In this document: positions 1-64,000 of the stretch, one piece after another
Layout of the letters: every line of letters starts with the position of its first letter
Position numbering within the stretch: the stretch's first letter is position 1
NCBI GenBank assembly: GCA_002245135.1
Contig: NGBS01000873.1
Span: 186,001 to 250,000, forward strand
DNA from: Proteromonas lacertae
Taxonomy: Eukaryota
Length of the DNA stretch: 64,000 bases
Direction: 5' to 3'
Position numbers and translations under genes: made by a program
The notes under the pieces: generated by a model
The model's database searches: none
What the model was told of the DNA's origin: nothing
What the model saw: the letters and a program-made list of their open reading frames with translations, nothing else

Positions 1-13422: not shown

Positions 13423-13905
13423 ATGGAAGTGTAAGAATAATATTATTAATTAGTATAGAATAAATACAAATGAGACTTTATTAACCGACTTTGAAGTTAA
13501 AGAAGTGTTAGCTCAGAGAAATGCTCAAAAAGACAATCAAAGAGACAGAAAACAACCAGTAAGTTCTACAATGTGGATTACTCGATCAACATTGAGATAT
13601 TTAGGAGAAAGACCTTCAGATAATTATACTCCAGAAATGTATATTTATACATGATGACTATATAGGATATCGAATTTTTTAAATGCTTTAAATAATTTTA
13701 AAGATGAATCAAATAAAATGATCTTTCTAACAAAAGCAGAAATTCTAATGATCATTAATAACTGTCCAACAACCGAAGTTTTGATTCATGCTGTATAAGA
13801 GTATCAATATATTGGTGTTAGATAATTGATGATTGCAATAGTAGAATGAATGATAATCAGGTTCAAGAGTTATTAACCATTGTTCAAGATAATTTAGTAA
13901 AATAA
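13423..13905 (+). CDS. RPC9: RNA polymerase III subunit C17/RPC9 (Rpb4/CRCP family)
   Basis: Not in the ORF track. Spliced translation MEV..NETLLTDFEVKEVL...TLRYL...LTKAEILMIINNCPTTEVLIHAIIDDCNSRMNDNQVQELL matches the RPC17 pattern. Confidence 0.8.
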
Positions 13906-14059
13906 TTTAAGAGTGTGTATAATTTCATGTTTGTTTGAATGTAAATAAAGAGTGTATAAGATAATGACATTTTGAATGTAATTGACGCATTGATCAGATC
14001 GTGTCTATGTCACATTCATTCATTCAATTTCTACTTTTACCGTTTGTAAGAAGGAAAGA

Positions 14060-15782
14060 ATGGCACAAGTAGTAGATTTTGAATCTTTGATGTTTCAATT
14101 TTTGAATTCAAATAATGAAACTCATCAACAAGCTGAGAATTATTTGAATCAACTTCAAAACCAACCAGAAACACTAATAAAAGGTTTATTTCAAGTATTT
14201 ATTATATGATTCATTGATATAGGTGCTTTTACAATCACAGAGCCTTAATTCAAGATTATTGTCTTCTGTTTTACTTAGAAATTACCTTATATATCAAGTA
14301 CTAGACGATTCAAGTATTTATTTCAAATTATCAGATGATCTTCAACTTTACGTAAAGACAAATCTTCTTGATTCTGTCAAAACAGTCAATGACCATAATT
14401 TAATGGTTCAATTATGTGAAACTATCAATGAAATAGCACAATGTATTATTTTTAACAATGAATGGCCTGAGATTATTGATTTTATCTTCTCATCTCTTAA
14501 TACACTTCAATCTTCAATGATACAAGAAGTATGTTTTAGATTATTATCAAATTTATCCAATTATTTTGCCTATGAAGCATCCCATATTCACGATTTGGAA
14601 GTATTATATATAATTATTATCTATATATGTATAGAATCTATTTAACATGTGTTTACAATCAGAATCTCCAATATATATAGTAAAAGCATACTGTTCATTA
14701 CTACAGGCTTGTCAATATGAACAAATTGAAAATTTAGAAAAACAGTTTTCAAAGTTATTTTTAATGATAAACTATCAACTAAGTCACGGTAGTATAGATA
14801 ATAGTATAGAAATATTAATATGTATTTCTGATATAATTGAGTATAAAGCATCAATTATAACCAATATCGTATATATATTATTTTATTTTATTAGATGGAT
14901 TCTTTTTTAGAATGTTTTACATCATTATTAAGTTCATCTCAGATAGATATGCAAATAAGAAAACTATGTTTAGAATGTATTATTTTTTACACAGAATCAG
15001 ATCCTTCAATTTATCAGATTAATAATTCAACTGTTTATCTTCGTCGAGTATTTCCAGTGTTTATATTAATCTTACAAAATATCGATAATTGTTATTATTT
15101 ACCTAAAGATTCATTGAAATATGCAATAATAGAGAGTTTCGATAGAATTATTTATAATGTGAATAACAATGTAATGATTAGTCTTTGTTTGAATCATGCT
15201 GATGATTTATTTACTAATACAGGAAATACACCTAATACACCTAGTACAGATAATACATCAAACAATTGGAAAAGACAGTTTGTTGGTATTATTTTACTTA
15301 CAAAAGTAAGTGCATTACTATCTGACACTTTTGATGATAAATGCAAGGCAATAATTGATAATATATTGATATTAAGAAGTGTTAATGAATTGAAATATAT
15401 AATAATATATTCGTTAGGAATATTGTCTGAAAATTTCGCACCGCATATTCACGAGTATTATCATAACGATATAATTGAATTATTATTTAACTGTATTGAT
15501 ACAACAGCAGAACCACATGTATAATAATTATATTGATATATATTGTGTTTGTATAGTTATTGAAATGTTCAATCAATACATTAACTTCATATTTATCAAA
15601 CTCTCCAGATACAGTTATAGTTTCTTGTAGTGAATATATATTACAGAATTTCAGTGTGTTTTTTGATATTTCATTTATCAATATAAGAGAAGATGTGTTA
15701 AAGTTATTGTTAGTCATATTGCAGTCAATTTCAACCAGTTTTAAAGAATATATATTGCAATATACTCAACTATTAGAAAATG

Positions 15783-15813
<31 letters not shown>

Positions 15814-17366
15814 TCTTTTATTTTTTTAACTTAGATATTTTATAATAATGATGGATTAAGTAATTATGAAATGAGAGGAATAGCATTTGTATGTATATGT
15901 TACATAATAGATATTACAGATAATGCAACATTAAATGAGAATATTGAGAATATAAAGCACATATTTTCAATATCAGCAAATTACTATTTTAACCAAATCA
16001 TTGATATTTATTATATTAGTGATGGGTGGAATATAATATGTGAAAAATTGGGTGGATTTTTCGAACCAATTATAGATCCGTTGATTAATATATTTGAAAA
16101 TGAATTGGAGACAATTGATGAGAATGATGATAATCAAAATGATGGTGATGATAACTTGTTAATGGAAGAAATTGATATTGATTATGATGAGGAAGAAAAT
16201 GAGAATGAAAACTTAGAAAATGAATATATATCAACAACTACAAAGATAATTACAAAAACATATATGATTACATCGAATTATGATCAGATAAACACTGCAT
16301 TAAAAATAATAAGAGTATTGTCAGAATATCATCCAGAATTATTGAAAGATAAATGTATTTATTTGTATGAGAAATTATTACAAATTGGAAGAATATCATC
16401 AGATTTACAACCAATAATAGTTGATCTATTTCCATTCTTATTTCAATCACTTAAAACTCATAGTAATGAAGAACAATATACTATATTAAACAATATACTT
16501 GAATATTTTCATAAATACCATGTAATATTTAAAGATTATGAATCAATTCCATCTATATTAGAATCTATTTATAATTGTATACAAATATCATTAGAATATA
16601 ATCCAAATTTACCAACTACATTCTTATCAATAGATAGGATTGTTGAAATATCAATGGATTTAAAATCACTTTATAAATCATGTGATAGTTTGAGATATAA
16701 TATCGACGCATCAAATAAACTGCAATTTGAAATAATTGAAGAAGATGGAGATGAAAATAATGAAGATAATAATAATAATAACGTAATAGAATATACTCCA
16801 AATCAAGAACAATTAATTGATAATTATTTATCGATTCAGTTTGCTATTATTGAATTTATAAATATATTCTGGAGGATATACCAGAATCAGTTTTGTGCAA
16901 TATTTAAAGAGTTATTTTATAATGATTTAGTGGAGAGGTTTAACAGTAGTATGAAATATGAAGATAAAAAATTGACATTAACGATGTGTTTGAATTGCTT
17001 AAAGTATTATATCTATTTCTATTATATTCTATATATAGTAATCTTAGTAATGCAGAGTTATTTATTGATGATATTAAGAGAATAATGACAATAAGTTTAA
17101 GCGACGAAGAGAATGAAGTATATTTCTATAATGTTAATATATATTTTTAGGTATTGATATTATGCTGTGAAATAATCAATATTTTGGTAGAAAAATATAA
17201 TTGTATTAAGGAGGAAAAAGATGAGATGCTTAGATTGTTGAATATTATATCAAAATACAATTTTGAGTATAGTTTTTATTGTTTTATTTTACTTAGTGAT
17301 ATCATTTATTCAAATAAGTTAAAAGAGATGGTATCTGTGTTATTAACAAAGTTAGTCTCTTCATAA
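14060..17366 (+). CDS. Importin-beta family HEAT-repeat protein (importin-5/Kap121-like, divergent)
   Basis: N-terminal FLNSNNETHQQAENYLNQLQ, SSVLLRN, VKTNLL, NEWPEIIDF, NWKRQFVG, SLGILSENFAPHI and an acidic loop. Multi-exon. Confidence 0.65.
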
Positions 17367-17532
17367 TTATGAATAAGAGTTGTTTTTGTGATTGTTTGAT
17401 GTGTTATTTAAGTTTTAAAAAACAAAATGAATCAAACGTAATACAAGCTTTTTCTTTTTAGTTATTTTTGTTTTTGCATTTTTAACAAGACAAACAACGT
17501 TTAATTAACAGATTAATTCACTAATAAAAGAA

Positions 17533-18216
17533 ATGAGTAATATAAAAACGTATAAGAAAGCTAGATTAATTGTATAGAGACAGTAATAAAGGATATTCGA
17601 AAGAACAGTTTAATAATGCTTCAAAAATATGTAATAAAACCTCACTTACTATTAAAGAAAAGTATGAATTATTATTAAAGAGGTATTGTTATAGTTTGAA
17701 TATATTGATGTAGAAAGAGTGATTTAGAAAGTGAATTGCAATACTATGCATCTATTATAAAAAGTTTAGATAAAAATTCTCCAGAAATTGGAATGTACAA
17801 TTCAATGTGTAAGAATTTGTTTGAAACAAGAAATAATCTAGTTACAATAATTCAAGCAGTAGAAGATATATTATTATCAATTGATAAATCAAAGATTATA
17901 TTGGACGCTTCTGCTTTAGGAGTTGATACAATAAGAATAGCTTCTGGAATGAAGATGTATTTATTTAAACAACTTATTTGTACTTATATATTTATAATAG
18001 AGATAATAAAGATTTATCACGAGAAATAAACAAGTTTGATAAACATAAATATAACGTTAGTAATGTGGAAGATGAATTGAATGATATTGGGAAAGAAATC
18101 GTATTATATAATAATATATTATTGAATAGGATGACATGGATGATGAAGAATTAGATGCTGAACGTATTATCTTGTTTTCATTATTATTATTATATAGTTA
18201 ACTCATTTTTAACTTG
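17533..18216 (+). CDS. Snf7/ESCRT-III-like coiled-coil protein
   Basis: About 170-aa spliced helical product with an acidic C-terminus (DDMDDEELDAE...) like CHMP proteins. Weak similarity only. Confidence 0.4.
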
Positions 18217-18342
18217 ATTAGTAGATTATATTGTAATTAATTAGTTGTAATTCATTATTTGCTGTATTTGAAATAATATGGGTTTCAGAACAAAATCCTC
18301 AAACATGTTTGGCATTTTATAAAACTATAATCCAATTTTTCA

Positions 18343-19810
18343 ATGAGTTTTAAAAGAAGATCGTCTTCATCTTCGGAATATACTTGTTTGTTTGAGATTT
18401 TAGAGTTATTTCGATATGAAAATTGCAATGAAGATGATAAAATTAACCATTTTATGAATGTAGTATGATATTTGTTTAATATAATATTAGATTAAAGATT
18501 ATCAGGATAATTATAAAACAGTTTATTCATTATTTTTGCCATATTTAGTAATCTTAGCTAATAGACATCTTAATCTAAATGTCAGAAATAAACTTCAAGA
18601 ATTCCTTATATCTCCAACGAATGGCACTTCAATTCCACAATACAACAATACTGTTTCAAAGTTCATTAAGGATTTACCAGAATTTCAAACAAACCCAAGT
18701 AATGATTTATTTTTGCTACAGTCAAATGAATATTATTTCTCTCATTTGGATCAAATTTGTTATTTTCTACCGTCCTATCAACATAAGAGGTTATTGATTG
18801 GCAATACTATATACTCAACAGACAATCCACTCAGTTCAATATATAAATATTACATATCAATAATAACCTGCTTAATTCTGAATTACACATCAAAGTTACA
18901 ATTATATATTGATTTATATTTAAAAGAAGGAGGTTTAATAGAATGGATTAATTCTTCTTCATCTTCTTCAAATATTCCACTTAAATTAAAAATAATTAAA
19001 GACTTTTTAATTCAATTTATTGTAGGAACATCGACATTAACGCTTCAAGATTATAATAAGATTATTTATATTGATAAACATTGGTCTGGTTGTGAATTTA
19101 TACATATAATATTAATAGCAACGAATATTGTTGTAGATTCAATAATATCAATGGGTTGTGGAATAAATAAAGAATTAATAGACTATGATAATACAAATAT
19201 CCGTTTCATAATCCCATTAGCCAATCAAATTAAAGAAGATTCAAATAAAAGACGTACTAATATTGACCAATCAAGATTCAATGCAGGTAGTAGTATAGAA
19301 TTTACATGGGAAGAAGAAGGATATTCATATCTACAAACATATTGTACTGAATCAGCAGGAATCTTGGATGATATACATAAACTTTTCTTCGTTAAATCAA
19401 TAGACGAAGAAGATGTAAGTGATTATTTTAAAAAGGATAAAACAGATGCAATATATTATATGATAAATAGATATTATGGAATTACTTATGATCATTATTG
19501 CTATCCAGAAATTAATAAAATATTAGATGTAAGAGAGAAGCAGTTTATATATTCATTACTGCCTATTACTCAGCGAATATTTAATAATGATTTATATAGC
19601 AGTTTGAAAGAATGTGTTAATTCTGAGAAGAATATTGCTATTGTTACATTCTTAAGTAGTGAAGCAGTAAGACAATCATTGTTGTTAACTGCAATTACTG
19701 GATTGACTTTATGTAGGAATGTGAAAGGAGATTGTGAGATGAGTAATGGATTAGATAAATCTTGTAATAGAAGTAGTTTAGATGATATGAAAGATGATGA
19801 TGATATGTGA
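18343..19810 (+). CDS. Sestrin (PA26 family)
   Basis: LKEGGLIEWI, WSGCEFIHIILI, FTWEEEGYSYL...AGILDD, YYGITYDHYCYPEINKILD and SEAVRQSLLLTAI all match sestrin blocks. Confidence 0.8.
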
Positions 19811-20035
19811 GATTAATTTTTTATATGGAAAAGTGATAATAAAAAGAAATTATTTAATTATGTATTTAAACAATTTTTTCTTAATTTTTAAATATAATTT
19901 GATGATTTGTTGTTGTAATATTATTTTAAATAAAACACACACACAATTTCAGATAATAATAATAATAATAATAATAGAGTATAATAAAATATAAAGAACA
20001 GAATAACAATAATTAAAAACCTATAACATAAAAAT

Positions 20036-21894
20036 TTAGACTAAAACTGTTAAATTCGGTTTATCAATCGAACAATCACTCAATATGGATTTACCTTGAT
20101 TAGATAAATTGTTTCTACCCATATTAACCTTCTCTAATCTTGATAAACTCTTAATAGAAACTGATAAATACTTTGCTCCTTCATCAGTAATTAAATTAGA
20201 TCCTAAATCAATCTTCACTAAGTCAGGACAGTTTAATAATCCTTTACTTATCACTTTCACACCTTCATTACCAATCTTACAATTGGATAAGTATAAATCA
20301 GTAAGACAAGGAATATCACATAAATGATTTCCAATTAAGATTGCACCTTCATCACCAAATGGATTATCTATATAAATAATAATAATAATATATATACATC
20401 CAATATCCAGTAAACTTAGATCAGGAAACAAATCAAACCTTTCCACCAACATTTTTACACCATTCACTGTTATTTTGTTACTTCCCAAACATAACTTCTC
20501 CGTGTAAGGCATATAATGTGCAGCATTTAATAAATATTTAATACCTTCATCTTCAATAACTTTGAAATATAAATTCCATTCATAATCTTCTTTAATACCT
20601 TTAATTATCTTCAGTTCGGTTGGATTTTGAACTAGCAATTTGCCAGTGATTGTTTCTTTGATTAATGGAGCTTCAAATGCTAATTGGATAATAACCCGAT
20701 AATATTGTTCTTCATTGGATTTGTTATATTCCATTATAAGTTTCTTTTTCAAATCTAATTAATAATAATAATAATATAATATTCAATAAATACCAGAGTT
20801 TTTAGCAATTTCTAAAATAATCAATCTTACACTCTCATAATCCTCTTTAAAGTCATCTAGATCTTTCATCATCTCTTCTACTGTCATTTCTGGATTTTCA
20901 TACTTTCCTAATACTCCCTTTACTGCACTTTCAGGTTCCATTTGTTCAATTAAGAATGACTTTGATTTTTCTTCTTCTAAATCTTCAATTATCAAGTCTA
21001 ATGATATTCTACGATTAACATCGTTGAGTATAAGTAAGTCAATAAGGTCTTTCATATAATTGGGGCAATCTTTTGGCAGTTTTGGATGAGCAGAATTACT
21101 AATTTTTTGATATAATAAACCAATGGTATCTGCTTGGAATAAATTAACACCACCAGTAATAGCGAAGTATAAAATACATCCAAATGACCATAAATCAGTA
21201 ACAACTGTTACTTCTGCATTATTCAAAATTTCAGGTGATGTATAGAATAACGTAGATGCTTTAAGTTTAAACGGACTTTCATAAAACTGATAAATGTTTG
21301 CATCAGTTAATACTAAATGAGATTCAGTATTAGTAGAATCTGACAAAATATTGGCTGGTTTCAAGTTTCCATGAATAAGATCATGCTCATGAAGTGATTT
21401 TAATCCATTTGCAATACATTTAAAATGAGATTTGTATAACTCTTCATTTCCAACAAATGAAGTATTTTTAACTAATAACTCAAAATTACCCTTTTCATAA
21501 TAGGGCATTGTAATGAACAATAGATTTTTTGGTAATAAATAAGTACATTTTGCTGCAATAATTGTTGTATCAATACAAGATTCAATACCATGTTTCTATT
21601 CATAATATTGGCTAATAAATAATGTTATACGAATTTTTCTACTGCTTCATTCCTGGATTTATCAACGTAAATTACTTTCATAACTACTTTATGATTAGAA
21701 GCATCATCAGTGAGGATAGTACATCCATTAGCAAGGTCATACGACATACATTGAACAGTCTAATGATAGAAACATATTAACCATACTGTATAGTGCAAAT
21801 CAGGATCAATTTTTTTCTATAATTTGAATTATAATATTAACAATACAAATGGAAATCCTTTTTCTACAAAAGAATTAGCATCACTGTAATTCAT
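20036..21894 (-). CDS. Kinase-like domain fused to RNI-like leucine-rich repeats (probable pseudokinase)
   Basis: HGNLKPANIL, YTSPEIL and DLWSFGCILY, followed by LRRs (LYLSNCKIGNEGVKVIS, IDLGSNLITDEGAKYLS). Joined by a short intron near 20755-20790. Confidence 0.8.
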
Positions 21895-22068
21895 TTATTC
21901 AGTGCTATTAATCTTTCAAAAAATAGAAATAACGAAAATTATGGTTTGATTATTCAAACCATTTATTCTTTTTTATTTGTGTTTTTTTCATCATTTTATA
22001 GGTAAATAGGGTAGAAGAGAAATATTTTCATGTAAAACATACATTTTGTAAATAATAAGAATATTATA

Positions 22069-22884
22069 CTACTCTACTATCTGTAATTGGTGGTTAATAA
22101 TTTCTTTATCCAATATTTTACTTAGTTCTTCGTAATCCTTCCAACATACATACTGGCATTTACGAGATTGGTTTTTCTTTATCCTATTATCCAAATTACT
22201 CTCTTTTCTAGCGCACACCTTATCAATGGATCTTAAATGCAAAGATGGACAAACATCATTGTCACCATCTCCAATATAGTATACATGCTGATAACTATTT
22301 ATGTTTAGAGTATCAACAACAGATCCTTTGCATAAGTTACATGGACATAGTTGACAAGCATGAGGTTGCTCCATATTTTGATATGCTGATACATGTAAAA
22401 TGCCATTTGCATCATAGGATCCAGGATTAGTGATAATTCTATCAAACAAATCTGAAATGTTGTTTGCTTTAACAACACATGTTATAAATTCGGTGTTGCA
22501 ATCACTTAATATGATTATCTGACTGTTATTTCGTTTATGTTTTTTTAAAACAGAGATTAACTCTTTGGAAATATGTATTTCTGTTAATAATAAATCAATT
22601 AGACATACTTTTTAACGATTCTTCTATTTTTGATTTAATGATGCCTCTGCGTGCTAATTTGTCAATCAAATCAGCCTATTTTTACATAATATTGCCATTT
22701 ATACAGATATATTTACCCAATTAGTGTGTTTCTCTTGTTCGTACATATATTCAATGAGATCTGGAGCAAGATCTTGTAATACTACTGTGAATGTGTCAAC
22801 AGGGCAAAAAGACCTATAAGGACTATAATAACAATAGGGATACAAATCGAAATCGAATATATATAATCTTGAATAGGTAGACAT
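22069..22884 (-). CDS. PHOSPHO1/PHOSPHO2-type HAD phosphatase
   Basis: YIFDFD motif I, ILSDCNTEFI, IITNP, CQLCPCNLCKG and YIGDGDNDVCP. Confidence 0.85.
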
Positions 22885-23124
22885 CAAGAATTTGAGTTGT
22901 GTTTTTTGAATATTCGAAATCCGTTTCACGAATCTTAAAAATTCTGAATATTCAAGGATCATTATGAGATTCACAACAACATGAATCACATTGATTGCAT
23001 TGCATTTTTAATTATCTACAACTATATATATAAACTGTCAAGAAATTGTTTAATATCCTCAATTCACACAAAAAATAAAAACAAAACAAATAAAATAATA
23101 ATAATACTAATAATATAAACTAGA

Positions 23125-26100
23125 CTATTGTTCTGGTATGGGTGTTAGTGTATCTATTTTATCTTCTGACTTTCTTTCATTATCTAAATGTTCATCATTA
23201 AATGGTGGTTCAGGTTCTTCATTCTTACTGTGATCAATAACATGAACATCTGGCATAGCATGTGAAGCAACAGATGATGTAACAGCAATTTTACTCACTT
23301 TTCTACGAGATTTCATTCTTAAAGCAACAATAAACACAATAGCAAAAACAGTTACAAACATTCCAACACCTAAAAACAAATATGGTAAACCTTGCACTAT
23401 AGATTTCTTATCTGTTTTACCTCCATCTGCTACATAATTGAATGTATTACTTGATTTACATTTCATTGCATCAACTGTATGATGAAGTAAAGGATAATCA
23501 GCACCATTGAAATATTCATCTTGATCTAAAGCCCAAATCATTAAACCACCAAGATTTTTAGATCGAGCATATTCGATCTTTTCATTCAAACTACGATCAT
23601 TATCATAACTACACCATTGATCATCTTTCTGAATATACATACTTCGACTTATCTCATCATAGGTACTTATTCCACCTTCTTTTAACATCTCACTTATTTC
23701 GAAATAAGCTAAATAACCATCTGTTCGAGTCCATTTTCCAGGTTTTCCAGCACCAATTGCTTCACTTTTATAACCTTGGCCTGATGCTTTACTTTTCAAT
23801 GTCCAACAACGACCAAAGTAACCTAAACCCAAAAATAGTTTTTCACTTGATATTCCACTCGATAAATATAGATTCACAGCATAATCGATTGTGTATTTAT
23901 AATCTAAACTATTCTCATCTAAATCTTTTCGAGCATATAATGCAGTATGGAAATCAGTTTTATCTTCCCAAGCACCATGTAAATCATAACTCATTAAACT
24001 AATATAATCAACATATTTAGGAATTTCTTTCAAATTATAGCCACTTTCGATTTTATCATATCCTATTCCAACTGCTATTGTTAATAACAACTTTGATTTT
24101 CCATATGGAATGGATTCTCGTTCGATTGATTCTCGAGTTTCTTTTAATAATGATACGAAATTTTCTTTATCTTCTGGACGACCACCTTGAACTTCAACAC
24201 CTGGATATTCCCAATCGATATCTACACCATCGAAATTATTATCTCGAGCAAATTTCAATAATGAAGAGATAAATTTAGATCGATTTTCTTTACTTGAAGC
24301 CATATTTGTAAATATATGTTTTGTGTTTTCATAGAGATTGAAGTTCCAACCACCAATAGATATTAAGGTCTTGATTGAAGGATTTTGATTTCGAACATGT
24401 TGATTGAATCGATAGTATAAACCTTGACTTGGATTCCATTCGTTTATATCATTCCATTCAAATGGAATTACTCGATAACTTTTATCTTCTATTACAGCAA
24501 ATGCATAGTTTATATGAGTTAAGCCTTTTGCATTTATATTTTCAGGGAAATATGTATTACTAGGACGATATTGACTCCAGTTTGTATGATATCCCAATAA
24601 TTTTGTAATAGGTTTACATGTTCCATCATCATCAGGATTGGGATTTACAGTTGGATTAACTGTTGGTTTTTCCGTTGGAGGGTTAGTTGGTTTTTCTGTA
24701 GGAAGCGAAGTAGGTGGCGAAGTGGGAGGATTTGTTGGTTTTTCAGTTGGAGCACATGTTGGACAAGATGGACAAGGAGGACAAATACCACAATCCTTTG
24801 GACATGTTGCACAGTTTTCATTTGGATCGCATTTTCCATCTCCACAATATGATTCTGTAGGTGTTGTTGGTTTCGCAGTTGGTTTATCAGTAGGCTTTTC
24901 TGTTGGTTTATCAGTAGGAGGTTGAGTTGGTTTATCTGTAGGAGGTTGAGTTGGTTTTGTTGTTGGTTTTTCAGTAGGCTTATCAGTAGGTTTTTCTGTT
25001 GGTGGTTGTGTTGGCCTATCGGTTGGTTCATCGCATTTTCCACAATCATTTGGACAATTTTCACATGTTTCTCCTTTTGAACAAACACCATCTCCACAAG
25101 TAATACAAGAACCACAATCTTTAGGGCAGGATTCACAATTCTCTTTTGATTGACAAATACCATCTCCACATACTGTTTCAGCTGTTGAACAATCAATTGT
25201 GCCACTACATCTACTATCCCAAGTGTGAGCTATTGAACCATCATAACAGATTGTTCCTGGTGGAGTTGGAGTAGGATCAGTAGGACGACCTGCAACACAA
25301 TAATATAAGAATGGACAACAATTCTTTGGATAACAATGAGTACCATCACTTAAACCTTTACAGTTTGGTTTATCATTTCCTCCACTATTACTATCGTCTA
25401 TTTTGTGACATTCTTTTCCATTTCCGCTATATCCATCTTTACATACACATTGAACATGATTATTTGGAAGTAAACTGCATATAGCATTAACATCACATCC
25501 ACCATTATTTGATAAACATGGATTGGGTCTTTCAGTTGGTTTTGTTGTTGGTATTGTAGTTGGTTTTGTTGTTGGTTTTTCAGTTGGTTTATCTGTAGGT
25601 TTTTCAGTTGGTTTTGTTGTTGGTATTGTAGTTGGTTTTGTTGTTGGTTTTTCAGTTGGTTTATCTGTAGGTTTTTCAGTTGGCTTTGTTGTTGGTATTG
25701 TAGTTGGTTTTTCAGTAGGTTTTGTTGTTGGTTTTTGAGTTGGAGCTATAGTCTGTGGAATTGTAGGAGTTGATGTTGTAGGAGGATTTGTTGGTGCACT
25801 TGTTATTCTACATGGTCCACAATCAGCTTGGCAATTCAAACATGTTTCTCCTTTTGAACAAACACCATCTCCACAAGTAATGCAAGAACCACAATCTTCA
25901 GGACAAGATTTACAATTTTCTGTATCATGACATATTCCATCTCCACATTTGGATGCTGTAGAACATTCATAGTTTGATACACCACAATCAGAAGGATATG
26001 ATATTTGCCCATTTATACATACTGTTCCAGGAGGAGTGGCTGATAAGCCTGATGGGTTTCCATTAGAACAATAGTAGAAGTTTGGACAACAATCCATTGG

Positions 26101-29100
26101 GAAACAATGAATTCCATCACTTAAACCATCACATGTTGCTATTTAAAAATATAATTTTTCAATAATCTAATACGATTTGTTGGAACTATTAAATGACATT
26201 CTTTACCATTTCCTGAATATCCCTCTTCACAAGTACATTGTATAACATCATTGTCTAACAATTTGCATTCTGCATGTTTATCACATCCACCATTATTTGT
26301 TTCACAAGGAGAACCTATAGATATTTATATTCAAAATAAATAAAATACATTCTCCACAATCTTTTGGACATGTATGACAATTCTCATTTGATGAACAAAT
26401 ACCATCACCACAATAAGGACACTTTCCACACTATTGAAATAATAATATACAACAAAATACATCAATCTCACAAGAATTGCAATCTTCTTTTCCATTGCAT
26501 ATCTCATCTCCACATTTCGGTTGTTCATCTACTAATGTAAATGAGTTGTAAATTGCTGAAATTAATGGATATTGTTTCTTGAAATAATCCATATCAATTG
26601 ACCATATTGCTACACCTGATGGTTGATAAGTCTTTATAACTTCTGCTTTCTTTTCAAATGCATATTCATCATCAAAACTATAATATACAAAGATTATATA
26701 TTCAAAAATACGTAATAAATTGATCTTTGCTTTGAATATAACTTGATATTGTATTATTCTCAAATATTCCTTTGTAATTGTTATTCTTTAATAAATCATA
26801 TACTTCATAATAGGCTAAAGTACCTGCAGTTTGTGTATATAATCCTGCATTACCAGGACCTTTTGCAGGAGCATCATAAGATTGATCAGAAGCTGGCGAT
26901 TGTAAAGTCCAAGATCTTCCATAAGTTGCTAAACCAATAACTAATTTATGTCTTGGTAAACCTTGATTTAACCAATAATTAACAGCATAACTATAACATA
27001 ATAAAATTAATTTAAATACTCCACTGTGTATTTTGGATTTGAGCTTTTACTGAATGGATAAACACCAGTATGAGGACCTGTGACACTATCCCAAGCACCA
27101 TGAAAATCGTAAGTCATTACATGAATCCAATCTAAATGTGGATGTAATCTAGGAATATCATATCCTTTTAATATTTTATCTTCACCTGAAGCAGCAGCAA
27201 TTGAGAAAATGATTCTTTCTTTTCCATCTAACAATCTTTCATCATTTATAGCTTGTCTCATTTCTTGCACTAGTTTAACAAAGTTTTCTTTATCTCTTGC
27301 TTTTCCACCTTGTTCTTCATGACCTGGATATTCCCAATCCAATTCTACACCATCAAATCCATGTTGTCTAACAAAATTCATAACAGAAGTAATGAATTTC
27401 TGACGATTTTCATAAGTACTAGCCATATCACCAAAAATATGTTTTGTTCCGCCATTTTCATTGAAATTCCATCCGCCAATGCAAATTGATACTTTACTCT
27501 TTGGATTATAATCATGAATCTTCTTTATTACACGGTAATACATTCCTTGAGTAGCATCCCAATCAACAATATCATTCCATTCAAAAGGAATAACTTGATA
27601 TGACTTGTCACTAATAACAGCAAAAGCATACAAAACGTGAGTGAAATATTCTAAACAGTAGATTATAATAAAATACTTGGATCGATATTCTCTGGGAAGA
27701 AATTACCAATTCCATGTCGATATTGTGCCCAATTTGTATAATAACCGATAATCTTGTTAATTCCCTTCCAATCATTATCTAATGGAGGCGCTGTTGGACA
27801 TTCTCCACAATCTTCTTTACATGTAATGCAATTCTCATCATTATTACACATTCCATCACCACAATATGGACATTTACCACAGTGAAATATGCATTAAGAA
27901 ACCATAAATAAATACATTTTAAAAAATGATATATCTACTTCACAATTACTACAAGTTTCTGTTCCATTACAAACTCCATCACCACATACTGGTCTTGTAG
28001 GTAATTCACATTTTATTCCACTGCATTTACTATCATATGTATGAACAATTTCTCCTTTATAACATAATATTCCTGATAATGTAGTAAGTGATGTTGGTTC
28101 ACCATTAACACAATGATAACTAAAACTATATTGAATGTGATATACTATTGAGGACAACAATCTACTGGCCAACAATACATTCCATCTCCTCTTCCTTCAC
28201 AGTAAGCTATTAATAATAAAAGTAACAATATAAAAGAATACGTTCAGTATAATATTTTTCTTCACATTTTACACCATCACCTTCAAATCCAGGTTTGCAT
28301 GTACAATTAACTGAATTATCTTCATTCAAACTACAATATGCAAACTCACTACAACCACCGTTGTTAATAGTACAAGGATGACATTCTTGTGTATTACATG
28401 GAGTTTCTTTTACTAAAGCAGGACATTTCTCTCCACTACCAATTGGATAAATAAGAATCTCTCTATGATATACTTCTATACCTCCACCACATTCTTTATC
28501 ACATTCTTTAAACAAATACCATTCACCAACAACACAATCAACTTTTATATTTCCTACTCTTAGCTTGGATGTTAATTGCTTAAATCCTGTATATTCATGA
28601 GAATTAGCATTTACAGTATAATATATCGGGAATGGAGATCCAATAGCGAAAGTGAAATCATCTTTATTCTTTGTATCCATCTTTCTAACAATTTTAAAGT
28701 AACTATAGAAATCTTTCTTTTCATTCTCTTTTGAAATGAAATATGAATTAGTTTTTTCTGTTAATTTCTTTGTCTTTCCATCATTTTCGCATTTTTGAGA
28801 ATAAGCTTTCATTTCATTCTGATCAACTTTGATTAAATCACTATTACATTCATCATTTCCTAATGCTATTGAATAAGAATCTGTTGTGAAAGCAATTACC
28901 CCAATTGATATTTCATCATTATTTATAGACCAAAATACTTTCATATTATCACTTGGAGGATTTGAAAATTGATATCCAGGCAGTGTCATATGAGGCAATA
29001 AACCAATTTCAGCAACAATATTTGCATTTTGCAATGCATCTTTAAACATATCATTCTGAATAGCAAATTCTAATCTACTATCTATTTCATTTGCATTTTC

Positions 29101-31452
29101 TGTAATATCAGAAACATGGAAATATATTTCATTATCATTTCTGACTTTCATTAAACTAACATCATTTGATTTAAAACCAATAACAGATGCTAATATTTTT
29201 GAGACTGTATGACAGTTATTTTCATTCAATTTATACTCACTTACGAATTTAAATCCATCATTAACACCATTCACAAATATATCAGCTGGTTCTGTTGTTA
29301 CACTTCCAAAACTGTTTGTAATATGACAATAATAACTACCAATTATTTGTGAACTAGCAATCATTGTTATTGATGGTGTTGAATATCCTAATTTTACATA
29401 ATTTTCATTAACAAAAGGTTTAAAGAACCATTCATATTTCATTGGAGATTGACCTTTAACTACTGGAGCAATAGTAACAATATCATTTGGATTGATATTA
29501 GAAAGAGATTTTGGTTGTTCAATAATCATTGGAAGACATTTATTACCACAATCTACATCTTTCAATCCAGTATAACAATTTGAAAATTGATATAAATCTT
29601 CAATCAATACTTCAGAATACATTAAACATGCTTTATTCCAATTACCAAATTTATTAATTGAATCACTAAAATAGGTTAATGCTTTGCATGTATCTGTTTC
29701 TATACACATTTCATTACATTCTTCTAAGGATTCAGCAAATGGACCTGATTCGTAATGAACTTCATCATATGTATTTTTATCACCAGCTGGAACAGCAAAT
29801 ACTTTTATTTTCTTATCTCCAATTTCATTGTCTGGACCTGGATCTTTACTGATTTGACCTTGGAAATTTGATTTAACAACACTTTCCATTGTTGGACCTC
29901 CAAGTATTTCTTTTTTAGGTAAATATGCTCTAATGACAGCTAATAATAATCTCCAATCATATCTAAAACTAATTTCATTGTTATATTCATTATTCTTATC
30001 ATTACGATGTTCAGCTATCATATTGAATGCTTCATAAGCACTTTCTCTGATTATTGACCAAGGAATTGAATCATAATCACCTTTAACAGAATCATAAGGA
30101 TAACTTTCTTCCAAAATATCTATAAACTTCTCAACAAGTTTCCATGATATTTTATAATCATAAACTTCATTGGCATGATCTAAAGCTAGACAAACTGTGT
30201 TAATATCTTTACTATGGCCACCAAATCCATCTAAATTACAATCTGTAATAGGATCTTTATCAGGTGTACACTATTCATATATATATATATATATATAACA
30301 TACTGATGATAAATCCATATTACCAAATAAACCACGATTGTAAGTATACATGGCTGTAGCAAATTCTAAAGCATCTTTACCTTCACGATCTGTTCTAGAA
30401 TCCCAAGCAGGTCTTAAACCCTAAGAAATATAACAAAATAATGATAATACTTGTTTAGTACACATCATAAAGACATTATGACGAAAATGAAAATCTAAAC
30501 TTGTCATAATAACAGCACGATATGGATTTAAAACCATAAAATCATGGAATTCTCTTAATTCACTATACTTCTGTAAATATTCATTATCAGAAATATAACT
30601 ATATTAATAAATATTATCACAATTAAAATATACGTTGGAGTTCTATCTTTCTTTGGAACACTTTTTGAACCAATATAAAATCGATGTGGCATACATGAAA
30701 TATCAGTACTCATTGCCGGGGTTTCAACTTGGAATATTCCATCTTTATTTCCATCTGTGCACAACCCATCACTATTAAAACAATCAAATTCATCATTCTC
30801 ATTATCAACAATAAAATATGAATTATCATTTTCTTCATAAACAGCGGTAGCAAAACTTTCTTTTGCTGCTAAACCCATCAACATGTGTGGATTTAAACCA
30901 TATTCATCTTGGGCATAACCCATAAACATACCCAACAATTTATCAGGTAATCTGATTCTTACATTTGTCATTGATACAGTTACAACATCATCTGTTCTTC
31001 CAATATACATTTGTGTTAATTCTTCATCAAGACGAGGATGTGCATGGAACATACATGCACGATTATTACCTGCTGAATAGACATCAGGATTATCATAATT
31101 TGGGAAATAATTCATGATATAACGAACTTGATCCATTATTCGATTTGTTTGTAATCCTATTGACCAAGGCATGTGGTTAGTTGGTGTCATGATAAAAGGA
31201 TTATACTGAATTTGACCACCAGTAATCCATGACTTAGTTGAAGCTAAAAGACGGGATTTCTTATTAGATTCATCACACGGTGTTGACTGACATATTCCAT
31301 TACACAGATATGGTTTGTATGGATATTCATTAGATATACACTTCAATTCATTGATATTCATCTTCAAACTATACACAATTATCAAAAGTATCAAAATACA
31401 GCATAATTTTCTGAATAGTAACTGTAGATAACATACTACTGTTGATATTCAT
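23125..31452 (-). CDS. Giant membrane-anchored mosaic glycosidase: lysozyme-like (SLT/GH23) domain, PAN-like, Ig, DOMON-like, TSP1, EGF and Cys-rich repeats, two GH18 chitinase domains, PT-rich mucin stalks, TM helix
   Basis: ORFs 30555-31394, 28210-30114, 27894-28175, 27663-27851, 27007-27633, 26431-26763 and 23125-26097 join via short GT..AG introns at the junctions I checked. GH18 motifs [11 protein letters not shown] and [37 protein letters not shown]. Confidence 0.85.
25523..25740. repeat. Coding tandem repeat with 12-bp base unit and ~72-bp higher-order unit ([24 protein letters not shown])
   Basis: Repeated ttggttttgttgttggtttttcagttggtttatctgtagg, encoding a P/T/K mucin linker. A related array lies at ~24640-25030. 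Confidence 0.9.
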
Positions 31453-31716
31453 GTTACTATATTCATAAATCTTTGAATAACCAATTTCTTTAACCTAAAG
31501 ACAATTTGTTAATTAATAAAGAAAAATCTACTTCATGGGATTTTTTGATGTTGATCAGAAGTAATAATAATAGAAAAAATAAAGACAATATGTGTTTAAT
31601 AAACATAATTATAAAAAAAATAAAATCTATTCTAAAAATGAATTCGTTTTATTTCGTGTTTTTTCTTTAAATCGTGTTTTTTATGTGATCAGCATAAAAT
31701 AAACAAAAAACACTTA

Positions 31717-32488
31717 CTATAAATAAATTAAATTCTTTGAAATTTTCAAAATTGATAAGTCTTCATTCCTTGCTTTTCGATTAATAATTACTTTTGTTTT
31801 TAATCCACATTTTTCTAGCATATTTCTAATATCATCGATCTTGTTTATTTTTTCTACAACAATATAACCTACTCCATTATCTGATAAAATTTTCTATAAT
31901 TTTACACATTATGATAAATAATACACATAGATGAGGTATTACTTTATCTAAGACTTCTCTTCCATTCTTTCCTCCTGCCCACGATGCTGTGATATCTTTC
32001 AAACCAACTTCAGAAGAAGGAGTAGAAACATAAGGAGGATTAAAGATAAAGACATCCACTTTGTTGGATATTTGAGGTAATATATTGTCTAACAAATCGC
32101 AATTTACTACATCATAACAATATAACTACGTATAAAACAAACTATGAATATATAATACATTATTCTGTTTGAAAGTAGATTTTGTTATAGAACATGCATT
32201 TTCATTTATATCTATTGCTATATAATACACAGAGGGTGAGTCTATTTATTGAATTAAACTAGAAATACTCATTACAAGATTAAAACCAGAAGACAAAACA
32301 CCACTCCCACTACCCAATTCTAAAATAAGTGAAATATTATTATTTTCTTTTAGTTTTTCTATATCCTTTTGAAAAGCATCAATCATTAAATAAGAGTCAT
32401 CTGATGGTTCATATCTAATCACAATGGCTATATAATCATACACATTATTAAAATCTTTGTAAGACAAATGCGATAAATCAGGTAGCAT
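31717..32488 (-). CDS. N6AMT1: HemK2/N6AMT1 (Mtq2) methyltransferase
   Basis: VY/EPSDDSYLMIDA, LELGSGSGV, AIDIN, FIFNPPYVSTP, SWAGGKNGREV and RKARNEDLSIL*. Confidence 0.88.
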
Positions 32489-32686
32489 TGAATAAAAATG
32501 AAAAATTAATATTTATTTTGAAAAAAGTGCTTGAGAAAAAGCTTGTAATAATTCATTTTTGTTTTTTTCTGTTGTTATAAGGATTATTATTTGCTATAAA
32601 CACTCAATATTGTTAATTTGTATAAAAATTTGTACATATGGATAATAGATGCACATATAACAAAATTGTCAAACAATAAAAGGAAT

Positions 32687-33831
32687 ATGACATACTCAAT
32701 TTTGTTTAAATTAATAAATCCTGTAGTATATATATTAATTTGGATTTTATGCATATTATTAATTATTATTGATTTTTTCTTGAATGGTTCAAATAAGAGT
32801 AAAAAAAGAAGACATAGATTAACTCAAATTGAAAGAAGAAAATTAAGAGAAAATTTGAATGAAAAACTTGAAAAACAACCAATAGTTGTAATAGATGCCT
32901 ATTTTACCAACTTTATGGAATCAAGAGTATAAAATTTTATTCTATTAGTAGGGTAAAACATCATTTGCAAAACAAATGTCATTAGTACATGCAATTAACA
33001 GAGAATCAGTTAGTCCTTTCAATATTGAAGTTGTTAATTTCAATTATAGTCAAGAATATAGTGGAAGTAATATAACAGTTTTTCCGTACAAGTATTTTTC
33101 TGATGATGTGTATATATTTATTATTATCATAAATTGTATTTATTTTTAGTCTAAATCATCATTCATTAAATGAGTTGATATATCTCAGTCCAGATAGTGA
33201 TAATGTGATGGATAAATACGAAAATGATAAAATATATATTATAGGTGGAATTATAGATAGAACTATATCTAAAGTATTATTATCAAATATCAGCATTATT
33301 CTTTATAAAACAATATAGAATGAGAGTCTAAACAGAGCAAAAGAATTGAAGATTAAAACAATGAGATTACCATTAAAAGAGAAAATAACAATTGGAAAAC
33401 CGAGTTTGAATATTGATATAGTATTTGAGATTCTATTAACTCTGAAAAATAACAATAATAATTGGAATGAAGCATTGAAGTGCATTCCATTAAAGAATAG
33501 ATCAACAGGAAATCCAAAAGATTTAAAACCAAGTATAATTTTTATTTTATATCTATATATTAATATTATAGTTGAAAACTATGAAGATCTATGTATGTTA
33601 AACTCTAATGATTTGTTCAAATATCAGTTTATGAATGTTTTAAATCAGAAATATAAAAATGATCAACAATATTTAGTTTATAAAACAGAGTTTAATCAGA
33701 ATAATCATGATTTTAGTGATAAATACATATGTAGATTGTATTTTAAAGAGAGATTACTGTCAGAAGCTGTTGGAAGCAGTAAAAGAATATGTGAGAATAG
33801 ATGTGCTTGGTTGGTGTTACATGGAAAATAG
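32687..33831 (+). CDS. TRM10-like tRNA m1G9 SPOUT methyltransferase with C-terminal dsRBD-like domain
   Basis: IVVIDAYFTNFM, IYLSPDSDNVM, IYIIGGIIDR, TMRLPL, LNIDIVFEIL and WNEALKCIP. The last exon reads YICRLYFKERLLSEAVGSSKRICENRCAWLVL. The start is uncertain. Confidence 0.75.
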
Positions 33832-34092
33832 TATTTATTTATTTTGTTTAATTCGTTGATAAAATCTTTGTTAGAGGTATTTTTTGTTGTTACTTCCATC
33901 TTTACGTCTGGTTTGTCATTCGCAATTGTAAAATTAGGATATAACTATATTTTCATCCGCCTTTAAGTTATAGTAGCAATAATACCAAAATTTCAATAGA
34001 TTATATTAAAATTAGTCCATTTTCGAATATCTAATGAAAAATACTACAGAAACGAACAAATCGTTGATTTTTTTAATTTAATTCACTTTTTT

Positions 34093-35248
34093 ATGTCTCG
34101 TAAAGCATCACCAGACGATTTTGGAGTCGACCTACTTGTATAGATGGATGCTTATAATTTGTTTGTAGAGGAATGCTTATAATACATACAAAACTAGTAA
34201 ATTGACTCCATTTCCCGATCTTTACCTCGAAATTGACAGAGAGTGTAACATTTTATTTGAAGAATTATATCGTATACTATTATACCTAATATTGTAGTAA
34301 CAAAATATGAAATTGCTGAATGGCAAGGGTTTTATTTGAGATTATGGGCAAAAAGCGAAGTGGAACTGGATCATGTACTAGCAGAGAATTTTTTAAAAGA
34401 AATCTCTGTTGAGACAGTTCCTCTTTTCCAAAATTATTTTTCAATATCTCGTATATATTCATATTTTTACGTGAAATAGATGGAAAAGTGACAATATCGC
34501 TATTCATAGAGTTTATTTGTGTATTTGCATTCTTTTATAACAAAGATCTTTTAAAATGTATGATTGGAATATTATTTAATCTATAGTAATGTTGTCTATA
34601 TCAAATATACAATCAAACAGATTTGTTAGTGAGAAACAAATATCCTCCTTCTTATCTGACTTAAATGTAGATGATGATCAAATTCACACAGTAGTTCATT
34701 GGGCAAGATCATTGAAGGAGAATCATGATTCACTCATTCATCTAACTACATTTTATCAATACATAATAAGTCATGATTATTTGTTAACAGCTTTAGATAT
34801 TCTTAGAACACAATTATTGAGGTGTATAATAGGACAAGAGTCTTATTATACAATACTAACTAGAAGGAATTATTATAAGAAAATTACCTCAGCAGGAGTA
34901 ACTGTAGCACCTCCCAAAGAGAATTGTTATCAGCATTGTTATAGGACATTAATTAGTGGACGTCCACCTCCTTATTATTATGATTATAAGCCACAGGTTG
35001 TACAAAAGAAGACAGGTCGATGTTTATTGTATATTAGGAAGAGATATGGGTATAGTAATAGGCCAGATAGAGAAAGTAGTAAAAGATCGCTATGCAGTTC
35101 AAGAAAAAACGAATCATATGCATCTCTCAGTTCATATTGTAGTAAGACAATATATTTGAACTCCAAGTCACTTTTGATTAATAAATCATCCTGTAAAGGT
35201 GATGGTAGGATAATAAGTGATGTACCTGGAACTGTGAACTTAGACTAG
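34093..35248 (+). CDS. Tandem family X, copy 1 (unknown; possibly degenerate EF-hand)
   Basis: Shared blocks YEIAEWQGFYLRLW, DGKVTISLFIEFICVF, ISNIQSNRFV, PKENC and PPPYYYDY...IRKRYGYSNRP, then a Ser/basic tail. Confidence 0.75.
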
Positions 35249-35450
35249 ATTGTGTATTTTTATTTAAAGAATTAATGAAGATATATTATGTCATTTAAAT
35301 ACTTCTAGCTTAATTTGTTTATAGTCTTTTGTTTTTATTCTTGTTTTTAGGGAGTATATTCAACCAAATTCAGTTGTTTAGAATAAAACAAGCCAAATCA
35401 TTTTAAAAAACAGGTTTTGTGTAACGAAGTTTATAAATGACCAATGAATA

Positions 35451-36675
35451 ATGAATGAAGATATTATAACTGAATTAGTATACTATTTCTATCATGTTAG
35501 AGTGATGGATGTGAGTATTATGAAACACATCGAGGATCTCGACCTTTTTCTCGTTTGTTGGTTAGATTAGGAGATGAATGTCTTCCATTGTTAGAAAGAC
35601 TATATGGTATGTGTTATTAACATACACAATTATAGTAAATAACTACGAATTATCAGAATGGGAATGGTACTATCTAAAATCATGGTCAGAAGATCCCAAA
35701 AAAACATACATATTATCAGGTCCTTTTCTATATAAATTAGGTATAGGTAATATCCCAATATTGTATAATTTCTTCAGCCCATATAGTATAATATAATTTA
35801 CAATAATAATAATTTAATATTATTAAATAGATGGTCAAATTTCATTGACTTTGTTTATAGAGTTCATTTGTATATTCACATTTTGTTCTGATGAACAATT
35901 GATACCTCTTCTTATATCACTTGGTAATATAAAAAGTAACAGAGTCATTACTGAAACCCAAATTACTCATTTTTTCACTTCACTCCACACACTTCCTGAA
36001 ATAATGGAGAAGATAACGATTTGGTTATTTGATGCTAAGAAAGATGAAAATGGGTTTATATCATTAGATGCGTTTATAAAATATGTTTTATCTGATACAT
36101 CATCGTTTCTAGAACCTATAGCTCATCTTAAATATCAAATAATATCTTGTATCATATCATTAAAGACATACAATAATATACTCTCAAGGATGAAATATTA
36201 TCAAGAAAAATATGGTGATTCTGAGAGAATAATAATTAAAAATGAAACATGTTTAGAATCTATGCAACGGAGGCTGTTTACATCATTTCCACCTCCCTAT
36301 TTTTTTAATTATCGTCCTTCTTTACACACACCCACATTTAGTGAGATAATATGCAATTTTAGAAAGAGATATGGTTATAGTACAAGACCTAGAGGTAATA
36401 GCTCGATGAATTTATCTTCAACTTCAAGATTGAAAAGACCAAGTGCTAGAGAATCTCTTTCATCTTCAATGATTGGAGCAAGTGTAAGTCACTCAGCTAC
36501 TACTCCTAATGGTGCGATTAAGGGTAGTTTTATGAAAAAAATTGCTATGAATAAAGTTGTGCCTGTAACTTATAATGAATCTGTAGATAATTCAATGAAG
36601 ATGAAATCTCTAACAAAGAAACTGAATAGTTCGTTTTTTTCAGATCATAAGACTTTAAATAGTATTTCAACTTGA
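35451..36675 (+). CDS. Tandem family X, copy 2
   Basis: NNYELSEWEWYYLKSWS, LFIEFICIFTF, GNIKSNR and PPPYFFNY...RKRYGYSTRP. Confidence 0.75.
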
Positions 36676-36791
36676 ATAGAGTCATGTAGTATATAATTAT
36701 TTATTTTCTTTTTTTATTTTTAAAATTGGGTATATGAAAAAACTGATTTTTTTTGAAGTTTTGTGGGGAACAAACACTTCAGTTATGCGAA

Positions 36792-37978
36792 ATGCAGAAT
36801 TCAGAAAGCATTTGTAACTATGTATTGAGAAATATTTTATTAATTTCTAGATTAAAGCAAATGAATTTCTGAAAACTCACAAGAAATCAAGACCTTTTAC
36901 ATATTTAGTAATGCCGTTAGATAGTCATGTGCGTCCTTTATTAGAAATTTTGTTTTGTATTGTTATATACCATTAATATTCTCATATAGTAAATAATTAT
37001 GAATTATCAACATGGGAGGGTTATTTTTTGGATATATGGAGTATGCATCCTGAAGGTGAATGTATTACATATCATACACTCATTAAAGCTCTTGGACTAG
37101 AAGATTTGCCTCTTCTAAGTTCCTATTTCTTAGAAAGTAGTATTTTATTTCATTATTATTATTATATAGACGGATATATTTCATTGAGTTTATTTATAGA
37201 ATTTATCTGCACTTTTACGTTTTTTTCAATCAAACAATTAATACCTGTATTACTATCAGTTAATAAAATACAAAGTAATAAATTTTTGACAGAGACTCAA
37301 GCAATAAATTTCTTTAAATCACTAAAATTAACAAAAACATCAATGCAGTTAGTTCAAATCTGGATTAATAGTGTAGAAAGACTTCCAAAGAACTATATAT
37401 CACTACAATCACTCTATAATTTAATCAAAACAAACGAAGGATTGTTATTTCCACTATATAATATAAAAACACATATAATAGATATAGTAATCACCAGAAA
37501 GCAATATAATATAATAAATAATAGAATAGAATATTATCAAAAGAGAAAAGGAAATTATACTATGCCCAAAGAATCGATGTGTGAAAAAATATCCAGAAGA
37601 ATCCGTTCTAATGATCCACCACCTTTTTATTACAGTTATTCTCCAACACTACAAGATATGAAGGTTGATAATTATTTAATTGAAATTAGACGTAAACATG
37701 GTTATAGTAATATATCAGCACGTAGAAGAAGTGTTCATTCTGAAGTGAAAAGAAAGTCGTTATATTCAAATTCACAATCTACAAATAGTAAAATGAAAAT
37801 AATTGGTTCTCCTGTAATTGGTACATACTCTATTAATTTAACATATCGTCAAAAGGCAGGTAGTAATAGTAGTGGTGGTGGTGGTGGTTCTGAATCTTTT
37901 CCACATAGTAAAAGTAATAAATATGTATTACATAATGGTAGAGTAGTTCCTATTAATAAACATAAATCTATGCTTTGA
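36792..37978 (+). CDS. Tandem family X, copy 3
   Basis: NNYELSTWEGYFLDIWS, DGYISLSLFIEFICTF, GLLFPLY, PKESMC and PPPFYYSY...RRKHGYS. Confidence 0.75.
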
Positions 37979-38176
37979 AAGTATAGAATTAGTATTCGTT
38001 TACATTTTTTTAATTATTAAATTTTCTACTTAACCTATATGTTTTTAATATAAATAAATATGTTTGTTAGAATATATAACGTACAACTTTATTACTCTAA
38101 AATTTAACAAATGTAACAAATGTATTGTTCAAAAAATTGATTCGTTTTACATTACATTTTCGGTTATGGATTTGTT

Positions 38177-39476
38177 ATGGATGAGGATGACAGCAAAGAG
38201 CTGCTGGTATATTTTTAAAATTATATTTGCAGGAAAAAGGTTACAGATATTACATTCAACATCACAACAGCAGACCATACTCGTATTTACTAATACCTTT
38301 GGAACCAGACTGCTATCCCTTTCTTAATAGTTTATATTGTATGCTAACATATTAATTTGGATAGTAAATAACTATGAAATATCTGATTGGGAGGAATATT
38401 ATCTGAAACTATGGTCTACAGACACATCTAAGGATTATGTTCATTCCGGTGTAATTATATCAAGCTTAAGTGTAAGTGAGTACCCAATATTTAAGAGTTA
38501 TTTTCGTCCATTCAGTATTACTTACTTTCATTATTTATTTTTTTAGGTAATAAAGTGTCAATAACGTCATTTATAGAATTTGTGTGTATATTTTCTTTTT
38601 TTACAAATGAGCAATTAATCCCATTAATTTTCACACTTAATAACATCCAAAGTAATAGAGTTGCAACTGATGTATATTAATATATATTACTGTTTTAATT
38701 AGCAACAACTATTTATGTTATTTAAATCATTGCTAGTAGAATCGATAGATGCAAATGATATAAGGAAAAATATATTAGAAATACCAAGAGATGCAAACGG
38801 ATTCTTACCTTTGTCAGAAATAACAAATATTTTAAGAGTTAATAGATCCTTGTTACAAGGGATAGAAAAACTTAGAACAGCGTTAATACAAAAAGTGATA
38901 AAGGATGAATATTATTTAACAATCAAACGAAGAATATTTTATTATAGTAATTATCCACCAGATGATGGTTATACAAAACCGAAAGAGTCGTGTTTAATCT
39001 ATTTAACAAGATGATTATTCTCTTTTAGACCTCCTAGTTATTACTATGATCATAGACCTATAAATAGTCATATGCAATTAGATGAGACGTTATTCGTGAT
39101 AAGGAAAAGATATGGTTATAGCTCAAGGCCAGATAGGTATAGTTCAGTTTCCTTATCAGGTAATTATAATAATTCCAGACATAACTCCACAGCTACTAAT
39201 TCTCATGTTTTGAGATCTAGAGTCTCAACAAGTATATTAAATAATTTATCTGTTAAACCTGAAAATCATCGTTCAATTTCTACTACTCTTTTAAACCCCA
39301 AAACCCCAATTAAAAGTAAGTCTATTTATACTGATTCACTTCTCTGTAATGAGAATAATAATAGTAATATAAATCATGAAAGCCTTAATAATAACAATCA
39401 TAGCAGCAAACATGGTAAGTGTAGTCATATATCTGTGAAAATTGTTCCTATTGATGCTATTGATGATCAAGTGTAA
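38177..39476 (+). pseudogene. Tandem family X, copy 4, with one in-frame TGA (39012-39014)
   Basis: PKESCLIYLTR*LFSFRPPSYYYDHRP...IRKRYGYSSRP. ORFs 38715-39014 and 39072-39476 share a frame. Confidence 0.65.
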
Positions 39477-39596
39477 TTATTGTATTTATTAATTAATAAT
39501 ATGCTATTTATTTAACTAAGTAATGTCATTTATAGATGTTTCTTTTATTTGGATGATTTAAAAAAAGAGTCGTTTTGTAACTTATTTTTCAACTTA

Positions 39597-40818
39597 ATGT
39601 CGATTTCATGTGATACAGACGATATTTTAGTTTTAGTATGATTACTTTTATTGTTATTATTATAGGAGAATGCTCTTCACTACTATAAAACTCACAAAAA
39701 ATCTAGGCCTTACCAATTTTTACTGTTAGATGTTGGTGATGAGTGTAAATTGTTATTTGAGTTTTTTTATTGTATAAATCTATTTTCTTCTCTAATTATA
39801 TAATTTTTAGTAAATAATTATGAGATAACTTCTTGGGAAGGGTTTTACTTGAATTTATGGAGTAAAGACAAGTCTAAACCATATATACCTTCTGATTTAT
39901 TCCTAAATTACTTGGGTTTAAACGATATTCCAATTTTGACTCTCTATTTCAATGCGTTTGGTATAATTTTAATATTATAAAATACAAATCATAGGTAATA
40001 AAATTACTGTATCAGTATTTTTACAGTTTCTCATCATATTTACATTTTGTACTAATAACCAAGTTATTTCGTTAATGTTGAATATATGTAATATACACAG
40101 CAATATATTTGTAGATGATGTATTCAATTATATATATATATATAATGAATAGGAACAAGTTCTTTATTTCTGTAAGAATCTATTAGGATCAAAATGTAAT
40201 CTAGCACCATTCAAACAATGGTTAGCTGGAGTAGATAGAATTGAAAATAAAATGATTAAAATATCATCTCTAGTGGAGTTAGTAATGGTTGATCCATTTT
40301 TGAAATTACCTATGATTCAAATTAGAAACAAGTTAATTGAAGGTATAGTAACATACAGTGAATATAAAACAATATTTGATCGCAAAATATACTATGAGCA
40401 TATGAATTATAGTAATCTGAGTTGTAATAAGCATATCGATACGCAGATGAATCACAAAATTGGAGGATGTTATTATTGTTGCTTTTGTTTTAGTAGAGCA
40501 CCTCATCCTCTTTATGTCAATTATATTCCTTTAAATTTGTTTAATTGTGAGGAATGTCTTTTATTTATTAAGCAGAAGTTTGGTTACTCTGTAAGACCTG
40601 TGAATTTCCAATTTTATAAGAATTCAAGTATGAAATACATGTCTGCTGAACATAGAAATTCATCTCGTTCATTTAGATCAAATAAGAATTCTTTAGTTAG
40701 TGCTAAAGTAATCAAGCAAATATCATACAAAAAAAGTAAAGGAGACATACCAAAATACTCTATAAATTTCATTCCACATGTGAAACCTTCTCTTGTTGAT
40801 CAAAACACATCTGTATAA
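39597..40818 (+). CDS. Tandem family X, copy 5
   Basis: NNYEITSWEGFYLNLWS, CNIHSNIFV and APHPLYVNY...KQKFGYSVRP. Confidence 0.72.
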
Positions 40819-41034
40819 GTTTATTTATTGCCCAAATATACATATATATGTATTTAATTATGAAGTATAGTCATTTATATTTATATTGTTTAAACCCTTT
40901 TAATAATGTGTTTATGACTTATTGAGTTGCTAGACTGTTATGTAACATAATAAAATAAGTAGTGAATATTCATCTCGCTGTACTCATAACCAAATAAAAG
41001 AAAATACACAATAATACACAAAGAAATTTAGGAT

Positions 41035-42224
41035 ATGTGTAACGAACTTGATATGGAAGATGTGGATGAGTTGGTATTATTTTTGATTATAATATGTATT
41101 TTTAGAGAGAAGCCTATCAAAGATATATAAGCCATAAAGTGAATCGACAAACTCAATCTCTTCTTGTAGAAGTCTCGTTAGAATGCCAATCTTTTTTCGA
41201 ACTTCTGTTTCGTATATATAATTTTTTGGATATATTTGTCATAGTGAATTATTATGAAGTGTGTGAATGGCAATGGTTTTATTTAAAATTATGGTCTGAA
41301 TCTTCAGAATTACCATATGTGGCTACTACAAAACTACTTAGTAAATTAGAATTATCAGACAGTAGTATTTGTGCCAAGTATTTCTCGATTTATGGTATAA
41401 TTGTTAATTTTATTGTAGATAACAAAGTAACAATGTCAGTGTATATAGAGTTCATATGTCTCTTTGTCTTTTTTGATAAATCTCAACTCACGTCGTGTAT
41501 TTAGATCTCAAAATATAAATCAATAGTGATATTATCAACTGCTAATGTATTAAGCAATTTAATGATCAGCAAGAATCAAATAATGTCATTCTTCTTGATA
41601 ATCGGTGCTAGATCAAGTCAAATCGATACTGTGAAACAATGGATAAAGAATGAAGTAAAAGTTGACAAAAATGGATATGTACAGATGCAAGCATTTGCAG
41701 AATATGTTCACTCTTATCCTGGTCTTTTAGCTCCTTTAGACAAGATAAGAGGTATGTTAATTAAGAATATTGTTGGTGAGAAATTCTACTTTAACATTGT
41801 ACAAAGAAAACATTACTATGAAGAATGTATATTAGTTGGAAGGGATTTAATAGAACCGAAAGAACCTTGTTTTATGATGTTATTCAGAGTGTTATTTACA
41901 AATGAGCCTCATCCTTTTCATTATGACTATAGACCTTATACAGTACATAAGACATACGAAGAATGCTTAGCTGTTGTTAGAAAAAGGTATGGATACAGCA
42001 ATAGACCTGTTAGAGAAATAGCTGTAAGTATAAGTTCAAATTCAGGATCTTTCCACCAGAATCTAAATTCATCAAGATCTAGATTTTATAGTAGTAGTAA
42101 CAGTTCAGTAATGCATTTAGTTGACAAGAAACATCATTCAATAAATTCTTCTAGACACAAAAACAGTAACTTGTCAAAAGTATTTAAATCTAATAGAGTA
42201 GGAGATGGCTTTTTATTTGAGTAA
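41035..42224 (+). CDS. Tandem family X, copy 6
   Basis: NYYEVCEWQWFYLKLWS, YIEFICLFVFF, PGLLAPL, PKEPC and EPHPFHYDY...RKRYGYSNRP. Confidence 0.75.
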
Positions 42225-42488
42225 ATAGTAAATTTTAAACTATACATGTAAGTAGGATTAAATAATTTACATTATAATGTACATTATATTTTAATATATT
42301 GTTGTGTATCTGCTTATGAGGAGTAATTAACTTAACATTAACGTCTACTATCTCTTTATGTTAGACGGAGTTAGACATTTGAGTATATTTACTGCTAGTC
42401 TCGAGTAAAACAATAATCTATCACAAATAATATATAATATTATTAATTTATTACTCAAACTTCACTAAAACAAAAACTGATAAATCAA

Positions 42489-45400
42489 TTATCTATCCTT
42501 ATCATCAGGATATCCTTTCTTCATCTTATCAGGACTAACATGTTTAATAATCAATTTCCTAGCTGATTTCTTCTGCATCATTCCATATGGTAAACTATAA
42601 GCCTTCATTAACAATTGAGCTTCACCTTTTTTCAACACAGGAACAGCATAAGGAGATGGTCTAACTTTTGGTTTACTTCTAATCACATTAATTGGCTTTG
42701 ATTTGTTGTTCAATATTTCTCTCACTTCTTCATCAACATCATCATCATCATAATAGGTATTTCTATCATTAAGATATCCATTATAAATAGCAGTATTGTT
42801 ATTATTACTGTTAATATATTTATTATTGTTGTTATTAGATGGATTAATATTACCATAATAATTCAATAACGGAGATGAACCATTTTGATTCTCAGAGATA
42901 ATCAAATTGCCAATTCTTTGGTGTCTTAATGGTAAATCAGCTGCATCAATCATCTCATATTGATTCACAAAACTACTGGATTTAGGTGATATTGAATTCT
43001 CATCATGATTATAGATTGGTGATACTTTGTTATTGATTAACACTTTGGGAGGAATACTAGTATTATTATCGTTAGTATGTAATTGTATTTGAGGAGCTGG
43101 TCGTGGTGGAAATTGTGGTTGAGGTGGTGGAGTATCAACTTGTTGTTGTTGTAGTTGTAATGTTGGTAAATATTGAGGTAATGGTGGAGTAAATTCTTGT
43201 TGAACAGGTTGATATTGTTTTACATATTGAGGTGAGTTAAATTGCTTATCTTGTTGTTGTTGCTGTTGTTGTTGATTTCCTTGTTCTACTTCAGCTTCTT
43301 CGTCTATTTGTTGTTGTTCTTCTTCTTTCAAGAATCGTGGTTGTTGTTGGACATACTGTGGCTTATATTCCTGAAGAGTACTACTACTGCTATTTGGTTT
43401 CTGCTGTTCTTGTTGTTTTCTTCTTGCCATTCTACTTTGTACATTAATTGGTGATAAATCTCTCAACTTATTGTTATTATTATCATCTGGAGCACTTTTT
43501 GAGCTTGTAACTGATGGAATTCCATTCAAATTTTCTTCATAATTATAATTATTATACTTTTCATTATCATATGGATCTGCAGTTTCGTTACTATTATTCT
43601 CTAAATCCTCTTTACTTATAAAATAAGGACAAAGTAATGGTAATTGAGCATTATCATTCTCCTCTTCAGATTCAGATTCACCATCTCCATTCTTTGATTT
43701 CTTATTCTTTTTCAAATTTATCCTCTTTCGAAGTGGTCTAAAATCATCACCTAATTCTTCAGCTTTAGCAATATCCACTTTCTTTGAACATGGCATAAAT
43801 GGTGGTTGTTGCTGTTGCTGTTGCTGTTGATTTGCACCATTTCGTTTAATATTTTCTGATGATATTCTTTTTCCTTTCAAAAGTGATACTTTCTTTGGAC
43901 TGTCATTCACTGTTGTTGGTGGAATAACATCTTGGAATTGTTTGAATAAATTTTTAAAGTATTTCACTGAAAATCCGTCCTGTGGTGCTATAAATTTCAA
44001 ATCTTCTAAAGGTAAATAATATCCTAACATTAATAGCAAACTATATATTTCATTAAGTATCAATGTTTGTTGATTGTATATATTAAGAAACTCAAATACA
44101 GCTTCAGGACTATTATATATTATATATAAAATAATATTATATTCATACGATTTAAACATTCCTTTATCTTTAAGATCAAACAACATTTTGAATAATTTAT
44201 ATCTAATTTTATCTTTACGTTTTTCAATATCTGATGGGAATGATAAATAAGTGGTCACTATAAATGGCAATGACATTCTTCCTAATTTTGTATAATCCAT
44301 TCTATCAAATAAATAAGCACAATCTGAGGGTGTTATTGGTGATTTGATTCTCTTTACAAATAAATCTACAAACTTTGCTGCTGTAACTATCGGAGATCTT
44401 GTTATTGCAGATTGAATAACAGTTATTGGATTTAGACTATATAACAAAAAATATTTATTATATAGGATTTATATACTTAAATGATGCTTCATCTTTCTTT
44501 ATATATTTAAACAATGTTTTGAATATATCCATAAATGGATCATCCATTCGTTCTGGTAATAATCGAATCAGTAATTCAGGATTGAATTTTCTCTTAGATA
44601 ATGAATATTCTGTAACAAAATATAATTGAGAAGGTGTTAATTGAATATTATTATCAATTAAAAACTCTCTACAATATAATAATATATATTTATATATACT
44701 CGAGTGTATCTGGTAAGCATTTATATTTATGTTGATAATTAAACACAAATATTCTAAACAACATCAAATTCATCTCATTACTATTGGTAAATTTCTTTTG
44801 AAATAAAACTTTCAAATTACTAAAGTGTTCTGATAATAAAACTTTGGATGGTAATTGTGAATATACAATTGGTTGGTCATCAGGTGTTTCTGTTCTTAAT
44901 GGTGAAGGTGGTAAATTAATAACGCTATTCATCTGAGTAAATGGACTGATTCTATCCATTACTGTATGAAAACCTGCTGATTTTGGCTTTACTGGTTTAT
45001 TATTATCACTATTATTCGCTTGATCTGGTGATAGAACGAAGGGACTTAGTCTTTGTACCATTTGTTGTGCTGGTTGGCCTTCTCTTTCTCCTTCTAATGG
45101 CTGTTGTTGTTGTTGTTGTAATAATAATAATTCCTGTTTCTTTTTCTCTTTTTCTGCTTTTCTTTGTTTTCTTTTTTCAATTTTCTCAGCTTTTTTCTTC
45201 TCTAATTCTTCTCTGGCAAGTTTTACATCTTTTACTTTGGATTGTTTTTGTTTAGGAATTGGTGATATTTTATTATTTTTACCTTTTTGTTTCTTAGCAT
45301 TATTAACATCCATTGTAACAAATCTCTTTGGTCTAATATTCTTATTCTTATTACCTGCAGAAGTATCAATCGTTTGAAATTCCAATGGTCTTGGATCTTC

Positions 45401-47190
45401 AGCTGATTCTACTCTTTCTACTGGCACATTCAATATGCTTTGGCATGGTATATTTACAGATGGTGAAAGTCTACCAGTCATTCACTTCATATAGATCATT
45501 ATCATTATCATATTCATCATTTTCACTATCATCTTTTTCATTTTCTTCTTCATTTTCTTCTTCTTCTTTTCGTACATTATTTTCATTGATTTCTTTCTTT
45601 TTGTGAAGTTTTCCTTCATCTTCTTTAACAAAATGTGGGATTTTGGTTGATGTATTTAGTGGAGGTGGTGGTAAAATTAAACTGGCTAATTCTCCATCTG
45701 TTGATATTGCTGTTGTTGGTTTACTGGATGTACTTTTATATAATTGTGTTGGTGCTACATATTCAATTATATTATTATTATTACTTTTACTTTTTCCTTC
45801 CTTTTCTCCTTCTTCTTCTTCAACTAATACAATTGGTTGAACATTATTAAATGGTAAAGGAATATATTCTTTAGCCTCATGTTTTTTATAAGTATCTTCC
45901 ATATAATAAGACATATTCACTGGTTTAGATTTACTTCTTCTTGGAGATTTCTCTGGTGATGGGAATGTTAATGGTTGATCAACTTGTTGATTATTATTAT
46001 TATTATTATTATTATTCTCCATTGAATCTTCACCCATCATCGATTGTTCTAATAACTTTGAATCGTATTGTTGTCTTATATATTTACTACTTTCAACTGG
46101 TTCTAATGATTGAGAAGGTTTCAATGGTTGTTGAGATAGTGGTAGTAGTGACTCTTGTTGTAATTGTAGTTGTTGTTTTGTTGGTGATTTTACTGTATAT
46201 TTGTTACTATTACTCATATCATTATCGGATGATATATGAATTGCTGGTGATGATAAAAACAATGGATTTGGTAGACCATTTGGAGGCTCTTTTGATTTCT
46301 CTTTTTCATATTCTTGTAGTTTCTTCTGTGTTTTTAATTGATTATGTATTTGTTGTTCTACTTGTTGATATTGTTCTAATACAAAATTATTATTATCATC
46401 ATCTTCTTCTATTTCTTTATTTGGTGGTGGCTGTGGATTGTGTGATTGTATTGGTGACATCGTTGGCATATCTTCATCACTGTATAACTCTGATGATGAC
46501 ATTAATATTGTTGATCTTGTTGAGCTTGATGAATAGCTTGATTCATCATCATCTTCTTCTTCATCATCAACGCTATTTTATTATTATTATTATTATATTT
46601 ATACTCTTTATCTATTACATAATACTTTTCTGTTATATATAGAGGAACATCTGGAGATTGTGGTAAACTAAGTGGTGGAACAGGTTGTATAGATGCAGCT
46701 GATGTTACTGTAGATCTTTGCTGAGATTGTTGAGATTCTGGAGGAGGTTGTTGCTGTCTTTTAGGGGATGGTTGGTATAATGGAGGTAAATTTCCGCTTC
46801 TAGAGAGTGAAATTGATTGTTGATCAAGACCAGTGCTTCTAAGAGCTGGTTCTCTATGTATTTTAATAAACAAGTAAGAAATACGATATAGATGGTCTAA
46901 TGTGGTTTGGACTAGAACTGTTATTTCCATTTGATACAATAAAACCATATCGTGGATCGAATGATATACATTTTACAGGTCTTAGTCTTTCTACTGCTAA
47001 ATCAACTTCACCTAAACCATCATCAAGTACAACATGATATCTATTTTTTATATCGTTTATTATACTTGTGATTATTATTTAATTCACTTTCTATTACACC
47101 ACTTAACCAACATGAGTTAACCCAGCATTCTACTTTTGACCCAATTGTGTATTCATAATTATTTTGTTGTGTGGACTGGTTTATATTCAT
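42489..47190 (-). CDS. Large low-complexity (Q/N/P/E-rich) protein with N-terminal Tudor/Agenet-like domain and degenerate EF-hand-like region; may be two genes
   Basis: First exons give YTIGSKVECWVNSCWLSGVIE..YHVVLDDGLGEVDLAVERLRP. Later LFDRMDYTKLGRMSL. The frame break near 45480 is unexplained. Confidence 0.5.
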
Positions 47191-47240
47191 CTATTTTATA
47201 TCAAATTTGAATAACTGAATTTAAAATAAAGTGGTTAAAT

Positions 47241-47250
47241 TGAAACGGAT
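47241..47250. promoter_or_regulatory. Candidate upstream motif TGAAACGGAT
   Basis: Exact 10-mer also at 3628-3637, 22919-22928 (reverse complement) and 51588-51597 (reverse complement), all in intergenic DNA upstream of starts. Here it lies ~50 bp upstream of the 47190 ATG. Confidence 0.45.
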
Positions 47251-47299
47251 ATTTTTTATCGAATTTAAATAACTGATAATAAAATAACACACAATGTAA

Positions 47300-49901
47300 T
47301 TAATAATTAAAACTTAATTTACAGTTATAAATACTTGTAATTTTATCTTGAATTCTTTCTTCCAACTCATTAAATATATCTTCATAAAATAATCTCAGTA
47401 TTTTCATCAACTCACATACTACTTCTAAATTATATGCCAATAAATCAGTAATTATACTATTCAATGTATTTTTTATCATAGACTTATTCTTTTCATTAAT
47501 CAATAACCACTCTTTATATTTATTTCTAACTACTCGGAAATTGTTGTTATTATTCTTATATTCTTTATACCATTCTGGATTATTCCATTTCATTTTATTA
47601 TTTTCATGAATATTTATTGATTTTTCGATTATTTTATGTTGTAATTTTGGTTTGAATAATTCTATCGAGTTTATATCTAATTGTGAATAACTTGGTATAT
47701 CAAACATCTCTTCATTGAATAATTTCTGATCATCCTCATCTTCATCATCTTTTTTCATGATATCTTCTTCTATTTTCCTTCGCTTTAAACTATGTTTTGA
47801 CCATTCTTTTGTCTTATGATGTAATGAAATAGCTGATTTATATTCTTTTCTAATCTCAGGTGGTAATTCATCTAATACATCCATATCAACTTGAGATGGA
47901 GTTATAAAACCATCTTCACCTATCACTCTTTCTCTTTTTGTATTATTATTTTCATTATCATTACCAAAATTATTATTATCGCAATTACCATTATTCTTAA
48001 AGAAACTCTCGACAGATGCATCAGTTATATTATCATCACTTAATTTCGTCATATTTATACCTAAACCTCTTACGTCACTTGGATTACATTTGAATTGTAA
48101 AAATAAATTCTTTACTGCTGGAAAAATTATATTTATATCATCAGTTTTTACTCCTAAAGTGATTGATTTACTATTTATAATTATATAAAACATTTGTATA
48201 TATATATATATATATATACGAATGATTATCACATTGACCATGACCTAAATACTTTGTAGCTTCTGGAGCATTTTCAGATTTCTGTTTCAAATTAATGGTT
48301 ATACATTTTCCTAATAAATTATTCTCTTTTAATCTTTCACATACTTCAGTTGATAACTTTTCAAGGAATTTATTCACTTCATTTAATGTATTAAATCTAA
48401 TACCCCAAGTTACTTGTGCACCAATCGACTGAGGTTTTGTATTACTATTCAATTTCCGATTATCAATGCCTCTCACATGTTGCCATAATGTTTCACCATT
48501 TTTCCTACCTAACCATTGCCATAATCTTGGTTGAGGAATATTTAATAAATCATTGCATGTTTTTACATTATTTTGTTCTAATAATGACAGTGTATGATAT
48601 CCAACTCCAGGTAAGATTGACACTGATTGAGTTCCTATGTATTTATTGTATTCCATTAAGGACATTTCATACTGACCATTTGGTTTAGCTTTCCTTAATG
48701 CAATTCTTGCTAGTAATAAATTCTCACCTATTCCTGCACTTGCTTTACATCCTGTTTCTTTATAAATTCTATCTCGAATTTCACTTGCTATTGAATATGG
48801 ACTATCAAATTCGCTTAAGTCTAATATTGCTTCATCGCAACTTAATGGTTGTACTTTATCTGTATAAGAATAAAATATTTTAAATATTGTTTCAGATGTC
48901 TATATATATATAATTAATATTTCACTAATAATTAAATACTTTTAATATTAAATCAAAATCATATGGTAATACAATCAAGTCTTTACATACTTTCTTTGCT
49001 TCTTCTAACCACATATATCGACTTATTCCTAATTTTCTAGCTATATAATTTGCACAACTAACATCACTGTGCTTTCTATATATATATATATATTAATTTA
49101 TATATACAAATTTGGAGCTGTTGATACTACTACTGGTTTATCTTGATATTCTGGATGTTTTAATAAAGCAACTGATACAAAATAACAATCCATATCTATA
49201 TGACAATAAATTTGATGTATTTCTTCATTATCATTGTATGATGATAACAAATTATCTATTTCCTTATTCTTATTTTCATTCTTATTATCGTTTTTCATTT
49301 TTCGTTTTAAATGAGATTTGAATGTTCCTAAAAAATGTAATCTTGAACCACGGAAGTATTTGTTTATAAAATTTGGATCATCTTTAGCTGATTTAATTTC
49401 ATTTGATAATTTTAAATCACCTTTAGATGTTGTTGAATTAGATTGTGATTTTGTAAATAAGGATTTTTGATTTTCTGTTTTCATTTCACTCAATAAATAA
49501 TTTTCATATGGAATTAATTCGTTTTTATTAATTGAATCGGTTATCCATTCAGGATAGACGTATGGAAGCACTTTAACATAACTTCTATTAAAGAAAATCA
49601 TTTTTCTGTATACAATTCTTCTAATGCTCGAGATTTTGCTATTTTACTAGCAATCACATGAGTAACTTTGCTTCTATCCAGAAAATAACTGAAATTACCA
49701 CCATGAAGAACTATCAACCTCTTCAGCTCTGCATTTCCAGGTATTGTAAAGCCATTTATGTAAATTGTCACATTTTTAAATATTGTAGATATTTGTTGAA
49801 ACCTAAGCTAATAAATCACTTACACAATACCTTAACTCTTCATGCTCTTCAGCAATTCTATCACATTTGTCATAAAAATATTCTTCACGAGTTCTTTTCA
49901 T
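47300..49901 (-). CDS. REV1: REV1 translesion deoxycytidyl transferase (Y-family)
   Basis: N-terminal BRCT (IFKNVTIYINGFT...HGG...VTHVIA), YFRGSRLHFLGTFK, HIDMDCYFVSV, SCDEA, LPGVG, KYLGHGQCD, DVRGLGI and UBM ITPSQVDMDVLDELPPEIR. Confidence 0.92.
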
Positions 49902-50148
49902 TATGTCACGAGTTTAATCATATTTTTAAAAAGTAAAATGAAAATATATTCGTTTTTTATATAACGGATTTAAATTAAATCAGGCTTTTTCTCTCTTCGA
50001 CGATGGCTTTCATGTGTAGATGAAGAATTATTGTCAATATTACCATCAGTTTCTCATGTATTTTGGTTATTTATTATTTAAAGAAAGGAATTAACACACA
50101 TCATCAATGGATGTAAAATAAACGAACAATAATAAATACTAACATCTA

Positions 50149-51321
50149 TTAATGAATAACATCACCAATTTCATTTGCTTTTCTTTGATCAATCATATTA
50201 ATTGAAAAATTATATATCAAATGTGAGGTACTATGGGTGAAAATACTACCTTTCTTTATAGGTATTCCAGATTTCTCTACATTTCTAAATATTCTATTAG
50301 CATTCGATAATCTTGAACTATTTCTAGATACAACACTAGTACATCTATGTGCATATCCAAATTTTTGTCTTAAAGCAACTATTACTGAATCCCTTGATTT
50401 TTCAACTGCTTCTCTAACATAATAATCACATTTATAAGGAGGTGGGCAATGAATAAATAATACTCTGTAAATATGTTTACAACATGGTTCTGGTGGTGTG
50501 ATAGTTGTATATCCATATGAATAATAAAACGATATTCTTTTCTGAATTAAATTATATAAATAACTACCTAATGTTAAATTAATAAGCGATTCTCTAAATG
50601 AATATAATCTATTCACAAAACTAGTTTCGCTGGTTAGAAAATCAATTAAAGATCTTACTGAAAAACAATTTGGTTTGCATTCTCCGCTATATGTATATAT
50701 AGAACAAATGTATTGTATATATAATATACTCAGCTTCAAACTGATTAGTTCTAATTGCATCAGGTAAGTCTTCATAAGCTTCTAGAGGAAGTAAATAAGA
50801 TTCAAAAAAGGACTGTAACTGCATGACATTGACAAATAAATTACTATAAATACCTGACATACTCAACAAAACTAATATTATATTAGATGATTTAAAAAAA
50901 AGAAACAGACAAACGAACAAAATGTAATCTGAAACATATATTTTATCTTCTGGGAAAAACAATTTAATAAAACCATGATGTTCAGGAGCTATTTTCATTT
51001 GTAGCAGTGATAATGGGACATAAGGTAAAGATGTATCTCGATTCCACAAAAGAAGGTATGTACTCTCTATTGCATTTATTTTAAATTTATTCACTATTAT
51101 ATATAAAATCATTGTGAATAATACAAAACAGAGTCAAAGCCATTAATTGTACATTATGATCTATAGGTACATACAACACTTTTGATGAGTCAGTTTCGTA
51201 TGTTTCCATGATTTTATATCCATCTTTCTATTAAATATGCTATTATAATTTAAATTACTAGAGAGTAGAGTATATCATCGGATTCTGGGCTTGATCGTGG
51301 AGACACAGACGCTTTTTTCAT
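50149..51321 (-). CDS. Tandem family X, copy 7
   Basis: NKFKINAIESTYLLLW, YILFVCLFLFF, SGIYSNLFV, PPEPC and PPPYKCDY...RQKFGY. Confidence 0.72.
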
Positions 51322-51736
51322 TTACATAATATAAATATAACTTGAACAATAACGAGCTGCGACAAAATAGAAGATTATAAAAACAACGAATAAAATTTCA
51401 GTATTTAAAAAATCAGTATTATCAAATTATAAGTTATTGGTTACAGGATAGTATAAGCTAATTATTCAAACTTTATTCAAATTGAAATGGATATAACACA
51501 TTTAGTTTGTAGTATTTAGTGAAATGGTTTAATGTACGAAACAAGATAGTAAAGCATAGTATCAATATCTTTATTTATTTCAATTTAATCCGTTTCATCA
51601 AATTCTCTTCACTGATTCAATAAAAATAAATCAAATCTAAAACGAATAAATTTTTAAACTCACAAAAAGAGAAAAATAAATAAATTACATAAAAAATTCA
51701 CATCCATAAATCTCATTTCTATCTACATAATTACAT

Positions 51737-52886
51737 TTAATCTTTTTCTTCTTCATCATCTAACAATTCTTGAGTGGAAGCCAAAATACCAAAACCAACT
51801 TGTGTATTTTTTCGATTAACTTTAGGTGTTAATGGAGCTTGTGATAATCTTTTATTTCTTCCAGTGCTAGAAGCCGTAGAAAGTCTACCAAACGACTTAT
51901 GAGATGCCAATGACTTACTACATCTACTAGATCGTATGTCATGTCCATATCCTTTCTTGATTCCACAAATCATATCATCAAACGATTGACTACTTGGATT
52001 TGGCAGTCCATAATCATATCTATAAGGTGGAGGAGCTTGTGTAAATAGCATTCTATTTAACTTTGAACAAAATGGTTCAGAAGGAGGAGGATTACCAGGC
52101 AATGAATAGAAAAACTTAATTCTTTGGATTATATTTATATACTGTTGCAAAGAAAATATTTGCTTAATCAATTCTTCTTTGAATCCATTCAAAAATGCTT
52201 GAAATGGTTTTGATTCGTTCATAAATGTAGTGAAATCTTTCAAAACAAAAGCGTCTTTTCTGCCTGTTAAATCTTTATCTGCAGTACTTTGAAGTAATTT
52301 CAATAAATCATTCTTTATACCAATATTATCTAGGTCAAACTTTCTAAAAAAATCAAAAACTTGAGGTTTAGTTATAAATAAGTTACTATAAACTTGACTG
52401 ATTGATAACAACACGATTAAAATACGATTCTCTTCGAAAAACGTAAATAAACTAACAAATATTAAGAAATCGTCATAATAAACAATATCTAACTTCATTA
52501 AAATAATAAGTAATATACTGTCACTAAAATAGGATTGTATTAGCTTACTATATTTAGGTGAGAACATAAGTGCCAACTTAGAAGCTGATATATTATCCTT
52601 TCTATTATCTTCATACCATATTCTCAGGTAATATCCTAAAATTAAATTCACATCATAATTATTATCTGGTTAGATATAATAAAAATGTATAAATACAGTA
52701 TAGAGTATGAGCCATTAACAAAGATGTCTTATGTAAAGCCATGTATGGATTTTTCTTCCCCACTGCACTATTTGCCACCATATTGATATGTCCAAATTTC
52801 TAAATCTTGTTAAAAATACCTATAAATACTAATAATTCTGACTCATCTTCATGGGGAGGTAACTGTGGTAATGGAACCTTAGACAT
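51737..52886 (-). CDS. Tandem family X, copy 8
   Basis: YYLRIW, FLIFVSLFTFF, SQVYSNLFIT, PSEPFC and APPPYRYDY...KKGYG. Confidence 0.72.
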
Positions 52887-53061
52887 TTTCCTTGCCTACA
52901 TAAAAATATGTATTAATTATTTTATTGATACATATAAATAATATATTCTACTGAAACGACAATAACTGTATTTTCTTGTATTTTAGAATAAAATAAGACA
53001 TTTATCATATTACTTAACAAATAAATTATACATGAATTTACAATATAATTACAACTAATCT

Positions 53062-54313
53062 TTACTTCTTCTTCATACCAGCCTGCATTTGAGATGCATC
53101 CTGGCTAGGTTTCACACAAATCACACTTTTAGAATTAACTAAATTAAGCAACGAGTTTGTTCTTCTTGACATACTTCGATTATTAGAACTAATCTTGTTC
53201 TTATATCTGGATGACATCATTGCTTCTTTTGCTATAGAAGAAGACCTTAAATCAGGTCCAATATTCTGCCTCACTAACAAAACCATTGTATCAAAGGAAC
53301 GATCGTTAGCATACCTCAAAGAAAAATCATAATGGAAAGGAGCCGGTTCATTAGTGAATAATTTCCTAAATATTTTACTACATATCGGCTCTGGTGGTAT
53401 TTTGATATTATGTGTTGGAGTAACACTGTTGTTCATGCTGTCAGTGCTAAAACTTGCACTTATTCTACTTTTATTTCTAGTCATATTATTACTAGTTTGA
53501 TTATTACAATATGTATGGTAAAAAATGTATATTTTTTTCTTTATTGTTGTGAATATTTTCTGTGTCATGGAAGTATGTATGATGATATATTGAAAAGAGA
53601 ATAAAAATCCACTGAAATGTAAGGAATGTTCAAAATATCCTACAAAATCTTTAATAAAGTAAGAATCATGAGGAAGAGTTGTTGAACTACCGCTTGCCTC
53701 CTTTAATACTGATATTAAATCATGATATGGCTCTTCAGATAGATTATAACATCTAAAGAAATCATTGATTTGAGACTATATACAATAATTAATATTTATA
53801 CTCTTGTTATAAAAACATTACTGTATATATGAGATACAGATAGCATCACTTGGATAATTTGAGGTGTTTGAAAAAACAAAAATGTACAGACGAATAAGAA
53901 ATATTGATCATAGGTTATACCTTCTATAAAATATGATTCTAATATGATATACTATCAATAAAAAAGGATCGCACAATTCCATGATAGGTATTAGGATATA
54001 TTTGAAGGTATTGGAACTAAAGGAATAGCAGAAGAAGAAGGATTTTGTTGCCACATCTCTAGATATTTTGATAAAATCTTATTCACTTCATAATAATTTA
54101 CTATGGATTATTTAAACTATCAATACGGTATAAAGTATCTGCCATTTGTTGAGAGACTAAAGACAGAGGTAATAAAACTGATTTATTGATTGAATAATGT
54201 CGACGAATCTCCAACGCTGCTTCACTCTATTTTATGTCATATATCAACAATACAAGCATAGTGATTGGGACTGTGTCAATACTTTCAGGAGAACCAACTG
54301 AATTGCTAGACAT
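53062..54313 (-). CDS. Tandem family X, copy 9
   Basis: NYYEVNKILSKYLEMW, SHIYSNVFIT, PPEPIC and EPAPFHYDF. Confidence 0.72.
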
Positions 54314-54666
54314 TGAGTCTTAACTTACCTTCAAAATGCCTTTTTATTGCTTGTTAATAATTTTTGAATGATTTTTTGAATATAACGTTTCAGATTAAAA
54401 AATAAGATACAGATGAAATTAGATTGCGGAACTCTAGTAGTCCTTTTATCTCTAAGGTTAATAACTGGTTTTTGTCATTAATATAATAACATTTAGAATG
54501 ATTATTGATTTAGTTTTTGTTAGTTATATTAATTTTAGAATGATTATAAATACATTTTTAGGTTAAGTGAATAGCATACTTTTATCAAACTATTCTTATC
54601 TCATGTGAATTTGACGCTCAAACATTCATTTTTAAGCTTGAGTTTGTATTTGTTATTTTTATCAAT

Positions 54667-56566
54667 ATGGCTGAATATCTTAATGATATTCAACAATTAA
54701 GGTGTCTAGCTGTAGTTATAGTGATTTTATTTCATTTGAATCTATGTGAAACAGGTTTTAGAGGAGTAGATATATTTTTCGTAATATCTGGGTTTATTTT
54801 AACCAACCAGCTGATTCATCGACCAGCCACATCTATTAATAATGTATTATCATTCTGGTTAGTAAGATCAAGAAGAATAATTCCTGCAGCATACATAATT
54901 TTAGTAATTTTTGTTTTATATTTTATCAATCTAGCGCATATAGAACATCCAGAATTATATCTATCGGAATTCAAAAGTGCAGTTAATTTCTACTCAAATT
55001 TTCACTATTACTATATGAACAATGATTATTTCCATCCAAGTAGCAACTCAGTTTTTCTAAATTTTTGGTCATTATCAACTGAAATGCAATATTATATATT
55101 TTTCCCAATAATCATCATAAATAATTACATTATTATAGTTGTGTTTATTTTGTCATTTATTATATATCAATATTATTACTCAGTAGATACAAGTTACAAT
55201 TATTATTCAATGATACCAAGAATATGGGAATTTCTATTTGGAACAATAATTCATCAAGTTTTCGTTTTATTTTAATCAAAAGAAAACGAATAATATTGAT
55301 ATAACAAACACATTTATAAAATATGCTTTTTTCATGTCGTTATTTGTATTGTCTTTTTTTAATACAACTTATTTATTTTCTAGAATAGATAATTTAATTA
55401 CAATGGTTTTGACATCATATTATATCTCTTTTATTCCTCATTTTTTAAACTCATATATATTGGAACATATTGGTGATTTATCTTATATTATTTATTTAAT
55501 CCATTTTCCATTAAAATTTATAATTGTTGATGATTATTCTTTGTATTTTATATTACTGTATATCTCAAGTGCTGTAGTATATTATTTGTATGAAAAACCT
55601 ATACTTTATTATTTAAAGAAAATCTCTAGTCTGAAATGTGCTATTGCAATGTTTTTAATGATAATTTGTTGTAATATTCTCTGTAATGTTTATGAATTGC
55701 AAATAATAAAGAGAAATGAAGAGATGTTGAATGAATTTGATCAATCAAATAACAATGTCACATTTATATATATTCCAGAAGAATTGAATAATTATTGTTG
55801 TTTTAAACCATTAAAAGACTTGGAAGATAGTAATAATAAAGAAATTCATCCAGTATTATTTGTAGGAGATTCACATGCGCTTCGATATATAGGAGCAATT
55901 CGATCATATGTATCATATCTTAAACAACCATTTTATTTCAAATATATTAATACATTCTACATAATACGAAATATGTCAGAATATCTCTATGATGTTGATG
56001 AAAGTTTTGATATTATTTTATTATCGAATTTATATATGAAAAATGATATGGGTAATAATGATGCTATGTTTGTGAATGAAATAAGTAAATATATTCTCTA
56101 TCTTATGAATTACTGTAATAAAATGATATTCTTCAAACCAACTCCTGTTTTAGATAGATTAGTGTTGTGTCAAGATGCTAGAAAGTATAAATATGCAATA
56201 GAACCATATAATATAACAATGGCTCATCAAGAATATACTTTAATTCAAAATAACCCAAATATAATAACCATTGACTTTAAAAATTTCTATTGTCAAAATA
56301 AACATAATAATTACACATGTAATTTAACCTATTATAATAATAAACATAATGAAGAAGGTTGTATTTATTTTGATCAACATCACATTGATATGCAGTTTAT
56401 AGAATATCATATGGATTATGTATTGAATATATTCAAACCATTATATCATATGAAAGGTAATTTCATTCAAAAATGTATGTATTATTATTATAAGAATAAG
56501 ATGTATGAAAAATGGCATTTAGATGATAAAGGGTGTAATATAATTAATTTAAAAGATAATGTTTAG
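54667..56566 (+). CDS. Acyltransferase-3 (AT3) plus SGNH domain O-acetyltransferase, OafA/OatA-like; intronless, with a 1-nt frameshift near 55260
   Basis: DIQQLRCLAVVIVILFH, GFRGVDIFFVISGF, RSRRIIPA, FWSLSTEMQYY, PRIWEFLFG and IGDLSYIIYLIHFP. SGNH motifs FVGDSHA and YFDQHHI. The +1 frame is open from 55262 into ORF 55334. Confidence 0.88.
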
Positions 56567-56697
56567 TATTCTTTACATACACATATTATTATTTTATTTA
56601 AATTAAACAACACAAAATAGAATAAAATAAATAAAAACACATAAATATGTTAGGATATATCTGAGTTATCAAGACATCTTCTTGTTCTGTCCTGTCC

Positions 56698-58025
56698 TTA
56701 TCCTGTCTTTGTCCTTTGTAACTCAGGTTCACTTGGATTTAATGCATAAACAGTTGCATGTGTTATTGATCGTTTATATTTTTCACTACAGTAAATTCTA
56801 TTCTTCTTCAATTTTTCATCAATATTCAACACTGTTTTAGTCATGTAATCTTTAGGTAAAGAAATCTCTTCTGATGATGAAGAAGTATAGCAACTTGAAG
56901 TCATTAATAAATGTCTTCTACAATATCCATACCTTTTTCTTATTTCTGTTACTATTGGATCTAAATAAACACAAGAACTAATATCATTATTACAGAATCT
57001 CATTATTCTGTAATCAGAACGATTTGGATCTGGTTTATGAGTTATCAATTTTCTTCTCATATATTTACAACAATTTTCTCTTGGAATTTTTAACATTATA
57101 TTCACATTTGCCATATAATATATTTTTATTCTTTTTAATATTACTACATAGTCTTCTTCAGTTATTATATTCTTCACAAACTTTTGTTTCCATGCTCTTA
57201 TTGTATTATATAAAGATGGAGCACTTTGAAAAAGAAATGAAATTTCAGTGCAAGGAATAAATTGTGAGTCTTCACTGTTAAAAATATAATATTATATATA
57301 TATATACTGTTGTAATAACCATCTGATTATTATTAAATCATAGTCATCTTCTTTTATTATACTATTTATAAACTCCAGCGATTGTTCATAAGTAATATTC
57401 AGATTTGATTGAATTCCGCATACTGATAATAAAACTATCCATATTATATATAATAATAATAATAATAATATATCAAATACTTCGAATCAGCTTGTCAAAA
57501 GATACAAATACAATTAAACAGATCATCTGTAAAAATACATTGATTGTCACTTTGTCTTCTATATATTTTTAGATTATTATCATTCATACGATAGATTTGG
57601 AAGAAATTTTTAAAAATCAAACTATAGCTAAGATCAAAATCATTAAATAACTCACCAGCTAATATGTATGGATGTTCCATATTCTTAGACCATATTTCTA
57701 AATACTGCTCTTGCCATCTTGAAATATCGTAATAATTTACTAGATATTATACAAATATATATCATACAGCATAGGGCATTCGCTAAATCAACGATTATTT
57801 TATCACAATTCAATATCGGTTGTTTGTTCTTTTGACAAAAATTTCTTAATCTATACAACTTCAAGGCACTTTTCTATAACAAAATATAAAAATATATACC
57901 ATGGTAGCTATCTGTTCTTGTTCATCCATAGCATCATAAAAATTTGTTACGGTTGCTGATATGTAGATGTTATGTTTGAGAACAGGTTTGGCTTGTAGGA
58001 TGTGATTTGGAAGAATTTCATTCAT
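56698..58025 (-). CDS. Tandem family X, copy 10
   Basis: NYYDISRWQEQYLEIWS, CGIQSNLNIT, IPRENCC and PDPNRSDY...IRKRYGYCRR. Confidence 0.72.
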
Positions 58026-58319
58026 TCCATATTTCTAAAAAAAGAAATAATACAATAATTATAACTCTTTTTCGTTGAGTACAAAATAAAGTATTTATTT
58101 TTAAATTATTATTTATGACATACATATTTCTTTTAGATTTTACAATTCAGAAGTATATATTTATTGTATTAATACGAAATGTATAAAAATAGCATCACTG
58201 CATTCAATTTTTTTCTTTCATGTTTTTGCATCAAGCCTGTTCGAACTAATTGATTTATTCTATTAAATTCTATTAGTTCATAATCTTCAATGGTGACATG
58301 TTGCTGAAATAACGATACT

Positions 58320-58780
58320 ATGGCGCTTCTTTTGCCTAAACAAGTTTACAGATTTTGAATGTTCTTTTGTAGCTGATGGGGATAATCAGAAGCTAATTAC
58401 TCATATGGTAAGTTTTCAATATACTCATTTATAATAGATGAAAAGTTAATTGAATTTCAGCAGAAAGACTATTAAAAAGGTCTATTATACCAGCTGAATG
58501 ATTTATCTGTGAAATTTGCACTATATTTGTCTTGTATACTTTTTATATTATCTATATAAAAAGTAACAAACTATTAAGTTGTTGAATGGCAAAGAAAATA
58601 TTTAGAGATATGGTATAAATGCCTAATTGAGCCTTATATACATTGTTCTGATTTTTTAGAAGCAATGTATTGTAAATATACACCTCTTATAAGAGTATTC
58701 TGCGAAGGATTTGGTATATTTTATTATTATATACACTTCAATATAGAACTAGACGAATTAATAAGAAGTATCAATAGAAG
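58320..58780 (+). pseudogene. Truncated, inverted remnant of family X (N-terminal part)
   Basis: ~58570-58712 reads NY*VVEWQRKYLEIWYKCLIEPYIHCSDFLEAMYCKYTPLIRVFCEGF, matching the NYYDISRWQEQYLEIW block, with an in-frame TAA. I found no C-terminal half. Confidence 0.65.
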
Positions 58781-58914
58781 AAACCACACAGTTTTTCAAA
58801 ACATTAAATGAGTTTTATTATTTAGATCCAATATTGAATAAATAACTAGACGAACAGTATAATTAAATATGTTAAAATATATATACTAGCAATGAAGATA
58901 ACCTCATACAAATA

Positions 58915-59585
58915 TCCTGTTCTTATCCTTTGTAACTCAGGTTCATTTGGAATTTAATGCATAAACAGTTGCATGTGTTATTGATCGTTTATATTTTTCA
59001 TCAATATTCAACACTGTTTTAGTCATATAATCTTTAGGTAAAAAATCTCTTCTCTTCAAACCAACTCCTGTTTTAGATAGATTAGTGTTGTGTCAAGATG
59101 CTAGAAAGTATAAATTTGCAATAGAACCATATAATATAACAATGGCTCATCAAGAATATACTTTAATTCAAAATAACCCAAATATAATAACCATTGACTT
59201 TAAAAATTTCTATTGTCAAAATAAACATAATAATTACACATGTAATTTAACCTATAATAATAATAATAAACATAATGAAGAAGGTTGTATTTATTTTGAT
59301 CAACATCACATTGATATGCAGTTTATAGAATATCATATGGATTATGTATTGAATATATTCAAACCATTATATCATATGAAAGGTAATTTCATTCAAAAAT
59401 GTATGTATTATTATTATAAGAATAAGATGTATGAAAAATGGCATTTAGATGATAAAGGGTGTAATATAATTAATTTAAAAGATAATGTTTAGTGTTCTTT
59501 ACATACACATATTATTATTTTATTTAAATTAAACAACACAAAATAGGATAAAATAAATAAAAACACATAAATATGTTAGGATATA
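58915..59585 (+). repeat. Permuted duplicate of 56132-56872 (3' end of the AT3-SGNH gene and 3' end of family X copy 10)
   Basis: ~59055-59585 is nearly identical to ~56132-56659. ~58915-59054 matches ~56690-56872 with internal deletions. Confidence 0.9.
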
Positions 59586-59663
59586 GGTAAATTATACTTT
59601 TGAAAAAGAAAAAACTAAAGAGCCACTTCATATTTCTTAATACTTCCTTTATAATCAGTTGCT

Positions 59664-60802
59664 TTATATTGATGGACAGGAGAGTTTGTAACAGGAGAAG
59701 TACTGTAATGGAGAGATAGGCACTGTAGCACCAGGTAGATTAATGGAACATATTGCATTGCCAGCTACTCTAATAGATCTGTTGATAGTTCTCTTATTAA
59801 TATCACCTCCATTAGATGCTCTTTTCATTGAATTTCTACTGATCGATCTTGTAGAAACACTAGATGCTCTTCTATCTACTTCAGCACCAAATCGTTTTAC
59901 CACAACTCTAATAAACCCACTGAATGATGCTTCAGATGGATCTATTGTACTATAATCAAATCTGTAAGGTTCTGGTTGATTTGAAAATAACGTTCTCATC
60001 ATTTTATCTATGCAAGATTCTTCTTTTTTCAATATATTTTTTTCATTATAATAATACTCTATTTTACATTTTATAGTTCTGTACAGATCATAATTAAGTC
60101 CAACTTTTATACAATTTTTCCGAAAATCAGCAATAAATTCAATAAATTTTCTTTGTTTTTCAAAATAACTTATGAACTTTTTAATTGAAAATGAGTCTTC
60201 TGGAGCATTTAAATTAGGTTCTGTTATTTCCGTTATAATGTCATTATAATCACCACTGCTTAAATGATAAGTTTGAAAAAAATGATTCAATTGTTGTCTA
60301 CTAATGAATAAATGACTAAATATCTTATCCATTCGCAATAAAAGACTGATTACTTTGGATAAGTCCAAAAACACAAATATACAAATGAATTGAAAATATA
60401 AATCATACGTCACATCAGCTATTCCATTATATATTACATTAATATAAAATACAATTCTGAAAAAATATACTTACTATTGGCAGGAACCGATCTTCAAACT
60501 TTAAACTAAGATTATAAAGTGGAATTGACATTTTTGATTGTTCACAATACCATAAATCCAAATATGATTTCATGATTATATTTATCTCATATCTGTTCAA
60601 AAATAGCGTTTGAGCAGCTATTTCGCCTATGCTATCTAGTGGAAGAAATAAATCATAGGGATTTGTATTTCCTTTCTCTTTCATTATGCGGTATGCTTTA
60701 GACTATATAATATAAACATATGAACAATATAACACAATATACTAATGAAACTTGAACTAACACATTAACATCATCCTTTTCACTTGTATTAAAAGATATC
60801 AT
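59664..60802 (-). CDS. Tandem family X, copy 11
   Basis: NRYEINIIMKSYLDLW, YFQFICIFVF, KIFSHLFIS, EESC and QPEPYRFDY...KRFG. Confidence 0.72.
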
Positions 60803-60977
60803 CTCATTTTAATTATTTGTGTCTTAGCTGCACTAATTTCTTTAAAAATAACTACAAATAAAACGGATATATTCTTATAACTCAAAAAATAAAAAATCAA
60901 AAAAACAGCATTACAATATACAATTCATTAAATAAACTAATATCATTATATAAATTACAGGATAATATGTACATATA

Positions 60978-62133
60978 TTACAGAGGACTAACAGGATGGC
61001 CATTATACGGAACAATTTTACTGGATTTCAAATTTAAGTTAATACTCATCTCAGTTTTTGTTCTGGAACATCCACTACTTGCATTACTAGATGATTTCAC
61101 TCTATTAGAACGACAAGAAGAAGTCAATCTTCGATGATTACAGGACGAAGACAAACAAACTAGTGAATTGTTTTTCTCATCAAACATATGTTTAATTGCC
61201 ATAACAGCTCTGTCATAACCTCCATCTAATTGGTCATTATCGATAAAATAGTCAAAACGGTAAGGAGGAGGTGAATTTGTGATTAACAAACGAATTAACA
61301 ACGACACACATGATTCTTTGGGTGGAATAACTTTATTAATCCCATGTTCATAGTAAAACTTAATTCTTTTATTGATTGCATTATAAACTATTCTAGGTAG
61401 TGCAAATTTGAGTATATCTTCTTTTAGACTATTTATAAAATCCAAAAACTTGGTAGATTCTTGTATAACTCGACTGAATAGTTTTAATGAGTAATGTCTT
61501 CTGGATGTTCTTGGCGTTGCTTTCTCACTATTGTTATGACTTTCTAATATGTCAAATAACTTTGGGAAATCATTCTCTGTGAAATTATACGATTGAAAGA
61601 ATATCAATATTTGACTCTATTTTGTTATATTTAATGGTGTTATTAATACTTTGGTGATAAATAGTTTACTTATCACTTTGGCCATTGAAATCATTAAACT
61701 CATCAGTTGTGGAGGTGAGAAAAATAAAAATGAACAAACAAATATGAAATACTGTCGATGTGTAATTTCATCTACAATTACAATTACATATTATACTGCC
61801 TTTGTCAAAAAACAATTTCAATAAAGAGAAATGGTTGTTAGATATATGAGTCATTACTATTCTTATCGGCAGCGAAACGCCTGTTCCATAATGATACCAT
61901 TCTCTCAAATAGAAACTGTTGATGAGATTAATCTCATAATTTGTCAGTAGAAATGTCTCTGCTAAAATTCTATGTTCAGGATACAAAGGTAGATATAACA
62001 AATATGGTTTGGATGTACCATTCTTTATATATAAGTTATGGCCATTGGACTATAGAATGTAAATAAAATTACAACAAAATACAAGATAATCGACAGCATT
62101 TTCTTCTATCATGCCACTTTCACATTTATGCAT
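60978..62133 (-). CDS. Tandem family X, copy 12
   Basis: TNYEINLINSFYLREW, PPKESC and SPPPYRFDY. Confidence 0.72.
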
Positions 62134-62306
62134 CTTCTATATCATTAAAAAATGAATTTAAAAAATTCAGTTATAAAAAACTCAAATCAAGCTCTTTGAT
62201 ATTTTTTCATTTTAGATTATTAAGCAAAACACAGCAGTATATATGTACTTATATTGAAAATCATAATTTATAAATATTTAATAATCTATACAACTAACGA
62301 TATACA

Positions 62307-63603
62307 TTATTCGATATTTTTCTCAGATTCTTCTTCTGGTGCGATTTTGTTCTTCGAAATGTTTCTATTGGGGAAAAAATGCTTGTTACTGCTGCATTTA
62401 TGTTTAGTACTAACTGCATGACCAGAAAATGGATTATTTAAAGATTGTAATTGTGGGTTAATTGCAGGATAGCCACAACTCCTTGACGGTTTAGCTCTAA
62501 ATCTCTGAAAACTTCCAAAACCACTTCTATTGCCAGATAACGCCGATCTTTCTGATTTATCACTCTTCATACTATACTTTGCATTATCATCTCTAAATGA
62601 ACTTTTTCTACATGAATACCCAAATACTTGTCTAATCAAATACAGCATATCATCAAATGCTTTTTCACAATTTGTTAATGTGTAATAATCATAGTGGTAT
62701 GGAGCTGGCCTTGCAGTAAAACACTTTCTTAATATTCTACCTAAACATGATTCTTTAGGAACCCTTAGCTTCTTTAGATCATCAATACTATTATGATCAT
62801 AGAAAAACTTCATTCTGTTTTTAATAATTTCATAACTATCTTGTTTCATTGTTAAATCTATCAGGAAATCTCTATATGTATGCAAGAATTTATTAAAATC
62901 AGGAGATTCTTGGAAGTAAGTGAGAAAATCTTTCATATAATACATTTGATCTGGACAATTACTCTCTTCGGCTGATTTTTTTAATACTTTTAATAAATCA
63001 CTATATTTCTCTTTATCTAAATAGTAAGTAGCAAAGAAATCATTTACTTGTTTCTAATCAATATGAGATTTATACTATATATATACCCTTGATATAAATA
63101 TATTGCTAAATATTTGACTCATCGATAGTAGTAACAATAGAAGATGTTTTGTATTGAAAAAAACGAAACAACACACCATTATAAAGAAATCTTCATACAT
63201 TACATCAGCTATAGTATTATATGATAATATAAATATACATTCTTTGAAAAACATTTTTACTATTCCTCTATTTTCTGTTGGAAATAGTTCAATCAGCCTT
63301 GGAAGTGGTATGAAGTAATTTCTGGGTTCTAATGACCATAGTCTTAAATAAGGCTCATGTATCATATTTATTTCATAATTGTTCACTATAAATATATATA
63401 ATTATCAGATATACAAAACAAAAGTTCAGCCATATGATATGACGTAACTGCTAAAGGTAAAAAAGTGCCATTTTCTTTACATGCAGTCTTTTTAAATTCT
63501 TCATATGCTTTGTTCTAGTGATTATAAACCATATGGTTAATACTAAAATCAGCTGTAAATTAGTCTCCAGCACAAGTGCCTCTGCATCCGATGTATGGGA
63601 CAT
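62307..63603 (-). CDS. Tandem family X, copy 13
   Basis: NNYEINMIHEPYLRLWS, SQIFSNIFIS, PKESC and RPAPYHYDY...IRQVFGYS. Confidence 0.75.
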
Positions 63604-63761
63604 TAAATAATTAAAATATTATAAATATTAATATTTGTCTTATTTTAGAGTTATTTTTGAAAAATTAATTTAATTAAATGTAACGAATATATTGAGGAAT
63701 ATTTTTTTAATGATTATCCCAAATACTCACATATACATTAACAGAACGAATTAAATGATAT

Positions 63762-64000
63762 TTAAACAATCACAGGTGTGTTATTAATTGATTCTTCTAT
63801 GGGAAAAACCTGAGTACTATGTAATTTACTCTTTCTAGAAGGATTATTAGGGTTACTATCTAAAAAAATGTTATTACCATTATTAGTCAATCTTAACGAG
63901 AAATGTGAAGGAGATTGTAACTGATACAGCTTCTCCGATTTCTTAATAATCACTGATTTACTATTTAACGAACGATTTATGAACTGAGGTGATAAAGATG
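63762..64000 (-). CDS. 3' end of a gene extending beyond the window, possibly a further family X copy
   Basis: Ser/Asn/basic C-terminal tail (RKSKLHSTQVFPIEES) with spacing and orientation like the array members. No diagnostic block is visible. Confidence 0.35.
   Translation of the reverse strand, partial: SLSPQFINRSLNSKSVIIKKSEKLYQLQSPSHFSLRLTNNGNNIFLDSNPNNPSRKSKLHSTQVFPIEESINNTPVIV

Follow-up and report, generated by a model that had tools for sequence, protein, structure and literature searches.

Gene structure

The window, a 64,000-nucleotide stretch of a Proteromonas lacertae contig (NGBS01000873.1, positions 186,001 to 250,000), carries on its minus strand a gene of 14 exons that is predicted to encode one type I membrane protein of 2,635 amino acids. 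Its features are, in the direction of the gene:

23125..31466, minus strand, whole gene; start uncertain, alternatives at 31452 and 31361
31368..31466, minus strand, predicted signal peptide, aa 1-21 (hydropathy peak)
29857..31208, minus strand, Jessie3-daub/ChiD-type domain, aa 75-492, exons 2-5 (homology, profile, fold of a relative)
29533..29745, minus strand, PAN domain
29269..29532, minus strand, Ig-like domain
28978..29265, minus strand, domain of ~95 aa with no Pfam match
28558..28950, minus strand, DOMON-like domain
28264..28536, minus strand, TSP1 (spondin type) and EGF
28008..28201, minus strand, Cys module 1, weakly CBM14-like (module profile); more copies at 25963-26133 and 25189-25362
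27882..27932, minus strand, AT-AC intron of 51 nt; donor ATATCATT, branch-like TTCTTAAT containing an in-frame stop
27798..27986, minus strand, CGDG Cys repeats 1-2, from a set of nine; further repeats at 26313-26514, 25810-25947, 25033-25170 and 24754-24846
26542..27758, minus strand, GH18 domain 1; motif FDGVELDWE (Glu replaces the first inner Asp), CIGGW
26196..26306, minus strand, EGF 2 (Pfam)
25408-25518, minus strand, EGF 3 (identified by eye)
24628..25800, minus strand, three Pro/Thr-rich stalk segments (Pfam PT repeat), alternating with EGF, Cys and CGDG modules
23473..24606, minus strand, GH18 domain 2; canonical FDGVDIDWE
23128..23391, minus strand, TM helix, aa ~2548-2572, and 63-aa cytoplasmic tail (hydropathy)

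Splicing was derived from the DNA and from homology, and at that level the predicted gene model is confirmed: twelve internal introns link the frames from 31466 to 23125 into a single stop-free open reading frame. A first-pass annotation had joined the ORF fragments into one protein with the domain order given above, which the stop-free model and the domain calls bear out, although the length comes to about 2,635 aa instead of ~2,500. Eleven of the internal introns are GT-AG introns of 26-35 nt, close to the ~25-35 nt first estimated; the twelfth, the non-canonical 51-nt AT-AC intron at 27932-27882, departs from that estimate. The GC content of these 12 introns is 0.10-0.23, compared with 0.31 across the whole gene span. 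The 5' end of the gene is uncertain. The signal peptide depends on a thirteenth, 36-nt intron (31457-31422), which is atypical (GC 0.31, GTAA...CAG), and with an alternative canonical intron of 31 nt at 31399-31369 the hydrophobic segment would be lost.

The donor of the AT-AC intron is an imperfect minor-type site, and the minor-intron motif alone is within chance expectation (the window has five candidate donors; 50 shuffles gave a mean of 1.9 and a maximum of 6). A paralogous repeat is interrupted at the identical phase-0 site by a GT-AG intron of 30 nt (26431-26460). Splicing by GT-AG introns only was rejected near 27.9 kb, as it requires introns through the conserved CGDG repeats. Introns of ~30 nt and minor AT-AC introns, as seen in the window gene, are both described for Blastocystis in an excerpt of PMC5608401. 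The source of the gene is likely a gut protist of the Blastocystis type. A TGTTTGTT element, absent 3' of the window gene, is present 20 nt past the stop codon in three of the metagenome loci considered below (L001-L003); that stop-codon loss is not universal in Blastocystis is stated in a section title of PMC12129017.

The N-terminal domain

Judged by its sequence, the N-terminal domain is the 'daub' domain of Entamoeba Jessie3, homologous to the archaeal chitinase ChiD, and not a generic GH23/SLT domain. It is 44-49% identical over 410-460 aa to Jessie3 and archamoeba proteins (44-48% to the daub domain of Entamoeba Jessie3 specifically). With a threshold of E 0.05, the ChiD structure 5XSV is the only match of two separate window exons, and the two alignments are collinear; a profile of the daub family matches 5XSV with an E-value of 8e-25. 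When the proposed catalytic residues of ChiD (E532, D566, E572 and H693) were mapped through the 5XSV alignments, all four were found to be retained, as E191 (30858-30860), D230, E236 and H373 (30214-30216), and the combination E-D-E-H occupies these positions in 22 of the 28 fully covered rows of a 35-row alignment. The fold assignment rests on the daub domain of a relative (L001, 54% identical to that of the window), which was predicted with a pLDDT of 92.7 and superimposes on 5XSV over 347 residues with a Z score of 35.6 and an rmsd of 2.9; the window's own first large exon gave an unusable model (pLDDT 38).

The same L001 model contains a lysozyme-type core of ~155 residues that resembles MltC (Z 9.9), MltE (9.0) and g-lysozyme (8.5). 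The original description of the domain as lysozyme-like thus holds for the core, but the match to 5XSV lies far above every muramidase, which suggests chitin rather than peptidoglycan as the substrate and the cyst wall rather than prey as the target. From the range of roles first proposed, chitin and cyst-wall remodelling are favoured by the ChiD match over bacterial walls and prey digestion; the adhesin role put forward at the same time is hypothetical. The daub domain has no Pfam family, so that the annotation of such proteins reads simply GH18 or hypothetical.

GH18 domains, accessory domains and membrane anchor

Pfam profiles were run on the exons, and the E-values refer to exon pieces. 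Both GH18 domains of the first-pass annotation were recovered. Domain 1 spans three exons, with E-values of 2e-51, 4e-13 and 0.006, and two of the three pieces pass the cut-off alone. Its motif is DxxExDxE and not the canonical DxxDxDxE, a D-to-E change with the catalytic Glu retained that is seen in 5 of 129 motif matches among the retrieved proteins; the domain is likely to be weak or mainly binding. Domain 2 combines a Pfam GH18 match above cut-off (1e-88) with the DxxDxDxE motif. In a phylogenetic tree the two domains cluster with the GH18 domain of a shorter form of the protein (SH-aLRT 91).

Among the accessory domains, the PAN assignment (PAN_1, E 1.7e-4) stood above cut-off, TSP1_spondin matched at 3e-12 and EGF_3 at 8e-11 and 8e-12; the Ig and DOMON assignments remained below the cut-off in Pfam (Ig_3, E 0.058; DOMON, E 0.002), the Ig-like domain being supported by matches to Ig structures in the PDB (E 5e-5). 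A SEA-like reading of the ~95-aa domain (aa 690-785) was unsupported when checked. Pfam CBM_14 had no match on the exons; a Cys-module profile matched CBM14-type stretches, mostly over the first half, at E 0.001-0.05 (best reversed control, E 1.8), and did not match the Jessie chitin-binding domain at E < 0.05. A single C-terminal TM peak near aa 2552 agrees, together with the domain order, with the tethered, multi-domain protein originally described.

Relatives and origin of the long form

A short form, with a daub domain, Cys modules and one GH18 domain, was found in 11 of 15 metagenome loci, three of which encode it as one uninterrupted frame of 1,225-1,237 aa with a TM segment at the end. 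The records are:

Short daub+GH18+TM: P0001 (230 members); P0045; L001-L004, L006-L011, L014
Other GH18+ChiD-type fusions: P0101 (GH18x2+daub+TM); P0078, P0068, Vallitalea P0071, L012; P0009/P0055

The short form shares with the window protein the daub domain (52% identity), Cys modules, CGDG repeats, PT stalk, GH18 (about 50% identity) and TM, and an intron position is common to both in all three loci checked at that site. It differs in its length of ~1,220 aa, its single GH18 domain, the lack of the PAN/Ig/DOMON/TSP1/EGF block and the presence of an N-terminal Cys module; since this module is missing from the window protein, the window gene may be a paralog. A hypothetical protein of Blastocystis sp. 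mentioned in an excerpt of PMC12944779 (KAK8816815.1) is likely of the short-form kind. The protein searches themselves brought up no named Blastocystis protein. The long form likely arose from a short daub+GH18+TM gene by internal duplication and insertion. In a daub tree rebuilt without L006, L009, L013 and L014, the window sequence does not group robustly with the short forms, and we therefore claim no donor or direction of transfer.

Fusions of daub and GH18 recur in bacteria and other eukaryotes. Like the window protein they unite both catalytic families in one chain, but with GH18 first, and the GH18 domains of these proteins either branch in other parts of the tree or diverge too far to be placed, which suggests separate fusions. 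The inserted PAN/Ig/DOMON/TSP1/EGF block was present in no relative found, and none of the four matches among long relatives (1,184-3,380 aa) of the PAN-Ig-DOMON-TSP1 exon has the cassette, which is evidence of little weight, since genes split by introns are broken up in the collection searched; 86%-identical relatives exist only as ~185-aa pieces. A pattern scan of genome contigs gave 46 matches, one of them a relative. The initial impression of an undescribed architecture has accordingly to be narrowed: gut relatives conserve the daub+GH18(+TM) core, which also turns up elsewhere, whereas the insert and the daub-first order with two GH18 domains were found nowhere else.

Function and alternative explanations

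The basis in sequence for a functional interpretation consists of the domains, their order, the TM helix, the retention of the four ChiD residues and the shorter form conserved in relatives. We give somewhat better than an even chance to the reading that the locus encodes one surface-anchored protein, a Jessie3-daub/ChiD domain combined with two GH18 domains, which would remodel the chitin cyst wall or coat of the cell that makes it. The protein would be exported and anchored in the plasma membrane, with the Cys modules gripping chitin, the membrane-proximal GH18 domain cutting and compacting new fibrils close to the membrane, and the daub/ChiD domain, placed at the outer end of the stalk, trimming chains further out; this domain may also self-associate and thereby seal the wall. 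The PAN/Ig/DOMON/TSP1/EGF block likely extends the reach of the protein and adds binding surfaces.

Alternatively, the protein could serve in foraging, as a cellulosome-like surface tether on which endo-acting GH18 and ChiD-type domains cooperate to digest dietary insect or fungal chitin, the lineage expansion tracking a chitin-rich host diet. The archaeon that makes ChiD uses it as a feeding enzyme, bacterial GH18+ChiD+CBM fusions exist, and in the long form GH18 is doubled and the stalk is longer; we nevertheless consider foraging unlikely, given that the short form persists in many gut loci, whose GC content spans 36-59%, and that the closest named daub relatives are cyst-wall proteins. The bacterial GH18+ChiD fusions (Vallitalea P0071, P0068, P0078 and L012) are presumably nutritional, so that fusion alone is no proof of a wall role. 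Less credible still is a daub domain that is structural mortar and no enzyme, sealing the wall by self-aggregation and leaving GH18 domain 2 as the only domain that cuts chitin. The C-terminal domain of Jessie3 does self-aggregate, and tests on recombinant E. histolytica Jessie3 revealed neither chitinase activity of the protein nor chitin binding by its daub domain, results to which the authors attach a caveat on folding (PMC2698119). Yet the four catalytic residues are retained from archaea to protists and the domain has been fused repeatedly with GH18 in unrelated lineages, which argues that the daub/Jessie3 domain may well be an enzyme. The product of ChiD is chitobiose, to which the Morgan-Elson reaction responds poorly. 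The 2009 assay of Jessie3 detected GlcNAc by that very reaction (PMC2698119), which would lessen the weight of its negative outcome.

When Jessie3 fusions were placed in the E. coli periplasm, the cells agglutinated and the outer membrane was often disrupted (PMC2698119), which could reflect wall damage; along with the lysozyme-like core, this would suit a muramidase or lytic transglycosylase directed against gut bacteria. Such an activity of the N-terminal domain is very unlikely, as ChiD is a far better match and covers the whole domain, no SLT/GH23 match was obtained in Pfam or NCBIfam with the domain scanned as exon pieces or with whole homologs, and the fusion partners are chitin modules. 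Minor introns are often spliced slowly, and frequent retention of the AT-AC intron, with its imperfect donor and in-frame TAA, would yield a secreted, Jessie-like daub-PAN-Ig-DOMON-TSP1-EGF form of ~1,125 aa devoid of GH18 and TM. That the locus is for this reason not mainly one protein is highly improbable: splicing restores a repeat with a pattern identical to its paralog, no further start codon with a signal peptide was seen there, and the relatives run from daub to TM in one frame. The most far-reaching proposal, in which the 'mortar' domain of Jessie3 is a genuine eukaryotic chitinase of the ChiD class, Blastocystis-type protists build or open the cyst wall with one tethered Jessie3+chitinase fusion, and in this lineage the AT-AC intron acts as a switch that yields either a secreted Jessie-like or a tethered three-enzyme form, strikes us as improbable.

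Blastocystis is transmitted as cysts. Under the preferred reading, remodelling of the cell's own wall, the conserved tethered daub+GH18 protein provides a concrete cyst-wall candidate and marker for this organism, and it touches the question of whether Jessie3 in Entamoeba is glue or enzyme. The Jessie-ChiD link is already in print, as is a Blastocystis daub homolog (in an excerpt of PMC12944779); in the literature searched we found neither a daub+GH18 fusion nor a paper naming any Blastocystis cyst-wall protein.

Comparison with known systems

Animal chitinases of the chitinase-10 type resemble the window protein in having several GH18 domains and Cys-rich binding modules, and differ in their true CBM14 modules and the lack of a daub domain (35-39% identity). 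ChiD (PDB 5XSV/5XSW/5XSX) is similar to the window daub domain in fold, as seen through the relative's domain, and in the proposed catalytic residues; it is, however, only about 21% identical and a prokaryotic enzyme, whereas the activity of the eukaryotic domain is a prediction. The presence of a chitin synthase in Blastocystis and of chitin in its coat is reported in an excerpt of PMC5608401. Jessie3, which makes up about half of the Entamoeba wall protein (PMC2698119), has the same ~420-aa domain as the window protein with the same four residues. It is ~620 aa long, with an N-terminal 8-Cys chitin-binding domain and no GH18, whereas the daub domain of the window protein is N-terminal, with no 8-Cys domain of the Jessie lectins before it, and is joined in one chain with two GH18 domains and a long stalk. 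A C-terminal TM segment, as in the window protein, is described for Mastigamoeba Jessie-C (excerpt of PMC8136499). In Entamoeba, Jessie3a and chitinase appear simultaneously and are both enriched in electron-dense vesicles, and Jessie is mislocalised upon chitinase inhibition (excerpt of PMC12944779); round cysts require chitinase (PMC8552601). By analogy, the best reading of the window protein is that it would fuse into one chain the two proteins, Jessie3 and chitinase, that Entamoeba ships together.

Gene model

The window is AT-rich eukaryotic DNA (GC about 27%) with tiny introns. On its minus strand, exon joining predicted from the DNA links 14 exons between 31466 and 23125 into a single stop-free frame. 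This bears out the first-pass annotation of one protein joined across short introns, except that the product is 2,635 aa rather than about 2,500 and that one 51-nt AT-AC intron is included. Of the internal introns, eleven belong to the GT-AG class; they span 26-35 nt, and each begins GTAT and ends TAG. The AT-AC intron (27932-27882) has a minor-type donor and a branch-like site, a motif whose frequency, taken alone, is within chance. It is needed because it contains an in-frame stop, because the GT-AG alternatives were rejected as destroying conserved repeats, and because its removal restores a 14-residue repeat matching a paralogous repeat of the same gene, which carries a 30-nt GT-AG intron at the equivalent site. 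These two introns (AT-AC 27882-27932; GT-AG 26431-26460, minus) occupy a common phase-0 site in duplicated repeats, a possible intron class switch within one gene. Placement of the first exon is uncertain, since the predicted signal peptide rests on an atypical 36-nt intron.

N-terminal domain

The N-terminal domain has no match in Pfam or NCBIfam. Two separate exons each match the archaeal chitinase ChiD (PDB 5XSV) collinearly (E 1e-5 and 3e-6). A homolog search over 380 candidates returned 11 proteins. Entamoeba Jessie 3a is one; others are a chitin-binding lectin from E. marina and proteins of Pelomyxa and Mastigella. These are 44-49% identical across the "daub" (Jessie3 C-terminal) domain. 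ChiD is equated with that Jessie3 domain in PMC8136499, where the proposed catalytic residues E532, D566, E572 and H693 are given; in the 5XSV alignments these correspond to E191, D230, E236 and H373 of the window protein. Of the 35 aligned rows, 28 cover all four positions, and 22 of these have EDEH there. The domain of metagenome locus L001, 54% identical to the window's, folded at pLDDT 92.7 and matched 5XSV with a Foldseek E of 8e-14 (Z 35.6, rmsd 2.9, 347 residues); the runners-up, MltC, MltE and goose-type lysozyme, reached Z 8.5-9.9 over about 155 residues. The earlier label "lysozyme-like" thus holds for the fold, but the family is Jessie3-daub/ChiD.

Several variants were seen. P0040, a 1,401-aa environmental protein, has the daub halves in reversed order (aa 758-1089 and 1276-1348), possibly a circular permutation. 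In the alignment, the divergent homologs P0060, P0063, P0064, P0065 and P0079 no longer carry the catalytic residues, and they may form a non-enzymatic branch. P0021, of the short-form cluster, has Lys in place of the catalytic Glu, either a true variant or a sequencing error.

GH18 domains and accessory modules

The PAN, TSP1, EGF, two GH18 and PT-repeat modules of the first-pass annotation are present by Pfam; the Ig and DOMON matches are there but weak. Three 8-Cys modules form one family, with members in other GH18 proteins of protist type. Their resemblance to CBM14 is weak (E 0.001-0.05 versus 1.8 for a reversed control), and they may bind chitin. GH18 #2 has a canonical motif. GH18 #1 has DxxExDxE and CIGGW, its Glu variant occurring in 5 of 129 motif matches among fetched proteins; it is probably less active, because the altered Asp and Ser presumably back up the catalytic Asp, as in Serratia ChiB. 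The two domains are 47% identical, and both cluster with short-form GH18 (SH-aLRT 91; quick tree, 54 rows).

Relatives and likely host

A metagenome scan yielded 15 loci from 120 pattern matches. Eleven of these loci have the short form, in which daub precedes CGDG and Cys modules and a single GH18. A contig end truncates L005; L012, with GH18 preceding daub, is a frame of 1,216 aa and of bacterial type; L013 and L015 show daub alone; PAN, Ig, DOMON, TSP1 and EGF occur in none of the 15. L001-L003 are each one unbroken frame of 1,225-1,237 aa from daub through a TM segment to the stop, with TGTTTGTT 20 nt beyond it; the corresponding protein cluster has 230 members. L006, L009 and L014 share a phase-2 intron site with window intron 30633-30599; in all three the intron there is 30 nt long. 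A 50%-level search returned 41 proteins, some fragments being 86% identical. Further GH18 fusions from it are P0045 (short form), Vallitalea P0071, P0068, P0009, P0055 and P0078 (at least two GH18); P0101 has two GH18, daub and TM. In the daub tree the short forms are nearest the window by path, without firm branch placement.

The Cys module, CGDG and GH18 layout also occurs without daub in P0122, P0125, P0132, P0161 and P0162, the majority with a C-terminal hydrophobic segment, which suggests a wider family of tethered chitinases.

The relatives' unbroken frame, TGTTTGTT after the stop and short introns are consistent with Blastocystis as described in PMC5608401 and PMC12129017; window GC falls between the two ranges given in the latter. 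PMC12944779 reports daub in a Blastocystis hypothetical protein, and PMC5608401 reports chitin synthase and coat chitin in Blastocystis. A Blastocystis-type host is likely rather than shown, because the homologs returned include no named Blastocystis record.

Genomic neighbourhood

Features around the gene
18491-19810, plus strand: sestrin-like PA26, neighbour gene
20783-21595, minus strand: protein kinase, neighbour gene
22069-22611, minus strand: HAD phosphatase, neighbour gene
31877-32512, minus strand: HemK-like methyltransferase, recognised by eye, no match in Pfam
34479-42044, plus strand, and 50293-63188, minus strand: paralog family, about 12 copies in two clusters
47300-49643, minus strand: Y-family (REV1-like) DNA polymerase pieces
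54571-56566, plus strand: acyltransferase-3 and SGNH, two long adjacent frames

No wall-related genes adjoin the gene at 31466-23125. Pieces of the paralog family are 22-57% identical, with no convincing Pfam match. The acyltransferase-3 and SGNH frames, with a partial second copy at 59031-59492, have what we take to be the OafA-type O-acetyltransferase layout; a bacterial origin and a tie to surface-glycan acetylation are both possible.

Proposed function

In Entamoeba, according to PMC12944779, Jessie3a and chitinase appear together, electron-dense vesicles are enriched in both, and Jessie placement in the wall requires chitinase activity; round cysts also require it (PMC8552601). Daub and GH18 activities fused on a membrane stalk would make a tethered wall-remodelling enzyme, and this is the simplest reading of the fusion and the one towards which we lean. 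Chitin foraging seems unlikely. A muramidase, to which the lysozyme-like fold but not the ChiD family would point, is distinctly improbable, and an intron retained to give a secreted form slightly more so.

A GlcNAc read-out, as in the Jessie3 assay, may miss chitobiose. That chitinase assay on recombinant protein was negative, its authors allowing for misfolding (PMC2698119), and is the strongest evidence against catalysis; daub as a non-catalytic mortar, set against the EDEH residues kept in the window protein, is doubtful, somewhat more so than foraging. The portions available of PMC8615776, PMC6131217, PMC10535946, PMC11943626 and PMC12713403 held nothing further on mechanism.

Among the matches listed from open-access full-text literature, neither the daub, GH18 and TM fusion, nor the recurrence of daub-GH18 fusions, nor the long form represented by the window protein was found. 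Already known are that Jessie and ChiD are homologous and that Blastocystis has a daub homolog and two GH18 genes. The architecture is real; it is less unique than first thought but more testable.

What the first reader, a model, noticed from the sequence alone, without database searches (positions are those of the whole stretch)
30180..31200. N-terminal domain carries all three lytic-transglycosylase/GH23 motifs, split across exons
Seen: [21 protein letters not shown] (motif I, catalytic-Glu ES), DGIFQV (GLMQ-like motif II), LNPYRAV (like DPxxN) and [10 protein letters not shown] (AYNxG motif III). The last two lie in exons missing from the ORF track. Established: these motifs define the SLT/goose-lysozyme fold, typical of bacteria and phage. 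Inference: a bacterially derived muramidase or chitinase that has gained introns and fused to a eukaryotic surface protein.
Basis: partly seen in the sequence, partly recalled or inferred. Interest (0 to 1): 0.75.

Follow-up and report, generated by a model that had tools for sequence, protein, structure and literature searches.

The report
Triple chitinase with lysozyme-fold domain
A gene of a protist (likely Blastocystis or a close relative) joins two ordinary chitinase domains to a predicted lysozyme-fold domain that is related to an archaeal chitinase and to the Entamoeba cyst-wall protein Jessie3; the predicted membrane-anchored protein likely cuts chitin rather than bacterial cell walls.

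Summary
The motifs are real. They lie on the minus strand in exons 3-5 of a 15-exon gene (31606-23125; 2671 aa). The ~420-aa domain is not a classical SLT/GH23. It is a homolog of the catalytic domain of archaeal chitinase ChiD (PDB 5xsv; profile E 4.6e-21; a homolog's model aligns at Z 24) and 44% identical to Entamoeba 'Jessie 3a', so it is the cyst-wall 'daub' domain. All four proposed ChiD catalytic residues are intact (E227, D266, E272, H409). Orthologs with daub+GH18+TM occur in Blastocystis-like gut contigs. The eukaryote-type copies form one clade, sister to a rare bacterial group, so this is an old family shared with prokaryotes, not a recent capture. Best reading: a three-catalytic-domain surface chitinase, likely remodelling the cell's own chitin coat. 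Against it: recombinant Jessie3 showed no chitinase activity. The daub-ChiD link (2021) and daub in Blastocystis (2026, 'hypothetical') are in print; I did not find the fusion in print.

The parts
23125..31606 (-). Whole gene model: 15 exons, 14 introns of 26-51 nt, 2671 aa. Predicted signal peptide, ChiD/daub domain, PAN, Ig, DOMON-like, TSP1, EGF, Cys modules, GH18, Cys/EGF/Pro-Thr linkers, GH18, TM, tail. First two exons less certain (an alternative ATG at 31466 was not tested).
29848..31196 (-). ChiD-like / Jessie3 'daub' domain, aa 115-531, over exons 3-6
   Evidence: 44% over 464 aa to Entamoeba nuttalli 'Jessie 3a', E 1e-115
30855..30917 (-). Catalytic helix YAQDEYG...AAKES; E227 (30860-30858) = ChiD Glu532
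30723..30743 (-). DGIFQVE: D266 = ChiD Asp566, E272 = ChiD Glu572; GIFQ is the GxxQ-type motif
30451..30598 (-). Exon 4, with LNPYRAV (not a conserved DPxxN motif)
30304..30420 (-). Exon 5, with YTYNRG (Y378, N379, G381 each in 23 of 23 close homologs)
30214..30216 (-). H409 of GFGGH = ChiD His693 (exon 6)
30599..30633 (-). Intron, 35 nt, GT-AG, phase 2
30421..30450 (-). Intron, 30 nt, GT-AG, phase 0
30271..30303 (-). Intron, 33 nt, GT-AG, phase 0; P0223 has a 7-aa insertion at the same site
28261..29763 (-). PAN, Ig-like (weak), DOMON-like (weak), TSP1-spondin and EGF domains; not present in ortholog P0002
27882..27932 (-). 51-nt AT-AC intron, likely U12 type; holds an in-frame stop and no AG acceptor lies between 27936 and 27835
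26575..27755 (-). GH18 chitinase domain 1 ([11 protein letters not shown]1324 at 27333-27331), three introns inside
23518..24603 (-). GH18 chitinase domain 2 ([11 protein letters not shown]2311 at 24210-24208); 47% identical to domain 1
23317..23391 (-). Predicted transmembrane helix (aa ~2584-2608), then a short tail
   Evidence: hydropathy only

Best explanation
The region encodes a ChiD-type (Jessie3 'daub') domain with all four proposed catalytic residues intact, at the front of a 2671-aa protein that also holds two GH18 chitinase domains and a predicted membrane anchor; it is likely a lysozyme-fold chitin hydrolase that likely helps remodel the protist's own chitin coat or cyst wall. Shown: sequence, splicing fit, homology, residue conservation, architecture. 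Predicted: fold (from a homolog's model and from homology to 5xsv), secretion and anchoring. Inferred: E227 protonates the beta-1,4 GlcNAc bond while D266, E272 and H409 position and activate water. That is hydrolysis as in g-type lysozyme and GH23 chitinases (role assignment recalled), not the single-Glu anhydro chemistry of lytic transglycosylases. Also inferred: the Cys-rich modules hold the chitin fibril, and two unrelated catalytic folds on one tether work together during wall building or hatching.
For: The only significant solved relative by sequence is the chitinase 5xsv (E 1e-5, E 4.6e-21). A model of homolog P0034 (48% identical in the domain, pLDDT 83) aligns to 5xsv at Z 24.1, rmsd 2.8 A over 271 aa (Foldseek E 7e-8). 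The window's own exon-3 model also ranks 5xsv first, weakly (E 4.8e-3, pLDDT 66). The four residues named in PMC8136499 map to E227/D266/E272/H409 and are kept in 35 of 36 ChiD-clade rows and 12 of 17 eukaryote-type rows. Fusion partners point to chitin: 15 of 32 family members scanned carry GH18, CBM5/12, CBM2, CBM49 or ChitinaseA_N (one CBM49 hit below its curated cut-off), and 0 of 32 a LysM, PG-binding, SH3 or SPOR domain. GH18 is also in 4 of 8 further members, in a different domain order in P0221 and P0181. Blastocystis has chitin in its coat and a chitin synthase (PMC5608401). The Entamoeba homolog is about half of cyst-wall protein (PMC2698119).
Against: The only eukaryotic member tested in the papers I read, E. 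histolytica Jessie3 as an MBP fusion, had no chitinase activity, its C-terminal domain did not bind chitin, and it self-aggregated; the authors allow misfolding. The window domain is only 19-24% identical to the ChiD clade. 5 of 17 eukaryote-type rows have lost the catalytic set, so non-enzymatic use exists in this family. No spliced model of the window's own domain was folded and cleft geometry was not measured. The organism is inferred. The Cys modules have no Pfam hit. The wall-remodelling role rests on analogy.
Confidence: 0.55

Rival explanations
1. Structural 'daub': the domain binds or self-assembles in the wall, or cross-links chitin by transglycosylation, while the GH18 domains do the cutting.
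For: Jessie3's C-terminal domain aggregated into sheets and showed no hydrolase activity. Jessie3 is far more abundant in the wall than an enzyme need be. Catalytically dead paralogs exist (P0039, P0182, P0048, P0053, P0050).
Against: E/D/E are kept in 23 of 23 and H in 22 of 23 selected eukaryote-type and sister bacterial rows, Entamoeba included (dead rows had been left out of that set). A membrane-tethered 2671-aa protein is a poor mortar. The negative assay used aggregation-prone MBP fusions.
Confidence: 0.22
2. Feeding or competition enzyme: an active triple chitinase aimed at outside chitin (dietary insect or fungal chitin in the host gut), not the cell's own wall.
For: Prokaryotic members are secreted chitin degraders with CBMs. 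The window copy is expanded to two GH18 domains against one in orthologs.
Against: The eukaryotic relatives with a known location are cyst-wall proteins. The organism's likely group makes chitin itself.
Confidence: 0.15
3. Muramidase or lytic transglycosylase: the domain cuts bacterial peptidoglycan at the protist surface.
For: SLT-like core fold and ES / GxxQ / YNxG motifs. [quoted passage not shown] I saw no peptidoglycan assay for any member in the passages read.
Against: ChiD (Z 24) stands far above SLTs (Z at most 10.7). Extra conserved acids D266/E272 fit a hydrolase. No PG-binding partner in 32 members. In one search the MBP-only control also released much protein, and aggregation alone can explain the damage.
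Confidence: 0.08

Closest known systems
Pc-ChiD / Tc-ChiD catalytic domain (Pyrococcus/Thermococcus chitonophagus; PDB 5xsv, 5xsw, 5xsx)
   Same: Fold (homolog model Z 24.1), AAKE / DGIFQVE / YNRG / GFGGH / RY[DH] motifs, four proposed catalytic residues
   Different: About 22% identity to the ChiD-like P0116; insertions in the eukaryote-type domain; eukaryotic partners, introns and a membrane anchor instead of prokaryotic CBMs
Entamoeba Jessie3 C-terminal 'daub' domain, with Mastigamoeba m51a1_g9092 'putative chitinase', Pelomyxa KAH3731474.1 and Mastigella homologs
   Same: 44% identity over 464 aa to 'Jessie 3a'; same clade; PMC12944779 lists a Blastocystis hypothetical protein with this domain
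   Different: Jessie3 is one 8-Cys chitin-binding domain plus daub. Here daub comes first and is fused to two GH18 domains and a TM helix. A clade of window-type plus Entamoeba rows is rejected (p-AU 5e-5).
GH23 / SLT family (MltE, MltC, Slt70, g-type lysozyme, Ralstonia ChiC)
   Same: Lysozyme-like helical core, catalytic Glu at the end of the first helix, GxxQ and YNxG-like motifs (Z 6.8-10.7 over 124-151 aa, 8-17% identity)
   Different: Domain more than twice as long; no Pfam SLT hit; no conserved DPxxN; extra conserved Asp, Glu and His
Multi-catalytic GH18 chitinases with a TM anchor, including the two 'eukaryotic-type GH18' chitinases reported for Blastocystis ST1/4/7 (PMC5608401)
   Same: GH18 domains with catalytic Glu, Cys-rich modules, Pro/Thr linkers
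   Different: Carries a third, unrelated catalytic fold that the passages read do not mention (0 hits for GH23)

Membership tests
ChiD / Jessie3-daub family | Sequence homology over the whole catalytic domain | tested here: met
   44% over 464 aa to Jessie 3a, E 1e-115; profile to 5xsv E 4.6e-21, two stretches
ChiD / Jessie3-daub family | Glu532, Asp566, Glu572, His693 equivalents | tested here: met
   E227, D266, E272, H409; numbering offset of 319 agrees with chain range 509..804
ChiD / Jessie3-daub family | ChiD fold | tested here: met
   On homolog P0034: Z 24.1, rmsd 2.8, 271 aa. On the window's exon 3 alone only E 4.8e-3.
ChiD / Jessie3-daub family | Chitin hydrolysis | not testable with these tools
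   ChiD is described as a chitinase (PDB title; reviews); Jessie3 assay negative
Jessie3 lectin proper | Single N-terminal 8-Cys chitin-binding domain followed by daub, no GH18 | tested here: not met
   Window N-terminus does not show the Jessie-type Cys pattern of P0004-P0007; two GH18 domains and a TM follow
GH23 / SLT lytic transglycosylases | Lysozyme-like core with catalytic Glu, GxxQ and YNxG motifs | tested here: met
   Z values of 7-11 are middling for helical folds, but 15 or more lysozyme-superfamily chains head the list
GH23 / SLT lytic transglycosylases | Match to the SLT profile (PF01464) | tested here: not met
   No Pfam family at E<=1 for exon 3 ORF; none in NCBIfam for P0001 or P0034; atlas SLT clusters only at 0.82-0.84, a lead
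GH23 / SLT lytic transglycosylases | Conserved DPxxN motif (motif recalled) | tested here: not met
   Pro in 2 of 23, Ala at the Asn position in 23 of 23
GH23 / SLT lytic transglycosylases | Peptidoglycan cleavage with 1,6-anhydro products | not testable with these tools
   needs an assay
GH18 chitinases (two C-terminal domains) | PF00704 match and DxDxE catalytic motif | tested here: met
   E 5e-53 (plus two further exon pieces) and 1e-88; DGVDIDWE canonical, DGVELDWE with one Asp-to-Glu change

The most novel reading that the evidence does not exclude
The daub/ChiD domain is an active lysozyme-fold enzyme that in eukaryotes cuts peptidoglycan as well as chitin. It would arm gut and anaerobic protists (Blastocystis, Entamoeba, other Archamoebae) with a surface or cyst-wall lysin, and the clumping and outer-membrane damage seen when Jessie3 was sent to the E. 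coli periplasm in 2009 would be wall lysis rather than 'mortar'. A milder version, that daub is an old, overlooked second family of eukaryotic chitinases missing from Pfam, I put at about 0.6.
Probability: 0.08. Interest if true: 0.75.

Novelty: new variant of a known kind. Interest (0 to 1): 0.42.

Why it matters
Whether the most abundant Entamoeba cyst-wall domain is an enzyme has been open since 2009. Here the same domain, catalytic residues intact, is fused to GH18 chitinases in a different protist group, and such fusions recur in several domain orders. That favours chitin as substrate and offers better-behaved proteins for a retest. It also suggests that Blastocystis-type gut protists share a wall-remodelling tool with Entamoeba that Pfam-based annotation misses. 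The parts are known, so the surprise is moderate.

Tried and rejected
No whole genome is held. No RNA holder was listed, so splicing and expression were not checked with reads. First gene model was out of frame and was fixed by adding intron 31399-31369. Pfam and NCBIfam gave no family for the domain. Atlas hits were at or under 0.90 and unnamed; a second atlas query on the Cys module did not complete, so 'chitin-binding module' stays an inference. Foldseek matches to SLTs were not significant (E>2); only VIA supported them. Recent Entamoeba-to-Blastocystis transfer: rejected. Recent bacterial capture by this lineage: not supported, since the eukaryote-type rows form one clade. Shared introns with the intron-rich eukaryotic locus L022: none at the window's three positions, by eye. 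The TGTTTGTT motif is only weakly enriched in the window (12 against a shuffle mean of 5.9, max 11 of 30), so it is weak evidence for the organism. A mixed alignment had no usable pattern for a genome scan, so the ChiD-type clade was not surveyed in GTDB. The primary ChiD papers were not held. Earlier scan findings: none. No complex prediction was run.

Full report
Gene. The window is AT-rich (mostly 22-34% GC) and eukaryotic. The finding lies in a minus-strand gene from 31606 to 23125. Fourteen introns of 26-51 nt give 2671 aa with no internal stop. Pfam on seven ORF pieces and hydropathy give: signal peptide, an unannotated domain (aa ~115-531), PAN, weak Ig and DOMON, TSP1, EGF, Cys-rich modules, GH18, linkers, a second GH18, a transmembrane helix and a tail. 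The first two exons are the least certain. No RNA run was listed.

Observation. All quoted peptides are present. The last two lie in 148- and 117-nt exons absent from a 100-aa ORF list. Homologs tile the exons without gaps. P0223, 73% identical over 352 aa, reads through two junctions and has a 7-aa insertion at the third. A loose three-motif pattern occurs in 2 of 2000 shuffles. LNPYRAV is not a conserved motif (Pro in 2 of 23).

Identity. Exon 3 alone hits one solved structure significantly, the archaeal chitinase 5xsv (E 1e-5); the family profile reaches 4.6e-21. PMC8136499 (passages and part 1 of section 13 read) states that the Jessie-3 C-terminal domain corresponds to this catalytic domain and names Glu532, Asp566, Glu572 and His693. 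These map to E227, D266, E272 and H409. The spliced domain is 44% identical over 464 aa to a protein named Jessie 3a of Entamoeba nuttalli. PMC12944779 (passages) reports the daub domain in Pelomyxa KAH3731474.1, which is my P0003, in a Blastocystis sp. protein and in Amoeboaphelidium, all as hypothetical proteins; 'ChiD' does not occur in its main text.

Fold. Only single exons of the window could be folded, so I folded homolog P0034 (48% identical over 326 columns; pLDDT 83). Foldseek: 5xsv E 7e-8; MltE, MltC and Ralstonia ChiC only at E>2. VIA against 48,161 chains: 5xsv Z 24.1 (rmsd 2.8, 271 aa), MltC 10.7, MltE 9.2, Slt70 8.0, g-type lysozyme 7.2, Ra-ChiC 6.8. The window's exon 3 model was poor (pLDDT 66) but ranked 5xsv first (E 4.8e-3). 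Cleft geometry was not measured.

Substrate. Of 32 family members scanned (chosen from the hits), 15 carry GH18 or a chitin/cellulose-type binding module, one of them below its cut-off; none carries a LysM, PG-binding, SH3 or SPOR domain, and one has SLH. Four of 8 further members carry GH18. Orders differ: daub-GH18-TM (P0002, P0032), GH18-GH18-daub (P0221), GH18-CBM-daub in bacterial-type P0181, and GH18 plus ChiD in P0081, P0077 (Vallitalea) and P0099. The catalytic set is complete in 35 of 36 ChiD-clade, 12 of 17 eukaryote-type, 4 of 6 sister bacterial and 0 of 3 intermediate rows. Against activity: in PMC2698119 (passages and section 9) Jessie3 MBP fusions had no chitinase or deacetylase activity, the C-terminal domain did not bind chitin, and it aggregated and often disrupted the E. 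coli outer membrane; the authors allow misfolding or an untested activity.

Organism and orthologs. A metagenome scan gave 16 loci from 246 pattern matches. Thirteen (L009-L021, GC 35-60%) are P0002-type; those examined against the model (L011, L012, L014, L016) show daub, Cys modules and one GH18. L014 shares the neighbouring methyltransferase-like gene at window 31720-32125 (name recalled) and has 29-30-nt introns. PMC5608401 (passages) describes ~30-nt introns, U12 AT-AC introns, chitin in the coat, one chitin synthase and two GH18 chitinases in Blastocystis. I infer Blastocystis or a close relative; no named Blastocystis protein came up in my searches. The window copy is longer than these orthologs: GH18 doubled (47% mutual identity) and a PAN-to-EGF block added.

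Origin. Careful tree of 37 rows, 450 columns, rooted on the ChiD clade: 11 eukaryote-type rows form one clade (95/95), sister to four bacterial-type rows (99/98; joint 100/99), then two unnamed rows. Left out beforehand: 22 near-identical cluster members, 10 permuted rows, fragments under 300 positions, seven long-branch or dead rows, P0005, P0179 and 16 ChiD rows; the 62-row quick tree shows the same eukaryote-type and sister bacterial groups. Labels of unnamed rows are my inference; named ones are Entamoeba, Pelomyxa, Mastigella, Mastigamoeba, a Deltaproteobacteria MAG and a GTDB MAG. Window, P0002, P0032 group together (90/86; 95), outside the Archamoebae (100/99); forcing them with Entamoeba is rejected (p-AU 5e-5). 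The sister bacterial group is rare: one GTDB locus from 30 pattern matches, and 1 strong plus 3 weak matches in 93 genomes of its phylum. P0181's GH18 is closer to the window's (41%) than that of ChiD-clade P0099 (27%), so that group may be a recipient, not a donor. A prokaryotic ultimate origin is plausible; a recent capture by this lineage is not supported.

What is in print. Searches: ChiD+chitonophagus+GH23 (1 paper), Blastocystis+chitinase+lateral gene transfer (27, 8), Jessie+Blastocystis (31, 7), Jessie3/daub/chitinase (32, 20 of 489 listed), Blastocystis+chitinase+GH18 (71, 2), ChiD names (92, 8). I saw listings only, except for the papers named above and short passages of PMC9855744, PMC8615776, PMC11943626 and PMC6545677. 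None of what I read describes the daub+GH18+TM fusion. The primary ChiD papers were not held; roles of individual residues are recalled by analogy with GH23. Supplementary figures S10 (PMC8136499; text search empty) and S2 (PMC12944779, an image, not opened) may bear on novelty.

Verdict. Real feature; fold family rightly guessed; best filed as a ChiD/Jessie3-daub domain within a three-catalytic-domain surface chitinase. New variant of a known kind, interest 0.42.

Noticed in passing
window 27882-27932 (-) and 26431-26460 (-): A 51-nt AT-AC intron, likely U12 type, and a 30-nt GT-AG intron sit at the same phase-0 position of two internally duplicated Cys repeats (CEVD|CGK and CEID|CGK): a likely minor/major intron type switch within one gene.
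   Followed up: partly
P0044 cluster (P0044, P0183, P0186, P0191-P0194, P0196): Circularly permuted daub domain: the GPYQxE / YNGG / RYDW part comes first and the catalytic AAKES helix about 180 aa later; 17 members, unnamed or 'hypothetical'.
   Followed up: partly
P0039, P0182, P0048, P0053, P0050: Eukaryote-type daub paralogs that lost the catalytic residues; candidates for a purely structural daub.
   Followed up: partly
L001:4962-7283, L007, L008 (P0216, P0035, P0181): Rare bacterial MAGs carry the eukaryote-type daub domain with CBMs; P0181 also has a GH18 resembling the eukaryotic ones, so eukaryote-to-bacterium transfer is possible. P0216 has Tyr in place of the His.
   Followed up: partly
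L022:258-2084: Intron-rich eukaryotic daub gene (about nine pyrimidine-rich introns) with positions unlike the window's.
   Followed up: partly
L004, L005:1465-2709, L006: More distant members of the same superfamily (AES, GCFQ, YNGG motifs in L005) in three genomes of the same bacterial phylum as L001.
   Followed up: no
P0038, P0227: Daub fused behind a different, short type of GH18 domain (Pfam hit in P0227 only); fungal/aphelid-like by my impression.
   Followed up: no
window 31720-32500 (-): Neighbouring methyltransferase-like gene (HemK/N6AMT1-like, recalled from its NPPY motif) with a homolog about 5 kb upstream of the ortholog in L014.
   Followed up: partly
window 18491-19810 (+), 22069-22611 (-), 20783-21595 (-), 47300-48244 (-): Ordinary eukaryotic neighbours: sestrin (PA26), putative phosphatase, protein kinase, Y-family polymerase C-terminal part.
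   Followed up: no

Follow-up and report, generated by a model that had tools for sequence, protein, structure and literature searches.

An unrecognised, expanded gene family with degenerate EF-hand loops and a predicted CBL/NCS-type fold in Proteromonas lacertae

Results

Two convergent arrays of divergent paralogues

Within the window, the whole 64,000-nucleotide stretch of DNA analysed here, 13 copies of one gene family were located, six on the + strand (34,093-42,224) and seven on the - strand (50,149-63,603), forming two convergent tandem arrays, as the initial annotation had described. The arrays converge toward two unrelated genes between them. That annotation had counted 13 full-length copies of about 1.2-1.3 kb each, very divergent in sequence and kept open. 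Their number and strands were confirmed, the spans measured 1,139-1,300 nt with products of 346-394 aa, and the divergence was evident from pairwise identities of 17-35%, with almost no similarity at the DNA level. However, only 11 of the 13 copies are open in the assembly, copies 4 and 9 being broken, and a decayed fourteenth copy had been missed. The features are listed below, with percentages giving identity to the orthologue.

34,093-35,248, + strand: copy 1, subfamily A, 346 aa, 4 introns, open; orthologue P0063 (76%)
35,451-36,675, + strand: copy 2, subfamily A, 375 aa, 3 introns, open; tail contains KVVP; orthologues P0050 (72%) and P0010 (62%)
36,792-37,978, + strand: copy 3, subfamily A, 364 aa, 3 introns, open; RVVP 7 residues from end; orthologues P0001-P0003 (70-79%)
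38,177-39,476, + strand: copy 4, subfamily A, frame of 394 codons interrupted by TGA at codon 241 (39,012-39,014)
39,597-40,818, + strand: copy 5, subfamily A, 361 aa, open; its C-module has diverged the most; no close orthologue in the set of proteins retrieved
41,035-42,224, + strand: copy 6, subfamily A, 356 aa, open; orthologue P0030 (70%)
50,149-51,321, - strand: copy 7, subfamily B, 355 aa, open; orthologues P0070 (71%) and P0099 (64%)
51,737-52,886, - strand: copy 8, subfamily B, 352 aa, open; orthologue P0048 (65%)
53,062-54,313, - strand: copy 9, subfamily B, about 380 codons, frame broken by a +1 shift near codon 83
56,698-57,929, - strand: copy 10, subfamily A despite its place in the minus array, 355 aa, 5 introns, open
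about 58,565-58,713, + strand: remnant of a 14th copy, a subfamily A-type EF1 exon interrupted by an in-frame stop
59,664-60,802, - strand: copy 11, subfamily B, 354 aa, 2 introns, open; orthologue P0029 (67%)
60,978-62,133, - strand: copy 12, subfamily B, 354 aa, open; KIVP 8 residues from end; orthologue P0004 (72%)
62,307-63,603, - strand: copy 13, subfamily B, 391 aa, open; KIAP 8 residues from end; orthologues P0052 (62%) and P0386 (65%)

The gene models, predicted from the DNA letters with splice scoring weighted toward GTAT donors, contain 46 short GT-AG introns (23-46 nt, median 30), 45 of which start with GTAT. The shared 5' intron positions noted previously were recovered: the first intron (phase 0) occupies the same alignment column in all 13 copies, and the second and third (both phase 1) share a common column in 11 and 12 of the 13, respectively.

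The TGA of copy 4 falls within a conserved Cys-led helix, at a position where the orthologue P0093 is open, and represents either a nonsense allele or an assembly error. A 39-nt intron (38,990-39,028) that would skip this stop was rejected: its donor is GTGT, against GTAT in 45/46 introns, and splicing it would also remove the Cys-led helix, which is present in the orthologue. The frameshift of copy 9 arises from one extra base near 54,011-54,014 and is likewise either a broken allele or an assembly error; its orthologue, P0005 (62%), spans the C-terminal half only. Copy 10 stops about 23 residues before its orthologue, whose end is KIIP. The decayed fourteenth copy was recognised by the family profile (E 3.8e-06) and by BLASTP matches to P0037, copy 5 and copy 10.

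Near the arrays, a 533-nt block is present twice at 98.7% identity. An Rfam scan of the DNA gave 0 matches, and TGTTTGTT occurred 12 times against 6.7 expected, a count reached by 1 of 100 shuffles and hence a weak hint of an excess.

Relatives and subfamilies

Searching with the family profile returned 343 protein clusters, and all 30 that were looked up were unnamed. Because no Pfam family scored above its cut-off for any of 14 window pieces or 149 relatives, the earlier description of the family as unrecognised holds; the best Pfam match among the relatives was EF-hand_7, at 19.6 bits against a cut-off of 30. No description of the family was found in the literature, judged from titles and abstract openings, and two scans of JGI metagenome contigs yielded 342 and 43 pattern matches, none of which was confirmed as a relative. 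One-to-one orthologues were identified for 12 of the 13 copies at 53-84% identity.

The family splits into subfamilies A and B with support of 100/98 (99 in a quick tree of 139 rows), represented by 7 and 6 copies in the window and by 65 and 64 proteins among the relatives covering the C-module, a conserved region of about 70 residues added after the EF-hand domain. A and B show fixed differences at surface and core positions and align as one fold from end to end (probability 100%). The minus array may form one side of a branch (91/88). Relatives likely keep many more copies, and the family comprises at least 13 individually conserved pseudo-EF-hand proteins and probably about 100. Neither the two-subfamily split nor the much larger family size in relatives had been recorded in the initial annotation.

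Conserved blocks and degenerate EF-hand loops

The sequence blocks by which the family was originally delineated are present in relaxed form in 11-13 of the 13 copies, but their exact forms belong mainly to one of the two subfamilies: N-x-YE[IL] was matched in 6 copies, W-x3-YL-x-LW in 4, F-x-EF[IV]C-x-F-x-FF in 3, PKE-x-C in 5, PPPY in 6, RKRYGY in 5 and GLLFPLY in 1. A role of PPPY as a WW-domain ligand was judged unlikely, the motif being exact in 6/13 copies and lying within the confidently folded core.

The proposal that the EF loops are degenerate was fully borne out, with 0/52 window loops carrying all of D1, D/N3, D/N/S5 and E/D12. Across 124 aligned rows no loop had all four residues, and three were present in 5 of the 330 loops scored. 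Two of the loops originally cited, KDENGFISLDAF and DKNGYVQMQAF, are real and correspond to EF4 in copies 2 and 6, respectively; DGKVTISLFIEF, in contrast, occurs in 0/13 spliced proteins because its Asp had been read across an intron end, the spliced codon in copy 1 being His. EF3 is fixed as S-N-x-x-I-T/S-x-x-Q (S4 88%, N5 87%, I8 74%, T/S9 79%, Q12 82%) and has no acidic ligand, with G/N/K at position 1, Y/H/Q at position 3 and Q at position 12. The EF2 loops are shortened, and EF4 is not conserved family-wide, retaining D-x-N-G in copies 2, 4 and 6. In PMC4990929, a Glu-to-Gln change at position 12 of TvCBL1 weakened both calcium response and kinase binding. The same paper describes calcium binding by CBL EF1 through a non-canonical loop, so the aberrant loops alone leave room for calcium binding. 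Counting 12-residue loops, the EF1-EF2 linker measures 14-16 residues in 13/13 copies. Moreover, the EF2 exit helix is hydrophobic on every face (mean 1.16, moment 0.23), which fits a groove that receives a partner and equally a groove occupied by the protein's own C-module.

Predicted fold and comparison with known EF-hand proteins

AlphaFold2 modelling of the copy 3 core (36,992-37,711, including one 30-nt in-frame intron read through) gave a pLDDT of 93.8 and a pTM of 0.89, and the relative P0006 was modelled at 87.9 and 0.83, with its tail below 50. Both models contain four helix-strand-helix patterns, predicted to correspond to four EF-hands that pair into two lobes of helix-loop-helix units, with a tail helix behind them. 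When aligned with VIA-align against 48,161 chains, the copy 3 model matched AtCBL2 (Z 8.7, rmsd 3.7, 160 residues aligned), calaxin (8.1, 3.8, 157), CIB2 (7.7, 4.4, 153) and GCAP3 (7.5), and the P0006 model matched AtCBL2 (8.5), CIB2 (7.9), calaxin (7.6), calcineurin (7.1) and NCS-1 (7.1). These matches are moderate, a Z of about 8.5 being near the 7-8 typical of unexplained models. Foldseek ranked calaxin, GCAP1, CIB1 and calcineurin B at the top of one search and KChIP1, recoverin, hippocalcin and CHP1 at the top of the other, with a best E of 5.0e-03 and none reaching 0.001. The top matches span model residues 1-173 and 10-190. Thus, two independent models agree with the initial structural guess of a calcineurin-B/CBL/NCS/CIB-type four-EF-hand fold over the first 170-190 residues or so, rather than a non-EF-hand fold, and the tail helix containing LLFPL, proposed earlier from GLLFPLY, lies inside the matched region of both. 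In the ESM Atlas, the neighbours were unnamed stramenopile EF-hand clusters, from oomycetes and diatoms; ranked first was an oomycete cluster in which 13% of members carry EF-hand_6 (score 0.91, 171 shared features), and the score for P0006 was only 0.86.

CBL proteins, which bind CIPK kinases through the NAF domain, provided the best structure match of both models (AtCBL2, PDB 1uhn) over about 160 residues and likewise combine four EF-hands in one globule with a tail helix. The CBL EF1 loop is described in PMC4990929 as having 14 residues with Ser at X or, in stramenopiles, 15 residues with Leu at X and a Q-H/N-E motif, whereas the window EF1 loops fit neither description. The window spacer of 14-16 residues also differs from the 19-24 between EF1 and EF2 given there for non-plant CBLs, so the N-lobe and groove may be remodelled. 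Furthermore, the window copies lack a canonical loop and the N-myristoylation/S-acylation signal, with Gly2 absent in 13/13 copies at the predicted start codons, and carry the C-module and tail in addition. CBL genes are described as mostly single outside plants, with nine at most in the survey (PMC4990929).

NCS proteins (NCS-1, hippocalcin, KChIP, GCAP, recoverin) and calaxin (5x9a) matched at Z 7.1-8.1, and NCS proteins made up 19 of 20 PDB sequence-profile matches, all weak (E 0.095-3.3). Unlike the window family, NCS proteins keep working calcium sites, in 12-residue loops whose X position is Asp, and the window family lacks about 19 of the residues separating EF1 from the EF2 loop. At least two loops with Asp 1 and Glu 12 are found in NCS proteins and calcineurin B, against 0/52 canonical loops in the window and 0/330 in the aligned rows. 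Calaxin (EFCAB1), a calcium-binding protein of the axoneme that associates with outer-arm dynein, is a structural match at 9-13% identity only. The loops of the window family are degenerate, and its host is probably not an opisthokont. Like the window copies, calaxin has no myristoyl signal, and it is placed only in opisthokonts, acting on axonemal dynein (PMC4415241). CIB1-3, CHP1/2 and calcineurin B share the predicted fold (Z 6.4-7.9) but have few copies and no equivalent of the C-module. These proteins work as firmly attached subunits of channels, exchangers or enzymes, gripping a helix of the larger partner, and retain at least two metal-binding loops.

C-module, Cys-led helix and tail

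The C-module alone gave no Pfam match better than E 0.014 and no PDB sequence match better than E 0.47. It includes several of the most conserved residues (I175, R178, E194, R202, P209, P211, G237) and is predicted by the model to pack on the EF-hand domain; a rough mutual-information scan for covariation gave no clear C-module contacts. The Cys-led basic amphipathic helix, E-x-C-x-x-K-L-x-R-x-L-F, has Cys at its start in 92/100 rows, a net charge of +1.8 and a hydrophobic moment of 0.50. Its confident placement in the copy 3 model (pLDDT 96) suggests that it may be buried rather than serve as a lipid anchor. Near the N-terminus, one Cys lies among the first 15 residues, counted from predicted starts, in 5/13 copies.

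The tails consist of 27% Ser/Thr, 17% Lys/Arg and 6% Asp/Glu, and are 45-77% identical to those of orthologues (core 55-84%). A K/R-[IV]-x-P motif, not reported in the initial annotation, was present in 54/129 tails (shuffled mean 7.7, maximum 19 of 1,000) and lay within the last 25 residues of 49/129, against 0/120 REV1 homologues. Its median position is 8 residues from the end, with Ile in 63% and Val in 37%; only 5/13 window copies carry it. In sequence and C-terminal position it matches the (K/R/Q)VxPx signal for ciliary sorting of polycystin-1 and rhodopsin, said in PMC3172256 to bind Arf4. Here, however, Ile outnumbers Val, the model shows no transmembrane segment in the carrier protein, and the host, if like Blastocystis as described in PMC12129017, would have no cilium.

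Discussion

A hydrophobic groove that holds a target helix is a trait of this superfamily at the level of the fold. The predicted fold of a calcium sensor without the calcium-binding residues points to calcium-independent adaptors, and we consider it nearly an even chance that the 13 old paralogues, with their predicted calcineurin-B/CBL/NCS-type fold, are such adaptors, each holding the helix of its own target at the membrane. The family would have grown by tandem duplication within subfamilies A and B, the paralogues afterwards being retained with separate specificities. Each copy would grip its target helix in the groove, by analogy with CBL-CIPK, CIB2-TMC1, CHP-NHE1, KChIP-Kv4 and calcineurin B. 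The Cys-led helix and polybasic tail may stand in for the absent N-myristoyl anchor, phosphorylation of the Ser-rich tail may act as a switch in place of calcium, and K-[IV]-x-P may be a sorting or docking signal, as their sequences suggest.

The groove might instead be filled by the C-module as a pseudo-target, giving a rigid, partner-free unit, for example a structural or cortical scaffold, that acts through its outer surface and tail. The C-module is rigidly placed on the EF-hand domain in the model, as its pTM of 0.89 over 240 residues implies, and its conserved residues and the all-round hydrophobic EF2 exit helix fit such a unit. The alignments, however, put the LLFPL helix (model range to 171-190) in the place of the CBL/calaxin tail helix, which normally borders the groove, and separate partners would account more readily for the one-to-one conservation of 12 of the 13 highly dissimilar paralogues; we regard a plugged groove as unlikely. 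Unusual sensors that still bind calcium or magnesium at a non-canonical site, in EF3 or in EF4 of subfamily A, appear distinctly improbable: EF3 keeps N5, I8, T/S9 and its length, D-x-N-G persists in EF4 of copies 2, 4 and 6, and CBL EF1 sets a precedent (PMC4990929), but EF3 is without an acidic ligand, EF2 is shortened and EF4 is not kept family-wide.

Slightly more doubtful still are A + B heterodimers, by which two paralogue arrays would generate a combinatorial set of complexes. The near-equal numbers (7 + 6 and 65 + 64) and fixed A/B differences would suit pairing, yet arrays growing at similar rates would also give equal numbers, and A and B share a single fold throughout. The possibility that the arrays consist mainly of duplicates without function, or reflect misassembly, is already largely refuted and now seems very remote. 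Two of 13 copies are broken, a fourteenth has decayed and the 533-nt block is duplicated, but 17-35% identity with almost no DNA-level similarity, 11 open copies and 12 copies with open orthologues at 53-84% argue against this.

According to PMC12129017, many signalling genes have been lost in Blastocystis, and in subtype 1 calcineurin is reported lost as well (PMC5608401, supplement file 31). Extending the adaptor reading, a gut protist lineage might have turned a CBL/NCS scaffold into a class of its own, comprising some hundred adaptors blind to calcium. These would fall into two subfamilies of balanced size, perhaps pairing with each other, and would combine a new membrane module at the C-terminus with a basic tail switched by phosphorylation and a K-I-x-P address signal that operates in the absence of a cilium. 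This picture, which we hold to be possible but rather doubtful, would amount to a large signalling or surface-organising system missed because no profile library recognises the family. If so sized, the family would form a large unannotated system in a Blastocystis-like genome; it may also offer a natural series for what the EF-hand fold does after calcium binding is lost, and a test of K/R-V-x-P function beyond ciliary sorting.

Two gene arrays with mostly intact copies

Gene models were built by splice-aware search and then corrected by hand against the alignment, and both arrays described in the initial annotation, six + strand and seven - strand copies, were recovered. The region holds:

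34,093-42,224, + strand: copies 1-6, separated by 116-216 nt
50,149-63,603, - strand: copies 7-13
54,571-56,563, + strand: Acyltransferase-3 plus SGNH gene, OatA/OafA-like (Pfam E 1e-09 and 4.9e-04)
56,130-56,872 and 58,913-59,585: recent partial duplication
near 58.6 kb, + strand: decayed 14th copy

A six-frame profile search found no further copies in the window. Each of the 13 copies has 346-394 codons, with 17-35% identity among them, and the shared 5' intron positions were borne out, the three introns having the same alignment column and phase in 13, 11 and 12 of the 13 copies, respectively. The view that the copies were kept open held for 11 of them, but not for copy 4 (codon 241 is TGA) and copy 9 (one-base insertion near codon 83). 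Since the acyltransferase gene adjoining copy 9 is likewise frameshifted, some of these breaks may be assembly errors. Copy 10 lacks the final 23 residues of its orthologue, which ends KIIP; the loss is located where copy 10 meets the acyltransferase gene.

The acyltransferase gene lies between copies 9 and 10, has no evident intron and is frameshifted near 55,260; its bacterial-type domain pair was possibly acquired horizontally. The duplication comprises 533 nt at 98.7% identity, including the 3' end of this gene. This block is fused to a second version of copy 10's 3' end, which is gapped and 77% identical. Either the rearrangement is genuine or a haplotype was left uncollapsed.

Introns in the modelled copies have a median length of 30 nt (range 23-46), and together with ordinary stop codons and low G+C (27% in the window) they resemble those of Blastocystis. 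PMC12129017 and PMC5608401 describe 30-nt introns in human subtypes; tortoise isolates have canonical stops, 21-23% G+C and introns that are both longer and more variable. A Blastocystis-like stramenopile is therefore a likely host, although the REV1 homologues did not decide the matter.

An unrecognised and expanded family

With copy 3 as the query, a word search identified three proteins (70-79%) and an alignment search five. The full HMMER search, using a profile built from 30 pieces, matched 343 clusters at E ≤0.001 (218 at ≤1e-10, 38 at ≤1e-30), the best 150 of which were examined further. None of the 149 relatives scanned among these best 150 of 343 clusters passed the Pfam cut-off, and all 30 proteins looked up, out of 154, were found in Logan only and carried no name, in agreement with the earlier view of the family as unrecognised; named proteins may occur among the 193 weaker clusters. 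Our literature searches found no description of it, although supplementary tables of Blastocystis genome papers may include it as an orthogroup without a name. Of two such papers, one refers to EF-hands a single time in its main text (Miro) and the other never does, and the calcium-protein table for Blastocystis subtype 1 (PMC5608401, supplement file 31) gives calmodulin as present and calcineurin as absent.

One-to-one orthologues were identified for 12 of the 13 copies (17 proteins, 53-78% by BLASTP; core 55-84%, tail 45-77%), indicating that the paralogues are older than the split from those relatives and that each copy has been retained, tail included. Orthologue clusters share longest contigs of equal size: 13,339 for copies 1 and 4, 2,796 for copies 7 and 8, and both 16,497 and 13,214 for copies 11 and 12. 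The cluster of P0011, a relative orthologous to none of the 13 copies, has 16,497, 16,469 and 13,210 in common with that of copy 11. This indirectly suggests conserved arrays with additional members. As 12 genes account for 17 of the 154 matches, there would be roughly 100 paralogues, provided the remaining matches stem from equally close relatives, and fewer per genome if they stem from more distant species.

Copies 1-6 and 10 form subfamily A and copies 7-9 and 11-13 subfamily B (split support 100/98). A has a Trp two residues past YE[IL], an EF1-EF2 linker of 16 residues and a D-x-N-G-like EF4, whereas B has N-x-I at the former place, a linker of 14-15 residues and Y-x-L-K-x-F in EF4. Of the sequence blocks initially quoted as family-wide, most fit A. 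A quick tree of 139 rows, leaving out those with <110 profile columns of the C-half, was star-like, with end branches of ~1 change per site and 72 versus 67 rows in the A/B split.

A predicted EF-hand scaffold with degenerate loops

AlphaFold2 modelled the core of copy 3 (240 residues, 124 rows, reading through one 30-nt intron) with pLDDT 93.8 and pTM 0.89, and the intron-free relative P0006 with 87.9 and 0.83, its tail being disordered. The leading Foldseek matches of one model were calaxin, GCAP1, CIB1 and calcineurin B; those of the other were KChIP1, recoverin, hippocalcin and CHP1, and no match of either had E below 0.001. In VIA-align the highest scores went to AtCBL2 (Z 8.7, rmsd 3.7, 160 aligned), calaxin (8.1) and CIB2 (7.7), EF-hand proteins filled nearly all of the lower rows, and the second model was concordant. 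Independently of the models, NCS proteins made up 19 of 20 weak matches of the sequence profile to the PDB (E 0.095-3.3). The top Atlas match was an oomycete cluster in which 13% of members carry EF-hand_6 (0.91, 171 features); P0006 scored only 0.86. These lines, each of moderate weight, converge on one EF-hand superfamily, as the initial proposal of a degenerate calcineurin-B/recoverin-like fold had it.

Loops were scored by anchoring on position 8, with an approximate register for EF2 because this unit is shortened. None of the 52 window loops had all four key ligands; the highest number, three, was seen in the EF4 loop of copy 4. Across the 124 aligned rows no loop had four, and 0/51, 1/65, 1/113 and 3/101 had three. 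An EF-hand pattern matched none of the 13 copies and none of the 154 proteins. EF3 is the most conserved loop (S4 88%, N5 87%, I8 74%, T/S9 79%, Q12 82%), yet has no acidic ligand. In the HMMER alignment its Gln falls on Glu12 of hippocalcin-like 1, and a Glu-to-Gln change at loop position 12 impairs TvCBL1, according to PMC4990929. All 13 copies have a 24-residue EF2-EF3 linker, so geometry was kept while loop chemistry was lost.

The C-module and tail

After the tail helix follows the C-module, ~70 residues with Y-x-x-I-x-x-R..YY, P-x-E-x-C, a helix with Arg at 96%, P-x-P-Y-x-x-D-Y and a helix ending R-x-x-Y-G-Y. It lies outside the model ranges that align to solved structures, and its sequence gave no significant Pfam or PDB match. 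The basic, amphipathic middle helix is opened by Cys in 92 of 100 rows; Gly2 is absent from all 13 copies. In one alignment (A2) the family's second exon was placed over the C-module (Y..Y, P, Cys-led helix with LF at its end), a hint that the N-terminal segment weakly resembles the C-module, though this may be an alignment artefact.

The tail has a median of 68 residues, 27% of them Ser/Thr and 17% Lys/Arg. Among 129 relatives, 54 have K/R-[IV]-x-P at its end, versus 7.7 in shuffles, with A and B alike; of the 13 window copies 5 have it, versus 0.68. This motif fits the (K/R/Q)VxPx signal of polycystin-1, as given in PMC3172256.

Neighbouring genes

The window is eukaryotic, with Rab, derlin, importin-5-like, sestrin, REV1 and GH18 chitinase genes among its contents, which include:

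3,738-8,380, - strand: very long protein, many IQ motifs and two ANCHR-like B-boxes
8,724-10,179, + strand: two tandem Rab-like GTPase genes, CC at the end
18,491-19,807, + strand: Sestrin (PA26) domain gene (E 1.5e-24)
20,039-21,595, - strand: kinase domain, then leucine-rich repeats
23,128-27,900, - strand: GH18 chitinase (E 1.3e-88)
42,492-47,190, - strand: long Gln/Asn/Glu-rich gene, no Pfam match
47,303-49,900, - strand: REV1 translesion polymerase gene between the arrays (BRCT, IMS, UBM)

The chitinase has PT repeats, an EGF-like segment and Cys-rich CGDG repeats ahead of it, with internal duplications of 66-69% identity. The Gln/Asn/Glu-rich gene has a short N-terminal exon that looks conserved, with a helical segment at around 43,900-44,760, and the top homologues of REV1 are just 47% identical. 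By its type, the IQ-motif protein is a possible candidate partner of EF-hand proteins.

Proposed role

Proteins of the CBL/NCS/CIB-type fold clasp a helix that belongs to a kinase, channel or exchanger. The family fails as CBL on the EF1 loop, spacer and lipid signal, and as NCS or calcineurin B on canonical loops. The main rival to an adaptor role, a groove filled by the protein's own C-module, appears rather unlikely. Non-canonical metal binding, for which the conserved EF3 might be considered, is improbable given loops so poor in ligands, and pairing of A with B proteins a shade more so. That the arrays are functionless duplicates is hardly credible beside 11 open frames and the retention of individual copies.

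Because the loops are dead while the scaffold and the sequence of each copy are conserved, the most likely role, which we advance tentatively, is that of a constitutive adaptor subunit. It builds on the fold, the state of the loops, the conservation and the motif enrichment, and what goes further is inferred. The EF-hand scaffold would clasp a target helix independently of calcium, the Cys-led basic helix and the tail would serve as an anchor, phosphorylation may act as a switch and K-[IV]-x-P as an address, a working mode that would be analogous to that of CBL, CIB, CHP and KChIP subunits.
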